DNA of 63,903 bases, counting the filler. It is 11 parts of 11 records of this genome, joined end to end, with 100 filler letters (N's around TTAATTAATTAA, not from the genome) between each part and the next. Parts side by side here need not be neighbours in the genome. Positions count along the whole stretch, not along the records: positions 22,835 to 28,064 come from SRR15195285_949; 10 more parts are not named here. One strand, given 5' to 3'. Both the position numbers and the translations under genes were made by a program. The notes below the pieces were generated by a model. That model was not told the DNA's origin. It made no database searches and worked only from the letters and a program-made list of their open reading frames with translations. This document shows, in pieces, positions 1 through 63,903 of the stretch (position 1 is its first letter; every line of letters starts with the position of its first letter).

Positions 1-3000
1 GAGGCAGAGTTCACTAACCGCAATACAGGTTACGACCAAGAGCGTGACCTCAACGGTGCACGCATGAGCGGCGCTCAAAATCTTGACGCATGCATGGACT
101 TCTGCGCAGCTGAGTACTCGTACTTCGGCCTCCAATGGGGCAGCTCCTGCACATGCGGCAACGAATTCGGCCAGCATGGCCGCGCCGAGAACGATGATGA
201 CTGCTCCTGGGACTGCCGCGGAAACGTCCCCGAGAAATGCTCGGCAACTGACGAGGAGGTTTGCGCCGCCGTTGAGATGCTTGTGCCGGCAGACGCTATC
301 GCTGAGAGCTGTGTCGCTGGCGTCGTCGGGGACGTAGCAGACTGCAGCGGTTTCGTACCAGGTGACGCGGATTCTTGCCCAACTGGCTGCGAGTACACGC
401 CGAGCACTCCCGCAGTTTCTGACGAAGGCAATGAGGCTGCGTGTACTGGCGCTGGGGAGTGTACGTTCTCTGTGCTCCCTGCTGGCTGCCGCTCGACCTC
501 CGCGTCGTTCTGCGACAGCGTGGACGTCACCTCTCGCTGGGCTCAATACCAGTGCACCATGGAGCCGTCGCGAGGGAGCCCTGGCGGATGCATTTTCACT
601 GCAGCCAACCGCACTCTGGATACCGGGGCTAGCTGCGTCGCTGCTGTTTCGACGGAAACGTGCGCCACCTATGACAACGACGAGAACACGTGCACCTCAA
701 CAGAGGGCTGCACATTCGTCGCCGTCGAAGTGGATACTTGCGTTGCAACGGACCAGGAAGCGTGCGATGACGTCCAGCTACCCAGCGACCAGACCACCTG
801 TGAATCTGCTGGCGAGTGCACTTACACTGTGCCGATCCAAGAGAAGTGCGGCGGCCAAGACCTGAACTCAATCTGGGCCGTTGTCCCTGGTGATGCCGGT
901 GAGCCTGTTACCAGGGACTACGTGGGTTGCTTTCTTGACCGCTCCAGCAGTTCGTTGTATGACCTTCACGGCGACGCGGCGCAGCAGAACGCAGACTCAA
1001 CTGGGTTCGGTCTGACGTTCGACGGGGAGGGGGACTACGCAACACTGAACCACGTGCAAGATTTCACAGGTGACGGAACCTTCTCTGTCGCGTTCTGGTT
1101 CACGAAGACGGCGTGCAACGACCCAGACGGCCCGTACCAAGTACTCTACTCGCATATGGGAGCCAACTACTCTTCCGGCGACCCTCGGCTGATGATCATG
1201 GTCGGTTGCTCTCATCAGGGAATGCACAGCACCGCATCTGCAGGAGATGTCATCCGTGTGATGTTCGATGACGACGACGGTCAGCGCGGTATCTTCGATG
1301 CGCCGATGTTGGATGCGTACGGCAGTGGCTTTGTGACCACCATGTGGGTGCACTTCGTGCTCAGCATGGACACCGACGGCGCACGCGTGTTCATCGACGG
1401 GGCGGATGTCAGTGAGGACCTCGGATTTCCGCAGAACAACCGTTGGATCCGCTGGTCTCAGACACCAGAAAACATCGCCTGGCCAGACCCTACACTGTTT
1501 GGAAAGTTCGAAGGCCGCGACTTGCAGGGCGAATCGTACACGCTGCGGGACGCCTCGCCGCTGACCTACTCGCACTGTGCCTTTGACGTCACCGGCAATG
1601 GGGCTGACTGCTCAGCTCCCAACGGCGGGCTGCCGTCATCCGTTGACGCCTCGTGGTGTGATGGGGGCGAAGATCGGTGCACGGACGTCAACGCCTGTGC
1701 TTCGCAGAGCCCTACTGTCTGGTGCGAGGGCAGCACTGAAGTTGAGGCCATGGCGCAACCTGAGACTCTAGAGGGTGCGCTGTCTGAATGCTCCGCTCTC
1801 TGCACGCGTGCTGGATACAGCTACATGGGCTTGCAATGGGAGAACCAATGCTTCTGTGACAATGAATATGGCCGCCGTGGACCTGCTAGAGAAGGAGCAT
1901 GTGATGCTGACGGTGACGGCGTGGTGGACTGCGGGTACAACGTCTCGGTGGTCCCTGACTGGGACGTGTCGGATGATGCACAGCCACGAACCGCTTGCGG
2001 TGGCAACAACGCTGTCTACGACGTGGCGGCTGTCACAGCAGACACGACTACGGGTTTCATAGGTTGCTTCCGTGATTCGTGGGAAGGCGATGATCGGACC
2101 TCGGGAGGGATAGCCACGAAGACCTTCGCCGGCATGACGTTCGACAGCACAACATACACTCGCGGAGGCCGCTTCAACGACACCGGCACTTACCTGGAGG
2201 GTCCGCTTCCCTTGGTGCAGGGCACCCACCACTTCCACCCCATGGGTACTCGTTCTGGCTGGGCCGACGGCAACTATTTCGAAGTATGGCTCAACGATGA
2301 GGACGGAAACCCGGCCACTCTCCTGGTCGGTGGTCCGCCCGAAGAAGAGTCATGTGTCAGTCCGAACGTTGGCGCCGACTGCCCGTTGACTGCAGGTACC
2401 AATTGTTCCTCTGACACCTGCGCATACACTCCGCAGGAAGTGCTGCAGCCCGCGGGGTGCTTCGCATCATCCGCTGACTACTGTGCGAACGTGGACGCTT
2501 CCACAGGATGGGCGCAGTATGTGTGCACCGAACAGGCTAGCAACCGTTGGGATCAAGTCAACCCTGGTGGCTGCCTGTTTGTTCCAGCGAGCGATGCGGG
2601 ACCGGCAACGTGCACCGTAATCGCGCAGTGCGATGGCGCAGCCGATACGGACGCCTGCGGGGCAATTGACGGATGCGAGTGGCGCGAGGAGCAAGTTCAA
2701 CAGGAGTCATGCGATCCATTGGGTGTTGCAGAGTGTGCAGCTGCTGATATTGGATCTAGAAGCTGGTACTACTCCCAGACGGCCTGTACAGATGCCTGGG
2801 AGCTCTGTGATTACACTCCTGCTAGCAACTGCAACGCATGCGAAGACGCACCGCGTGGCCCCACGGGTGCAGGCAACCCACCATGGGAGTTCCTCGAGCC
2901 ATCAGTCACTTGCCCTCTAACGGTAGACGGTTGTTCGGAAACTGCGGGATGCAGTGTCGTCGGCACAGCCTGCATGCTAACGCACTGCGCCAAGTGTGTT

Positions 3001-6000
3001 GGCAGTTTGAAGAGCGAGGACAAGTATGTCCCATTCGATCTGCCTGCCGATGGCTCTGTAACTGTGAAGGTCGTGGTTGCGGCATGGGGCAACGCGATTA
3101 GCTGGGAGATCACTGACCAGGAGCTCTCCTGGGTAAGTGAAGAAGGAGTGGACGGGTTCAAGCGCCGCCAGGTTGAACACTTCGGGCCACTTCGCGGCAA
3201 GCCGACGCTCGGCAGCGCTGGTCCAGATGCAGGGTGGTTTTCACAGGAAGAATACACTGGCTCCATCGCTGCGATTTCAATGTACTGGCGCCCGGTTGAC
3301 GAAGAAGCGGTGAATTGCATTTACAACCGGCAGTCGAACTTCCTCACCACGTGTGTCGCACCGGAGCGCATGCGAGGCAGGCCGTTCTATTCTACCATGG
3401 ACCCGCGTGACATGTCCAAGGACCACGCTGACTTGGGAGACGGTATGACCCTGGAGGCCTGTGCCGACTATTGCGCAGATTACACGTACTTCGGTGCCCA
3501 AAACTCCCACTGCTATTGCGACAACGATTTCGGCAAGTACGGGGTTGCCGAGGAAGGCTGTGTCGACGACCCCACAGGACAGCTGGACGAGTACGGCGTG
3601 AGCTGTGACGAATGGATGTCCCAGACGGCTACAATGGCGAGCGGCATGGCGGATGAACTGGGTATGACTATGCCTGACGACATGTGCGACTTCGACATGG
3701 CCATGTGGCCGAACTGGGACGAAATGACATCAAGCAGTGAGGGGCGTGAGCAGTTTGGTAGCCTCTTGACCGTCTTCGAGCAGCAAGGCAGCACGATGAT
3801 GTCCGCGATTTGCCCGGAAACATGTGGCACGTGCGGGGCGTACACCGAGTCTGCAGTCGAAGGAGGCTCTTACTATACCGAATGCGACCACTCATGCAAC
3901 GGCGACGACGAGCAGATCTGTGGTGGCAGATGGCGCAACTCCGTGTACGAAATCACCGGCGAAGGTATGGACTGGACCGACTACATTACCATTAGCGGCG
4001 AGAGTACGTGGTGCAGCGATGAAGCATTCGGAGTGAGCTCCGAGGGCTTCCGCGCGCAGTGTCAGTGCCGGGGCCAGGGCAAGTGCGCCGACGAACGATC
4101 GAATTGCGTGTGCGTCAACGAGGACGGGTCCCCTGGAGAGGTGCGGTACGGCCGCCCTACGTTCGAATACATGGGCTGCTACAAGGACCACGGCCAGGAG
4201 TTTGATGGTATGACAACGTACGGCAATACGTACTTCGATCACGACTTCGGCATTACGTTTGATGGCGAAGGCGACTACGCCGAGCTGGACATGTCAGATA
4301 CGCGATGGATCACGAACGACGGGTCGTTCACCCTGTCCTTCTGGTCCACAATCTCCGCGTGCACTAGCCCGTCCTGGTACGAGACGATACTCGCCTGGTA
4401 CAAGTATCCGGACAAGAGCAGGTGGGACGACAGCAACACGCACATTGAGGTGATGATGGGATGCTCGTCGTACAGCCACAGCACGATCGAGGGCAACACC
4501 ATGCGTGTCAACCTGCTTGACGACGACGGTGGCAAGACAATCTTCGACGTTTCGATGGATGACCTGCCTGGCTCAGAGAACCCGGTGACTGACACCTGGG
4601 TGAACGTAGTCCTGTCCATGTCAACAGAGGAAATCAAGATCTTCATCGATGGTGTGAGCCCGTGCGGTGGCGGTGGCGGCGGCGGCCGGCCTCGTCGCAA
4701 CCGTGGCTGCGACAAGATCGGAGTGCCTGACTTTTCGGACACACCATGGGCCGACAGAATGGCATGGACCATGTCACCAGAGAACGGGGCGTGGGCTGCA
4801 GGACAAGGCGACGGACCTGGTGGGCCGAGTCTGAACAGAGCCCGCCCGGGTACGTACGACCTGCGCTACGGCGAGTGTGATGCCAACTCGAATCCCGACT
4901 GCATCGATGACCCGGCAGGTGACTTGGCTGACAACGGGCTGAGCTGCGAGACGTTCGTCGCGATGATCGAGCCGATGGCCGACGCGCAAGGGACAATACC
5001 CTGTGAGATGGATGTGAGCCAAATGAATCCGGAAGCCCCAGAGGGCTCCTTTGTCAAGCTGTTTTGCCCTGAGACGTGCAGCTACGAATGCCCAGCGGAA
5101 GAGCCATGTGACCCCATGGACACAGATGACGACCGCGTGACGATGAAACAGTCACCGCTGTATATTGGCGGGACACCGGACGGGTTTGGATTCACGGGCT
5201 CTATCACCGGCCTCGGGATCTTCCGTTCCGCTTTGGATGCGTCGCAGGCCAGCTGCCTGTTCCGATTTGGGCAATACGATGTTCACGTTTGCGACGATCC
5301 AGATGACATGTATGGTCTGTTCTACTCGATGACAGCCTTGCCGGCGCCGAGGCTGATGGTAGACAAGCGCCTGTCGCGGCGAAGCTGTCGCGACGCAGAA
5401 CCAGTAGAGGCAAGCTGCGCAGTGACCCCTGGTACTGACGCACAGGAGGCGGCAGCGGCCACCACGTGCACACTCAATGACGCAGCATGCACGGTCGCTA
5501 CCGGTTCCGGTGACTGCGAGTACGTCGCGCCCGTCACGATGCAGGAGTCGTGTGAGGCGGCGTCAGAAGTGCCTGGACACTGTGTCTATACCACGGCAGT
5601 TGCGGAACCCGACTGCAGTGGGTTTTCATCAGGCGCTAACACGTGTGATACTAGCAACGGCTGCATTTTCACACCAGCTGATGGCGACGACGCTGAAACC
5701 TGCGTCGCAGATCCACAGGTTGCCCATCCCGAGGGGTGCACTACCGTCGCAGGGACACCGGATGCCCGCGCAGTGTGTGCAGCAGCGTGCGTGAAGTTAG
5801 GGTATCCGTTCATGGGTATGGAGTTCCAAAACGACTGCCTGTGCGACACCAGCTACTCGGCTGGTGGGCAGGTACCCGACGGTGAGTGTGACGTAGACAA
5901 GGACGGAACTATGGACTGCGGTACGTTCGATGCTGACTGGAGTTGGTGGTCCGACCCAGCGAACCCTTGCGCGTATCGAGTTGCGGTCTACAGTGTCAGC

Positions 6001-9000
6001 GACAGCTGTACACCGGCCGAGTCGAGCTCTGCGACGACGGATGACTGCCTGGCATACACACCCGGCGATGCCAGCACTTGCCCGGACGGCTGCGCGTACG
6101 ACGTGGCGTACGAGGAGAACGGGTGTTGGCGCGATCCTGTCGGCATGCCTGCGGGTGTCTCTCTCGGTGGCGATGCATACTTTGACGATTCTGGTCGCCA
6201 CAGTGGTGGTGGAGTTGGGCGCGACGATGGTGACTTGTCCGATGCAGACGACTTCGGGATTCATTTTGATGGCCTTGGGGACTACGCCGCCATCCAGGAC
6301 CAGCCGTCCGGGTACGCAAGTGACGGCACATTTTCCATCGCCATGTGGGTTAGCAGGCCAGCTTGCTCTGCCTCGGGCACCGAACAGATTTTGTATCGCC
6401 ATGCAACCGAGGATTGGCGCAACGGCCCGATGATCCAGCTGTCCTACGTCTGCAGCAACGATCGTCGGCACCAGCACAGTACTGCACAGCAGGTCAGGGG
6501 CGAGGAGGCGGAGGTGGACGTGATGCGGTTGACACTGCGCGACTCGACCAAACCTGAGCCACAGGTTGCCGTAGTTGACTGGCGCGTGGGCAGCGATGGT
6601 GGCCTTACGACTGACACGTGGATGCACGTCGTCGTCGGCGTTCACCGCACTGGGCTCACTGTACACATGAACGGCCGCAAGCTACGCCCCAGGGAGTTCG
6701 GTTTCCCCATCTATAGCCCCACAACGATGGGTGGTCCCACTGCGTTCATCCCGCACGGGTACAACCAGCGGGATAGCATGTTGATATCGTGTGGAGAGAC
6801 GTGCGCTGGCTACGACTACATGGGCATATCCGAGATGGGTATATGCATGTGTGGCGACAGTTTCGGTCCTGCCGCGGAAGCTGGGATCTGTGGCGACGCG
6901 GGCGAGCTGTGCGGACAGACACCATGCCAAGACTGGCCGATGCCAGGAGGTGGTGACTGCCCAAGTATGCTCGAGATGCTGTCGTCGATGGCCCCGTCCT
7001 CGGTCGTTGCGGGGGATAACATCACACTCGAAGAAGCGACTATGCAGTGGATCTGCTCGGAAGAGGTGCACATTCACAACCCGCGCGTCCCGAGCGGCAT
7101 CACTTTCGGCGATGTCTGCGCGGTCTCGTGCAACACCTGCGTTGAGTCTACGCCAGATGAACTCAGTGCCGCGCAAACCCAGTGCAGGGACGCTGCAGCG
7201 ACGTGGGAGATCACAGCCTCAGGTGGCCTCGGCCCTTACATTGGCTGCAAGTCCACGGAGACAGACGGCAACGCGATCGTCCCTGGTGGCTGGAACACGG
7301 ACTGGCAGACCGATGCGAACGCTGCGTACCCGAATGTCGCAGATATGGACATGGGAGGATTCGATGTCGACCACACCTACGGAGACGGCCACGATGACGA
7401 CCAGGACTTCTTCGAAACTGTGATGCTCACGGAGAACGTGACTCGACATACTCTGCATCTCGAAGGCACGGAACGGGGCTGGGACGGCTACTGGGAGATT
7501 CTGAGTACTGACAAACAGTTGTGCGCTGCCGCAACTGCGGTCGAAGCAGTCGAGGCAGCTGACGCCAGCTGCACACCACCAGCGGGTGATGCTACGTCTG
7601 TCTGTGACGATCCGCTAAGCTGTAATGCTCCGTGTGTCCACACCCCGGCGGTGGTTGCAGTGGAAGCAGTCTCAATGGCGGACGCGTGCGCAGCGGCTGG
7701 CGTGTGCGAGATGAAGGTTGCCTCCGAGGCAACCTGCAGCGTTGCTGGCCATGACGCTTCTAAGTGTTGGGAGAGGGGGGCCCTCGACACCGACTGCTGT
7801 TCCGCAGCACCGGAGTGCTCCGACGGTTTCACAGCGGTCAACTCGGGAGATGCCTGCTGGAGCAGCCCTGACGGCAACTTCGTAGCCTACAATTACATTT
7901 GCGTGTCTCCTGATGCCGTTGCGTCCACAAGCGTCCCCGACTGCTCTGCATTTGATGGCGGAGATGAGGCCACTTGCCCCGAAGGCTGCGCCTTCACCGA
8001 TGCGGTAGTGCGATGCGCGCCTGCCACCCTCGCAGGCGGTCCAGAAGCCGGCCAGGTCAGTGAGCCAAACCAGATGGTCGAGTTTGACTGGGCCGGCGCG
8101 GAGACAGGGGCTGCGCAGTGCAGTGTGAAACCGATGGTTGCGGGCTTCTGCAAGGTGGACCTTCAAGGCACTGTAGAAGAGCAGACGGCAGCCTGTGCAA
8201 ACGCCGGTGACTGTTCCTACGTCCCCGAAAACCCATTGCTTGGGCCGAGGGCCGGTCGGGCACGTTGCGAGGCCAACGCGGCGAGTGCCTGCCGTGGCAT
8301 ATTCACTGACCAAGCGTCCTGTGAAGGACTGTATGACCATGGACCTCAAGGCTCCGGCTGCCAGTACACACCAGCGAACAGTGCCGTTGTGGTCAAGATT
8401 AGCGTAAACCGCTGGGGCAATTACATCAGGTGGGAGCTCCTGGACAGCAATGCCGATCGAGAGGGCCACGGGCCGCAGAGCCGGCCCATTTACCTCGGTG
8501 GTATTCCAGGGTTGCAGCCGGGCAACTGGATGTTCCGCATGATACGTCCTTTCATCGGCAACATTGCTGATGTTCTCATCTTCAGTAGGTCGCCTGACGA
8601 TGATGCCATCAACTGCATGTACCGAAACCAGCAACGGGCACTCGGGAAGTGCCGCCAACCTGCGGACACGTGGGGCAACGTGTTCTGGAACGAGATGACG
8701 GTTGCGCCTACCAGAGAGAGCACGGCCGCCATTCCTGCCCACTGCAGCTGGGACGGGACTTGCGACTCACCACTTCTTCAGGCGCCTGGTGCCGAATTCT
8801 GTCACACGTCGGAGGAGAATTGCCTCGGTGCCTGCAGCGCCCAGGCTCAGGGCACGTGGTGCGAGGCCACGCCATCGATCATGGACCCTGAACCGACCGG
8901 CGCGTGCACAGCCACGGATGCCGCGTCGGACGCAGAGGCCGCCACGTGCGCCGCAGTGACCGACCTCGACACTGACGTTGCATGTGGACAAGCCAGTAGC

Positions 9001-10566
9001 AACTGTGCCTACACCCCGCCGCCGTTTGGTTTCCCAGTCGGCCCTAGCATGATCGTTGTTGGTGATGCGACAATCCGTGACGGCTTCGGCCTCGACTTGA
9101 CAGCAAACGATCACCAGCGCACCATGGGTGACGGCACGTTCACCTTGATGGATGGTCTGTCCGATGCGCGCGGAGCACTCACCCCGGAGGCATGCATGAT
9201 TCAGTGTAAGCAAGACGGATATGACTTCGCAGGCCTGCAATTCGGCCAGGAGTGCTGGTGCTCTGACGTTGCACCAGCAGACATGGATCGTTACGTTCCT
9301 ACTCCAGATGAGGCTGCCTCCAACTCCGACGGCTGCACTGCTCCTTGTACAGAAAGAGTGGAGTCTTGCGTCAACTACGACTACGCCACTACAGGGAACA
9401 TGTGCCCCGGTGTGGAGCTTGGCGACGACCCTGCTGCAAATGAGGCCGCCTGCAACCTCGTCAACGGGTGCGTCTACACCGCCCCTACAAGTGCATCACG
9501 CTGGTGCGGTGGTCGTCAGTGCATTGGTGACGACACACGCTACTGTGGCGGTGGGTGGCGCAACAGCGTCTACGCAACTGCGGATGTTGCTGACTGTGTC
9601 ACTGCGTACGAGCCCGGTGTCCTCGAGACTCCGTCGACGACTTGCCCGGCCGGGTGCACGTTTACAGCCGCAACTGAGGACACGGATGAAACCTGCCTTC
9701 CCAACGCTGCAGACAACACTCCAGACACTGCACAAAGTGCGTACCAGGGCTGCTACAACGACAGGCCGTCAAACAGCTTCGCTTTCCTCAGAGGTGACGA
9801 TGTCAAGCAGTTCGCGCAGCGCGCCAGCTTCACCATCTCGTTCTGGTTCACCCACAACTACTGCTCCGACGTGACAAATACGGGCAGCTGGGAAACGCTG
9901 TTTTCGACGTCTGGGCAGCACTGCGATGCTACTCACGCTGATGGCTGCGAGCCGCAGGAAATCTGGATCGGGCTGAAGTGCAACGAGAACACTACATTGA
10001 GCGGCGTAAACGGCACCGTGATCCGGCTGATTATGAGGGACGACGACGATCAGCTCGTACAGACAGACCTCGCGGTCGGGCAGGAGGACAGCATGGACGA
10101 GTATGGAGGATCGATCACCCGCAGCTGGGTGCACTACGCGCTTGTTGTCGACAAGACGACTGTCGCACAGTACGTCGACGGCGTTGCAGCGCGCCGATAT
10201 GGACTCAGGTGGGGAATGGACGACTCTCGCAATCTTGCTTGGCACAACGTGTCCGACACGAACGTAGAGACTATCAGTTGGCGCCGCGACCCAGAGATCG
10301 TGCTGCGTGGCGCTGGCCTGCAATCTTTCAATTTCACTGGCAGGGACCATCGGATGACCCTGGGTTTCAGCTTCGGCCCATGGGGAGGAAGCTACTTCAA
10401 CGGCTTCATGGCGAACGTCGGCCTTTTCCGGCGACCCTTGGACAGCAACGAGATCACGTGCTTGTACAGGTACGGGGAGACGCATCTCGGCCTGCCGCCG
10501 AGGGAGTGGAGGCGCGCGAATCTGGGCGGCTTGCCGCCGCTTGGTGGCGCTGCCGGCGGGCGCTAA
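1..10566 (+). CDS. Giant intron-free Cys-rich extracellular protein (>3500 aa, 5' partial): about 6 WSC domains, 4 LamG/concanavalin-like domains, ShKT-like and other Cys repeats
   Basis: The frame is open from base 1 to the TAA at 10564-10566. WSC motifs: C..C..Y.YFGLQWG..C.CG, CGG.WRNSVY and Y.GC..D. LamG motifs: FDG.GDYA, F[ST].[AS]FW, W.H.V, [FY][IV]DG and F.G.[IM]..[VL].[IL]F. ShKT-like CPETC occurs twice. Confidence 0.85.
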   Translation, partial: EAEFTNRNTGYDQERDLNGARMSGAQNLDACMDFCAAEYSYFGLQWGSSCTCGNEFGQHGRAENDDDCSWDCRGNVPEKCSATDEEVCAAVEMLVPADAIAESCVAGVVGDVADCSGFVPGDADSCPTGCEYTPSTPAVSDEGNEAACTGAGECTFSVLPAGCRSTSASFCDSVDVTSRWAQYQCTMEPSRGSPGGCIFTAANRTLDTGASCVAAVSTETCATYDNDENTCTSTEGCTFVAVEVDTCVATDQEACDDVQLPSDQTTCESAGECTYTVPIQEKCGGQDLNSIWAVVPGDAGEPVTRDYVGCFLDRSSSSLYDLHGDAAQQNADSTGFGLTFDGEGDYATLNHVQDFTGDGTFSVAFWFTKTACNDPDGPYQVLYSHMGANYSSGDPRLMIMVGCSHQGMHSTASAGDVIRVMFDDDDGQRGIFDAPMLDAYGSGFVTTMWVHFVLSMDTDGARVFIDGADVSEDLGFPQNNRWIRWSQTPENIAWPDPTLFGKFEGRDLQGESYTLRDASPLTYSHCAFDVTGNGADCSAPNGGLPSSVDASWCDGGEDRCTDVNACASQSPTVWCEGSTEVEAMAQPETLEGALSECSALCTRAGYSYMGLQWENQCFCDNEYGRRGPAREGACDADGDGVVDCGYNVSVVPDWDVSDDAQPRTACGGNNAVYDVAAVTADTTTGFIGCFRDSWEGDDRTSGGIATKTFAGMTFDSTTYTRGGRFNDTGTYLEGPLPLVQGTHHFHPMGTRSGWADGNYFEVWLNDEDGNPATLLVGGPPEEESCVSPNVGADCPLTAGTNCSSDTCAYTPQEVLQPAGCFASSADYCANVDASTGWAQYVCTEQASNRWDQVNPGGCLFVPASDAGPATCTVIAQCDGAADTDACGAIDGCEWREEQVQQESCDPLGVAECAAADIGSRSWYYSQTACTDAWELCDYTPASNCNACEDAPRGPTGAGNPPWEFLEPSVTCPLTVDGCSETAGCSVVGTACMLTHCAKCVGSLKSEDKYVPFDLPADGSVTVKVVVAAWGNAISWEITDQELSWVSEEGVDGFKRRQVEHFGPLRGKPTLGSAGPDAGWFSQEEYTGSIAAISMYWRPVDEEAVNCIYNRQSNFLTTCVAPERMRGRPFYSTMDPRDMSKDHADLGDGMTLEACADYCADYTYFGAQNSHCYCDNDFGKYGVAEEGCVDDPTGQLDEYGVSCDEWMSQTATMASGMADELGMTMPDDMCDFDMAMWPNWDEMTSSSEGREQFGSLLTVFEQQGSTMMSAICPETCGTCGAYTESAVEGGSYYTECDHSCNGDDEQICGGRWRNSVYEITGEGMDWTDYITISGESTWCSDEAFGVSSEGFRAQCQCRGQGKCADERSNCVCVNEDGSPGEVRYGRPTFEYMGCYKDHGQEFDGMTTYGNTYFDHDFGITFDGEGDYAELDMSDTRWITNDGSFTLSFWSTISACTSPSWYETILAWYKYPDKSRWDDSNTHIEVMMGCSSYSHSTIEGNTMRVNLLDDDGGKTIFDVSMDDLPGSENPVTDTWVNVVLSMSTEEIKIFIDGVSPCGGGGGGGRPRRNRGCDKIGVPDFSDTPWADRMAWTMSPENGAWAAGQGDGPGGPSLNRARPGTYDLRYGECDANSNPDCIDDPAGDLADNGLSCETFVAMIEPMADAQGTIPCEMDVSQMNPEAPEGSFVKLFCPETCSYECPAEEPCDPMDTDDDRVTMKQSPLYIGGTPDGFGFTGSITGLGIFRSALDASQASCLFRFGQYDVHVCDDPDDMYGLFYSMTALPAPRLMVDKRLSRRSCRDAEPVEASCAVTPGTDAQEAAAATTCTLNDAACTVATGSGDCEYVAPVTMQESCEAASEVPGHCVYTTAVAEPDCSGFSSGANTCDTSNGCIFTPADGDDAETCVADPQVAHPEGCTTVAGTPDARAVCAAACVKLGYPFMGMEFQNDCLCDTSYSAGGQVPDGECDVDKDGTMDCGTFDADWSWWSDPANPCAYRVAVYSVSDSCTPAESSSATTDDCLAYTPGDASTCPDGCAYDVAYEENGCWRDPVGMPAGVSLGGDAYFDDSGRHSGGGVGRDDGDLSDADDFGIHFDGLGDYAAIQDQPSGYASDGTFSIAMWVSRPACSASGTEQILYRHATEDWRNGPMIQLSYVCSNDRRHQHSTAQQVRGEEAEVDVMRLTLRDSTKPEPQVAVVDWRVGSDGGLTTDTWMHVVVGVHRTGLTVHMNGRKLRPREFGFPIYSPTTMGGPTAFIPHGYNQRDSMLISCGETCAGYDYMGISEMGICMCGDSFGPAAEAGICGDAGELCGQTPCQDWPMPGGGDCPSMLEMLSSMAPSSVVAGDNITLEEATMQWICSEEVHIHNPRVPSGITFGDVCAVSCNTCVESTPDELSAAQTQCRDAAATWEITASGGLGPYIGCKSTETDGNAIVPGGWNTDWQTDANAAYPNVADMDMGGFDVDHTYGDGHDDDQDFFETVMLTENVTRHTLHLEGTERGWDGYWEILSTDKQLCAAATAVEAVEAADASCTPPAGDATSVCDDPLSCNAPCVHTPAVVAVEAVSMADACAAAGVCEMKVASEATCSVAGHDASKCWERGALDTDCCSAAPECSDGFTAVNSGDACWSSPDGNFVAYNYICVSPDAVASTSVPDCSAFDGGDEATCPEGCAFTDAVVRCAPATLAGGPEAGQVSEPNQMVEFDWAGAETGAAQCSVKPMVAGFCKVDLQGTVEEQTAACANAGDCSYVPENPLLGPRAGRARCEANAASACRGIFTDQASCEGLYDHGPQGSGCQYTPANSAVVVKISVNRWGNYIRWELLDSNADREGHGPQSRPIYLGGIPGLQPGNWMFRMIRPFIGNIADVLIFSRSPDDDAINCMYRNQQRALGKCRQPADTWGNVFWNEMTVAPTRESTAAIPAHCSWDGTCDSPLLQAPGAEFCHTSEENCLGACSAQAQGTWCEATPSIMDPEPTGACTATDAASDAEAATCAAVTDLDTDVACGQASSNCAYTPPPFGFPVGPSMIVVGDATIRDGFGLDLTANDHQRTMGDGTFTLMDGLSDARGALTPEACMIQCKQDGYDFAGLQFGQECWCSDVAPADMDRYVPTPDEAASNSDGCTAPCTERVESCVNYDYATTGNMCPGVELGDDPAANEAACNLVNGCVYTAPTSASRWCGGRQCIGDDTRYCGGGWRNSVYATADVADCVTAYEPGVLETPSTTCPAGCTFTAATEDTDETCLPNAADNTPDTAQSAYQGCYNDRPSNSFAFLRGDDVKQFAQRASFTISFWFTHNYCSDVTNTGSWETLFSTSGQHCDATHADGCEPQEIWIGLKCNENTTLSGVNGTVIRLIMRDDDDQLVQTDLAVGQEDSMDEYGGSITRSWVHYALVVDKTTVAQYVDGVAARRYGLRWGMDDSRNLAWHNVSDTNVETISWRRDPEIVLRGAGLQSFNFTGRDHRMTLGFSFGPWGGSYFNGFMANVGLFRRPLDSNEITCLYRYGETHLGLPPREWRRANLGGLPPLGGAAGGR

Positions 10567-10782
10567 GGGCGTCGCGGGGGAGGGAGAGAGGGAGTCGCCA
10601 CGCTCGCTGCGTATTGTGTTTACTACTAGAATGAATTCTGTGTGTTCAAGTCCCCTGTTGTCAGGCCGACAGCGCGAGTGCACGCGCCATTCGAACAGTA
10701 CTTAAGCCCACCCTGGACTGAGCCGGCGTACGAGCGCAGCGAGTGCTCACCAAACGATGATCGGGTGTGCAACTCGGCTCAG

Positions 10783-10928
10783 AGAACGCCCAGGTTAGGT
10801 TTGGTAGTAACCGTTATGAATTGATGATCCATCGCTTATCGGGAGCTGATCACAAAAACACGATTCCTTATCGGGAATCTCGCAATTCTAATTCATAATG
10901 TTTTGCCCAAACCTAACCTTGGCGTTCT
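10783..10928. mobile_element. MITE-like element with 22-bp terminal inverted repeats (21/22 match, imperfectly extendable to ~40 bp)
   Basis: AGAACGCCCAGGTTAGGTTTGG at 10783-10804 versus the reverse complement of 10907-10928, AGAACGCCAAGGTTAGGTTTGG. Sub-terminal TTATGAATT/AATTCATAA pair, AT-rich core, and AG on both flanks. Confidence 0.65.
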
Positions 10929-11519
10929 AGGCCGGCGTGCGGACAGATCGAGATCGAGAGAGTTGTGAGCGGGAGAGCCAGGCCGGCGTGCGGAAAAGAC
11001 AGCTGCTCACCTTTGGGACGCTTCAGCGAGGAGTTTGCCGGTCCTGCAGCAGCAGCACTGGCAGACTGCTTGTGGTTGCGCTTGCTTGGTCTTGGCTTGG
11101 GCTCGAAGTCCGAATCGCTGTCCTCAGAACCAGCTGATGCGCATCGCAACGTGCGTCAGTGCCAAGCTAGCAAACGAGCTCGTGGCACTGCACTCTGAGT
11201 GCAGTATATCACAACTATCTGAGTGCAGCCAGCGAGCTTGCTGTGGAAGCATGGAACGTTCACTCACCTGTAGGCATCGTTGAGAGTATGGCTCAGCAGC
11301 TACGCACTGCGCACTGGTGCCGTACCGACCGCAGCAGCTTCTGTGCGTTCCTTGGGCTGCTGCTGTTCGAAACTGGTTTGGTCTTGGTGGGGCTGCTCTC
11401 GACAGGGCGTGTCTTTCTTGCTGCCGCGCACGCGCGCGCGTGCCCACGAACGAAAGCTTTGATCGAATCGACGAATGCAAACGAGAGACCTCTCGGAGTG
11501 CACTCTTGCCCAGTATCAT

Positions 11520-11581
11520 GTTGTACCGCCGGGAAAAAAGCGGAAACCAGCAAAAAAAAATGCTAGTTTCCGCTTTTCCCG
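11520..11581. repeat. 62-bp hairpin-containing segment flanked by an 8-bp direct repeat (AGTATCAT)
   Basis: Stem AAAAGCGGAAACCAGCA / TGCTAGTTTCCGCTTTT around an oligo-A loop. AGTATCAT at 11512-11519 and 11582-11589. Confidence 0.6.
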
Positions 11582-11595
11582 AGTATCATATCCAC

Positions 11596-11695
11596 NNNNN
11601 NNNNNNNNNNNNNNNNNNNNNNNNNNNNNNNNNNNNNNNTTAATTAATTAANNNNNNNNNNNNNNNNNNNNNNNNNNNNNNNNNNNNNNNNNNNN
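11596..11695. other. Artificial contig linker N44-TTAATTAATTAA-N44 (also at 18199, 22735, 28065, 36289, 40568, 45327, 49606, 53489, 58426)
   Basis: Ten identical 100-bp spacers with stops in all six frames. Genes are truncated at them. Confidence 0.99.
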
Positions 11696-11744
11696 CATGT
11701 TCACCGACCCAGGAATCACATTGTGGTCGCCATATTCATTCGAA

Positions 11745-14700
11745 ATGCGCCGCCGGCGCGCCGCCATCAGCGGTTGGTGGCTTTTTGGGATTGCCATAGG
11801 CTATATTATAGCGCGGCCGGCATCTGGAGTGAGACGCCTGGTTTGCTGGGTCACGTGGGGGCCGGATGGGTGGTGGGCAGGCTCATGGTCGCACGGTGCA
11901 GCAGGCTGGGCACAGTGAGGGCTCAAGTAGTAGAGTGGTAGTGTGGGGTTGCTGGGCGGTGATTGGGTGCTGGGCGGTGCTGCTGTACTTCGGCGCCACT
12001 CGAGGCTTGCAGCTCCTCAACCACTGCAAATGGTCCATGGGATCGCCCAAGGGATCCCCCTCAGACACCGGCAATACACTCGCACAGCAACTCCTCACAC
12101 AAAAGGGAGCCAAATACGAGCTCTCACAGGCGGCGCTGGTCACAACCAAGGCACCAGACACACACCCCGTTACGCACACAGCTGTCAAAGAACTCACGCA
12201 GCGGCTGCTCGTAAGTCACCCTCCAAGCTCTCCACACCAATGCAAGCCGCCACCGCAGCGCCGGCCTCCAGAGGGCTGCCACACTTAACGCTGGAATTCT
12301 CTCCAGGGAGATAAGCTGAGCGAGCGAGCAGCAGGGAGCTGATTGGCACCCGGCCGCTTGCGTGCTGCTTGATGCTGCTTCGTTTGTGAACGCTAATGAC
12401 GTCGACGTGGTGTTGCTCATGCAAAGGATGCCACCGTCAGCGACTGCGACGATGGTGTGAGCACCAACATGACGGCGCGGCGATCGAGGCACGGGTGGAT
12501 ACCTACCTGCTGGTGGCGGAATATGCACGGGATCTTCGTTCCGGACGGCAACGCTCTCGCACCTCACCGCGAGTGTGGGGCACAGAGACTGTTTGAGGAT
12601 CGGGACCTCGATGTTTGGCACGATCTGATGAGCCCTGACAACGTCAGCGCAACGCTCATTTTGTGGGACATCAATGATGGCTTCGGGGCTGATGGCAATC
12701 CGTGGGAGACGGAGGCATGGAAGCGCCTCGATCGTACAATCGATGGCTGGCTAGCGGACCAAGCTCCGTCTACTCACGAGGTAGCAGGTAGTAGTGGCAC
12801 AACAAACGGGGACTTCTATCAGGTTGGCTTCACCCACTTGCAAATGCTGCTAGCAGCGGGGCAGAAGGGCGTGCCCCAAGATATCGAGCGCGGGGATATC
12901 ATCACGCTTCCAATCGCATGGGTGATCCTCTTGCTCTTCTGTGGCCCTTCGGCATGCCTGGTCTTGGTGACGCTCCCCGTGACCTTGTTGGTTACATTTT
13001 GGTTGCTCGACGAAGTGGCCACAGGCGCTTGGTTTGCAGAGCACGACGGCTCAGCCGCTGTAGACTTTCCGTCGTTCACCCCGGCCATCTTCATCAATAT
13101 GATCATTGCCAGTGAGTCTTGCTTCTTTCGTGATCGAGGTGGTCTTCTTTGTCTGACGCATCGCCTTGGCCGCAGTCTCACTTGACTACGGCCTGTTCAT
13201 GTTGACCCGCCACGGCGAGGAACTTCGCCGAGGCATGACAAACATCGTGGCAGTCAAGGTCGCATTATCCCGCGCTGGACGGGTCGTGTTCGTCTCGGGT
13301 GTGACCCTGGGCCTGACCAATGCGGGACTGACCTTTTGCTCTGTCGATGTGGTGGCTTCGATTGGATGGGGTGGGACATTGTCGTGCTTCGTTGCGGTCG
13401 CAGTACATCTGACGCTGCTGCCCGCCCTCTTGATTGTCTGTGGACCGTGTCTCCACACATTCGCTCATAAGTCGTGCAGATGCGAACTGTTTTCAAACTT
13501 GAGCTACTGTACTAGCGACACCACGCTTGGCTCGGAGTCCTTGCTGCCCACAGCAGGGGTGGGAGCAGGGAAGTTCATGCGAGGATCCGAGAGGGTGCCA
13601 AGGCGCGGGGATTCCACTCTGCCGCCTGGTTTGCTGGGTTCTGGTGGGCCGGTGAGCAAGCGATGGGTTCGATTGGGAGAATTTTGTCGTGACCATAGAA
13701 TCGCAATCATTTCTGCTATGATTGGGGTGATGATTCCGTTCGGCTACTCTACACTGCAGTATCAAACATCCGTAAGCGGGCTGATGCTGACACCGCGGGA
13801 GACACCGGCGCTGACTGCGATGACAGACATTACAGGTTCGCCCCATGCTTGCCTGCATTTTGCCTGGGCCTGTGGGCTTGAGGTCTGACCTTTGCTGTGA
13901 TCTCTGTGTAGCTCGAGGAATCAACGCTGGAATATTGAACCCGATCACCATTCTAGTGTACAACAACGCCAGCACCAGGGCGACTGCACCACTCGCTTTG
14001 GAGCCTCAGTGCCAGGACGACGACACCGACCTGCGGCTGCTGGTCGACGGCATAGACTTGTTCTCAGTTCGCTCACTTCCCGCTACAGAAGTGACGTGTA
14101 TGGATCTAAAGGAGATCACACAAGGGGAGATTTGTACGGCCGAGAACATTAGTGGAGTCCCAACGCTGGAGCTGGCACGAGTGGTTTGTCCAGGCTCGTG
14201 CACTAATCTGTGTGATGCAGCTGGATTCGGCCTGAACGATACCGCCAGTGCGAGACTCAATCGTACAGTAAGCTGTCATTTGCACGTCATTGTGGAAAGA
14301 CACCGATACCAACTGACCGATATGCTCTCTGGGCACAGGTTCTAGCTCCTGAAATTTTCTCGCTCGTGGGTCAGCTGCGTTCAAGACTGTTCGCTACCTT
14401 TAGGCAGCTTGAGCCCCATTCAGTCCGAGACGTCACTACAGAGCCGTTCAGTAACAAAGCGGTGCCCGATGTACGGACGGCGTTCGAGCTGCTCCAAGGA
14501 CCAGGGGTGACGCCACGGAGCTCGGCATATCAGGCCCGATTTCAGCGGCTCACCAATTACAATTTTTCTGCGACGCTGATACAGGTTTTACTGGCTCATT
14601 CGCAGGGCGTCGGGGGCAGCGGGGATGTGGACAAAATCAGAGAAATTGTGTCAGAGTCACCGTGGGCCGAGTCGGGATTCGGATTTGCAGTGCTGGGGTC

Positions 14701-15570
14701 GACGGCATCGATGCTGGACACCGTCGACCAGGTCTTCGCTGAGTCGCCGCCCATTTTAGCGGGCGTGGCTTTCACCGTCGTGTTCGTCGTGGCAGGTCTG
14801 GCGTTTCGATCGTTGTTGATCCCACTACGCCTGCTCGGGACGGTCCTTGTAACGCTGACGATCACTGCTGGCTCGACGGTTCTTGTCTTCATCACAATTC
14901 TCGGCCTCGATGGCATCTATTGGTTTGGTGCGCGTCTTTGTCTGACGCATCGCCTTTGCTGCATTCTCACTTGACTACGGCCTGTTCGTGTTGACCCGCT
15001 AGTACCAATATGTGCGTCCAGTCTGGTAGTCGGCCTGACAGTACGTACTCGATTCAATACTTGTCAAATGCGTAGAGAGTTGAATTGCAGCAATTTTAGT
15101 AGCTCAGCTGTGACGTTTATACGAATGTTGTTGACTGGAGCAGGTAGACTACGATGTCTTCCTGATCTCTCGAATTTACGAGCACCGCCACGAAGGATAT
15201 ACGACCGAGGCCTCGATCTTGCGAGCCATTGGAACCCAGTCGACTACGATCACGACAGCTGGAGTCATCATGGCAATAGCGTTTACGTCGCTTCTGATGT
15301 CTGACACATACGTGCTCAATCAGTTCGGATTTGTCCTCGTTTGTGCCTCTGTCGTGGACACGTTTATCGTACGATGCCTGCTCCAGTCAACATTTGTACA
15401 AACGTGGTGGATGAGCTGCTTCTGAATATTGCTTGTGACTGGAGCAGGTGCGCACGCTGTTCGTACCTGCGCTGATGTTTTTGGCCGTGGATGCAAACTG
15501 GTGGCCTGGTCAAATGCCACCGGCGGTTCGTGAGTCCGTGTACGAGATGGAAGGCGGCCGCCAAAGATAG
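11745..15570 (+). CDS. MMPL/RND-family membrane transporter, multi-exon (5' end uncertain)
   Basis: The spliced model gives two MMPL halves: IIAISLDYGLFMLTR..EE...AGRVVFVSG and VGLTVDYDVFLISRIYE...TITTAGVIMAIAF...DTFIVRTLFVPALM...NWWP. Inferred introns: 12211-12426, 13112-13175, ~13836-13911, ~14268-14338, 14928-15002, 15041-15143, 15369-15447. Confidence 0.85.
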
Positions 15571-15717
15571 TGGGGCGGAGCTGCTGAGGCGGAAAGGGAG
15601 TGGGTGAAATGACAATAAGCCAATGAAATGTTCATATTTGAGCGTGGCGAACGTTGCTTTACACAATCATGTTGGAAACGCCTCCGAGGCACCGCGCAGA
15701 CTTCTTAGAGACGTGTA

Positions 15718-18174
15718 CTATTTTGCGCGCTTCTTTATGGCTCTGGCTATTCTTGCTGGCTCCAACCCCTTTGCGCCAAGCTCGCGCCACATCATGCTGT
15801 CCATCTCCAACGCGAGCTCGCCGTCTACCGCCTGCTCTTGCGCTGCTGCCGCGACGTCCTTGAGATCCATCTCCGCTGAGAGCCACTCACACAGCGTGTC
15901 GCAGCTCCATGTTTCGACTGCACGTTTGCTCGATGCTTCGACTGCACGTAGGCCACATCTTGCAAAGCTCTTCATTCGGATCTGCAACTCTGGATAGCGA
16001 CTGCAGAGCCGCAATATGTCCTGAGCTCGCAGCACACCTAGTTCAGTATTAGTCGTCGCCCGGACAGTGCGGATGCGCACAGCGTTGCCGATTCCGTAGA
16101 AACCCTGACCCACCGAGTCAACTACTGCCTTTTCACCGAAGAAACCACCCCGTGTCAGATGCCCCAGCAGTTCGCAATTTTCACCTGCGGTGACCTCGAC
16201 CTCGCCATTGATAACGAAGTACATCTCGTGCCCGACATCGCCTCGTTTGAAAATGACGTGGCCAGTAACTGTAGTTGTCGAGATGATTGCGGCGCAGAGC
16301 TCAAGCACAATCTCTTTTGACAAGTGCCTGAAGAGTGGCGACCGCACAAGTATCGGCTTGTACATCTCCAAGGATAAGTCTCGCGCCAGAGCCTCTGGCA
16401 AGGTGCTGAGCACTTGCTTCTCATCAAAGTGCGTGGCCGACTGATTCTTAGCGACGAAATGCTTCATAATCCTGCGCTGTCGGTCAGCTGAGAATCGGCG
16501 GCTAGCCATCCACGCTTTCAGCTGGGCTAGTTTGATCAAGTATGCGTTTTCGCCGACCTTGGACGCGAACATCAACTGCGACATTAGCCCAGCGAGCGCC
16601 GCCTGGATCAAAATGGAGGCCCCCTCCGCAAAAACGGCAAAAGCCTTCTCACTGCCTGCAACGGCGAACGAGTCGCCCAACTTGAGAACGGTGTACATCG
16701 CGTGCGCATATCTGTTCGCTATCGATACATCGGGACATTGTGGGCACTGGTCCGAGCTGGTCCAGAGCAAACGCTGGACCCACCCAAGCTCACTGCTGGC
16801 GCCCAGAATGTACCATATGCACGCTAGGATGTGCGCAGCATAGGCTATCACAGCGAAGGTTAGGAAGCTGGACATGCGCATTCGCCACTCGTCGAAGTTA
16901 TCGAAACGGCTGAGCACCTTGACAATTCTAGTAGCCCGCATCATCTTCATCAAACGAGTCAGCCTGATTGCCTTGACAGCTATGCCAGCGTCTGAGTTGG
17001 CCTCCGAGTCCAGTACGTAGGCGACCAGGTTGAACGGTATCGCACTGAAGAAATCGGGAACAAACCAGCCTCGCAAGTACTGCACCGCCAACGCCTTCGG
17101 GTCTTGCTCCAGGTCTCCGAGGTCGGTTATTTTGGCCGTCCGGAAATTCAAGACAATATCGACGCAGAAGACAAGATCGACGCCCACATCCAGCCAGAAA
17201 GCCCAGGTGCCTGCATCTGGGAAGTAGTTGAAGCAAATCCGAAAGGGCACCACGATCACAGTGTAGAGGATGGCAATGACCGAGATGATGTCTGTCACTC
17301 TCACAAAGTTACTGTTAGGATGCCTCATGTACCGATGCTCGATCAGCTGAATCTCGCGGGCCACTTTGCCTGTTGTGGCGCCTGGGTACAAGTCGCCCAG
17401 CCTGCCCCATAGATGAGCCGTAGCGTGAGACATCTGCACGATCCGGGAGTGCAAGAACTTCCACCGCTCCCGCGAGTTCTCTGGATGGTGAGTGCCACCA
17501 GGAAACTTCTTTCCTCTCTTGATCCCATCTATGCTGCTCGCTAGTGAGCGCCCGGTCCCCTCTGACAGCTCGTCTATTCTTGTGACCATTGACTCTGGCA
17601 GCACCGGCGCAGCGCCATGCATGTCACCAGTGCGCTGTCTCCACCAAAACTCAAACGCGTCCCAACATACTACCGTCTTGCGCCCAAATCCCACATCTTC
17701 TGAGAAGACATCGCTCGTCGAGAGTCGTTCACGCGCGTTTGACGCTCGTTGTTCTGTAACAAAGCTCACGGCATTGCTGACAGACATGTTCAAGAGACTC
17801 TTCGCCATCTTTTCGAAGTCATCGTCAAGATTAAATGGAGGCACGAGCTCAATCTGAGGGAAACGCTTCATCATTTGTTCAAACAGCACGCCCAATTCCT
17901 TCTTGGTCAGCGAGTCTGACTTGTCTTCATCCGCCAGGTCAAACAATTGCCTTGCCATCCGGCGGGCGGCACGGATGTCGCTCTTGAGGAGGTTCGCGAA
18001 CCAGCCTTCGAAGGCGTTGAAAGAGATGGCGCCTGTGTTGCCATCATCGAGACTGACGAACTGCTCCTCGATCTCGTGCGGCTTCATCCGGATCTGCTTG
18101 CCGTACAGCTCCTTGCGCTTGGTGCACAGCACAATCCTGCGGCGCGGGTCGCACACGGGCAGGTGAGCGTGCAC
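15718..18174 (-). CDS. KCNH/HCN/CNG-like voltage-sensor cation channel with N-terminal EF-hands, CNBD and C-terminal SAM domain (5' partial)
   Basis: EF-hand loops DDGNTGAISFNAF and DEDKSDSLTKKEL. S1-S3 motifs include YLRGWFVPDFFSAIPF; S4 is IRLTRLMKMMRATRI. CNBD motifs: GDVGHEMYFV, FFGE, RTVRA. SAM: WSCDTLCEWL...VDGE...ELG. Confidence 0.88.
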   Translation of the reverse strand: MHAHLPVCDPRRRIVLCTKRKELYGKQIRMKPHEIEEQFVSLDDGNTGAISFNAFEGWFANLLKSDIRAARRMARQLFDLADEDKSDSLTKKELGVLFEQMMKRFPQIELVPPFNLDDDFEKMAKSLLNMSVSNAVSFVTEQRASNARERLSTSDVFSEDVGFGRKTVVCWDAFEFWWRQRTGDMHGAAPVLPESMVTRIDELSEGTGRSLASSIDGIKRGKKFPGGTHHPENSRERWKFLHSRIVQMSHATAHLWGRLGDLYPGATTGKVAREIQLIEHRYMRHPNSNFVRVTDIISVIAILYTVIVVPFRICFNYFPDAGTWAFWLDVGVDLVFCVDIVLNFRTAKITDLGDLEQDPKALAVQYLRGWFVPDFFSAIPFNLVAYVLDSEANSDAGIAVKAIRLTRLMKMMRATRIVKVLSRFDNFDEWRMRMSSFLTFAVIAYAAHILACIWYILGASSELGWVQRLLWTSSDQCPQCPDVSIANRYAHAMYTVLKLGDSFAVAGSEKAFAVFAEGASILIQAALAGLMSQLMFASKVGENAYLIKLAQLKAWMASRRFSADRQRRIMKHFVAKNQSATHFDEKQVLSTLPEALARDLSLEMYKPILVRSPLFRHLSKEIVLELCAAIISTTTVTGHVIFKRGDVGHEMYFVINGEVEVTAGENCELLGHLTRGGFFGEKAVVDSVGQGFYGIGNAVRIRTVRATTNTELGVLRAQDILRLCSRYPELQIRMKSFARCGLRAVEASSKRAVETWSCDTLCEWLSAEMDLKDVAAAAQEQAVDGELALEMDSMMWRELGAKGLEPARIARAIKKRAK

Positions 18175-18601
18175 GAGGGTGCACGAGGGTGCACGAGGNN
18201 NNNNNNNNNNNNNNNNNNNNNNNNNNNNNNNNNNNNNNNNNNTTAATTAATTAANNNNNNNNNNNNNNNNNNNNNNNNNNNNNNNNNNNNNNNNNNNNGC
18301 GTGACACTGGGCATAAGGCCCTTATGCCTGGTGTCAGAACCCCTCGTGGAGCGGGCGCGTACGAAACCTCAGCACCAACCTGGGTGCAGATCTGTTTTGA
18401 CTTTGCCTTCCACATGAATAGCTTGATCCGGGCCACCACCACTAGTGAGAGCAGCGACGACCTCATAAAGGTTGCCAGATCAATGTCAACTCGCTATTGC
18501 TTGCTAGATAGTGTGAGAAGAATATACTAGCTCTCGCAGCTCAGAGAAGACAGAACCAGTTGGACAAGCTTAATGCACCGCAAAACAGTCTTCATTGAGC
18601 A

Positions 18602-19624
18602 TTAGAGTTCGCCGCTTTCCTGATACTTGCCGTGATTCCAGACTCCTTTGTTCACGCTCCCATCCAGACCTGTTACTTGCCCACTCCCTGCCACCAATCA
18701 TTATGCAATGCGGAAGTCCATGGTCAGTGTACAGCTCTGGGACAATCAAATCCCCAGCATGGCAATCAAATTGCATTGTGCTAACCGTGCTTGTTGCCAT
18801 CCTGCCAGCTACCGACGTAAATGCGACCCTTGGCGTCTACGTGCGTGCCATGGCCGTTGTGTTTTCCGTTCTCCCACTCTCCTTCGTAATGCCCACCCTT
18901 TGGGTAAGTGTATCGACCCTTCCCGTTCCTTTTGCCCTGCGGATCCAGTGGCAATCCGAGAGATTCAAGTAATGAACAGTATGATGCTGCGGGTTGCACC
19001 CGGGTCAGAGAGAGTGCTGGCGGTCTCCAGCTGGAGCTGGACGCACATTACGCATCTCGCCGACGTACGTCGCGCCATCCGCCCACGTATAGGTCACCTG
19101 CCCATGGTACTGCCCGTTCTGCGACTCGCCAACCACCGTGCTGCCATCCGGCCTGCGCCCAAAGAATGCGACACGATCGCAGAAGCGCGGCATATAGTAC
19201 ATCAGTTCAGCCCGAATCTGAGATTCACAGCACCTGCTGGGCATGTATAGGAAACTGCAAGTGGCGGTGCGCGCGTAGGGGAGGGGGGGGGAGCCGCAGG
19301 AATACAGCGCAGACTGTCGACGAACCACGTGTATGTGCCGTTGCCGTGTGGTTTGCTGTCTTTCCACTCTCCATCGTACACGCCACCACTTGGGTAAGTG
19401 TACTTGCCCATTCCTTCCCTCTCGTCGTTCTTCCACTGTCCGTCGTAGTACGAGCCATCCTTCCACGTGTAGCGGCCTGTGCCGTGCTTCTCCCCTGCCT
19501 CGTTCTGATCGCCGCGATACACCGCTCCGTCTTCGTGAGTCAGGGTAGCGTCCGTTCGCTTAACCCGCGCGACGGCCAGCGGCGCCAGCAGCGCGGCCGT
19601 CACTAGCACGAGCAACGAAGACAT
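18602..19624 (-). CDS. MORN-repeat protein with signal peptide, 4 exons, C-terminus SGEL
   Basis: Repeats of Y.G.W......G.G.YT...G and an N-terminal MSSLLVLVTAALLAPLAVA. Inferred introns: ~19153-19325, ~18937-19046, 18688-18785. Confidence 0.85.
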
Positions 19625-20515
19625 CAACGCTCTTGCGCAAGCTTCCTCCTGCAGTCGCAGCAGGGAGCGGGTGCGAGCGAGCCAGCGCCGCAGCTAGAGC
19701 GCGCTTCGTGTGTACAGACCGCCCACGCAGTCACGACCTTGCAGCGCCGCTGGTGCTCACTGATGGAGCTGGCCAAGATGCAGCAGCGATCGCACCGGCG
19801 GCGCACATGCACCGGCCGGGCTCCGCGCTCCGCGGTACCGCGATACGGCGCGGCCGCGCGGGGCGTATTACGCATTTGTCTAAAAAGAGCCCCGTACTTT
19901 TGGGAGTTGAGATTAGAAAGTGTATTCGGCAATTGCGAGTTGAGAACTGTTGGAGTGGTATAATAGTGCGGGACCGGCTGTAAAGGTGTTTGTAAACTGT
20001 AATCGTGTTTGTAATGAACGGCAAAAGAGAAAAGTTGTACGGGTACTAGGAATTCCTAGTAGTTCGGACAAAGTTCCATCCCATGGGATTTCTACTACGG
20101 TATGAATAAACAAGCGCCGGAGTTAATAGTACGGATAGTACGGTTTAGCGAATTTCACTCGCTCCGCCGCGCCCGCGCCGCGCCGCCGCGGTACAGCCAC
20201 CGCGTAGCTCGATAGCGCGTGCACTGGCAGGCGAGTGCAGTGTACACGCGAGAGTACATACGTAGCGGACACCGTATCTAGGATACCGTCTCTACTACTG
20301 TATAGTACGTGGTCGACCACGCGGTGTACACACACCGTACTTCCCGCTACGATACTGGGTACGTACGGGCGAGAGGCCGCGGCGCGTGGCACTGGCCGAC
20401 TGGCGACACTCGCGTTCACGCACGCACCACGCACGCACGCAACGCGCGTTTGTGGGTGGGCAGCTGCAGCCGCGCTGGTTGGCTGCAAGGAGCAGCACTC
20501 GATCGTGCGTGTCCG

Positions 20516-21558
20516 ATGGCGGTTACGCGGTCGGCAGCATCCATCCGGCTGTACCACTGCCCCGGCGCTCGCTCGCTTCGCGTGCTCTGGGCGATGCGAG
20601 AGCTTCGCCTGGTGGATTATGAGCTGATCACGATGCCGTTTCCACCTCGATTCACATTGAAGCAGTACCCACTCCAGCTGCGACTGATTTTATCTCTTGA
20701 TCACTGATCAATTTCGTATCTGATCAGTATTCTGTACTGCGGTGGCTGATCAAGGCGCGTATTGGTCGGAGCAGGTACATAGGTGTGAACCGTCTTGGAA
20801 CCATCCCGTACATGACGGACACGGACAATCCCACACTGGGAATGACGGAAAGCTGTGCCGCGCCGGTGTACCTGGCAGGTATTTGCCGAGCCCTCAATTC
20901 TGAAAGTCCAGCGAAAGAACCATACTTTGCTGACATCTCGGTCTATTGTCGCAGAGAAATATGGCTCGCCTGATTCACAGGCTGAATTGGTGGTGCAACC
21001 GTCCGAGAGCGACTATGGAAGCTACCTTAACTGGCTGTTCCATGCCGACGTCAGTGTGCAACCACGACACGCACGCGCACGCAGTCAACCAGGCCACCCA
21101 TAAGCCAACAGAGCAAGCCACTCGCTCGCTCACGCGTGGCAGACCAGGTTGCGCTCACACCTGACTTGTCACAGGCCACACTCACCTTCCCACAGACGAT
21201 ATTGTTGCGCTACGGTCAGCAAGAACCAGAAAAGGGGCTGCAGCAGGCAGGAGAAGACTACGGAAAGTGGTACATAGCTCGCCTACGTATGCTGGACGGC
21301 ACGTTAGAAGACGGGCGAGAATTTCTCTGCGCAGGGCGATTTACGCTGGCCGACATCTGCATTACCTATGCGCTGTTCCTTGGAACCACTCTAGGTTTGG
21401 ACGAACGCTACAAGCCACAGACCGCTGCATATCTGGAGCGTATGATGCGTAGGCCAGCCTTCGTTGCAGCGCGGGAGGAGGAGAGAGAGAATCTCGCGTC
21501 AAAGGCCTATGAAACAGATCCTTGCTTGCAGCCGCTTGGTGCCTCGCCAAAACTGTGA
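20516..21558 (+). CDS. Glutathione S-transferase, multi-exon
   Basis: LYHCPGARSLRVLW, VNRLGTIP, MTESCA, FLCAGRFTLADI, YLERMMRRPAF. First intron 20665-20774. Confidence 0.9.
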
Positions 21559-21648
21559 GAATCTGCAGTGCCACAGTCAGCTACATTCGGCAGCGCTACA
21601 TGATTCAATGAAATTAGCTCGCTTTGCCGTGAGCCCGGGTGACGATGC

Positions 21649-22446
21649 TTAGGCATTGAAAGAGGCTTGCGCGGCTAGCAGCCGGACCGCCTCGAGTGCC
21701 GCGGCACCACCCGCGTGCTTCGTTCGTGGCACGACATGCCCACCACCATGCTCGACAACCTTTGCTGCTCCGGCCGCCCAGAGCTGCGCCAGCTGCTCTG
21801 TACCTTGGCGCTCGAAGTCCCAGCCCTTGCCGTACAAGAGGGTTGCAGGCAGCCGAAGCGGCGCGGCAGCAGTCATCTGGGATTTCAGCAAGGGATCCGC
21901 GGGGCAGAACCCAGACATAACCAGCGCAAATCGGAGAGAGGGGAGGGGTGCCGCCGCTGCCGCTGATGCTTGAGAGCAGAGCAACGACGCTAAGGCACCC
22001 CCTTGGCTGAAGCCTACGACGCCTTCGAACGGGCCGTGCATCTGTTCATAATCACGGATGTAATCCAGTGTCGTTTCAGCGCCAGCATACTTCCCGTCCG
22101 CGCCCTTGTCCCACCACTCGTAGTATGGCCCGCCGGGCCAGGCGTTCTGGACGGCATCCTGCGCGGGACCAGACGCAGGGTGCGGCGCGTCCGGGAAGCG
22201 CAGGTCGAGCGCTGGACCCACAGCTGCCTCCAGCGCGGAGCTCACCTGCTCCGGTTGAAATGATCACCTTGAGCAGCGGCCAAAGCAGGACATCGTGGCG
22301 ATGCGAACTGATCATGTGCGGACGTGCTCAAGAGAGAGCGATTTGAGTACAATGGCCACTGTGCGGGAGCATACAGGTACCTCGAGCATCTGTTCACGCA
22401 GGATGGCCCCGCTGGTACGGTGCCCATGCAGACACAGGATGCGCAT
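21649..22446 (-). CDS. FSH1/OVCA2-family serine hydrolase, 2 exons
   Basis: MRILCLHGHRTSG, then intron 22246-22380, then GPFEGVVGFSQGG (nucleophile motif) and HGGGHVVP. Confidence 0.9.
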
Positions 22447-23196
22447 TTGTGGTCCACGCGGCGCAAAGCGCAACGATGACTGTCTTACATCGCACGAAGT
22501 CGATTACAGACCCACACGGTCGCGATCCACGAAGCGTCTGCGAGCCAGCGAGCTCTGTATATTGCAGTATGGTACGGCTCTAGCTACTACGTCGACTCGA
22601 GTTGACACTCAACACTAAGCTCTAGGTAACTCTGAATCACCATTCGGCACGCGCACGCGCGCGCGCGCGCGCGCAAACAGACCCGGCGCTAAGGACCCGA
22701 TGTTCAAATCCCGACCAGGGTCAAGTGCCCAGGTNNNNNNNNNNNNNNNNNNNNNNNNNNNNNNNNNNNNNNNNNNNNTTAATTAATTAANNNNNNNNNN
22801 NNNNNNNNNNNNNNNNNNNNNNNNNNNNNNNNNNACACCCCCTGATGAGGTTTGGCGAAGGTACAGAGTCCTCTGCCCACCCCTTCCATGTGAACGGGAG
22901 AGCAGCCCCCCATCGCGAGCTCCCTGCTCACCGCTGATCGGAACGCTCGGTCAGAATCAAGATCGATTATGCCCGGATCCGTTGTATTTTGAAAAGCCAC
23001 GGTATATTGAGTATAATGCAATTTGCCTACTGACTGATGTTGATCAACGGAGGATAATCCTGAATTTTGGCTGCGGAGAATGATCAGTTTGACGTTTGAG
23101 CGAATAAACAGCAGGGTCAGATTCTCACTGGTAAATACAAAGCCACAATTGATCAGATTTCGACTCGGATAGAAAAAAAATGTTTCCTTCTCATTC

Positions 23197-25607
23197 ATGA
23201 ATTCAACCGAATTCTTTCGATTCTTGGTGCATTTTGATTTCTACTCTGGAGAGTCCACACCTACTCTGGAGAGTCCACAAAGTCGTGAACCACAGAGGGA
23301 AGGAACGCTGTCCTCAAAGAAGTATGGCGAGAGGGAGCACGTAATGACCGACTTCAAGCAGCCGCGCAGGCTGTTCCTCGAGCAGCACAATGTCCGGCGC
23401 CAGGCGGGAGGTGACAGGTGGTTGAACAGCGGCGGTAAGAAGGGCAGCATTGTGTTTTGGGTTCGGCCTGGGACTAGGATTCGGAAGCGCTATGGTAAGG
23501 TCGTCGCAGTGAACCGACCAGAGCTGCGGCTGAGGTATGCGGAATTCAGGCTCGTCACCGGCCCGGAGTCCAACCCTGTGTGCAACAAAGAGGGCTGCAC
23601 TGTTTACGTCCTAGATGTTATCCCGAAAGAACACGCCCACAACTCCCGAGCTGCAGCACGTTATCCCGCAAGAAGGCCACCAGTCGTCTTTCAGGGCGGC
23701 GAAACTGGGGCTGTTGTTGATCTTGTGCAGTCGTCCACCTCTACGACAAAGTTCATCAGTTTTCAAGCCAAGAAGCTGGGTGATGATGGTGGTGAGTTGA
23801 TCGAGCTGGGTAACGTAGTGCGCTCTCGGAACGGCGTCACTCTTTCTAGCGGGCAGGGCGATTTTGCTGAGTGGCATCGCCGTGAGTTGTCGGAGGCGCC
23901 GCTGCAAGAAGGAGACGTCATCGGGTACACGAGGCGTGGAACGATTACTCGACAGTGCTCTGCTTCAGGCGACATGATGCTCGGTGTGGTCAGCCATAAA
24001 GCCGTAGTCGAGGGCTCAGCGCCACCGTTGTCCGAACGCAGCCTATACCACACAGTCGCCTATTGTGGCGTTGTTCCCGTGCGTGTTATACCCCGCGCCT
24101 TGGGCACTATCCTATCAAGAGGAGCCCTGGGCTGGGGCGCTTGTACCGGACCATGTGCCAGTGAGTGCGCATTCTACGCTGTGCTTGTATATTGCTTGGG
24201 AAGAAAACCGTCCACTGAGACTGACAGGAAAGGCGCGTGTTTTCTTTCTTCTGATGTTGCACAATGATAGGCGAGGTCCAGGGCCCAACAGCAGGGGACA
24301 TTCTCATTCCGAGCGGACGTTGCGATGGCACTGCTGTGGCCATTTCTGTGAAAGAGCTACCCGCAAGCAGCCGATTGGCCTCGCGCAAAGTCGGTGTCGT
24401 CCTCAATAGCTGCGATTGGGACGATAGTGACAAGGAGGACGGCAGCGTTGGGCAGCTAGTGGAGGCCGTCGTCGCCCCACCAGTCAGCACAGTGGCAGCC
24501 TCATCGACGAAGCTGCCCGTGCGGGCTACAATCTCTTCGCTGAGTATGGTCGTGGTCGCTGGATGCCTAGTTTTTGCGGCACAAGCACTCGCTGCCGGGC
24601 TCCGTGCGCAGCATGGACAATCGTCCTGGGACAAGCCCTGGCATCCGCAGTGTTACCAGCCATATAGAAATCGCAGCGACGGCTACCGCAACGTAGAGAA
24701 CTCGGTATACAGAAACACACACATCGGAAAACAATTCGCGGACGCGTGCGTGCCGTCGCATCAATCGTTGCTGTGCTAGCATTCAATCTTTGCCTTGGGA
24801 ATGCCGGATCTGACTGATCGAATGCTGGATGGACTGCACAGGCCACCTACTAGCTCAGAAGATTTCGAGACATTGTGCCCTATCAATCATGTGATTGCTA
24901 GCTCAACAGTTGACTACAACTTTTTACAAACGACAGACGTTGGCGACGACCGCTGGTATCGCTTCATTGGCCGAGGAGGCGATGCACTACCTCTGTTCCC
25001 AGTACCAGAGTTCCGGTGTGGTACGCATTTTGGCGGCTGGCTTTCCGGGTTCAAACGCGGTCAACTGGATGTGGCGACAACGACCGCAGCACCAAATTTG
25101 GAACCACCAAGTAATCACTGCGACGAAGGTTCGCCTGAGTACAACGCCTGCACGCATTGTCCCCAAGGTGCTTTTGAAGACGGCGGCGTTGACACATTTG
25201 GCAATTTTTGCCGAGAATACTGCTCGGAATCTGGTTATTGCGGCCGAACCGAGATCTACAAAGATGGTGGTCACGACTGTCATGCGTGCAAGCGCTGGCC
25301 GATGGCACCGGAAGGATCTGATGTAGCCGACCCTGGAGGCCCACCTATCGAGTACTCTGAGCCAGGGTGGTATCCAACCGCAGCCGAGGGCAAGGTCACG
25401 ATGACAGCCTGCTTCAGCGCGGGGCACAACTGCTACAACCAGGAAACCGGGACGTGGCAGCCGGAGGCCTGTGGCGGACCAACGTGCTTGAGGCACCAGG
25501 ATGTCCAGGTGGTGCGGTGTGATGGGTTCTATCTTTGGCAGCTGGATTATATCCCGGGTTGTCACTCTGGGTATTGCACGACGGTGTCGGAGGGGCGCAA
25601 CACATGA
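23197..25607 (+). CDS. Single-pass membrane protein: basic putative DNA-binding domain + Peptidase_G2-like intramolecular-chaperone autocleavage domain + TM + uromodulin/GP2/OIT3-type D8C domain (true 5' end uncertain)
   Basis: Three ORFs join in frame via introns 24161-24270 and 24746-24841. Chaperone domain: GDFAEW...GDVIG...GVVS...VAYCGVVPVRV...GDILIPSG..DG. TM: LSMVVVAGCLVFAAQALAAGL. D8C: WYRF.G.GG..LP...CGT..GGWL.G...P...EG.VT..ACF...C....V.V..C.GFYLWQL...C..GYCT. Confidence 0.8.
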
Positions 25608-25731
25608 TGATAATATTGTGGGACTGTTGACTGCGACACCACACACTGGAAAGCAAGTGGCTGACTGGCTGGCTGACTGACTGAGTTAGTGATGCTCATG
25701 TAGAAACGCACTCACCGTACATTTGCCATCG

Positions 25732-27859
25732 CTAAGAGACCGGCAGAAGGACCTCTGAAAGTTCCCCATACCCAGCGTCCCCTGCATAGTGGGCGGCGGA
25801 ACGCAGCCACCTGTCGACAAGTGCGGGGTCTGCGTGGCAAACTCTGAGTAGGTAGCGAATGTTAGAAACTGCACCACGATCTGCTGCATGATGCAAAAGA
25901 GTTGCGCCGATACTAGACCCGCGTGCACACCGACACAAGCAAGTGAGAACAAAAGTTTGGAACAGCACTGCATCAGAGCAAGCTAGTAAATTCTAGTTGT
26001 TTGAGTGTAGAAAGTGAGACAGCTAGCGTTGGTGCGTGACACTGGCCGCGGAAGCGCGTACTGGTCGCGTGCCTCGGCGACAACCTTGCAGCGTTCTCGA
26101 CCATGGCTAATCCATGTATGTTCGCGAGAGAAGCCGAGTAGATTCATTGCATTCCTTGTCCCGATGTTGACTGCAGCTATGGCCCACGATATTGCTGATG
26201 AAAACGCTGTTGAGGGTGGAGATACTGCAAATTTGCATAAACCGACCAGCAGGCGCAGGGAGTCCACGCTTCCTTCTGATGCCACTACGTGGAGGATACT
26301 GTGGCCTCTTCCGTTCAGACCTGTATCCAAGACATTCATGCTGCGTTTCAGTGCTCCAATTAGCAACAGCGTGTGGTCTTGTTAGAATTGCTGCAACACA
26401 CAACGTATACGCGCAGCCCGAGCGGGGCAGCAACACACATGCCACAGCTGAGAGACTCGAAACAGGTACGCACTGAAGCATGTCGTAGTTGCCAAGGATT
26501 TCATCGATGCCACGATCAAATCGCTCGGGAAATCCTGCTGATCAGAGCGTGTGCCACCTTTCACATCCAGCATCCCGAGCAGGCTAGCTGCGCTGGACTC
26601 ATAGTCCATCGAAGCGCGCAACAAACAGGCTCCCAAGCGACTGTCGTCAGACAGCGGTTGATCGCCATCAGGTATCAACTGACCTTGTAGATGGTCATGT
26701 CCGACACTACTTTCACAGTCAGACAAGTCGAGCAGTGGCACAATACCTGCCGCGATGATTGTCTGCCAGCCCTGCGGCTGAGCGAGGGCAGCCCAGCGCA
26801 GAGCCGCATGCACATCTGCCTCGAGACCGGAAGCACCGTTTGAATACTCCTGGTCTAGATCAGCGTTCTGCGCAATACTTTGGTAACGCTGCCGGTCGAT
26901 GAGGCCGCGCGCGCGGAGCATCAGTAGTACCGCACGTGAGTCGCCTCCCTGCACTGCTAGATGCAGCGCACCGTGCCCGTTCACGTTTCTATGCTCTAGC
27001 AGCTGGGATACCGTCCTGTGCATGCACTTCTCGCTGTGCACAAAGTGTCCCAATATCGATTGAATTACTCCGTGTCGCCGTTTCGATACTGCGCTGTGGA
27101 GTGCGGTGCCATTGAGTCTATCGCCGATCAGAGACAAAGATGCTGCCGACTCACCAGCTGCGTGCAGCAGTCCAGCGACAAAGCGAGTGTGGCCATGTCG
27201 CGCAGCAAGGTGCAGTGCCGTCTCATTGTTGGCGTCACCTTGCTCTAGCCAAGTTCGTGTCCACCGGCTACGAGCGCACATGCACCACATATCGGGGTCA
27301 CAGCGCCACAACAAGTTGCGTATCATTTCCGGGTGACCCCGTCGCGCAGCCGTGTGTAGTACGGTATTGCCATCTGAGTCCTCCGCGCGCAATAGATTTT
27401 GCCCACTGTTGAACAGCACTACCGATCGTTAGTGTGTTATGCTAGAGTTCAGTAGGCGAGGTGGCCGGCACGAAGGGCAGCGGACCCCGTGCTACAGTCC
27501 ACGTGTGCGAGAATGATGGACAACTGCGTTGCACTACCAAGCTCGGCGCTCAGGTGAAGCGCGCTCTTGCCCTCGAGGCTGCGCTCCCGCAGCGTCAGCG
27601 AGGTGGTGCTCTCGCCTAACGACCGCAGCAGCGTCTGGAGGCAGCGTGGCTGCCGACGGGCGGCTGCCAGCAGGACAGGCGTCCACGCCACCTGCTCAGT
27701 GAGGAGGGCCGCATCATCACTGAGCGCACCAGCACACTCAATCGGTTGTTGCCAGTCAGCAGTGTCGCTGAATGAGGTGGTCACGCCACACACCGCCATT
27801 ACTGGCAGCCAAATCGTGCGGTGGCACAGCAGGTTTCGACGTGCTACCTTCGCCATCAT
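25732..27859 (-). CDS. Ankyrin-repeat protein, multi-exon (3' end approximate)
   Basis: GKSALHLSA, GNTVLHTAARRGH, NETALHLAARHGH, GHGALHLAVQGG, GHSILHVVASEG. Confidence 0.8.
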
Positions 27860-28164
27860 GCCAGCGCAGTGACGCTGCGACCTGGCGCGCGGAGACCCGG
27901 TGGCGACCGCGCCGCCGGGCGCTCATACGTACGCGCATGCACCTTGCACGCGCGCATTCCTCAACTCGTGCGCGATGGTTGCATTGCGATGTCGCGACGT
28001 CGTGTCAGAATGCAAATCCCGCCGCCGGGCCGCGGAGTGCCCAGGTCAGGCCCGTGGCAACCTGNNNNNNNNNNNNNNNNNNNNNNNNNNNNNNNNNNNN
28101 NNNNNNNNTTAATTAATTAANNNNNNNNNNNNNNNNNNNNNNNNNNNNNNNNNNNNNNNNNNNN

Positions 28165-31100
28165 GTCGACATGAAACCGTACTCGACGCCGCCTCGCACA
28201 TTGCGTTTGTTCTTATTGGTGAAGGCCTTTGGGAGCTTCATTCCGCTGATGCCCCTGTAAACTTCAATTGCAGGCTGCAGCTTCGCAAGTTTGAGCACTC
28301 CTGAATTGAGCACGTGCAGGGTCGTAGTAAAGCGTCCTCGGACATCCTGCCCTGCACCGACCAGCGCATACGAGGGTATGATACCTCTTGCTTCCTTGTT
28401 GCCGTATGCACGAAGCAGACCGTTGTATATCTCGAACATAGGACCTGTATAGAGGCGAAGAGCAATCACCTCCTCGACACGTAACCCAATTTCGAGTATA
28501 TCATCAGGAGTGATGACAGTACTGAAACGTCTGTTGGCGAACGACTTGGTTATCAGCGGTGCCGCTTCCTTCAGCAGCTTCTCGGCCGGTATCTTGACTC
28601 GGTTGCCGCGGCTGCGTCCGGTCTCACGGTCAATCCCGGCGTCCATATCGCCGACTACAGCTGGGGCGACGACGAAGAGCCATTCTTGTCTTGGAGTGGA
28701 TGTCACTCGGTAGCTTGAAGTCACAAATGTGTCGTCAGACGCACCATATCCGGTGGCAACAGCGCAGTGTTCCTCTTCCATCGCTGCCATGAGGTCCTTT
28801 CGGCACTCTCCGATCATCTTCTCGAGTCCTCCAAAGTAGTCCGATAGGTCAGCGAAAGTGCCTTCAAATCCTCCAGTAAACTTATCGTAGAAATCATCTG
28901 CGGGCGAATCGTCTTTGCCTGTTGCTTCACCTACATCTACGCTACTGGCATCAAGGCTTGCTCCGCCAGGAATAAAGGATTCCTTTGCGCCTTGCACCTG
29001 TGCAACAACCGCAGTCACAGCTTGATTGTCTTCCGTGCCCGAATATGCCTCCTTAGTGACAGCGATTTGGACGGATCCCGAGCCCCTGTTCTTGGCTGTC
29101 CACTGTGTGCCGTCCAAGACCCGCGCAAAGTCTGCGCTTGCAACTTCCATCCGCATCGTCTCTAGATATGCCTTCATGGTCTCGACATCTTCTTCCGTCT
29201 CCAACCCAACGATGCAGCGATCAAAAGCATTCCTCGATGGATTATCGGCCTGGCCGAGCACGTAATGGACGTGCCTGACCTTTGTCACCACCGCTACAAC
29301 GAAGGACACCGGGACCATCAAGATGAAAGTAGCCAAGAGCGTCCAGTCGTATGCAGTTTCGCCCATCACCTCCCTGGTCAGATTGATCTTTTGCAGCGTA
29401 AGCGCGCTAACGATCACAACAAATACATGACACTCGGTGATTGCCCGGAACACATTATCCTCCGAAATCTTGTACGGGCACACTTTGACTTGCAGCGCGA
29501 AGAATCCAAAAGACAAGAAGAGCGCAGCGTTCAACTGAGCGACACTTCCTCGCCCAACGAGCAGTACAAGTCCCACCAACGCCAATTTGCGGAGCATGTC
29601 CAGTGCTTCCCAGTATAAATACGCTGGTACGTACGCATCCATCAGGAAACTGTAGTCCTCTCCGATCGTAATGTCGCGGATGACGAACGAGGCCTGCTTC
29701 TCATCTACCTTCAGGTCTTCGGCAACCTTCTTCGCCAGCGCCACGTTCGAGCCTTCAGTGTCGCGCTGGTAGATGCTGGCCTTTCGAATCAGGATGTAAC
29801 CAAACGCAAGCGGCAGGCCGCAAGCAACCATAACCACAACGATGGATGAGAGCACCTGGATAACGATGTGCCGTGGCTCCTCACACAGGACGCTGTCATC
29901 CGATTCAAGAACGCTGTCGGTGGGCGTCAATGATCGACAGATGAATGCCGCAAAGGCCACGTTGCAGATCGTCGGGTAACACTGTCGATGCGAGGCAAGC
30001 ACTTCAGACATGTCCACTCGGACGGAGCACTGAAGAGGGGGAGACTCACGAAAAACAGTGCAAAGAATCCGTTGCCTTTGGCGTGACTCTTAGCCTTGTC
30101 CCGGCTGCTGCCTGTCTCGAAACAGTAGACGATTGCGACGACCAGCGAGAGTACAAACGGCAGCACGACGACTCGCAGCGTCCACTTGCTAGTGAAGCCG
30201 ATGAGGCCGAAGCATTCGCTGCTACCCAGCGCTCGGAATAGCAGCCCCCATACCTGTGAGGGCACCACAAATGTTTTCAGACGGGGCACATCTGGGATCA
30301 ATACGTCAAACAATCACTCTAGAGATCTCCAAATTTCATCAGATTGCTAGGGGACGGGAGCATACGTCCATAACAGGTCGAACGGCATCGACGACTGCCT
30401 CAAATGCAGGCGGATACTGGAACGAGAGCACGTCACCCAGCTGAGAAGTCACTTGGGCGTAGGTGATGACGATTCTCATCGGCTGGAAGGCGCATCGCAC
30501 AGCCAGCTTGAAAGGAAACTTGCGCCAGTACTTGATTCCTATGCCGACCACCAGTGTCATAACCACGATGATTGCCAGGAGTGTGAGCAGCGACTTGGTG
30601 GTGAAGCCTGTTCCAGCACACGGTTCGCAGAGCCGCGATGGCATCATTCCATAGCCATCGGCACACGTCTGACACAGATAGCCTTGATAGCCAAGACTGC
30701 ACTCCCCTGGCGTGGATGGATGTGCTGGACAACGAATGATCGCGAGATCGAATTCGTCATGGCAGCGGAACGCAAGCTGAATCGAGCTCTCGGCTTGCTG
30801 CAGCAACGAGCGTCGAGAATCTATAGTGCCAGGCAGCTGTGGTATTGTGTAGCCCTCAGCAATGGTCGGTGCTGTTCCCTTTTCGCAATCGAAGCACGCC
30901 TGACCCAGTGCATCAGTTGGGCACTGCTCACAGACCTGCCCTGCCTCAACCTCCGAGTCGTGCTCGGCCAGAGCTGCCAGGTATTCACCCGTCTCGTATC
31001 CTCCATCGAAGCAGACGAACAGCTGCTGCGATGCGTTGTGGAAGCTGTCTGCGCAGCCGCACTCACGGTTTTGATCGCTAAACGAACCAGCAACCGCGGT

Positions 31101-34100
31101 CTGGCGCATAGTAGGGCACACATCGCAGCGCTTCTGATCATCCACCACGACCTGGCTATCTGGGCACGGTAAACACACTCCAAAAGTGGAGTGATTGTTG
31201 CCTCTGCACGGCTCGCAAATCGTCTGGTCTGCTCTCGGACCAAAACCTGGCGGGCATGCTTGACAGCTGATACCATTGGAGCTGTATGTCATGCCAGAGC
31301 ATGGCGTGCAGGTGGTGGAGTAGTTTGCGTACGAGCAGGAGGATCCGAGCGCACAAGGGTTCTGATTGCATCCACCTTGGACAACGCCTGCTACTGAGCC
31401 CGGATTGATTGCCACGGTCTTCTCGAAATTCATAGGACTGAACGTTGAGTCCACCACCGCCACAGATGTTGGCAGCAACACCTGCAGCGCGTCGGCATAA
31501 TTGGCTCCTGTCAAGTCTGTTCCACCACTGGCCTCGTTGTCGCTGAGTGTTGCCCTGCTAACCCGTATTGCGCAACGATCGGAGAAAACGGCGCCTGCCC
31601 CTGCTCGTGTGCCTGCCGTCGGGTGAGGACGTGCCTCGTTGGCTGTGAAGACGGCATCTGACAGGGTTACCGTTGCTGACTTGGCGTATATTGCACCAGC
31701 AGCAAACTCGCTAGTAGCCCAGTTGCCATCGAACGTCGAGCGTGTGCCTTCAGCTGTAGCTCCATCGCTGAGATAGAGTGCTCCAGCAGCGGAGTCTGCA
31801 GAGATGCCTTGATTGCTCAAGAAGTCGACACGGTCAAACCTGACCGACGAGCCTGCGTTAGCTACAAACAGCGCACCCGCCGACCAGCCTCCATTATTCG
31901 TGAACCGGGACTGATCCAGTCTCGCAACCGAGCCAGACCAAAGGGACACGGTGGCAGCCTGCATACTAGGTGCCTCGACCTGCTCGGACAAGCGGCGTCG
32001 ATCAATTTCTTCTTGGAGCGCAGTTTTCTGCTCGCTCGAGTCTGCGTTTCCGTCAAACGCAGTGTGAACTATGGTCAGCGTGGAAGCTGTGGCCACGATG
32101 ACACTCTGTCCTATGTTTTCTGCAAAGCTTGAGGCTTCGACCGTCATGCTAGAGTCAACGAGGACAGCGACCGACGCGCTCTTGAATCGATCGTCTGGCG
32201 AGTTGAGGTTGAACTCGTTCTTGACAGTGCTGCCCATGAACTGCGTGTGCACGACCGCCACCGTGGACCCCACGGAGGCGTACAGCACTCCCGCGCCCAA
32301 CCCCAAGTTGCGGTTGGAATCGAACACCGAACCGTCGATAGTCACGTTCGAGCTCTCGGAAAAGATCGCACCTGAGCCGAGGCCCTTCTGTGCATTTCCC
32401 GTGACCTCCAGGTACTCGGCTTTAAGCGTAGACCCTTTGCACGAGACGACGGCTCCAAAATTGGATCCACCACCGCCGAAGACCTCACGTCCCTCGATTC
32501 GGACATAGCGAAGCGTGAGGTCCTGGTTGACTAGGTCCAGCTGGGCTGGGAAGGGTTGCATCGGCTTGGCAGCCGGTGCGGCCGGATAGACCTCAGCCTC
32601 GCATAGCTGCATCATCCCCCCGTCCTCCCGCTCGATTGTCACGAATCTGCCAGACTGGGCGTCGCAATAAATGGATACCACGAAACCGGACACTCTCTCG
32701 CCTGTCACCGGATCAGGGACCACTTCGTCAGCATTATAGCCCGAAGCCTGAAAATTGGCCCATGCGTCGCTGCGGACAGTTCCACAGACTGTGCCCGTAC
32801 GGTAATCAGGACTTTCTGACAACCAGACAATTTCTCCACCCTGGAGCTGGCAGCAGTCTGTCCGAGGGTAGAGATCCAGTCTACTGACCGCTACAGACCT
32901 GCCAAGATCGATCTGAAACCACTCGGCGTTCCCAGCTGTGTTCCCAGCTGTTGCAGCGCACGGAGCGGCTGCCGTATCCCCCCAGCTATTCCGGCTACCG
33001 TCAACTGTCATTTCGCCGTTGCGGCATTGGCCTCCTTGAACACAGTTAGCGCCGTTCCAGACAGAGCTCTCGCTCGTAGCCGCGCCGAGCGCAATGTTGG
33101 TGTCTTCGACTGCTGCGGCCACCGGCACGCTTTCGTAAACCTCAACTTCGCAGATCTCTAGATAACCGTCCTGTTGGATTGTCACGAACCTGCCGGGCTT
33201 GCCATCACAGTCAATGATCTCGGCCCCCCCTGCCCCGTCGGCTTGGACAATGCCGCAAAACTCTCCTGCAGAGTAATCAGCGGTGGTCGAGACAAAGACG
33301 CTCGCACCGGCATTTCGTTGCTGGCAGCAGTCTGTGCGGTGGTAGATATACACACTGTCGACTAGTACGGTCGAGCCGAGGTCGGCCTGCCACCACTGGT
33401 TGGCGGCGTTCTCTGTTAGGGTGCAGGACCCCTCACCTTCTTCAGTAGCTATATTTCCGGCGGCGTTACGAACCTGATCGACGGCACGGTCGGAGGTTCG
33501 GCCAGGAATGATGGTGTCTTCAGAACTCTGGCTCGTTGATACGCCGGCCGCCAGGTTGCTGTCCCCGATTGTGTGCGAGTATGTTTCAGTGTCTATTGCA
33601 GGCCCCGCTCCTTGCACTATGATGTGACTCGCTGCAGACAGCTCCTCCCAAAATTGTGCCTCACGCTCGAGCGGTGGATCAGCTTCCCATGCCGCATGCT
33701 CAGTGGAGAAAATGTAGCACTGCTTGGTTGCCACCTCAGCGGTGACATCCGTGGTGAGCGCGCCGCACTCGTAAACACAGCTGCTGTTAGATGTGGCCTT
33801 GGTCGCGTCGTAGTTGGACGCCGAAGGATCGATGCAGCCGAGTGTGGGCTCTTCAGCTACATTGAGTACGCACTGCAGTGCCGCAAGCAGCTCTTCCGAC
33901 CCTGACGTTGGGTGTGAGGGTGCAGCAATCGCACCGGACAGCGCCTCCTCGCAGCCACTCACTAGAACACACGCGGCCCATTCGACTGGGCAATGTGCCT
34001 CAGCAAAAGAAGGCACCGGCGAAGAGCACAAAACGGACCCGCCAATTGCCGCCTGCCCCGCAGGGCAAGCCACACATTCGCTTCGCCCCGTAGTTTCACT

Positions 34101-36288
34101 GAAGAACCCAGCTAAGCAGAGTCGGCACGGAGTCGCAGCATCGCCATCATGATCGTGCTGCCCAGCTGCACATGCAACGCAATCACCGCTACTCTGGGCG
34201 CCAGCGGCGCCAAAGCTGCCCCCAGGACACTCCCCATCACAGCTCATGGCGCCAATTTGAGCCGAGTACGAGCCGGCCGCGCAGTTTTCGCAGGAGGTGG
34301 TTGCACTCTGGTCGTGATCGTACTGGCCAGCAGCACACGACACACAGCTTGCAGACCGTGGCCCAGCGTACTGCCCGGCAATACACTCAGTACACTCGCT
34401 GGCATCAGGGATTGTGCCATCGGAGATAGTGCCGGCGGCACACGGCTCACACCGTCCATCATTGTTCCACATCCCTGCAGCGCACGGCGCGGTGCAGCAC
34501 GAGGCCTGCGGATCGCTGCTGACACCGGTGCCAGCAACCACTGTCTCCGACAGTCGTGTCATGAATCGTGTGCCTTCATCGCAGACATTTCCAGCATCAT
34601 TCCACGCTTTGCAGCTGATATCGCAGCAACTTGCCTGCATATGTGCCTCGGACTCCCCTAGCATCGACAGCTCTGCTGAGCTCTGAACAGCGGCCGTACC
34701 CGCGTCACACGACACGTCAACGCACGCCCATGACGGCAGGATGAAGACCGCGTTGGCCAAATGGCACGAGTCGTTTGGGTACGCGGTGTTGTTTTGCCCG
34801 CAGGCACCACCCTGTGGCCCACACACCAGGCCGCCCTCTGGGTCCAGATCGAGCTCCTCGTAGGTTCCGTACGTGTTGTCGCAGAAGCACTGGTCGATCG
34901 ACTGAAGGCCCATGTATGTCCAGCCCGCGCAGAGTTCCTGGCAGCGCTCTAGCGAGGCATCGGAGCCCATGCTGAAGCGCACGCCGGTGAGGTCACGCCC
35001 GTCCACAAAGGACTCCCGGTCCTCGAAGCAGCCCACGTACAGGAGCTGCGCGGTGCAGTTGCTGGGGGAGACGGAGCCTGTAGGTGACACCATGCCGCCG
35101 GGGCAGAGTGTGCAGCTATTGCCACCCTCAGAGTCCTGATAAGTCGACCGAGGGCACAGCTCGCAACCGGTGCTCGCATCATCATCGTGGTCGAAGCTAC
35201 CTGGCTGGCACGGTACGCAGGTCGCCGTGGACTTCGAACCGGAACCGACCTGGAGGGAAAACACAGAGTTGATATGACTACACGTGGTTTCACCGTTGCC
35301 GCACCGGAGACCGTCCTCCCCACAAGCTGCAGCTGGTGCATCTCCATAATAGCCATACTCGTTCCCACACCTACACGCACGAACATCGTTGAAGCTGAAT
35401 TTATGTCAAAAAGAGAGCAGAGAGGGAGGAGCCTGCAGCACGATGTAAGAGTGAGAGAGAGAATGTTGGATGGATGGGACTGGTCACCAGCATTCATCAC
35501 TCCATTGCAAGCCCATAAAGTCATACTCAAGGTTCTGGCAGTAGGTAGCGCAAAGCTGTGTGCCGGCTCCATCCTGTAGATCCGCTAGGTCTGATATGAC
35601 TGGGCCACCCCAACGAGTGGCCAAGTTGACGCTATTGTAATTGTTAACAGCGTAGTAATGGGCCTCGTCGTTCCCTCTCTGGTTGCGTGGGAGATCAGGA
35701 TTACCCATATCCCTGTTTGCAGCATCTCTGTAGCAACCAACGTAGGTCGAACTAGCGTGCTGCTGTAGTGTCCATTCGAAGTTTAATACCGGTAATGCCG
35801 CCCAGTGCACCGTGCCACTGGGGCAAGCCACACATCCGTGCGTCAGTGGCTCCTCTGCCGTGTATGCACAGGCTCCAGCACCCGTACACGGGGCAGAACT
35901 GTCGTCGCTCGTCCAGCCCGCGCATACTGCAAGATCGGCAGCCTGGCAGGACTCCTCTACTCCAGCTTCAGCAGCGGTGTACACACAGTCGCCGGCCGCA
36001 AAGCAGGCACACGCAGTGCCATCGGGCACCCAGTCCTCGCACACTGCCTTGTCAGCCGCTTCGCACCCTTCTGGGACATATTGCTCGTTCACAGCAAACA
36101 GCCCGCCCGGACACTCGCAGTCGCTGCCTCGCTCCGACTGAGGCTGCGAGAACCGACCCACTGGGCAGCCAGTGCATTCTGTTGCCAGTTCGCTAGAAAA
36201 CGTGTTGGCTGGGCACCCGATGCACGACAACGAACTGGTCGAATAGTTGCCAGCGGGACAGGCTACACACGGTGTCGCTGCGCTACGG
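28165..36288 (-). CDS. Large multi-pass receptor (partial at both ends): GCC2/GCC3 (ephrin/TNFR-like) Cys repeats, 2 WSC, 2 fucolectin/FTP domains, beta-helix repeats, ~8-9 TM TRP-like membrane domain, cytosolic ART-type ADP-ribosyltransferase
   Basis: C..C..G.[YF] repeats; WWQADLG..RTDCC..CEVEVY twice; F..N beta-helix repeats; TM motifs ITYAQ, YPTI, YWE..DMLRKL and PY....N; ART motifs ALRLYTGPMF..YN..LR, LNSGVLKL, VYRG and VEYGFMST. Inferred introns: 35371-35487, 30254-30365, 29982-30049. Confidence 0.85.
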
Positions 36289-37276
36289 NNNNNNNNNNNN
36301 NNNNNNNNNNNNNNNNNNNNNNNNNNNNNNNNTTAATTAATTAANNNNNNNNNNNNNNNNNNNNNNNNNNNNNNNNNNNNNNNNNNNNCGGGAGAAATTA
36401 CTACCATCGTCACCGTTGCCGAAGAGGCAAGTATCCAGAGCAAGGTGATGGACAAGGTTAAGACTTTGCAGAAGATGGAGTCGGACGCAACTGACGAGGC
36501 GATCCACCTGGCTTCTGGGTACGCCAATGTCATAATGGCAAAGAAGCAGGCATCCATGCTCGATGATTCATTTATTTGGTACTCAAACTCTCAATTCTCA
36601 GTGTGTTGGTCAAATAGACCTACTGCTCCTTGTTCTATTAGTGTGTCTCTCCTCATCTTCTTGGTCAGTGGTTGGTCGTCTTGGGTAAATTTTTGTGAGG
36701 GTGAGGGTTCACGTACGGAAGGAATCGACTGGCTGGAGCTGGATACCGAGTGTTGGCTGTTGCTAGGGTGCTGGAAAAACGGGCAAGCACCACGATATAC
36801 GATTATACTAGTACGTGGCGGTACCGGGAGCGCTGTGAACGGTGCCCAAATTCGCGATTTAGTGTCAATATAATTCTGACTGATCCTGAGCCCCTCAGCG
36901 ACTGCCTCAGAGATCCTGAGAGAAGTTATCGGACACTGACTGGAAATCTGACTGAAATTGACAAAATATTTCGGAATGCATTGCTTATACGATTTTCATC
37001 ATGCATTTCGGTAATTTTGGGACAACCGGATCGATGCATCGGGTCCCTGACGGGTCTGTGCACGCGGACGCACGCGCTCGCGCGCACGCCGGCGCGGACG
37101 CCGCACGCCGGGCCGTGCGTGCCCATACCCTCGCGCTCCACCGCGGAACAACTTTGCTGTCCCGCCGCCAGCATTCTGCGCTGGACGCTTCTCGCTTCCG
37201 CCTTGCCCTTCGCCCCAGTGGCCAAAACCGCTGCGTGAGCGTGCGTGCAGTGCCGTGCGCCTCACGATATTAAGAG

Positions 37277-40200
37277 ATGCCCGGTGAGGGCGCTACGACT
37301 GGCACCACCACGCCCCAGCAGCTGTTGGCCCAGCTGGATGGCACAGCAACTGAGCAGGCCTGCGCGTACGCGACTCTGGAGGCGTGTCAGGATGCAGAGG
37401 TCGGTATTGTTTGCGTGGCAAAGCTCGCCGCGCAGCTTGCCGACCCGTCGCAATCAGCAGAGACGCACACCCGCTGCTGCCTGGTGCTTGCACACCTGTG
37501 CAGTCTCGACCCGGTACGGTTCGCGGGGGTGTGGCTGCGCGACATGCGCTGCCTCTCTACCCGGGCCCCGGGCAACGCAGTTGATGTTGTCCTGTGCTCA
37601 GACGCCGTGGGACAAATGACGAAGGAGGATGCACGCACTGTTGCGGCGATCGGGGCCTGGTACCCAGCAATGTTCGCACCAGGCTATGACGCCGTGTGCG
37701 ACGTGAATGAGATCGGTGTTATACAATGGAAAGTCGCCGACATCTCAGACGATAACGCCTTTAACAGGCTGAAAAAGGACGAGGGAAAGGCCATGCATGT
37801 GGCGACGCGGCTTCTCGACATGCTGCGCGAGGACCGCGCACAGGTATCCGATGCTGAGGTCGCCGGCACATGGTGGATCCTGCAAGAGCTTAGTGAGGGT
37901 GGTGGCTCATTGGTCTGCCTCCACATCGTCCAGCAAGGTGCGGTCGAACTTGCGATCGAGGAACTTCGCAGAGGGTCGCCTTCCGAGTGGGTGTCAATCG
38001 CGCAAACACCGTCGGGCAAGTTTGGTGCGGTCTTGGATTGGATCCGATGCGCCACCTACATCCTCACCAATGCACAGCACAAACAAACGGTGGCCGCGAC
38101 GCCTGGGCTTTTGGACGTCTTGCTGGATCTGCTGCATGCCAATGAACAGGCAAACGACCCAGCAGATTCGAACCTTCTAGCTGTCATTGCTGCGCTGTAC
38201 GGATTAGGCAACGCGCGCGAAGCTTTCATTCAGATCTCAGCGAGCAACGAAACGGCCATTCGGGGCGCAGCGAGTGGAATCCGGTTCGTCCTCGACCATC
38301 CCCAGCCGTTCATTAAAGAAGTTGGGATCTCCACAAACGCGAGCGCGGTACGCAATTCGATTTGACTTCGGCAGATTGTGCGTTTTTTGAGGTGCTGCTG
38401 TTGACAGAAATTCTGCTGGCTGAGCTAAACGCAGGGATGGTTAGCTGCAGCTGTGTTCGGGCGGGATGAGGATGGGAGTGGCGGGATGGAGCTATGCCAG
38501 CAAGATGTGGACGAAGGTCTCAACGTCTTATTCAACCTACTTAATGCAACTCTTGGGTTCCTACCACTCGATACGATTCAGAGCCAGGTCGTCCTCAACA
38601 TTTCGTGAGAGCGCACCTGATGTGGGTCCATTGTTTGCCGGCACGCCTTACTTACTTACCGCGTGTGGTTGCTACCTGCAGGATATCAGATCGGAACAAG
38701 CTGCTTTTGCTCCGGAACCCAGACATATGGGTGCATCTGAAACTTGGTTTATTCGCTGATCTTGAGCGCCACCCACGAGGTCCTGATGCACCGTCTCCGA
38801 CCATACAGACAGGACGTGAGATGATGGAGATTTGGCAGTGCCACTATGCTGAAACACTGCACCAGCTAGCTCTGTTTTCAATTGCGTGTGACGCGCTGCG
38901 GGAGCAAGCCTCAGTGTTGCAGGCTCTGGAAGAGGTGGCCGAGCGAGGTATGACATCGAACGCCCGGCAGCATGCTCAGCGCGCCCTGATGGCCTTGAGC
39001 AACGTAGAGCCGGAGCAACGTGGTGGGGCGCCCAAACATATCATGCTTTCATACCAGTGGGACTCACAGGTGAGCCATAATTCGTGCGCCCGATCTCTCA
39101 TGCCCGATCGGTGCTGCAAATTTGCGTACATTAGGATAATGCGACACTGCTGTTGGCTGTGTAGTCCACAATAATACGCATCAACGAACGCTTGCTTGCT
39201 CGTGGCTACCTGACCTGGATGGATCTAAACAACATGAAGGGGGTAAGCATATGTCAACCACCTTCAATCCCCTTGCTTGTTTGTTTGAATGAGTGCGGAA
39301 TTGCGTTCAGAGCATTGTGGATAGTATGAGCGATGCCATCGAGGAGGCCGCAGTTGTGCTGTACGGAGTCAGCCTGCGCTACAAGGAGTCCGCCAATTGT
39401 CGATTGGAGGTAGGTTAGCCTCGAGTCGACTAGGTTGCCTAGGCTGACGTGGTCGACTAACGGCTGACTGCGTGGTTAGGCTAACTACGCTCATCAGCAG
39501 CAGACCGACATGATTCCTTTAATGATGCAGAACGATTATCAACCGAAAGGATGGCGTAAGTCTTCGCACAGAGTATTGCGCCTGCAGAACAAACGTCATG
39601 CCATTGAACATGCCATTGACGTGCGATGGCATGTACGCGTATACCCGTAGTGGGCTTGATCATGGGCACTAAGATGTGGTATGCCATGTGGGATGCGATG
39701 GAAGACGATGACGTTGCATTCGAGCATCGCTTGGATCCACTTGTGCGCGAGATTGGCGAACGAGGGAAGCAGATAATATCTGAGGCTGTGCCTCCGTTCT
39801 GCGAGCCCCTGGCACCCGAACCAGCTGTAGCACCACCAGCAGTGGCACGGGCTCCAGCACCAACAGCCCCTACTACCGATTCCACTCCAACTCCAGCTCC
39901 GACTGCGGCTCCCATCCCTGCGCCTGCTCCTTCTCCAGCTCCAGCGCCGACTACGGCTCCAGCTCCAGCTCCAGCTCCGGCTTCAACTCTGGCGTGGCAA
40001 CCTGCGGAGTCGACATCGGTAGTCACTACTCCATCTACATCTGCCGCGACCCTGCAGCACGAAGGCCGCAGCGAGGCTTTGTCATCACTCGTCCCGCCGC
40101 CCAGCGGTGGCACGAGCTTGATGGAAGTATCAGCCTTCATGACCGAGCAGCTGAGCTCTCAACTACTGCAGCAACGTGAGCACTACAAGGAGCAGCGCGA

Positions 40201-40513
40201 TGAGATGATGCGATTGATACAGGAGCAGAAGGAAGAAATGAAATTGCTGCGTGACGAGGCCGCGGAAGCCAGGCTGCAGGCCGCGCAGGTTGAGAGAGAT
40301 GTGAAGGCGGTGACAGCATTGCAAATGCGGATTGAGGTGGTCCACACAGCTAAGCTACTCTCAGATGATGAGCGTGACGCTGTGGAGGACGCGATTGCTG
40401 ACGGTGCGGCTGAAACTGGCGAAAGTGCAATTTACCAGATGATAGCTCTCTCAGAGAAGTTCTTGGTGGATAGAGCATTTGCGCGACAATTGAGTCGAAG
40501 GTACGCTTCGTAG
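37277..40513 (+). CDS. ARM-like helical repeats + TIR domain + Pro/Ala-rich linker + coiled coil, multi-exon
   Basis: Spliced TIR: HIMLSYQWDSQSTIIRINERLLARGYLTWMDLNNMKGSIVDSMSDAIEEAAVVLYGVSLRYKESANCRLEANYA...IPLMMQNDYQPKGWLGLIMG. Introns within the TIR: 39070-39164, 39243-39310, 39410-39479, 39556-39650. Confidence 0.85.
39810..39982 (+). repeat. Coding (CCAGCT)n-like Pro-Ala low-complexity repeat
   Basis: PAPAPSPAPAPTTAPAPAPAPA in the ARM-TIR protein. Confidence 0.8.
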
Positions 40514-40767
40514 GGCCTTGGCAAAGGACAGTGCCTATGGCTAGCGATGCAAAGTGAACAACGTGTGNNNNNNNNNNNNNNNNNNNNNNNNNNNNNNNNN
40601 NNNNNNNNNNNTTAATTAATTAANNNNNNNNNNNNNNNNNNNNNNNNNNNNNNNNNNNNNNNNNNNNAGGAGAAGGTACTTACGCGCGCGCGCGCGACGA
40701 CCCGCCCCGGCCGGCCGCGCGCGGAGCTGCGTGCGTGGCGCGCGACCCGCGACGTCGGCGGTACCGA

Positions 40768-41254
40768 TTCCTCCGCATCCGTCACCGACTCCGCGAGTGG
40801 CTTCTCGCACAGCACGCTCTTCCCTGCTGCGATGGCCATCGTCGCATGCTCTTTGTGCAGTGAGGTGATCGTGCCGATGTAGACGATGTCGACGGTATCA
40901 CTCTGGACCAGCTCTGTGTAGCTCTCCAGCGCGGTTCTCACGCCGTGCTCTTCCGCAAACTCCGTCGCCGACGAGAGGGAGCGTGCGGCCACTGCCTCAA
41001 GCTCAGCACCAGGAACGTCGCGGAGGGTCTTCGCCCAATCGGAAGAGATGCCACCTTCAAACAGCGCACAGCGCACACTCTCGGATTCAATGGTGCAATT
41101 TTGCCATTCTGCAACGACAACACAAAGACTCCTGTATGAACTGTATGAAGAGTCAGACCGTACCGGTGCCGATGAAGCCCCAGCGCAGGCGGTGAGCGGT
41201 CCCAGTGGGTGTCGTGAGGCCGAGTCGCACGTCAAGCGGGACCACGTCTGCCAT
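40768..41254 (-). CDS. N-terminal half of a Gfo/Idh/MocA (DHDH-like) oxidoreductase, inverted relative to its C-terminal half
   Basis: ATG at 41254, LRWGFIGTG, one intron (~41056-41163), then GISSDWA...VAARS...DIVYIGT...H....AIAAGKSVLCEKPLAESVTDAE. Homology stops at ~40770. Confidence 0.85.
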
Positions 41255-41309
41255 ACTGCCGAGCCCTCGCTGCTCTCGTGGGGCACAGTACAGTGTAGCA
41301 AGTGTTCGC

Positions 41310-42080
41310 TACTTGTATGCCTTTGCCAAGGAGAAGAACGTCATGCTTCAGGAGGGAATGTGGACCCGGTTTTTCCCAGCAGTGGAGCACGCGAGGCTGC
41401 TCCTCGAGCAGGGAGCCATTGGCGATGTGGTCATGGCCTCTGCTGACTTTCCGGACCGCTGTTACGCGGCACAGATTTCACCGTTGGCGTTCGGTGAAGG
41501 CAATACCCCCACCAGTATCGTCGCTAGCAGTCGGCGAAGCGATGGTGCAGGTGGTGCTGTTGTACAATACGGAGAGACAGGTACCACAGTCTTGAGCTTT
41601 CCACCCTGGACAAGCGAGTTTCAGGAGGCGCTGCAGCTCACGGGAACCAAGGGGCGGATCACTCTGGATGGTTATGGTCACGCTCCCACACGCTTGAGCA
41701 TCCATCTAATCCCATCAGGCGTGCCAATTGAACCGCAAGGTCACACTTCTACTTCTCAAACAGGAGTAGATCCGGTCACACACGTGCACACGTACCCTGT
41801 TCCGTTGCCCACAGGTTATCCTGCGCCTGGCTGGCACGTGAGTACCAGACAAGCCCAAATGTTTTGTGGCTGCTACATGCACCGTATAAGACCTGCCATC
41901 CTACCTGTCTGTTTTTCACAGTACACGAACCAGACGGGCTTTATCTATCAAGCAGAGGCAGTCCACCGCTGTCTGGCAGCAGGCCTGCGCGAGTGTCCAC
42001 AGTACACGAAAGAGGATTCTTTACACGTGATGCAAATTCTCGATCAGATCAATGCTGCGGAGGCACAGGCTTCGTTGTGA
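41310..42080 (+). CDS. C-terminal half of the same Gfo/Idh/MocA oxidoreductase
   Basis: YLYAFAKEKNVMLQEGMWTRFFP...GAIGDV...GTKGRI...GFIYQAEAVHRCL..GLRECP. There is no N-terminal domain upstream on this strand. Intron ~41838-41921. Confidence 0.85.
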   Translation, partial: YLYAFAKEKNVMLQEGMWTRFFPAVEHARLLLEQGAIGDVVMASADFPDRCYAAQISPLAFGEGNTPTSIVASSRRSDGAGGAVVQYGETGTTVLSFPPWTSEFQEALQLTGTKGRITLDGYGHAPTRLSIHLIPSGVPIEPQGHTSTSQTGVDPVTHVHTYPVPLPTGYPAPGWHVSTRQAQMFCGCYMHRIRPAILPVCFSQYTNQTGFIYQAEAVHRCLAAGLRECPQYTKEDSLHVMQILDQINAAEAQASL

Positions 42081-42185
42081 AATGCGAACCAATCCAATTT
42101 AGCACAATGGATCATAATCATATGGCACGATGGTGATAATTATCCACTGAACGTCACATTTTCAGCACGAGTACATTGACAGCGT

Positions 42186-45100
42186 CTACACATCGGCTGT
42201 ACGCCTTGCTACACCAATTCGCTCGTAGAAAAGTAGTACAGCCCGTCCACCGTCTCGCCGGACGCGGTCAAACTCTTCATCTTGAGGACGCGGTGCGTCA
42301 GTGTACAGATGGTTGTCATCACACTTCACCCAGCCTCTGTCGCCACCGTCGACCCTTCGGTCCGGTGAGTGAGATCGCCCAGGCGAACCACTGCGCCCTG
42401 GGGAGCGCGAGCGGGGCGAAGATGACCGCCTCCCGCCAGGAGAGCGCGAGCGTGCTGGTGAGGATGAGCCCCGGCTGCGGCCATCATAATGACTTTCATA
42501 ATTACATGTCGAAACGAGCATTTCATAATGGATTGCGGGCGGATCGCGGTGTAGGACCGCTTTCCGTTAGCGCGCACAAAGAATCAAGTCCTAAATCAAA
42601 CAGGCGGTGGAAAGTGTTCGATCATACCGGCTTCGAGCCATGGGAGACGTGGGCCGTGCAGCACCGTTGCCACCAGCAGAGGCACGAATCGTGACGTAGT
42701 AATGTCCGCTGTGTATACTAGTGCCCCTGTGAAACACGGCCGCGACCAGGCGATATGCCACGCCACAGGGATCGCCGTGGTAGTCACGCTGTGTATCATC
42801 TTCCGGCCACATCAAACGACCTGCAACACCGCACCGTGAGTCGTCACCGCAGTGGAAATCAACATCAAAAGGAAGCAACGCTCTCGTTGAGACACATCAA
42901 GTGACGGAGCCACGACAAAGGAAGCAAACCAGTCGGAATTGTGTCTGAATGAGAATCAGGCATGGACGCCTGTCACATTGGGTTGCAGTACGCACCTGCG
43001 CCGGCTAGGTTGAGCTCATCAGGGAAATCGATCGAGGTATCGACCCGTGTCTCAGCGCCGAGAGCTGTTTGATGGGCGCGATTGAGCCGCACGATGTAGA
43101 TGCGTGGCAGTCGCACCAACGCGCTCTACAGAGAGGGTTATGAAAGAAGGCATTAGTTATGAAAGAAGGTGTTGGTCGCACCGCAATTGAATGCAGTCGT
43201 TCAACGCGCTCTATCTGCAACGATAGAGTTGTGAAAGGAGGCGATGGTCGCACCATAACGTTGGTGCTACCGATCTTCTGGCAGTGATCACATCTGTAGC
43301 CTCGAGGGCGTTCGGGAGCACCCACAGCTGCTAGCAGCTCCTCAAGGCTGCCCCTCGCTTGTCTTGCCAGTGTGTATAGGGGTAATTGTTCAATCATGAA
43401 CGGTTCAGCTGTGGACGGCGAGTACCGCTTACAGTCCAGGCACTTCTTCAGCTGCAGGCTTTGTCCCTGGAAGAACTTGCCGATGGCTGTTCGCCTAGTA
43501 CAATCTGTTGTGCTGTCCCATTGCTCGTCAGCAAATTGCCTCAGCAACTTGTTCTCCTTCGCAGGCCGACGCAAACGGACAGCTTCGTTTAGATCCTCCG
43601 TAAGTTTCTCAGTGACCCCGCGCGTGATGTTCTGTCGCGGCCTCGTCAGCATGCGACCAAGAATAGCAGAGCCATCGCCGTCCGTGTCCATGGAAAACTG
43701 GTCAAGAAGCAGGTGCAAAAATTCTCCTGCATCTTGCTGGCGCTGCTTCCTCCAGTCAGTCTCAACTATCCGCGTCGGTTCACCGGTGACTCTGCGCCTA
43801 CGTCTCTCGACCTGTCTCGCCAGATCAGTAGCTGTATTGACCTGCCAGCGAACACCGTCGCGCGCGCCCTGCAGATTCTCAATGATGTACTCTACTCTGC
43901 GCCCGCGTGTGGAGAGCGTAAACCGCGCGTCCTGGCGCCTGAGCTGGTACGCGCGCTCAATCACCTCTGCTGTGGTTTGATCGTACTCGTTGAAGCTGCC
44001 GTCGTTATCTTGCCAGCACCAGAACCAATCTTCAGTCTCTTCGCCTGGCTGTGCAGGTAGGAGCTTCAAGCACTGGTGCAAGAAGTCCTGTCGCGTGCGG
44101 TCGTCATCTTGCACTCCAGAGCCATCGTCGCGGTCCATACGTTTGAGGAGCGCCACGAATGCTGCGATCAAAGACTCTGCTGATCCACTGCCACGTGCGG
44201 GCGCAGCAACGTCCTTGAGGTGCGCGACCAGCTGCGGCATGTGGCGAAGGCACTGGACTGTTGCATTAAGGAAGCAGTAGTTCGAAGGGTTCGAGATGCC
44301 GACAAATTTCGGTGGCGGTGCTTGGCGGTGCTTCGGCGACTCGGACTCGACGGCACGCACGAGCGGTATCGGAGAGGAATGCTGCTGCACAAGCTGAACC
44401 CTTTCCACCAAATCTCTGTCGTATCCCATCGCCACCACCTGCTCAACCACGTCCTGCAACTCGAGCTGCTGTTGACGCTGCAACCGCATCTGGTCTGCCC
44501 AATCGCGCTCGGCCTGTTGTGTTCGGGCACGTTCCGCTTGTCGCGCTTGTGCGATTCGGTCCATGGTGGACCCACCGTTGTATGAAGGGGGATCACCGTA
44601 CTGTTGACGCTCGATCTGCTCGGCCCTGTCGCGCTGTGCCTGCCGAACCTTCCGCAAGTCGTCGTCGTTTGCAGTCGCCGTCCGCGCGAATTGGACGCGC
44701 CGCCGATCCTGCCGTGGCTTCTGCGGCGATATATCTCGCTCGACTAAGGCATCTAGCGAGTTATTGATGTCGCGGATGTCCCTGTACTCCGGCGCCGTAC
44801 GTTCAGTGAGTTGCAGAAGCCTCGCGAACAACGCCTTGTAGCTCTCAACTCGCCGCACGGGAGCCATGCGAAGCACATCGAAGATCTGCATCTCTGCTGA
44901 GCTCGCAGCTACCCTGGCGACTGTGTCGGTCACTTCTGGCCTGGCGAGGAGCTTGCTCGCGCTGCTGCTCTGAAGCGACTGTACATAAGGTTTGTAGCAC
45001 TTCATCTGCGGAATCAGGTTGATGAACAGGCTGCAGACGCCGCCGTGGCGTACGGCGAGCGCCGAGTTGGCGTCTGGGCACGATCCAAGCGCTTCATTCA

Positions 45101-45326
45101 GCTCGTCGTCGAAACCGTAATTGAGGGCGGCTATATCGTCAAGTCCTGGGAAAAGTGACTCCAAGTCCTCGCGCGGCAACTGCTTTCCGAGTTCCGTGCG
45201 GTAGGTCATGAGAGATTGGAGGTCCTTGTTGTACTTGTCTTCGGACCTGGTCAGTTCCCAGAGAATTTTCTCGCGTTCTGCCAATGCTGTCGCAGATTCG
45301 GGCTCGGGCTCGGGCTCGGGCTCGGG
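42186..45326 (-). CDS. RhoGEF (DH) + UBA + USP (peptidase C19) deubiquitinase with an inserted WWE domain (5' partial, multi-exon)
   Basis: DH: REKILWELTRSEDKY..DL and PVRRVESY. UBA: VVAMGYDRDLV. Cys box: GISNPSNYCFLNATVQCL. WWE: WCWQDNDGSFNEYD....IERAY. Also QQDAGEFL, His box HRGTSIHSGHYY and WVKCDD. Confidence 0.85.
45298..45326. repeat. (CTCGGG)n hexamer repeat encoding PEPEPE on the minus strand, at the contig end
   Basis: Visible tandem repeat that probably broke the assembly. Confidence 0.9.
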
Positions 45327-45427
45327 NNNNNNNNNNNNNNNNNNNNNNNNNNNNNNNNNNNNNNNNNNNNTTAATTAATTAANNNNNNNNNNNNNNNNNN
45401 NNNNNNNNNNNNNNNNNNNNNNNNNNC

Positions 45428-48400
45428 ACGACAAATTTCACCTCGCTAGACAGTATCGTAGTCGGGAAGCCTGTCACGGAGACAAACGGCGTCCCGGGAT
45501 TGGTGGTACGACAGAATGGCGACGGTCAAACTGGCGTCACCACGACCCAATGCGATGGCAAGAGGATCCGTGTTGCTTGGGAAGCCGGGGGCGACGATGC
45601 GTACCGATGTGGCCCGACGGGTGCCACGTACGACCTGCAAATCGCTAGTAGTGATCACATGCGTCTGATCCGGGTTCCTGAGGTGTCTAGCAGCCAACAG
45701 GACTCTCCGAACAGCTGCGCTTCTCACGCCGATTGCGACACTGGGTACTACTGCGATAGCACGCAGACATGTTACGGTTGCGGGTATCTTCAGGGCAAGG
45801 AGTGCGACGCTTTCGACGACGGCTGCTCTGTTGTGACAAGTGCACAGTGCGACGTGGATGGCTGCGTTGCAGGAAACTGTACACGGTTAACGTGTGCTGA
45901 AGCCGCCGCGCGCAACGACACGATGGACTGCGTGGACCCTTTAGATGATTGTGACAAAGACGCTTTGGGACAGGCGATAATCTGGGCAGTATTGTTGAGG
46001 GTGGTGGGGTTGGGAGTGCCCATTGTGGTCTTCGTGGACCCTTGGGACGGCTCCACTACACGTCTAGAAGTGGAGGTGAACAAGGAGAAGGAGGCAAACG
46101 GAGAGGATGTGTCAGATGTGTCTGAGTCAGAGGGTAGAAATCCACGATATGCGAAGTGTTTCCGGCGCGTGTGCGTTGGCTGTCCCCGGCTGAGTCCAGA
46201 CCGCAAGCCGGGTGCAAGGCAGCCAGGCAACCTCGGCTTCCTTCAGTGCCTCCGTGCCTGCCACGGTCGGCCTGAAGCTGTCTTTGACATAGCGATGCTA
46301 GTATGTGATGAGGACCAGGCGCGGGTTGCTTTATCGCAAGGGCTGGACGTACACACAGACGTCCTAGGGGCGCCGAAAATGGGAAAGCACATGAACAGAG
46401 CTCTGGCCATGATGTGGGTGCTGGTTTCGTTGGGCCTTGGGCTATTTCTGTTGATCGCTGGTATTGGAGTTGCTGTCCTTTTCATGCAGCTGCTGGCAGA
46501 GAATTGTGAAAAGTGCAGCAATCGTAGGAACAAGACTGAAAAGGGAGATGAAACCAAGCTTGATGACTCAGCATACGAGTTTAACGGGCAGCTAGGCACG
46601 GCGCGACCTGCAAATTTCGTTTTGCCTCCCAACACAGCGTCACCGCTCGTCCTTGCGGTGCTCGGAAGCCGTGAGCTGTTCGAAGCTGTTCTGGATATAG
46701 GAGGAGGTGCATTCAAGAGCGTGGAGCAGCAGCAAGCTGCACTACGGCTGGCGCTGCTGACGGATCGCCGAGAAACAGCGCGCCTAATCGTTGCGTCAGG
46801 TCAGCCTGGCATCGAAGCTGTAGATGCGCAGGGCCGCACAGTCCTACAGTACCTCGCGTCACAGCTTGTGAATGATGAGCCAGATGCAATGCTATCGTTT
46901 TGCAGAGGCCAAGGCATCAATCGAGCTGATTTTGCGCACCGCACCCGCACGGACGGGGCATGGGGTCGTCGCGTACAGCGCGCAATGCAGCTTGCGCTCG
47001 ATCTCGGCGCGGATCCTCGCGGCATGGACCCCGATGGCAAAACCCCACTTTACTGTGCGGTGCAGAACGCTTCATCCTGTGGAGAAGCCAGCCTGGATCT
47101 CTCTGTTTGCAGTGCGCTGCTCGAGCATGGAGCAGACCTTCATGCCGAAGTGAATGGGGACGCAGGATCGCACACTACTCCTGCGGCTATCGCCAGCAAC
47201 AGTGAAATCGCCACGCTGCGCGAGTGGTCACGGACGACAGGAAGCTACGCCGGCCGCTTTCGACTTCTAGACCAGCTCCATCAGTCAGAGACATGCGTTG
47301 TCTTCAAGGGCGTCGACCTCGAGCGTCGGCGTCCCCACGATGCAGTAGCCGTGAAGATCATGAGAAAGGAAACTGAATGGAACCGGGAAGTCTCAGCCAG
47401 GCAAGATTTCCATCTTGATGAGCGCCACGTGGTCGGAGTTCGAGAAGCGATGCGGGTCGATTCAGCGGAAAGGCGGAGAAGGATCCGTAGGCAAGGTACC
47501 CAAGGTTTGGTGGAATATCAAAGCGACGATGTGTGTGAATTTCTGCTCGCAATGCCATTAGGTGAGTGCAGCCTATTCGACGCGATTAGTACCGAGCGCA
47601 AGGTTGGCAGGAACGTGGAGTGGGTGAGGCTGGCCGCAACACACATGGGACAGTGTCTACAGCACTTGCACCAGCAGGGGGTGGTCCACAGCGACGTAAA
47701 GCCCCGTAACTTCTGCCGCTTCAAAGACGACAACGGCAGCCGCTTGTGTCTTATCGACATGGATGCTGCGTCACGAATTGGCGGAAGAATGCCAGAGTGG
47801 GGTGCTGGTCTCAAGGCATCGACCGCGTATGCTCCGCCGGAGCTCGTGACACACATTCTTTTGGGCACCACTGAGCCGCCAATCTCAGCGACGTCGATCG
47901 ACAGCTGGAGCTTCGGTTGCGTACTCTACGAGCTTGCTGCTGGTCTGCCTCTGTTCAACGCCGATCGTTCTGACGACAACCTCAACGATGCGACCAGCAA
48001 GATTGAGCTGTTGAATTGGCGGACTATCGACAATACGCGGCTTGCGAGAGTCTTTGCCGAGTGTCCTGCATGTACGGACGCGCAGCGCTCAGCCGTACAG
48101 AACCTGATTGCCTGGTGCCTCCAGGCCGATGCATCGCTGCGGCCCTCGATGGAACAGGTGTTGGGCCATCGTTTCATCTCAATCGATGCACCGACTCCTG
48201 CACCGGTGCCTTCGGCAAGTCATTTCTTCCTCTCGCACTTCCAGAAAGAGGCTGCAGACCTCGTGCGGAGTCTTTATCTTATGCTCAAAGAGTGTGGGTG
48301 TTCGTGCTGGTTGGATATGGAGGCTGACAATCTCACGCTCGAAGGCATGCGCAACGGCGTGGAGACGTCGCAATGCTTCATGCTTGTGCTGACGCACGGT

Positions 48401-49509
48401 GTGCTCTTTCGTCCATATTGTATCGAAGAGATCTTTGTGGCAGCCAAACTCGAGAAGGACGTCGTGCTCGTGTGTGAAACTGAGGCGCGCTTCCATGCTT
48501 TCAATTACGACGAGTGGAGCTCTGAGTGCAAGACGAGCAAGCAGTATGCGTGGTGCCTGGCCGAGCTGGCGAAGGTCGAGGGCCGTGGCGAGGCGGCGGC
48601 CGCTCACATGATGGAGACTGTCGCATGCATGATTGACTCGAACAAGGAGCACATGATCCCGTACCGTCGACGGAACTTTGAGTCCAACGCGATGATTGCG
48701 GCGATCCTGGCGAGGAACGGTCTGCACAGCATCTCTAGTCTATCGTCTCCCGACGACCTGTTGCGCGTACAGAGCGTTCCTGTTGGTGGGCTTACACATC
48801 AGGTGTCTCCATATGCGCGTGTACCAAGTGCTCCAGCCTCACTAGCAGCTCAAAGTGTTTATGTAGCGATTGTCCATTCAACTCCGGCCGGTGATGAAGC
48901 AGCAGCGAGCTTGCGCCATTCACTGCGGGGTCGTGGGCTGTCTGTCGGTGGCGTGGACGCGGCCAGGAAGGCGCGGCGACTGCTCATCGTCCTGACTGAT
49001 GGGTCCCTAAAAGACCCGGCGGTACATACTCCGTCAGCTGTTGGTATTTACGCAGTCAGGGACAACGTCGCGCACATTTGGCAAGTTTCTGTCTTTTTGT
49101 CGCTGCAACGATTGCTGTCACTGGAGCAGGTACTCGCGCACTTGCGAAACGCGGTACGCCAGGAGGGCCTCAGTCGCCAGCGTTCGGTCGCCGAGGTACG
49201 GCTTTCAAATTTGCAAACAAATGTGCTAATTCACCGAAGTTATCCCCAGACTGAAATTTTGAAATCATTTCGGAATGGTGTGATGTTCAGAAGGACATTG
49301 ACCTGGAGGTAGTGTCGTGCAATTGGTCGTTCGGTTCTGAAGAGCAAGCACAGGCATGCGACGACCCGGCGATCGCGCGAGTGTTCCAGCACCAGGAATT
49401 CTTGGCGTTCCGTCCAGCAGGTAGTAATCTGAACCACGAACACGAGGCGATGTCGGATGAGATTGTGCGTCGATACGCAGCGCGAGATGCACTGGGTGTA
49501 GGTAGATAG
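45428..49509 (+). CDS. Membrane protein: Mib/Herc2-like and Cys-rich N-terminus, TM segments, ankyrin repeats, protein kinase, TIR domain (5' partial)
   Basis: IRVAWEAG...YRCG..GATYDL; two hydrophobic stretches; GKTPLYCAV..LLEHGAD; kinase motifs VAVKIM, HSDVKPRN, LIDMD, AYAPPE and DSWSFG; TIR FFLSHFQ...WLDM...EGMRNGV...FRPYCIEEI. Introns near 49022-49129 and 49197-49308. Confidence 0.85.
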
Positions 49510-49583
49510 AAAAGATCTTACATCATTCATGTCATCAATCTCGAATCATGGATATTTCATCTGCTGGCCTATCACATGCTCTC

Positions 49584-49605
49584 GCTCTCTCTCTCTCTCT
49601 CTCTC
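49584..49605. repeat. (CT)n microsatellite at the contig end
   Basis: Direct inspection. Confidence 0.9.
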
Positions 49606-49815
49606 NNNNNNNNNNNNNNNNNNNNNNNNNNNNNNNNNNNNNNNNNNNNTTAATTAATTAANNNNNNNNNNNNNNNNNNNNNNNNNNNNNNNNNNNNNNN
49701 NNNNNAAAAAGCAGCGACTCGAGGTGGTCAGAGGTGATCACTGTAATTCTCAGTGCGTTCTGCGGTACCGCAAGCGCTGGCCTCTGTGGCAGTGTTGGGG
49801 CTCCAGGAGAAGGCC

Positions 49816-51903
49816 ATGGACAGCCCGTACGACGAGCCCTGGGGGCTGGGAGGGCCTCTGCACGCTGCTGGAGATGCTGGGAATGGCGGCTCCGCAGGTG
49901 GGGGCGGTGGGGATCCGAGCGCTGGCGAGGCGACGAGCGTTGCGGCGGTGATCCTGGTGGAGATCGTGGTCATCGCTGGGCTGCTGTTCTACCTGGTGAG
50001 TGTGGCCTGTTGCGTGATGTTGTGGAATGGCGTGCTGGGGCGTGGTGCACGAGCGGTGAAACGCACGCGGTGGAGGGCTTGCGGTCACCCACGCTCGCCG
50101 TGCGACCAGCCAGTGCTCCTACTAGCGTGTCGCTCAAACTTCTGATTCTTCACGCGTGGGAGCAGTGGCGGCGCAAGCGGACGACCAGCCAGCCGATGCG
50201 CGAGGACCTGCTGGGCGGGCATGTCCAAGGGCCCGGAGTACAGCGCATCTACCGCGGCGTGATCTTCGTGACCATCGGGATGTTCGCGGGGTACGCAAGC
50301 AAGCAGGCATTCACGCGTGCAGCGATCGCCCGTGTGCCGACCGTGCGCCGCTCACCGTCCTGTGCGCCGCGTGCAGCTATGCATCGCTCAACCTGTTGCA
50401 GCACACCCTCATGGTCCAGATGGAACAAAACATGAAGGACGCTGGTACGACGATGAACGGCCAGGAACAAAAGAGCTTCGAGCTGCAGTTCAAGCACGCC
50501 GCAACCTTCAACCTTATTGGAAACCTGGTCTTCCGGCTGGCTCACAACATCGTCTTCGCGTGCATCGTTCCGCGCTATCGCGTGTATGTCAGCCTGCTCT
50601 GCATGATGACGTCGATGGGCATGATTGGTGTGGGCGTCTACGGCTTCGGAGGCACCAGCATCGGCTGGGTCTATGGTTCCTACGCGCTGGGCGGCATCGG
50701 CATCGGGACCTTCGAGTCCAACCTGCTCGCGTCCATCAGTACTCTGGGCCACGATACCAAACTCTGGGCCATCGCAGGAATGCCCAGTAAGTCCAGCAGT
50801 AGATGATTCACTTTCACTGGCGTGTGTACCAGACTAAGTTGCCCCTGCCCCTGTCGGACTGGTTGCAGTCGGCTTCGTGTCTATCTCCGTGTTTGGGTTC
50901 CTTGCGCGCTCGCAGCCGCCTCTCGGGGCTGGTTTACCTACGGAATACCTGTACTACTTCGTCATCATGGCCACCGGCAACGGGCTGGTGTGGTGGTTTG
51001 CCTACATCCCGCCGGATGCCCATAGTCTCTCCAACACCAGTAACTCCAACAACCTGCGCACTTTCCGCGAGGGTGTCAAGGCGATGGGTGAATGGCTGCC
51101 GCTCATCAAGTGGAACTGCCTCGCGCTCATGGTCAACATGTACGCGGTGTCGTTCTTCACGGCAATCCCTTTCTACGTATACAACGACGCCCACTGCAGC
51201 AAGGCTCAAATAGATGCAGGATCAAAAACCTGCAGCATGGTCTCCGTGAGTCAGCGTCCGTCCCTGCACTACGTTTAGCGGGAAAGTGCTGGTGCGCTCC
51301 CAAACACCACTGAGTCGAAGTGTGCGTGCAGATGATTGAGGGCGATGGATCTACGACGCTGATGAACCACGACCGTTTCTTTGCTATCTTCAATATGCAC
51401 ACGTTCCTCGGTGACACCATCTCCCGGATGGTTGCATACTACTTCGAACCGCGAAACCCGATGCTCTACCTCGTGTTTACGATCCTGGGATCTGTCCTGG
51501 CTTCACTTAAGATGCCGATTTTGATGTGGCCAGGCCTGTTCGCAATATTTTTCGCGAACGGTGCCATCTACGCCACCACTACAAGGTTCATCGACCAGCA
51601 AGTGCACAAAGACTTCAACCTCATCTCGCTGAGTTTTTGGTTGTTCATCGGAGACGTTGGCTCGGTGGTAGGTGCAAACACATGGTGCGTGCGATGCATG
51701 CGCTCCAGCTGCGATGTTGTGTGTCAGTGCCCCCATGTTCTGCTTGTAGTGCTGATGTGCTCTTCATCGCCTGTCGTGCACAATGGGCCTTGACCGGGTG
51801 GTTGGTGGTGGATAGGATGTACTTCGAAAACACATCATTGTACTGCGATGGGGGGCCCGGGGTACATAATTGGCCGCATATGTGCCTCGATTTGCATTCC
51901 TAG
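49816..51903 (+). CDS. Multi-pass MFS-like membrane protein, possibly CLN3/battenin-like, multi-exon
   Basis: About 11-12 hydrophobic segments across the exons, including GGIGIGTFESNLL, FFANGAIY and WLFIGDVGSVVG. Example intron: 50291-50376. Confidence 0.6.
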
Positions 51904-52175
51904 ATGTGGCTTCGATAGCGCTGGTACGGTATCAACACACCCACGGATACGTGCGCACCAGCGACACTCTTGAGCGCATTGGAGCCAATGCTGCATCTAG
52001 CCCGGTGGGGAATATACAGGCAGGGGAACAAGTGCCAGGACAGCTGTGCAGGTGTACCTGAAGGTAGTACTGGTGTCCATAAAATAATGCCTAGTCGTGC
52101 ATCAGAAATAATCCGTTTTGTTATTCAGCACTGGTCCGTCTGCTGACTGGCCGTTCTGGATCGGTCTTCGCTGCC

Positions 52176-53255
52176 TCATGGCTGTAATCCAGCATCCCAC
52201 TCTGCAAGTACGTCCACGATCGCTGCAAGCGTGGCCACAGTGGCATCCGGCGGCTCTCGCACGCCTTGGCTATTGGCTTCGCGGTCTGCAGTGAGGGCTT
52301 TAGCACGCCGGGAGTCAGGCAGAAAATGGATTGTCCTGAAACCCACCCGCTGTGCTCCAAGCACATCTGATGTCAAGTCATCGCCGACATGGACACACTC
52401 GTCGGGTTCGATGAAACTTCCATCTCCCACCTCCGCCGCTCGCGCTAGCGCCAAATGAAACACTGCTGGATTAGGTTTTGCAGCCCCGGCTTGGTGAGCA
52501 TCCACAGCGAAAGAAATAACGTCGCACAGTCCCCTAATTTTCGTGGCATCTGCGTTTCCATTAGTGATCGTACCGATGATCAGCCCTTTCTCCTTAAGCG
52601 AAGACAGCATCTCCAGCGCATCGTCGTAGAGCGTCACATCATTTCTCGCGACAGCAAATGCACCGTAAATATCGTCAACGGCGCTAGCTTCATCATAGCC
52701 GGCCGCCGCAGCCTGGAGACGAATCGCCTCTCGGTGCGAAGCAGCGAACGAGTGGGCGAGGTCGGGCCTTGCGTTTCTCACGTCCGTGTTGTGCTTCCGT
52801 GTCGCTGTGAGGTCCCATTTCTTAGTGATGCGCGGATAGTGTCTTTCCATATATTCTTGCTTCACCTGATGCGCCCGCGTGAGTACTGACCACGTGTCCC
52901 ACAATGTGTCGTCGAGGTCGAATGTCACTAAGCGGACCTTTCGCTTGAACCCATCCGTGTTGATCTCGAACGCTGCCGACGCAGCCGAAGGCGCCGCTCC
53001 AGTGCCGCTGCTGCCCGGCGGGGCGGTTGCAAAATGGGAGGCCAGCCGGGCCAAGCGCTCGTTGCACTCTGCGAGCAACTCCTGCCCACGTGAGCTCGAG
53101 GAAGGCCGATCGGTGACCTCAGCTGTACTCATGTTCGGGGCTTGACAGCTCGCTGCTGACCAGGCGCCGGCAGTCACAGTGCAGCCCACAGCGCTGGTGC
53201 CCACGCTCGCGAGCGCAACGGCACGGCGAAATTGTGCTATCCCGCGTAGTGGCAT
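52176..53255 (-). CDS. HAD-superfamily (IA) hydrolase with a possible N-terminal targeting extension
   Basis: FDLDDTLW, ITNGN, KPNPAVF, HVGDDLTSDVLGA. Confidence 0.9.
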   Translation of the reverse strand: MPLRGIAQFRRAVALASVGTSAVGCTVTAGAWSAASCQAPNMSTAEVTDRPSSSSRGQELLAECNERLARLASHFATAPPGSSGTGAAPSAASAAFEINTDGFKRKVRLVTFDLDDTLWDTWSVLTRAHQVKQEYMERHYPRITKKWDLTATRKHNTDVRNARPDLAHSFAASHREAIRLQAAAAGYDEASAVDDIYGAFAVARNDVTLYDDALEMLSSLKEKGLIIGTITNGNADATKIRGLCDVISFAVDAHQAGAAKPNPAVFHLALARAAEVGDGSFIEPDECVHVGDDLTSDVLGAQRVGFRTIHFLPDSRRAKALTADREANSQGVREPPDATVATLAAIVDVLAEWDAGLQP

Positions 53256-53589
53256 CCTTGGCCCTGCGTGAGACGCCGCGTTCAGTGCTGGCACAGTGAC
53301 CGAGCAGCGGGGACGCCGGCCGCCCCTTGCTCGCGTCGAACGATGGCTCCGTGGACGCCGCCGAGGCCGGGACGCGGGTTCGTCGGTGTGTGGCGCTGCT
53401 ACGCTGGACGCCCCGCGGTCTCGGTGTGGCGTAGATCGCGGTTACCGTCGTCGATACCCGCGAGCCCGAGGTGCGTGGTGCATGTACGNNNNNNNNNNNN
53501 NNNNNNNNNNNNNNNNNNNNNNNNNNNNNNNNTTAATTAATTAANNNNNNNNNNNNNNNNNNNNNNNNNNNNNNNNNNNNNNNNNNNNG

Positions 53590-54801
53590 AGGAGGCATAC
53601 TGTCGGCTTTGGGTGCACCACCTGCGCCCACGCTGTTCATGCTGCTGCGTCGGACGGCAGAACCAGTGCTAAGTTGGCGCTGGGCGCGCTTGACCAGAAA
53701 CGAAGACGACAGCCCGAGGACACAAGTGCCGTGCGTGGTGGCAGTGGCGACGCCAACCTGCAAAGAGACCGCAGCAAGCGACAAAAAGGTGCGGGTGGTG
53801 CCCCTGGCGGCACCCAAGCTGACACCCGGGGGATCAAGCCAGCTGCACAATTGCGCCCTGGCGACGGCGTTGACACTGCCGCTGCTGGGTCCATCGTCTA
53901 TACGCCGATCGGATACATGCAAAGTTGCTTCAAGGAGCGAAACGGAACACCGCGCCAAGGCTTGCTTGCCCCGCATAGCAGAGCCTCTTTGCGAATCCGG
54001 GCAGACTGTCACCCTGACCAAAGTCTTGTCGGCCTTGACGAGTACTCACACGTATGGCTGTTGTTCGACTTCCATGCAAACACCAACTCGCGTAAGCACG
54101 CCAAAATCCACCCGCCGATGCTCGACGGCAAAGCATCTGGTGTGTTCGCAACACGCACCCCTCATCGACCAAATCCGATCGGGTTAACACTGGTTGCCGT
54201 CGACTCTGTGGATGTGAGCGGCGGTGTGGTGCACTTTCGAGGAATCGACGTGATAGATGGCACACCTATTCTTGACATCAAGCCATTCGTTCCGTACGAG
54301 GCACTGGATTGCGGCATTCCTCAACCACTTGGAGAGGACTCCACCGCAACCAGTCGTCCAAACGACGCAGCATCAGCTAATTCTGCAACATCAGTACCGG
54401 CACCAGCAACGGTGCTGCGTTACCCTGCATGGCTGACGGCGGAAGGCCGAAAGGTGACGCCCCTGCGGGCAGTGGAGATCAAGGACAGCGCGGCAATGCG
54501 CCTCCGTCAGTTCGTCGGCAAAGCGGACGGTACAAACGAGGCAGACAACCCCGACGGACCAGTGACGCAGCTGTACAAGTCGTACGATGAAATTTGGTCC
54601 GCAATCAAGGAGGTGATTCAGCTTGATATTCGACGCGTTCACCACAGGCACAAGTTTGCCTCGACGAGTGAGGCAAGCAGTGGTGGTAGCGAGGGTGGCG
54701 TGTACGGCTTTTGCATCGACGTGTTGAATGTTGTGTTCAAAATGACCGCGCTCGACTGTGCGATGGTAGTGGAAGTTGAAGATTGGTCGGGGCGATATTG
54801 A
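53590..54801 (+). CDS. TRMO: tRNA (m6t6A37) methyltransferase TrmO/TsaA (5' partial)
   Basis: PIGYMQSCF..RNGTPRQG, GLDEYSHVWLLF.FH, GVFATRTPHRPNPIGLT, DGTPILDIKPF. Confidence 0.93.
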   Translation, partial: RRHTVGFGCTTCAHAVHAAASDGRTSAKLALGALDQKRRRQPEDTSAVRGGSGDANLQRDRSKRQKGAGGAPGGTQADTRGIKPAAQLRPGDGVDTAAAGSIVYTPIGYMQSCFKERNGTPRQGLLAPHSRASLRIRADCHPDQSLVGLDEYSHVWLLFDFHANTNSRKHAKIHPPMLDGKASGVFATRTPHRPNPIGLTLVAVDSVDVSGGVVHFRGIDVIDGTPILDIKPFVPYEALDCGIPQPLGEDSTATSRPNDAASANSATSVPAPATVLRYPAWLTAEGRKVTPLRAVEIKDSAAMRLRQFVGKADGTNEADNPDGPVTQLYKSYDEIWSAIKEVIQLDIRRVHHRHKFASTSEASSGGSEGGVYGFCIDVLNVVFKMTALDCAMVVEVEDWSGRY

Positions 54802-54900
54802 AACGGATCAAGTCGGCTCGCTACTAGCACATTCGGAGATTGACTGGCGCTCACAGTACGCATTGAACACGACGAATTCCGAAATTGCACGCGAATCATT

Positions 54901-57900
54901 TTATTCAATAGGAGTGGCTGTACCGTTCGTGCTGTAGAACCCTGCATGCTGAAGACCAATGAATCCAGTAAGCCCGCCCCAGCTGTAGAGTGGACATGCA
55001 GAGCCGGTCCACGCGTAACCTTCCCCATCATCCGCTCCGTAGTTTTCAAAGACGTATCTACAACCGAGGCAACACACTAGTAGCATGAGTTGAGTTTCGA
55101 TTTTCGAAAAAGCCTTTGGCCATCTGCTACTTGGTCAATGCGAAGCATAGTTCGGAGTGTGTACGAGCCCAGCCCAGCCGCGGAGTCATTGGCCGTGAAG
55201 TGCGGCTCAGGGAGCCAGTTGCGAAGCAAGAGAGCTCGGCTCTGTGCAACCAGTCCCGCCGCTGCCCCTCGCGCCTCCGCACTGCTGTACTGCTCAAGTC
55301 CCCAGTAGGTGATTTGGATCATCGGTGCCCATATGCGACCATGCCAGTAGTCTTGATCAACGTCTACATTGTTGCGCGCCAGCAAGAGCGCATGGCTCGT
55401 CAGCGAGCGCGTGAAACCACACGAAAGACAAATGTTCTGAACAAGACCACTGTGAATTCTGCATGCAGTGGGTGGTACTGTGCTCACAGGCCCGGTCGTC
55501 CTTGGAAATAGATGGCAGCGCGTAGCGCGATGCAACGCCAGGGACAGAGCCAGGAGGCGGCCAGACAAAGCCCAGCGTCTCCTGTTTGACGTAGCCGTTG
55601 GCTTTCGCGTCCGCGATACCTGCGGCGCTAGCGACGAGGTAATGGTCGCCTGGTCTATACCAGAGCTCGAGCGGGATGAGATCCGCTGCCGATGGCCCTG
55701 TCTTTGCTTTAAGGACGTACATGGCTACCTCACCGCCGTTCATTACATCGCACGCGGGAGCATCCCTACCTTTAACCCTATTGGGTTTCCAGCCTTGGAC
55801 GTTCATTGTGAGGTCAGACGCGTTCGGTGTAAGCCCTGTGCAGTTGTAACCTAAGTGCACATCAAATAACAGCGTTTGCAGTCACTGGCTACCACAAAAC
55901 GCTCATCAGGTGGTGCGCAGTGATGCTGAGTTTGCGTGAAAAGGCACAGCGCACGCAATCGCGCATTCAAGCGTTGCAAAGTACCTATCAGTGCGACCAG
56001 AGTAGACGCATTTAGAGGTTGGCTTTGGTCAGCCGGAATGGATGGTAGTCCTAGGCCTTCAAATCGTATTTTTGCGTGTAGCCGCTGGATGTACGATCCG
56101 GGTACCCGGTTTGATTGTGCATTGCAGTCCAGCCTGCAGCAGAGCTGATGTGGAGAGCCTGGGCACCCATAGTGCGGACCGCCACACTCCTCGCTGTACC
56201 ACTGCACCAAGGCACGGACCTCCCGTGGCGGCATAGGGTGCTCTTGCGGTGCAACCCCACTCGGCCACACACCAAACCTCGACCTGTTTGTTAGATGCAT
56301 ACGTACGGTCTTAGCCACCTGCTGTTCGGTCGGACCTTTTTCCGGCCCGACGAGCAGTGGGTAAAAATTTGTGGGCGCCATCTGGTCGACAGGCCGCATG
56401 CCTGGCTCACTGTGAACATTCTGGAAATAGCCAGCCTCTTCGTTCCACAGCTTCGGCAGCTGTGCATTCACCTCGTCAAAGCGCGATTGTAGCACGGGTA
56501 TTGCCGTTATGCGCCCGATGATTTTGGCTAGCTCGATCTGCGCGAGGCAGTCCATGAGGTACAGGCCGTTGTATCCGGCATCGTATCCATCCTGTACCAT
56601 CAGGCCAGTTTCGTTAAATCTGAAAGACCCGCCTAGGACAGAGTTATCCAGCCCAGACTCTAGATCGCCTCCGCCTCGGCCACTTCCTCGCAACGAGTTT
56701 GGCGAGCCATCTGGCGCGTATGGGTACGAATTGGACCCCCACGACATTAAACCTAAGGGGACCTCTCGTCGGTTCTGTGAGGGCAGCAGCGCAGTAGGAT
56801 CAGGCCTACGAAATGAGCTGTGGCAGTGGGTAGAGGCAGTGCTCACCTCGAACATCCTGAAGGTAAGTATTCCATTCAAGCAGATTCATATACAAGCAGA
56901 TTCATATACAAGCAGATTAGAATACAAGATCCTTCAAGCAGATTCATATACAAAATCCTTCAAGCAGATTCCTTACGTACCAGGTATTCCACTCCAGCAA
57001 ATCATCGAAGCACAGCTCCACGACCCACTTGGTCTTCGTCACACCCCAACGCTTTGTGATTTCATGCAGTACTTTGGCTGTCACCGGAGGGTTGCTGCGA
57101 TCGCGGCTCTTCACAGTGCCGGCTGAATAGCTAGGAATGAATCCCGCCGACGTGCGCATCTTGATGATTTGGATCAGGTTGGAGAGCGAAAGTTCCAGAG
57201 CATCCAAGCTGAGCTGATAAGAGGCGAATGTCCCATCCCAGCAAAAGAGTGCCATCGTTGTATCACCGTCCACCGAGGGATCTGAGAAGCTGCTGTACAG
57301 CCCGCCCTTTTGGAACTGAAACATAGGAGCCACGAGTCCTTCACGAGGGTCATACATGAAAGACCACATGAGCGCGGTCTGAATCGCATCTTTAACGTCC
57401 CCCCATTCGCTGCCATATGGGACCAGGGTTGCTCGCTGCCTAGCTCGGTAGGTTGACGTTTTTGCCGCGACAGACGCCGCAGTCTCGTGACGGTCAGTCG
57501 CTAGAGTGACCTGCTTGGCGCCAAGCGACGCAGCCAGATAGACAGCGTTTGACGGGATTGCACTTAGGTTTGATGGCTTCGCAACAGCGCCATGCAGCAA
57601 CCAGAGCGTGCGCGACCGCAACCCCGCACCGACACCCGACAGGCTCGTGCCGTCAGCAGCAGCAAACAGCTCTCCTGACCGGCCATGCGTAAAGTTCGCG
57701 GAAACAACGAGCAGGTAGTCGGAGCACTCAACCGCCGGTGCGTTGTTTACAGTCGCCTGTAGCGTTAGCTGCGAGTTGTCAACAGAGTCCGTCGTTGCTG
57801 CGAGGGTGATATTCAGGCCGCCGCCAGCAAACCACTTCAACGTCAACTCAGCATAGCTTTGGTTGTACGAGTGCGGGCCAACACTTATCGCAAACTCCGC

Positions 57901-58425
57901 GCCGGCGAAGATCTGTGGCTTGGCAAGCGTCAGACCCTCCGCAGGCAGGTAGTCACCAGTGCTCTGCCGAAATAGCCCGACTCCGAACGTGAGAGACTCG
58001 GGCAGCAGAGCCCAGGTCGTCATCGATCGGTGGTAGAAGGTGCCCCAACCCTGCTGCAGTTTAGTATACAGACTGCGGCGCGTCGCCTCACCGTCGCCCT
58101 GCCTTGGGAGCAGACTGGCCTCCGGGATCGGCAGCCACGGGCCCAGCTGCGTCGTGGCTCCTTCAAACTCGGCCATGTGGATGGAGAACGAGCGGTTGGT
58201 GCATCCCTGCTTTCTCATGCAGACGTATTCGAAACGCAGTTCGTATGACGTGAGAGGCGCCGCGCCTGCGTGTTGCACCGCCGCCCCTGTCGTCGCATTC
58301 AGTGCACGTGGCGGCAGCGGTATCCACAGCGGTGCGAATGCACCGGCGCGCCCTCTGGTGCGCCCAGCTGTGGTGCGTGGGAAGAGCAGGTGGTCGTGCA
58401 CCCAAAGCCGACAGTATGCCTCCTC
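54901..58425 (-). CDS. GH63/MGH1-like (alpha/alpha)6 glycoside hydrolase, multi-exon (5' partial)
   Basis: FCWD, DRSNPPV, LLEWNTW, ESGLDNS, PTNFYPLL, PSISKDD, YWHGRIWAPM, VFENY, YSWGGL. Confidence 0.8.
56875..56970. repeat. Intronic minisatellite with core CAAGCAGATT (5 copies, unit ~16 bp with variants)
   Basis: CAAGCAGATTCATATA twice, then degenerate copies, inside inferred intron 56857-56980. Confidence 0.9.
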
Positions 58426-58572
58426 NNNNNNNNNNNNNNNNNNNNNNNNNNNNNNNNNNNNNNNNNNNNTTAATTAATTAANNNNNNNNNNNNNNNNNNN
58501 NNNNNNNNNNNNNNNNNNNNNNNNNCGCCAAATCACGTTGGGCAGTATCGCTGTGTCCACCGGCCGCGAGAC

Positions 58573-59465
58573 GTGCGCGCGACTCGTCCGGACGCCGCGC
58601 GCGGTCTGGCTGCGTGCGTCGGGCCAGCGAGCAGCGAAATGGCAGCAGCGGTCACCGTGGGGAAACTGCTCGCCGCGGCCAAGCAGACAGTCAGCATCGC
58701 TGAAAGCAGCTCCGGCGGCGCCATCTCTGCTCGGCTGTTGGCCGTCCCGGGCGCCTCATCCTTCTTCGCTGGCGGAGTCGTGTGCTACTCCAGCCAGTCC
58801 AAATTCAAGCTCCTCGGATTAGATAGAACAGCTAGTGCGCCATCGGCGACGAAACAGCATGCGATTGAGCTTGCGGATGCGGCTCGCACAGTTCTGGGCA
58901 CCGAGTGGGGTATCGGAGAAACTGGAGTTGCTGGTGAGCAATGCGCGAAAAACTACCTGAACATCGTGACCGCCTTTTCGCGTTCGATACGCAGTGTGCG
59001 CTGCATCCATTTGCTGGCTCACTGCCACGCCACGGCTGCTGAATTGCCGCAGGTCCCACAAAGAACAGCCGAGGAATTCAGCCAGGGGTCACAGCTATCG
59101 CCGTCACGGGTCCCGCTGGTCTGAAAGCATCGAAGATCATCCTCCCGTCGAGCGAGCTATCCTCCGATCGCGATGCATACGGCGAGCCAGCGTGTGAGTC
59201 ACCACTTGTTGAGCAACCCAGCTTTCAGCGTGTTCCGATTGTGAACCGTCGTTCCGATTGTGAACCGTCGTTTCCTATCACAGATAGAACAAACCCGACT
59301 GGCCGAGCCGAGAACATGGAGCACTTTGCGACCACAGCCATCGAGCTACTCCTAGATACAGTTGCAGCCAAACTGGAGGAGAATGCGTCGATTGAAAACC
59401 CGCCGGGCACGAGACACGAGCCCTCTCAGCGCACTGCTAGTAGGCCAAAAGGAGACTTAGGCTAG
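58573..59465 (+). CDS. CinA C-terminal / PncC-like NMN deamidase, 3 exons (start uncertain)
   Basis: VSIAESSSGGAIS.RL..VPGASSFF.GGVVCYS...K..LLG and GETGVAGP (across intron ~58934-59052). Confidence 0.85.
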
Positions 59466-59635
59466 AGTATGCCAGTCACTCATTTTATAATGCAATCGTA
59501 CAACGACAACATCAGTCGGTTATATTTGCTACGTTCGATCCATTTGTCGAGTAGACCAAACCGAGTACACACGCACGCGAGTGGCATGCGACTTACGAGC
59601 ATCTTGATTCAGCTCGCATGGTGACCCCTTCAAAC

Positions 59636-62600
59636 TCAGCGCAGAATGAGCGCGTCCGCAATATTCAGGTCGATCGAAAAGCTCATATTGTTTTCTGAAA
59701 CATTGAGCCGCAAGTATCCAGGTCGGGAGACGTTGCATGGTGCGACATCGCACGAGGGAGGGATGACTCCACGGCAGGCGCTTCGAGCAGTAGCACCGCA
59801 GCTGGCAAGGCTGGCCGTCGTGTACGTGATCGCGGCTGGGTGCTGGGCAGCCCCAGGCAATGGGTTTAGCGTGATATTGACACGCGTATATCCGTTGCCG
59901 CTGCTGTTGCCTGTGGTCGCACTCCAATCGATCAAAGGCAGTGCAGTCCCGTTCCATATCCCGCCTGTAGCGGTCCGGCTGACGAAGCCAACCTCAACAA
60001 GAGGGTTGTCGCAGAGCACGGGTCGCGCATCTGCGGTTGCTGGAGCGTGCAGTGCCACCTCAGCAAGCAGCTTCGCATGTGTGTTGAAATCTGTTGGAAC
60101 GAAGTTGGTCAAGGACTTGATACTGGGGGTGCGGTCAACTGGACGTATCGGCATGGCCGGATGGAAATAACTCAGGCCGAGGTGAAAGCCAGCGTAGGTA
60201 ATGCCCCCACCGTGCGCGCCGAGGGAGATATTGACAACCGCTGGCGTGTCATCGCTGAACACTCCAAGCACATGGGCTTGGTCAGTTGGTTTCGGAGCGA
60301 AAGTGAAGATGCTCTTGTCGCCGAACACATCGAGCGAGTACGCGTCCAAATTAGGCTGCGCGAGCACGGTGACTTCGTCGAGCTTTTCAGCATACGCAAG
60401 ATCTTGCTTAGCGTAGAAAATCGTTGCGTTGCGACCAGAGTCAACAGTCCCTGTCCAAGTTCCACTTTGCGTTACCGGCAGGAGCGCCGCCATCGCAGCA
60501 TTTGTGAGGTTGTACTCGTTCAGTAGACCCGCGCCAGCAGTCATAAAGACCTGCCCACCCGCAGTTGCCCATGCACCAATCGCCGTGGCAGCTGCCTCGC
60601 TGATCTGTGCATCCACCACGTACAGTGCTCCGTAGTGATTTAGATACCCAGCAGTACAGTCATCCTCCGTAACAATGTCCGTAGGGAGCCCCATATGTTT
60701 GAGCATTGTATACAGCGTGCGTTTCGCAGAGCCCTGACTGGTTACTTCTGGGCTCATCCATGCATCAGCAGAGTCCGAGTACATGATCGCTACCTTCGCA
60801 CCTGCAGCCTGGGCGACACCGTCCCATACGATATCATCAAACATTCCTAGCTCGTTGAGGCTCTGACGAACCATCTCATATGATCCAAAATCTGGGTCCA
60901 CATAGTCGCATGTGTAGCCTGCAGGCAGAATACGAAAGTCAGGGCTCGGTGAAGTGCAGCTGTACTATTTGGTCACAATCTCAAACAAAAATATGGGATC
61001 CCCTACCAGAGATCGAGCTTTCGAAGTCGAATAGATCAAAAATTTTAACTCCATGTGCGATATCCTGGAAAAGTTGGCGCTTCCACATGATAGGGTTGTT
61101 GCCAGGCGAGTGTGCCATCACGTACATGAGCATCGGCGCAGAGCCACCATACGGGACGAGCTCCGGGACTTCGAACGGCTTCGCAACAGGCGTGAGCGGA
61201 ACGGTACCGTCGCCGTAGGGCAGAGCTTCGTCGAAGGCGCTGTAGGTGGTGACACCAGCGCGCAACGCGTCGACCATCAGGCCGGTGACCTGCTGCGAGG
61301 CCATAGGTGTTTGCCAAGCCCAGTCCTCGGACCAAGGCATGGTCATTCCACCCTTTCGGAAGAGCTCGATCCACTGGTAGACGATCCCGAGATCTGCAAA
61401 CGTCACCAGGCAGTCGCTGACCTAGCACGCAATGATAACAAGAGCAGAGCACTGTTGATCAAGAGTGTGGAGTGGAAGTGAGTGGCATTCGCACACGCAT
61501 GGCAGTACTGCTGCCCATCTGCTGGTCCGATCGCGTAGCCAGTCGGAGAGTAGTTGGCCCCTACAAGAGCCCGGGGTAGTATCGATCTTATCTTATCGGT
61601 AAGTGCTTTGTACCGCGCGATGCCAGTATCGTGGACGAAACGCAGCGAGTAATAGTAATGCCCATTGCTTGTGGCGTCACCTTTAGCAGATGCGATCGTT
61701 GTGTCAACCACCCCACCGCAGCCAGGTTTCCCCGCGTGACCCTGAGCGTTGCACCAGGCCTCAAATTTATCAGGTGCCGTGTTGTTCGGGTTGGGGTCTA
61801 CAACGCCAATTTCGTCACCGAGAGAAACCACAAGGATAGCATTAGTCGTCGAAGCGTTCACATAAACCTGCAAGCATTTCTCGATTGCATCAGGACTGCT
61901 GATGCAGCCGCGGATGTCAATGTACTGCTTGTCTGTTGTGCAGACAGTGCCTGTTGGAAGTGAATCAGAACATGCGGGCATCGAGTAGGTAGTGATTCCG
62001 AACATGTCCTGCATCGCAGCTTGGGCCTTCGTGTATTCCGCGCCACACTTGGGGCAAACCGGCGATTTGTTGCCACCCCCTGCAGGGGTAACTGCGTCCC
62101 AGAAACCAGCAACGATCGGCACGTGGGTAGGTACTGCTCCCTTCGTAAAAGGAGCGATCTGGTTGGGGGCTTCCGGCCCGATGTTCGTGGTCTGGTTGGT
62201 AAGGGCCTCATACAGCTCCCAGAAGTCGGAACCTTGAGTTCGGATGCGCTTCGTTTCTCGGGTAGACTCATCGAAAACCAACTGCAACCCGAAGGAATCA
62301 CCTGGCGCCTCGAACTCACCGATCTGTGTGACCACTGGCGCCGCGGCCGTGCCGCCTGACCTCACCCCAACATGCAGCACGTACGGGCCGAATGGTAAAT
62401 TCCAGGTGCCGTGATTGAAAGTGTCCATTTGTGCCCCAACATCAACCCACTCCGATGTCTGCATCGCTGGTGTAGAGATCACTGGACAGAGAGGTCCACC
62501 ACTTCGCCCGCAACCAGATGTCGGCGCAGTAGGTGAGCCTACGGGCATCGTCAGGTGCATGCCAAAGTATGGACTGTGAATGTACGTGTAGGGGACAGTC

Positions 62601-63547
62601 AAATTGAAGGTCTCGTCGCCCGTGTTCTCCACCTTGAAATAAACCTCACCCGCTTGGCTGAACAACCCGTCAAGCGGCAGAAAAGGTTGTTCGTGCGCGA
62701 GTCGCATAGTCACGTCTGTCGCGTTGGGCGTTAGCACGAACGCGTCGACGTTCCTGTCGCAGAAATGAACAGCTTGCATTCCGGCACCGTCGACGACTCC
62801 GGGAAGGGTGGTGTTGAGCGCCGTGAGTGTCATGACGTAGCTGCCAGCAGCGAGTGATGCTGCGGACCCAACTCCTTCCCAGACCACATTCTCCGTGGTC
62901 CCGTATGGCCACGAGCACTCCGCCTGTAGCTGTCCGCGCCCTGCAGGTTGACCGACGGCTGTCGGGCATCCTCCGAAGGCCTGAACTTTCAGGGATTCGC
63001 GGTGCCCGTACTCACGTGTGAAGACAGGGGTAGTTGGTGCCGATGTGGTGGCGATGTCCAGGCGAAAGGGCATGGTAAACCTGCAAGGCGCACTCAAGAT
63101 TTAGTCGGCACCTGTTGAGCAGGAGAGGAGGCGGCGGCGGCGGCGGCGGTGGTGGCGGCTGTGGCTGCGGCGGCTGCGCCGGCAAAAGCAGCAGCTGGCT
63201 ACGCTACCGGACCTGTAGCCTTGTTCGTAGCGAGCAAGGACGGTGTAGCTGCCCGCAGCAGGTACAGTTACTGCAGCTGTGGCGACGGTCTCGGTCGACG
63301 AGTTGGCGGGAGCGTGTAGATAGCCACGGCGAGAGTGAAACGTGTTGGCAACCGTGGAAGCGAAGAAGCCTCCGTCATCACCCCATTTCTTAGGGGACCA
63401 GGCTGACCCGACCGTCGGCGTGAAGCTTTCGGCCTCGACATGGACCATGCTTTGGGAGAAGTACGGCACCTCTTGTGAAACGTCCGTCCCAGGGACAGCC
63501 GCCGCAGTGATTCCTCCAGCCGCAACCAGAACCAAACGCAGCATCAT
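59636..63547 (-). CDS. Secreted glycoside hydrolase-like protein with a beta-galactosidase trimerisation (GAT-like) domain, multi-exon
   Basis: Signal peptide MMLRLVLVAAGGITAAA; EAESF; SLGDEI, GANYSP and MPWSEDW; C-terminal KVAIMYS...L...L.H....DIVTE...LY..D....AAA.AI..W...GG. Confidence 0.6.
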
Positions 63548-63903
63548 CGTCACGTTCCGCCCAGCACCCGCCGCCCGCCACCACTGCACCCGGCCGTGCA
63601 CCGCGCAGTGCGTGCCGCGGCCCGCCGCCGCCGCCGCGGCCGTCGCGCGTTGTGCGCCGACGCCGCGTGCGTACCGCGCGTACCCATTCACTACCGTCTG
63701 GCCTCAACCTCGAACCAATCCTGGGTACTGCAGCAGGTCACTAACTGGAAAGTCACGCCTAGCCCGGCCCGTTGTGGGTGACAGTGGCCCGTTTTACCGG
63801 CACCCAGGTCGTGGCAGCGGTCGTTTTGAACGTATGCGCCGTCTCGCTGAGGTTGTCGTAGATCTCAGTAGCGAAACGAGCAAAAGCATCAGGGCCGCGC
63901 CGG

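Follow-up and report, generated by a model that had tools for sequence, protein, structure and literature searches.

Five introns, situated in four unrelated host genes on three of the 11 contigs of the window, have ends in common and are read here, with moderate confidence, as diverged copies of one small non-autonomous DNA element of the MITE or foldback type, ca. 80–135 bp in length. They probably form an introner family of the kind known from Symbiodinium, Polarella and Aureococcus, in a Picozoa-like genome. The window, i.e. the whole stretch of DNA that was analysed, is 63,903 nt long including filler and comprises 11 contigs joined with N spacers; according to the names carried by near-identical proteins, its host, a marine protist, appears to belong in or next to Picozoa. 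Direct evidence for the family consists of common ends which pair with each other, interior homology between copies, seamless junctions, one copy spliced in RNA, and four sites that are empty in relatives.

Introns with common ends

The five introns had been listed in the initial annotation as starting with GTAC, ending with GGAGCAG and being followed by exonic GT. All five coordinates were confirmed (Table 1), as were the first four exon bases downstream, i.e. GTAG, GTGC, GTAC, GTGA and GTAC in members 1 to 5, respectively. Ends of 12 nt are common to the five introns in the four genes, and the family 3′-end with its exon junction is written CTGGAGCAG/GT. Matches to GGAGCAGGT in the window numbered 5 against 0.76 expected, a count reached in 0/100 shuffles, and all five were 3′-ends of introns. 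The shorter motif GGAGCAG occurred 25 times on the two strands of the window; GT came next only in the five family introns, and the remaining 20 occurrences were without it.

Table 1. Family members, repeat arms and candidate relatives in the window. The slash marks the junction of intron and downstream exon.
Feature	Position	Strand	Length, phase and location	Sequence
Member 1	15041..15143	+	103 nt, phase 0, MMPL/RND-type transporter gene	GTACGTACTCGATTCA...TTGACTGGAGCAG/GTAG
Member 2	15369..15447	+	79 nt, phase 0, same MMPL-type transporter gene as member 1	
Member 2, left arm	15377..15389	+	perfect 13-bp terminal inverted repeat	CCTGCTCCAGTCA
Member 2, right arm	15436..15448	+	reaches one base into the downstream exon	TGACTGGAGCAGG
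Member 3	20665..20774	+	110 nt, phase 2, close to the 5′-end of a GST gene	GTACCCACTCCAGC...GGTCGGAGCAG/GTAC
Member 4	22246..22380	-	135 nt, phase 0, FSH1 serine-hydrolase gene	GTACCTGTATGCTCCCGC...CAACCGGAGCAG/GTGA
Member 5	49022..49129	+	108 nt, phase 0, kinase/TIR-domain gene	GTACATACTCCGTC...GTCACTGGAGCAG/GTAC
Candidate, 5′ arm only	55058..55164	-	predicted 107-nt intron, frame-based	GTACACACTCCGAA...GGTTGTAG/ATAC
Candidate, 5′ arm only	30254..30365	-	predicted 112-nt intron, frame-based	starts GTATGCTCCCG

The comparison set comprised 16 other predicted introns, 2 of them backed by homologues and 14 called from the reading frame only. A GGAGCAG end was present in 5/5 family introns versus 0/16 of the others. 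The exon after the intron started with GT in 5/5 versus 3/16 cases. A GTAC donor was shared by all five members and by 4 of the 16 other introns, and hence reflects in part a preference not confined to the family; the family ends as a whole do not represent the general splice signal of the species.

The 4-bp target-site duplication (TSD) at GTNN targets, as postulated in the initial annotation, remains putative, GT alone being invariant. When the exon bases were compared with the intronic GTAC, GT agreed in 5/5 members, and the third and fourth bases (A and C) in three of the five each. The intron side is always GTAC, and therefore the putative duplication shows no locus-specific variation; GTAC is moreover palindromic, so that a duplicated target is indistinguishable from an extended inverted repeat. 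In member 1 the fourth exon base is a G that opens an Asp codon, conserved without exception in the 22/22 homologues covering it, which excludes GTAC as the target at this site.

Terminal repeats and interior homology

The perfect 13-bp repeat described for member 2 is real. The degenerate reverse complement of the 3′-end, said to follow the first four bases of every copy, is real as well but weak in each single copy, and in copies 2 and 4 it requires an offset, with 5 and about 4 additional bases, respectively, between GTAC and the repeat. In ungapped comparison of the 5′ 20 nt with the reverse complement of the 3′-end, 13, 12 and 11 of 20 bases matched in copies 1, 3 and 5, the corresponding range for the 16 comparison introns being 4–9 of 20; the ends of copy 4 matched only with a gap. 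The two intron ends are paired with each other in the minimum-energy folds of all five family members, a pairing that was absent from the folds of 2 control introns and partial in the 55058 candidate. Fold z-values were −3.4 for member 2 and −2.4 for member 3. Generic GT...AG segments with complementary ends were not enriched (27 versus a mean of 24.25 in 20 shuffles).

For the comparison of interiors, the 5′ 18 nt and the 3′ 14 nt of each intron were removed. A local score of 18, which 0/200 shuffles reached, was obtained when intron 1 was aligned to intron 2 in reverse complement. These two introns lie 225 bp apart in one gene and on one strand, and intron 2, which aligns to intron 1 only as a reverse complement, is a shortened copy of it with 43 of 55 intron-1 positions identical; it is in this pair only that both insertion orientations are seen. 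Introns 3 and 4, which belong to two genes of opposite strand on a single contig, reached a local score of 14 (2/200 shuffles) and are alike in their 3′ regions. Scores of at least 14 were obtained in 2/20 family and 0/360 control comparisons (control maximum 13). Interior similarity beyond the controls is found in only two of the ten family pairs, the remaining pairs being alike at their ends.

Splicing and distribution among relatives

Four of the five members (1, 2, 4 and 5) were confirmed as introns by continuity of a Pfam profile or of homologues. The MMPL profile spans the exons at members 1 and 2 (profile positions 90–197, then 216–290), with homologues reading through both sites, and the FSH1 profile is continuous across member 4 (4–24 and 25–206). 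Member 5, which is in frame and stop-free as had been noted (108 nt equal 36 codons), is the case in which relatives are without exactly its 36 codons in a gap-free alignment. The intron call for member 3 comes from the reading frame, with a GST_C domain downstream. Against homologues or Pfam profiles the junctions of four of the five members were seamless, with no residue gained or lost at the four sites, in agreement with the seamless splicing predicted from the sequence. In RNA, an X16 metatranscriptome contig joins position 15040 to 15144 and skips the 103 nt of 15041–15143 with GT..AG borders, in accordance with the splicing expected there; an RNA joint is thereby in hand for one of the five members (member 1). 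A second X16 contig keeps 15369–15447 unspliced.

The comparison with orthologues suggested in the initial annotation gave uninterrupted coding sequence at 4/4 sites examined (members 1, 2, 4 and 5) in relatives at 54–87% protein identity, many of the homologue contigs being of uncertain DNA or RNA origin. Closer relatives keep the intron with the same 3′ motif at members 1 and 4. Member 4 is present in relatives of at least 90% identity and absent at 84% or less: its 3′-end is read through (..LLEQ/VSS or ..SSEQ/VIA) in P0066, P0233, P0238, P0239 and P0258, and the site is unbroken in P0242 (84%, 19.4-kb contig), P0068, P0069, P0070/P0250, P0071 and P0074. The orthologous intron in P0233 begins with Val-Gly, and hence that copy has no GTAC start. 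The 3′-end of member 1 is retained in P0082 (87%), and the site is unbroken in P0091/P0251, P0153/P0253 and P0215/P0254 (82–85%), which represent unspliced DNA since they carry other interruptions. The member 2 site is unbroken in P0082 and in 16 other relatives reaching it, among the 24 matches listed, and that of member 5 in P0227, P0255 (8.4-kb contig) and P0261.

The non-family introns 14928–15002 and 49196–49290 are missing from the same relatives too; being equally lineage-specific, they indicate that absence in relatives is not specific to the family. The absences are read as recent gain, although intron loss in the relatives may also account for them. Member 2 is missing from P0082, the sole relative sharing member 1, and therefore looks younger. 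The old burst of insertions suggested earlier is thus in keeping with member 4, which is common to relatives of at least 90% identity, but not with member 2. Absence of this copy, the one with the perfect repeat, from the closest relative fits decay of the repeats with age.

Further candidate copies

Matches to GTACNNACTC numbered 4 in the window versus 1.05 expected. All four were at predicted intron starts, the fourth being the candidate at 55058..55164. The start of the second candidate, 30254..30365, is an 11-mer present also at bases 7–17 of member 4 (2 exact matches); the exonic GTAT that comes next equals its own first four bases, and its ends do not pair. Within the 63-kb window no copy outside a gene and no longer element was found, and no transposase was identified by Pfam on 17 long ORFs. 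The perfect repeat pair had 0 matches in the viral sequences scanned, and the metagenome scan returned at least 119 loci, which looked random. The family is represented by only five copies on 63 kb.

Proposed origin and alternatives

The initial annotation had explained the introns by a family of inverted-repeat elements, and the family itself is supported by end pairing, interior homology and 4/4 empty sites, while the 4-bp TSD attached to it remains putative. In the mechanism that we favour, the element would have terminal inverted repeats close to CTGCTCCAGTCA...TGACTGGAGCAG and would insert into coding DNA directly upstream of a GT; the full GTAC seen at the site in two copies may be a duplicated target. 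The upstream GT(AC) would become the 5′ splice site and the CAG at the end of the downstream arm the 3′ splice site, with the TGAC just before this CAG possibly acting as branch site, and splicing would take the element out and leave the mRNA unchanged. Because the same repeat is at both ends, either orientation can give an intron, and 15369–15447 would be an internally deleted copy inserted 225 bp from 15041–15143 in the opposite orientation. Mobility by means of a transposase, the precise target with the length of its duplication, and the role of TGAC are inferred from these copies, and many further copies would be expected in the genome.

The same features could have arisen without a transposase, if new introns arose at double-strand breaks that were mended with filler DNA templated, in either orientation, by nearby or existing intron sequence; the common ends would persist as only fillers with a usable acceptor and foldback were kept. 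Ectopic copying does make introns here, since intron 14928–15002 is a 90% copy (73 nt) of 13138–13210, a segment in the other half of the same gene that comprises the 3′ portion of an intron together with the exon after it. Intron 2, an inverted partial copy of an intron just 225 bp away, would suit this origin, and so would the similarity that passes the element end by a few bases into the flank (TACGAT). Nevertheless, we consider filler copying unlikely as the source of the family: identical 12-nt ends occur on three contigs and in four genes, copies 3 and 4 are alike in the 3′ region although they belong to two genes of opposite strand on one contig, and exact ends with seamless junctions were seen in all four cases examined. 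One source recopied with fixed ends would, moreover, be a mobile element in all but name. Rather improbable in our view is a class of unrelated introns that converged under selection for TGAC plus GGAGCAG and for pairing of the ends. Such convergence is favoured by the retention of GGAGCAG in the orthologues of introns 4 and 1 (87–90%) while the adjoining intron sequence changed, by TGAC/CTAAC-like motifs near the acceptor in other predicted introns, and by GTAC donors outside the family. However, a GGAGCAG end is lacking in all 16 other predicted introns, and a splice signal would not require exonic GT (5/5 versus 3/16). It also leaves unexplained the homology of the interiors, above all the match in reverse complement, and the youth of the copy whose repeat is best.

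Spread through RNA, as proposed for fungal introner-like elements, would involve reverse splicing and subsequent copying back into DNA, and would agree with the seamless junctions and with every copy being in a gene and in spliceable form. Sense-strand reverse splicing would not give the reverse-complement intron 2 on the same strand, however, nor would it be expected to produce terminal inverted repeats or a GT that invariably comes next, and we regard this route as very improbable. Chance resemblance among a few short introns is hardly credible, even with a small sample, terminal repeats that are individually weak except in copy 2, and a generic end-complementarity scan without enrichment, as no shuffle among 100 attained five motif matches, the family differs from the control introns, and the GTACNNACTC matches coincide with predicted intron starts without exception.

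Within the transposable-element reading, it is possible, although we incline against it, that a bidirectional foldback introner is active, or was so recently, in Picozoa, and that it hopped locally from 15041–15143 to 15369–15447 after the split from the 87% relative. The inverted repeat would then carry both branch site and acceptor, so that any insertion before GT would give a clean intron, and intron gain would be traceable between natural picozoan lineages in ocean metagenomes.

Comparison with known introners

Introners are the best-supported source of intron-gain bursts, and are known from limited lineages, i.e. dinoflagellates, pelagophytes, prasinophytes, some fungi and a few others. 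Picozoa are plastid-lacking relatives of red algae, uncultured and represented almost exclusively by single-cell and metagenome assemblies. Should it be confirmed genome-wide, the family described here would add a new deep lineage to those with introners, and intron positions would differ between picozoan lineages that are 82–90% identical at protein level. The advance is incremental, since the mechanism has already been described. No report of introners in Picozoa was found by full-text literature search, the strings "intron" and "transpos" are each without occurrence in the picozoan single-cell genome paper, and Picozoa are not mentioned in the accessible portion of the supplement of PMC9860276.

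According to the accessible parts of PMC9860276, the introners of Micromonas and the introner-like elements of fungi are, as here, similar introns at unrelated positions that were gained recently. Fungal families are described there as having neither inverted repeats nor target duplications, and those of Micromonas pusilla occur both with and without them. The Micromonas and fungal copies are alike over their whole length, whereas most pairs here are alike only at the ends, and similarity within published introner families is in general much stronger than among these five introns. The introner elements of Amoebophrya, likewise a marine protist, resemble the present family, in the accessible text of PMC7789003, in having 8–20-nt inverted repeats that join the intron ends into a hairpin and no internal transposase; their boundaries carry 3–5-nt direct repeats, for which GTAC would be the putative counterpart here. 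Their introns are mostly non-canonical and without a family-specific repeat motif (PMC7789003), in contrast to the GT-AG borders and the one specific terminal motif found here.

In the available portions of bioRxiv 10.1101/2020.10.14.339549 and PMC9860276, the introners of Aureococcus anophagefferens and Polarella classes 6, 8 and 10 are inverted-repeat DNA elements that make introns in either orientation, element and target contributing one splice site each, features shared with the present introns. The target duplication is 8 nt in those elements; with some Aureococcus copies the transcript gains 12 nt (PMC9860276, Fig. 2 legend), whereas the four junctions examined here are seamless. The introner-like elements of Symbiodinium and classes 4 and 5 of Polarella glacialis differ from the present family, as far as the same portions of these sources extend, in making introns in one orientation only, against one opposite-orientation pair here, and in a 4-nt TSD established on hundreds to thousands of copies, against five copies and a putative TSD. 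The host here is, furthermore, not a dinoflagellate, and every splice site is canonical GT-AG. The likeness lies in short, non-autonomous elements which leave the mRNA unchanged after splicing, with the 5′ splice site in a short G-initial direct repeat or target (4-nt GHNN); and in the accessible parts of both works (bioRxiv 10.1101/2020.10.14.339549; PMC9860276) the inverted repeat ends at the 3′ splice site, which is a precedent for the arrangement seen in these five introns.

Introns with common termini

The DNA comprises 11 contigs of 3.8–11.6 kb and N spacers with a GC content of 0.57, and it contains few introns and long open reading frames, the longest of 3521 codons. The Pfam domain sets in the window are eukaryotic (WSC and laminin-G; kinase, TIR and ankyrin; RhoGEF, UCH and WWE; MMPL; FSH1; GST_C), and no RNA family was found in an Rfam search of the window. 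The FSH1 protein of the window is recorded under source EukProt. Picozoa sp. COSAG02 is the name of a EukProt entry in the 90% cluster of one of its close relatives, and COSAG04 that of one in another relative's cluster; the organism is therefore treated here as belonging to Picozoa or to a lineage very close to them. DNA runs that contain parts of contig 11696–18198 come from 15 marine and seawater metagenome studies.

Five introns, referred to as the family, start with GTAC, end with GGAGCAG and are followed by exonic GT, and this observation of the initial annotation is confirmed. The common 3′ end reads (T)GACTGGAGCAG|GT, and GGAGCAGGT has five matches in the window against 0.76 expected (five reached in 0/100 shuffles). 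The heptamer GGAGCAG occurs 25 times on both strands of the window, with GT next only in the five family introns.

Positions and properties of the introns and repeats, along the joined stretch
Feature	Position (strand)	Length (nt)	Phase	Gene or remarks
Intron 1	15041–15143 (+)	103	0	MMPL/RND-type transporter
Intron 2	15369–15447 (+)	79	0	MMPL/RND-type transporter
Intron 3	20665–20774 (+)	110	2	GST
Intron 4	22246–22380 (-)	135	0	FSH1 serine hydrolase
Intron 5	49022–49129 (+)	108	0	Kinase/TIR-domain gene
MMPL control intron	14928–15002			Homologue-backed; relatives without it read GIYWF|VPICA
Intron 66 nt past intron 5	49196–49290 (+)			Homologue-backed; absent from the initial annotation; starts GTACGGC, ends GATGTTCAG|AA, without the family 3′ motif
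Rejected candidate	19234–19379 (-)			GTACGATGG...CAGCAG|GTGC
Intron left out of the family	50787–50868			Ends GACTGGTTGCAG
Possible decayed copy	20359–20495 (+)			137 nt upstream of GST start codon; starts GTACGTACGGG (cf. intron 1 GTACGTACTCG), ends AAGGAGCAG|CA
Common 11-mer TGCCCTCACAG	30254–30264 (-) and 56775–56785 (-)	11		Ends two predicted introns (2 exact matches)
Predicted intron with tandem repeats	56775–56980 (-)			A GAATCTGCTTG-like unit repeated in tandem
Predicted MMPL intron	13112–13175			3′ part lies in the first copy of the 73-nt repeat
Direct repeat	13138–13210 and 14927–14999 (+)	73		90% identity, spacing 1789
Perfect repeat	11835–11851 and 13623–13639	17		Same spacing, ~1788
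Contig joints	11862>13606 and 13593>13650			GG..GC ends
Tandem units	18165–18198			Three 10-nt units (GAGGGTGCAC-like) at the extreme end of contig 11696–18198
Insertion in DNA run X1	15432	8		TGAATTCA, inside intron 2; depth 4.66 of 10.7

Control introns were obtained from codon log-odds segments and enumerated frame-compatible GT-AG pairs, in place of a home-made Viterbi gene finder that was too weak for gene models. Sixteen were kept, two of them homologue-backed and 14 resting on the reading frame only with boundaries chosen by eye. On the basis of these counts the GGAGCAG|GT introns form a distinct subset, and the GTAC donor is partly a general preference of these introns.

Terminal features of the family and of the other predicted introns
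Feature	Family	Other predicted introns
3′ end GGAGCAG	5/5	0/16
Downstream exon starting GT	5/5	3/16
Donor GTAC	5/5	4/16

For the motif GTACNNACTC the window has four matches, 1.05 being expected (four reached in 1/100 shuffles). Each lies at the start of a predicted intron, and three are in family members. A candidate on the minus strand was rejected, as its GTAC falls within MORN-repeat-like coding sequence. The intron at 50787–50868 was left out, since its donor is GTAAGT and its ends do not pair. The GC-rich segment before the GST start codon may be a decayed family copy in the 5′ UTR; it has no GT downstream and no further support as a copy. The 11-mer ending two predicted introns could represent another terminal motif or a coincidence, and the remainders of these introns do not align.

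Intron status and splicing

The MMPL Pfam profile matches at 90–197 in the exon before intron 1 and at 216–290 in the exon between introns 1 and 2, and homologues are uninterrupted at both sites. The FSH1 profile is split at intron 4 (4–24 in the upstream exon, 25–206 in the downstream exon). Intron 5 is in frame and stop-free, as had been annotated, and exactly its 36 codons are missing, with no other gap, from the homologous proteins P0227, P0255 and P0261. Intron 3 was predicted from the reading frame alone.

Read evidence covers contig 11696–18198, i.e. introns 1 and 2. A contig of metatranscriptome X16 joins 15040 to 15144 with GT..AG ends, skipping 103 nt, which is RNA evidence for the splicing of intron 1. 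A second X16 contig crosses intron 2 unspliced; carry-over of DNA, pre-mRNA or inefficient splicing may account for it. No contig of DNA runs X1 and X2 joins across any family intron of this contig. The insertion in X1 accounts for part of the depth, so that intron 2 is present and variable in natural populations.

Occurrence in relatives

Homology queries were single exons or unspliced reading frames throughout, and the proteins of relatives, translated from metagenome contigs, are likewise unspliced frames. An uninterrupted frame therefore means absence of the intron if the contig is DNA, and many of the contigs may be of either DNA or RNA origin.

Intron 4 is present in several relatives: P0065 (92%) begins at the first exon-2 codon, and P0066, P0238, P0239 (90%), P0233 (the Picozoa sp. 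COSAG02 entry) and P0258 read in from the intron 3′ end as ..LLEQ|VSS or ..SSEQ|VIA, equal to ..GAGCAG|GT. It is absent from P0242 (84% cluster, 19.4-kb contig), which has upstream read-through, and from the uninterrupted P0067, P0068, P0069, P0070/P0250 (6.9-kb contig), P0071 and P0074. The closest MMPL relative, P0082 (87%, 3-kb contig), reads ..KLTGAGRLR, identical to the +1-frame translation of ..TGACTGGAGCAGGTAGACTACG in the window, and so carries the 3′ end of intron 1. Unbroken GLT|VDYD in P0091/P0097/P0107/P0251, P0153/P0253 and P0215/P0254 (82–85%) marks its absence; most intron-1-less relatives break off elsewhere, indicating unspliced DNA with introns at other positions. The site of intron 2 is uninterrupted in P0082 and 16 others, all that reach it among the 24 relatives listed, and intron 5 is absent from P0227, P0255 (8.4-kb contig), P0257 and P0261. 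Relatives without these intron positions thus exist, as anticipated, and the junctions are seamless at all four tested sites (introns 1, 2, 4 and 5).

The two homologue-backed non-family introns are absent from the same relatives too (P0227 and P0255 for the one past intron 5). Intron turnover is therefore general in the group, and loss rather than gain is possible as the cause of empty sites. Breaks or in-frame insertions away from the window's intron positions were seen in the MMPL-gene relatives P0251, P0091/P0097/P0107, P0153, P0123 and P0125 (71–82%); judging from these reading frames, intron positions of the gene vary between closely related lineages.

Inverted repeats and interior homology

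The perfect 13-bp inverted repeat reported for copy 2 was borne out (fold z = -3.4). Of the copies it is this one that the closest relative lacks, in keeping with a decay of the repeats over time. For the first 20 intron nt set against the reverse-complemented 3′ junction (16 final intron nt and 4 exon nt), copies 1, 3 and 5 matched at 13, 12 and 11 of 20 positions, an offset being needed for copies 2 and 4; the 16 control introns gave 4–9 of 20, with a longest perfect run of 3–6 nt. In minimum-energy folds the 5′ end paired with the 3′ end in 5/5 family introns and in neither of two control introns. A blind window-wide scan for GT...AG segments of 60–200 nt with at least 11/16 complementary ends found no enrichment (27 vs 24.25 in shuffles): the genome has no general hairpin-intron class, and the end-pairing signal is specific to the family. 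Internal palindromes occur in 4/5 copies, as in foldback elements. Viral contigs scanned for the perfect repeat pair of copy 2, with arms 30–60 and 61–91 nt apart, gave 0 matches at each spacing.

Interiors were compared after trimming 18 nt (5′) and 14 nt (3′) from each copy. Intron 1 matched the reverse complement of intron 2 with a local score of 18 (shuffle mean 6.8; 18 reached in 0/200), and intron 3 matched intron 4 with 14 (reached in 2/200 shuffles). Scores of at least 14 occurred in 2/20 family and 0/360 control comparisons of real introns, with a control maximum of 13; the similarity between intron 1 and reverse-complemented intron 5, at a score of 11, was dropped, as 11/360 control scores were at least 11. 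The reverse complement of intron 2 aligns to both ends of intron 1 and to a 45-nt interior block (43/55 intron-1 positions identical), while about 20–45 nt beside the left arm are missing from intron 2. Intron 2 is thus a shortened opposite-orientation copy, 225 bp downstream in the same gene. The 3′ portions of introns 3 and 4 align, and the remaining eight family pairs have only their ends in common.

A metagenome scan with the family 3′ 15-mer gave at least 119 loci, mixed in composition; among the matches listed there was no convincing relative, and the window's own contigs were missing as well, so that the scan is uninformative on copy number. One locus had a short TTGTACAAACGT stretch in common with intron 2, with no further support.

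Target site

Of the 4-bp target-site duplication (TSD) at GTNN proposed initially, the exonic GT is the sole invariant part; exon bases 3 and 4 match intron A and C in 3/5 copies each. At intron 1 the fourth exon base opens the Asp codon of the DYD motif, with D in 22/22 covering homologues among the matches listed, so that the target there was GTAG-like, not GTAC. Copies 2 and 4 have a few extra bases between GTAC and the repeat, and the orthologous intron 4 of P0233 begins Val-Gly, so its start is not GTAC. At the sites of introns 1, 4 and 5, Val (GTN) follows the junction in the closest relatives that lack the intron. As GTAC is palindromic, GTAC+CTGCTCC...GGAGCAG+GTAC reads as a single long inverted repeat, and a duplicated target is indistinguishable from repeat sequence. 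A 4-bp TSD is possible, and a shorter duplication, or a preference for insertion before GT, fits equally well.

Repeats within the MMPL contig

The two halves of the MMPL gene share a 73-nt direct repeat. Its first copy consists of the 3′ part of a predicted intron and the exon encoding SLDYGLFMLTR, and its second copy, ending in a stop (..LTR*), is nearly all of the MMPL control intron, which accordingly seems to be an ectopic duplicate of sequence from the gene itself. At two joints, contigs of DNA and RNA runs jump between the copies of the 17-nt repeat, or swap 56 nt (13594–13649) for 5 letters; with such ends this is no intron, and the joints look like repeat-driven assembly ambiguity or population variants.

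Origin of the family

We consider an inverted-repeat DNA element inserting before GT the probable source of the five introns, the evidence being five copies within the window. A short non-autonomous element with terminal inverted repeats CTGCTCCAGTCA...TGACTGGAGCAG would insert upstream of a GT. The upstream GT(AC) would become the donor and the terminal CAG of the repeat the acceptor, with TGAC perhaps as branch site; the paired ends would draw both splice sites together, and either orientation would be functional. The initial reading as an Introner (an intron-generating transposable element family) is partly supported: interior homology, end pairing and empty sites in relatives strengthen it, with the 4-bp TSD as a possible part of it.

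Copying without a transposase during break repair is an unlikely source of the family, and the 73-nt ectopic copy that forms the MMPL control intron shows that such copying happens here. That the five introns represent a splice-signal class, not a mobile element, is still less likely. RNA-mediated spread is argued against by the reverse-complement pair of introns 1 and 2 and is very improbable, and chance resemblance is the hardest to credit of all.

Comparison with known introners

No report of introners in Picozoa was found in the literature searched, and such genomes may be listed in supplementary files to the bioRxiv papers and PMC12130899; neither 'intron' nor 'transpos' occurs in PMC8599508, and the part seen of one supplement of PMC9860276 has 0 of 'Picozoa'. 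The mechanism class is already known, and a Picozoa-like host is apparently new for introners.

Inverted repeats of Symbiodinium introns end at the 3′ splice site, and 4-nt direct repeats flank them, one being the 5′ splice site (bioRxiv 10.1101/2020.10.14.339549; same arrangement in the legend of Fig. 2B of PMC9860276). Polarella classes 4 and 5 follow this pattern with TSD GHNN and one orientation, and in Polarella classes 6, 8 and 10, as in Aureococcus, the duplications measure 8 nt and both orientations are active (bioRxiv 10.1101/2020.10.14.339549). The ends of Amoebophrya elements pair into hairpins, and their splice sites are mostly non-canonical (PMC7789003). In the present family a short target starting with GT goes together with action in both orientations. 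Divergence among its copies far exceeds that of the published introner families, and a pipeline that clusters by similarity would probably overlook it.

Follow-up and report, generated by a model that had tools for sequence, protein, structure and literature searches.

The window, i.e., the whole stretch of DNA analyzed (63,903 nucleotides), consists of about 11 short contigs strung together with spacers of the form N44+TTAATTAATTAA+N44, and the gene studied lies on the contig at positions 22835–28064. Its joined exons 23344–24160, 24271–24745 and 24842–25607 give 685 codons with no internal stop, ended by TGA at 25605–25607. With a basic N-terminal domain, a Peptidase_G2-type intramolecular-chaperone domain, one membrane helix and a Cys-rich C-terminus, the gene looks like an independently built counterpart, in a marine protist, of the animal factor MYRF. 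The features are as follows.

23296–24160, plus strand: first exon present in the window (acceptor AG 23294–23295, donor GT at 24161)
23365–23622, plus strand: basic all-β N-domain with a NAC/WRKY-GCM1-like fold (predicted model, Foldseek-type fold searches, pI)
23644–23733, plus strand: linker, predicted disordered (pLDDT <50, residues 103–126)
23734–23859, plus strand: β segment just upstream of the predicted cleavage site (strands predicted at residues 136–143, 152–161 and 164–168)
23860–24160, plus strand: Peptidase_G2-type intramolecular-chaperone domain, part 1, beginning at the D of DFAE
24161–24270, plus strand: intron 1 (GT–AG, 110 nt, phase 1), which breaks the G2 domain
24271–24503, plus strand: Peptidase_G2-type domain, part 2, with motifs GD.L.PSG..DGTA and LV..V..P
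24534–24602, plus strand: single transmembrane helix (residues about 361–383), the sole strong hydrophobic segment
24746–24841, plus strand: intron 2 (GT–AG, 96 nt; in-frame stop at 24777–24779)
24930–25061, plus strand: D8C-like domain, first half (WYRF.G.GG ... RCGT ... WLSG; aligned with GP2 7p6r 56–99 and uromodulin 174–210 and 198–234)
25062–25370, plus strand: Cys-rich insert in the D8C-like domain, unaligned to GP2 and uromodulin (UMOD)
25371–25589, plus strand: D8C-like domain, second half (aligned with GP2 114–153 and uromodulin 220–272)

Gene boundaries and introns

A database protein that is 99% identical (P0006) has 41 extra N-terminal residues, which a search across the window found encoded nowhere in it, and in one RNA contig 137 letters of foreign sequence are attached at about 23293–23296. 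The gene is therefore 5′-incomplete here: at least one upstream exon and the true N-terminus lie outside the window, and translation does not truly begin at the methionine at 23344. The initial annotation had let the feature begin at 23197, which falls in an intron, the exon beginning near 23296 as judged from the RNA-contig joint and the P0006 extension; both introns, DFAE, the membrane helix, the basic N-terminus and the Cys-rich C-terminus were all found where it had placed them.

Exon 1 alone finds 635 database relatives at E ≤1e-3, and we hence conclude that the feature is more than chance. When the translated exons were scanned against Pfam, PHROGs and NCBIfam, no useful match emerged, Pfam giving no family at E ≤10, and phmmer matches of exon 1 to eL22 and PsaE in the PDB (E ≥0.3) were set aside as chance. 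Paralogues of the same architecture had been suggested as a check; tblastn of the joined protein over the whole window returned none from its other contigs. In 43 of 44 relatives a membrane helix follows the G2 domain.

The claim that three open frames splice into one protein stood in part. The joined frame is open, and with the joined protein as query, single BLASTP alignments span junction 1 in seven intron-less relatives and junction 2 in two (P0154 and P0155), the conserved motifs running exactly across both junctions. The nearest relatives stop where exon 1 stops, i.e., the position of intron 1 is common to close relatives. Support for splicing of introns 1 and 2 is thus comparative, through the intron-less relatives. 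The junction confirmation by RNA that had been hoped for did not come: contigs of two metatranscriptome runs cross both introns unspliced (X1, 24052–24435 and 24538–24972; X2, 24166–24316), and no spliced joint of either intron was seen among the RNA-library contigs of these runs, which have no cover at about 25102–25283 and are uninformative there either way. The unspliced contigs could represent DNA, pre-mRNA or retained introns, and the spliced form remains compatible with them. One RNA contig of the same run has the intron farther upstream removed. Database gene calls at the locus (P0004) run on into intron 1.

Peptidase_G2 domain, predicted trimer and topology

Sequence comparison indicates that the central domain is homologous to the auto-chaperone of bacteriophage φ29 gp12 (PF11962). 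Exon 1 matches the bacterial protein P0122 at 2.5e-10, which in turn reaches 26.7 bits with PF11962 (Pfam cut-off, 25); it is one of four among the nine bacterial relatives scanned that pass this cut-off, the others being P0260, P0184 and P0179. At E ≤0.01 PF11962 is matched by 6/47 family members, a precomputed PF11962 tag is found on 10 of the 120 profile matches listed, and a search with the family profile detects PF11962 proteins of bacteria at 1e-37 to 1e-21. Against the PDB at E ≤10, this profile finds φ29 gp12 only (3gqh, 0.0035; 6qz9, 0.061). The exon pieces of the window give no PF11962 match at E ≤10, the domain being split by intron 1 and scanned as two pieces. In the predicted model, the G2 domain has the gp12 chaperone fold, and the gp12 chaperone is its best structural match; the fold also occurs in giant-virus and phage proteins. 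An ESM Atlas search with P0045 gave sub-threshold leads only, to Peptidase_S74 and G2 clusters (0.82–0.85). The Peptidase_G2 assignment made in the initial annotation is well supported by the P0122 link, the family members that match PF11962 and gp12 as sole PDB match.

DFAE lies at 23860–23871, and cleavage is predicted to fall at G|D, 23859|23860. The motif aligns on the start of the gp12 chaperone (D692...E695), i.e., on the first residues of the cleaved chain 3gqh. Conservation of the domain was examined over 121 aligned sequences. The D and E of DFAE are invariant in 18/18 sequences, as are P, S, G, D, G and A in PSG..DG.A, and GD-x-[AST]-E occurs in 134 of 153 collected proteins.

Three copies of the homologue P0046 (residues 1–215) were predicted to form a trimer with an ipSAE of 0.83, compared with 0.00 for the best of three controls; at least 72% of contacts agree between runs, with a pLDDT of 71 or more. 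The mark of the tool, which the trimer passes, is reached by 21 of 30 solved one-chain pairs and by none of 23 solved single chains. This prediction was made on the homologue with no alignment, and its pass may stem from the gp12 trimer structure having been memorized by the model. We speak of a predicted homotrimer via the G2 domain. Residues 23–43 of P0046, equivalent to the β segment at 23734–23859, make inter-chain contacts in the predicted trimer, and this segment is probably a short trimeric stalk that would be kept with a released fragment.

The single membrane helix claimed at about 24530–24600 was confirmed as a hydrophobic segment at 24534–24602, with a Kyte–Doolittle 19-residue maximum of 2.21 at residues 365–383, the sole region above 1.6. 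In 43/44 relatives a transmembrane segment follows at most 220 residues past the G2 motif, so that they and the studied protein show the MYRF-type order of chaperone, transmembrane helix and luminal C-terminus. Signal-like N-termini are lacking in 32 of 33 relatives, and Cys content is 5.0% past the helix versus 1.3% ahead of it. From these features, all computed in silico, a single-pass type II protein (N-in, C-out) is the best explanation.

N-terminal domain and ectodomain

As had been claimed, the N-terminus is basic, with 20 K+R and a pI of 10.5 in the first 100 residues. Consensus motifs are F.E, RR..G.DKW..SGG.KG and RKRYG. AF2 models residues 1–100 with a pLDDT of about 90, and the domain modeled alone reaches a pLDDT of 82 and a pTM of 0.70. 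NAC domains were the best structural match in five of five PDB fold searches, with weak absolute scores; they were the top Foldseek matches (E 0.065–0.13, prob 0.96–1.0, TMq 0.53), and NAC or WRKY DNA-binding domains made up 11 of the best 14 rows of a second-look search. Only NAC residues from about 57/63 to 170 are aligned. The N-terminal dimerization part of NAC is absent from the model, and P0006 and the relatives have no equivalent upstream.

At the sequence level, 0/22 N-domains match any DNA-binding Pfam family, NAM, CG-1 and WRKY included, with no NAM match at E ≤10; a profile search of the PDB with the N-domain finds no NAC or WRKY protein, and an ESM Atlas search gave no usable match. 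The NAC-like reading, already the weakest link of the initial annotation, comes first in the fold ranking, but its scores are weak and a link at the sequence level is missing. Profile matches to PsaE and uL23 in the PDB (E ≥0.11) were treated as noise. A WRKY-type zinc finger, C-x4-C...H-x-H at about 23580–23640, was rejected because these residues are not conserved in relatives. The N-domain may also resemble the CAMTA CG-1 motif.

The C-terminal domain is Cys-rich as claimed, with 17 Cys in the last 260 residues, and resembles the D8C domain of uromodulin and GP2, split by a Cys-rich insert. A sequence search matched GP2 7p6r at E 7e-4, and the profile matched uromodulin 6tqk (5e-4), GP2 7p6r (9.7e-4) and uromodulin 6zs5 (1e-3) in the PDB, each in two collinear stretches that cover both halves. 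The second half reads YPT..EG.V...CF ... C ... V.VVRCDGF.LWQL...C..GYCT. Precomputed tags of PF23283 (D8C_UMOD) are found on P0262, the window's own protein, and on P0263, P0154 and P0155. When P0002 and P0262 were scanned directly with PF23283, no match resulted, and P0263, an 80% relative, scored sub-threshold (E 0.19; 12.3 bits, cut-off 27). The D8C-like C-terminus proposed at the outset is supported at these modest E-values; the large insert had been missed. In silico, each of the three domains forecast in the initial annotation thus turned up, the NAC-like one at weak scores. Unlike uromodulin and GP2, the domain is interrupted by about 100 residues here and about 330 in P0154 and P0155, P0155 alone having a weak PAN_4 match, and its host is a protist membrane protein rather than an animal ZP-module protein.

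Ectodomains of relatives vary, with HRM, fn2, TNFR_c6, ShK, PAN and Sushi, all extracellular-type families, found by Pfam scans of 47 members. Such variation would fit a putative sensor role; gating of cleavage by the D8C-like ectodomain, suggested in the initial annotation, is conjecture.

Proposed release mechanism and competing readings

Domain identities, topology features, the conserved cleavage motif and the predicted trimer were all obtained in silico. Self-cleavage, liberation of the fragment, its passage into the nucleus, its binding to DNA and any gating are inferences. The best explanation, to which we give about an even chance, is a MYRF-like membrane-tethered factor that trimerizes, cuts itself and releases its N-terminal fragment. 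The cytosolic Peptidase_G2-type domain would form a trimer and, as in φ29 gp12, sever itself at the G|D bond within the invariant G-D-F-A-E (23859|23860). This would free a fragment composed of the disordered N-terminal region, the basic NAC/WRKY-GCM1-like β-sheet domain and the short trimeric β stalk, and the fragment would enter the nucleus and bind DNA. The G2 domain, membrane helix and D8C-like ectodomain would remain in the membrane, the ectodomain, which varies from member to member, probably being the sensing or sorting part.

The order of parts is that of MYRF and Dictyostelium MrfA, i.e., a cytosolic N-region with a β-rich DNA-binding-type domain, a phage tail-fiber chaperone that trimerizes and cleaves itself, a single transmembrane helix and a C-terminus that is luminal or extracellular (PMC3742443, PMC3742440, PMC3828593 and PMC8326128). 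The parts themselves differ. The chaperone is Peptidase_G2 (φ29 gp12-like, β-stranded, with a D..E motif) instead of Peptidase_S74, the N-domain is NAC/WRKY-like instead of Ndt80-like, and the ectodomain is D8C-like and variable between members. Pfam scans of the window exons and 47 relatives found no MYRF homology, whether to an Ndt80-type DNA-binding or a Peptidase_S74 ICA domain, and the protein is a MYRF analogue, not a member of the MYRF family.

With gp12 the protein shares the homologous domain and DFAE at the aligned cleavage point, and a trimer is predicted for its homologue P0046. In contrast to gp12, the G2 domain lies inside the chain, with a transmembrane helix and ectodomain after it, the passenger is a small basic domain with a β stalk of roughly 40 residues rather than a long tailspike, and the gene is eukaryotic and contains introns. 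Plant NTL/NTM-type NAC factors are likewise tethered by a C-terminal transmembrane helix and released by proteolysis. The predicted N-domain fold is closest to NAC domains (NAM, PF02365), but there is no sequence match, the N-terminal dimerization part is absent, and the fragment would here be freed by an autoprotease within the protein and not by a separate protease.

The same architecture and self-cleavage could also release a fragment that is not a transcription factor, its basic domain having RNA, lipids or a protein partner as ligand and acting in cytoplasmic signaling. We consider this unlikely. The N-domain has no sequence link to any DNA-binding family, and Holm 2022 (PMC9252788) points out that for Ssr4-N and At3g16750, both from this structural group, nothing indicates binding to DNA; against this stand the domains with sequence-specific binding to DNA that fill 11 of the best 14 second-look rows, the strongly basic pI of 10.5 and the position of the N-domain, which is where MYRF has its DNA-binding domain.

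Quite unlikely, in our judgment, is a G2-type domain that has lost its cleavage and serves only as a stable cytosolic trimerization module, in which case the protein would be a trimeric surface receptor or adhesion protein from which nothing is released. The predicted P0046 trimer and the receptor-like or adhesive look of the family ectodomains would agree with this, and the P22 tailspike fin is an auto-chaperone domain left uncleaved, according to a review (PMC4690869). For a purely structural role, however, neither the invariance of the motif D and E (18/18) nor the presence of the motif in 134/153 proteins would be expected, and the motif aligns exactly on the gp12 cleavage point.

That the locus is no working three-exon gene but keeps its introns and makes only truncated products, or is a copy in decay or a structural gene of viral origin, is very improbable: the RNA-library contigs that cross both introns with zero joints, the P0004 call and a fold shared with giant-virus and phage proteins would suit it, whereas the frames and motifs are continuous across both junctions, intron 1 is shared by close relatives, the upstream intron is spliced in the same run, and the contigs, possibly from DNA or pre-mRNA, are compatible with the spliced form too.

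The reading as a self-cleaving, membrane-tethered factor may extend beyond this gene. The protein belongs to a large, apparently undescribed family of marine protists, whose relatives include Picozoa. Tentatively, and at rather less than an even chance, we propose that the family consists of receptor-like, self-cleaving membrane-tethered transcription factors in which a second phage chaperone class, Peptidase_G2, was domesticated independently of the S74 domain of MYRF, the DNA-binding module being a non-plant relative of the NAC/WRKY-GCM1 group, and interchangeable ectodomains (D8C-like, TNFR, fn2, ShK, HRM, PAN, Sushi, Kelch) coupling different outside cues to gene expression. To our knowledge, no case other than MYRF has been well studied in which a chaperone of phage tail spikes was put to new use in releasing a transcription factor from a membrane. 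If the design was built a second time, independently and of other parts, phage-chaperone release of membrane factors would be recurrent and not a one-off. If true, NAC/WRKY-like and uromodulin D8C domains would extend to marine protists, and the N-domain would bear on the origin of the "plant-specific" NAC domain. A literature search mostly outside subscription journals found no paper on eukaryotic Peptidase_G2 proteins or this architecture, and a term search of a 2025 preprint on membrane-bound regulators (10.64898/2025.12.20.695554) gave no mention of peptidase, S74 or protists.

The family offers a compact system, with a cytosolic part of roughly 350 residues and a defined G|DFAE site. Pfam has no model for the roughly 95-residue N-domain, which merits one of its own. 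This domain is present in 95 of 256 collected proteins. Some proteins without G2 carry it as a tandem pair, one of them behind a PARP catalytic domain.

A Peptidase_G2-type domain

Exon-by-exon scans against Pfam, PHROGs and NCBIfam gave no match for the gene. With phmmer, exon 1 matched 635 proteins at E ≤ 1e-3 among 1.84 billion representatives, 110 at ≤ 1e-10 and 33 at ≤ 1e-30. The commonest Pfam family among 47 relatives was PF11962 (Peptidase_G2, IMC autoproteolytic cleavage domain; 6/47, best E 2.5e-5). Its cut-off of 25 bits was passed by four of nine bacterial relatives scanned, i.e., P0260 (30.0), P0184 (28.1), P0179 (26.8) and P0122 (26.7), the last being matched by exon 1 itself at 2.5e-10.

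A profile from 18 short family members matched bacterial proteins at 1e-37 to 1e-21 (Bacteroidales, Vicinamibacteria, Verrucomicrobiae, Chloroflexi, Aliiglaciecola); among the 120 matches listed, ten carried a precomputed PF11962 tag, three collagen repeats and two YadA-head repeats. When the profile was run on the whole PDB sequence set (E ≤ 10), its sole match was phi29 gp12 (3gqh, 0.0035; 6qz9, 0.061), with the family G-DFAEW aligned on gp12 S691-D692FAEY. The 3gqh chain, the cleaved chaperone fragment, starts exactly at D692 of gp12. Xiang et al. reportedly found in 2009 that gp12 is cut at the D692 site, assisted by a nearby Glu. In the family, the D and E of the cleavage motif, G.VP and PSG..DG.A show no variation across 18/18 sequences, and a GD-x-[AST]-E motif is present in 134 of 153 stored database proteins. 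The phi29 chaperone is β-stranded and freed autoproteolytically, according to a review (PMC4690869). The initial annotation had proposed a Peptidase_G2 domain here, and both routes, from exon 1 to P0122 and from the profile to gp12 as the only PDB protein, support this.

Among the top matches listed for predicted viral structures (BFVD, model m4c83c55d2409) were cyanophage 'Peptidase G2 IMC' and giant-virus collagen-repeat proteins (best E 1e-3). The giant-virus matches (Pithovirus LCPAC101, Klosneuvirus) and chlorovirus proteins have the G2-type fold at prob 0.96–1.0; such proteins are a possible route of the domain into protists.

The N-terminal domain and a predicted trimer

The basic N-terminal domain comprises about 95 residues with the consensus F.E.P..RR..G.DKW..SGG.KG...W.....G.RKRYG.V....L+F..Y.L. 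Among 256 stored proteins, 95 contain it, in a total of 101 copies, and 84 of these copies are followed by a G2 motif downstream; E13, R19, D24, W26, S29, G30, G31, G34, Y50 and G51 are invariant across 22 sequences. The domain is duplicated in tandem in P0063, P0073, P0119 and P0143, whose ORFs as called lack a G2 motif; in P0073 the tandem pair is preceded by a PARP catalytic domain (E 9.5e-9).

Against Pfam, 0/22 members recurred on any family, and the domain profile found no NAC or WRKY proteins among PDB sequences. The domain was modeled with confidence, at pLDDT ~90 within a two-domain model and, alone, at pLDDT 82 and pTM 0.70 with six strands. NAC domains ranked first for it in every PDB fold search. 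Foldseek returned the NAC entry 1ut4_B for the whole model (E 0.066, prob 1.0), and for the domain alone the top four included NAC (E 0.065–0.13, TMq 0.53). In a second fold search, seven NAC and four WRKY entries made up 11 of the 14 top rows; Ssr4-N was also listed. Judged from these models, the domain probably has a NAC-like fold of the WRKY/GCM1 clan; it does not belong to the NAC family, and we infer DNA binding. The NAC/WRKY/GCM-like fold suggested earlier is the best structural match in the fold searches, with weak absolute scores, and the Pfam and PDB sequence searches gave no link to it.

For trimer prediction we used three copies of the homologue P0046 (residues 1–215) as input, with the alignment unused. 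The predicted trimer scored 0.83 versus 0.00 for the best of three controls, with contact agreement between runs of at least 72% and pLDDT of at least 71. The mark of the prediction tool was reached by 21/30 proteins with structures solved as pairs of one chain and by 0/23 with structures solved as single chains. Predicted contacts take in the strands running into the cleavage motif. The score may be the model's memory of the solved gp12 trimer.

Membrane topology, ectodomain and proposed mechanism

The protein joined from the three exons has a single hydrophobic segment, in agreement with the one TM helix annotated at ~24530–24600, and a D8C-like C-terminal domain:

24534–24602 (+), hydrophobic segment, residues ~361–383
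25062–25370 (+), Cys-rich insert inside the D8C-like domain, ~100 residues, between the two matched halves

A hydrophobic segment lies within 220 residues past the G2 motif in 43 of the 44 stored relatives that combine the N-terminal domain with a G2 motif and extend 150 residues or more beyond it. A signal-like hydrophobic stretch is absent in 32 of the 33 relatives beginning with M and with over 60 residues ahead of the N-terminal domain. Cys content is 1.3% before the helix versus 5.0% after it. Ectodomain families vary among members (HRM in two; DUF285, fn2, Kelch, TNFR_c6, ShK, ephrin-receptor-like, PAN and Sushi in one each). From sequence, these features fit a membrane protein oriented N-in, C-out, with an exchangeable outer module. 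Relatives with names come from Picozoa single-cell genomes.

Exon 3 aligned to the D8C region of GP2 (7p6r, E 7e-4) along two collinear stretches, and a four-sequence ectodomain profile matched uromodulin (6tqk, 5e-4; 6zs5, 1e-3) and GP2 (7p6r, 9.7e-4; 8xc5, 0.021), likewise in two halves. Direct Pfam scores for D8C were below threshold (P0263, E 0.19 to PF23283 D8C_UMOD); precomputed database tags assign PF23283 to the window's own gene product and its relatives. The D8C-type C-terminus of the initial annotation is supported at modest E-values by the 7p6r and 6tqk matches. In P0154 and P0155 the insert within the domain extends to ~330 residues; apart from a weak PAN_4 match (P0155, E 0.047), this longer insert matched no family.

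The mechanism we propose is modeled on gp12 and MYRF: the protein would be inserted with its N-terminus cytosolic, the G2 domain would trimerize, the chain would be cleaved at G|D (23859|23860), and a trimeric N-terminal fragment would depart to the nucleus. In silico support comes from domain identities, motif conservation, topology features and the predicted trimer; all further steps we infer. Literature searches on Peptidase_G2/PF11962/IPR021865, on intramolecular chaperone plus NAC domain, and on membrane-tethered factor plus tailspike or protist turned up no account of the family.

Gene structure, RNA contigs and locus

Both proposed introns, 24161–24270 and 24746–24841, start with GT and end with AG, and 23344–24160, 24271–24745 and 24842–25607 join to 685 codons free of internal stops. 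The joined protein gave a single BLASTP alignment crossing junction 1 with each of seven intron-less relatives (P0009, P0018, P0012, P0022, P0015, P0054, P0048); with P0154 and P0155, the alignment crosses junction 2. The nearest relatives, P0005, P0007, P0008, P0014, P0172 and P0173, all stop shortly past the VPVRV motif, i.e., the end of exon 1; their common end point fits a shared intron read into by prokaryote-style gene callers.

Contigs of four RNA-library runs, which may include DNA and from which rare forms get dropped, contained no splice joint for either intron when aligned to 23100–25800. Contigs of run X1 span 24052–24435 and 24538–24972 and one of run X2 spans 24166–24316, so both introns occur unspliced in these libraries. 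The contigs neither confirm nor exclude splicing of introns 1 and 2. Support for the three-exon model comes from splice signals, the open frame and intron-less relatives. The X2 contig, almost entirely within intron 1, has a depth of 15.4 versus 2.5–5.8 for X2 exon contigs.

At the 5' end, an X1 contig with 137 letters foreign to the window is joined at ~23293–23296 (acceptor AG 23294–23295), and P0006, a 99% identical database protein, has 41 additional N-terminal residues before those encoded from 23296. We searched the window for their exon and did not find it, hence the true N-terminus is missing and the M at 23344 is internal. The X1 splice and the upstream residues of P0006 place the formerly assumed gene start at 23197 in an intron. 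Within 23133–23293, X1 record 1 and X2 record 8 match the window to 23292/23293 and then diverge into two different unrelated sequences. Strain variation, a further transcript or the edge of a repeat could explain the divergence; the stretch includes a perfect 20-bp tandem duplication at 23241–23279. Compared with the window at ~23715–23760, P0006 shifts out of frame past ...GETGAVV and stops 12 residues on, with ~43 nt apparently missing; a deletion in the strain, an error of assembly or an alternative form could account for this.

The window contains 20 runs of 44 N, paired around the 12-mer TTAATTAATTAA, i.e., ten spacers of N44 + TTAATTAATTAA + N44:

11596–11695, spacer 1
18199–18298, spacer 2
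22735–22834, spacer 3
28065–28164, spacer 4
36289–36388, spacer 5
40568–40667, spacer 6
45327–45426, spacer 7
49606–49705, spacer 8
53489–53588, spacer 9
58426–58525, spacer 10

The window is therefore about 11 separate short contigs placed end to end rather than one locus, and gene order across spacers is uninformative. The contig carrying the gene (22835–28064) has a GC content of 53–56%, and the GT–AG introns indicate a eukaryotic source. On the opposite strand of this contig, an ORF lacking a Pfam match (25986–26381, −) lies beside a gene for an ankyrin-repeat protein (26385–27428, −; Ank_2, E 3e-17).
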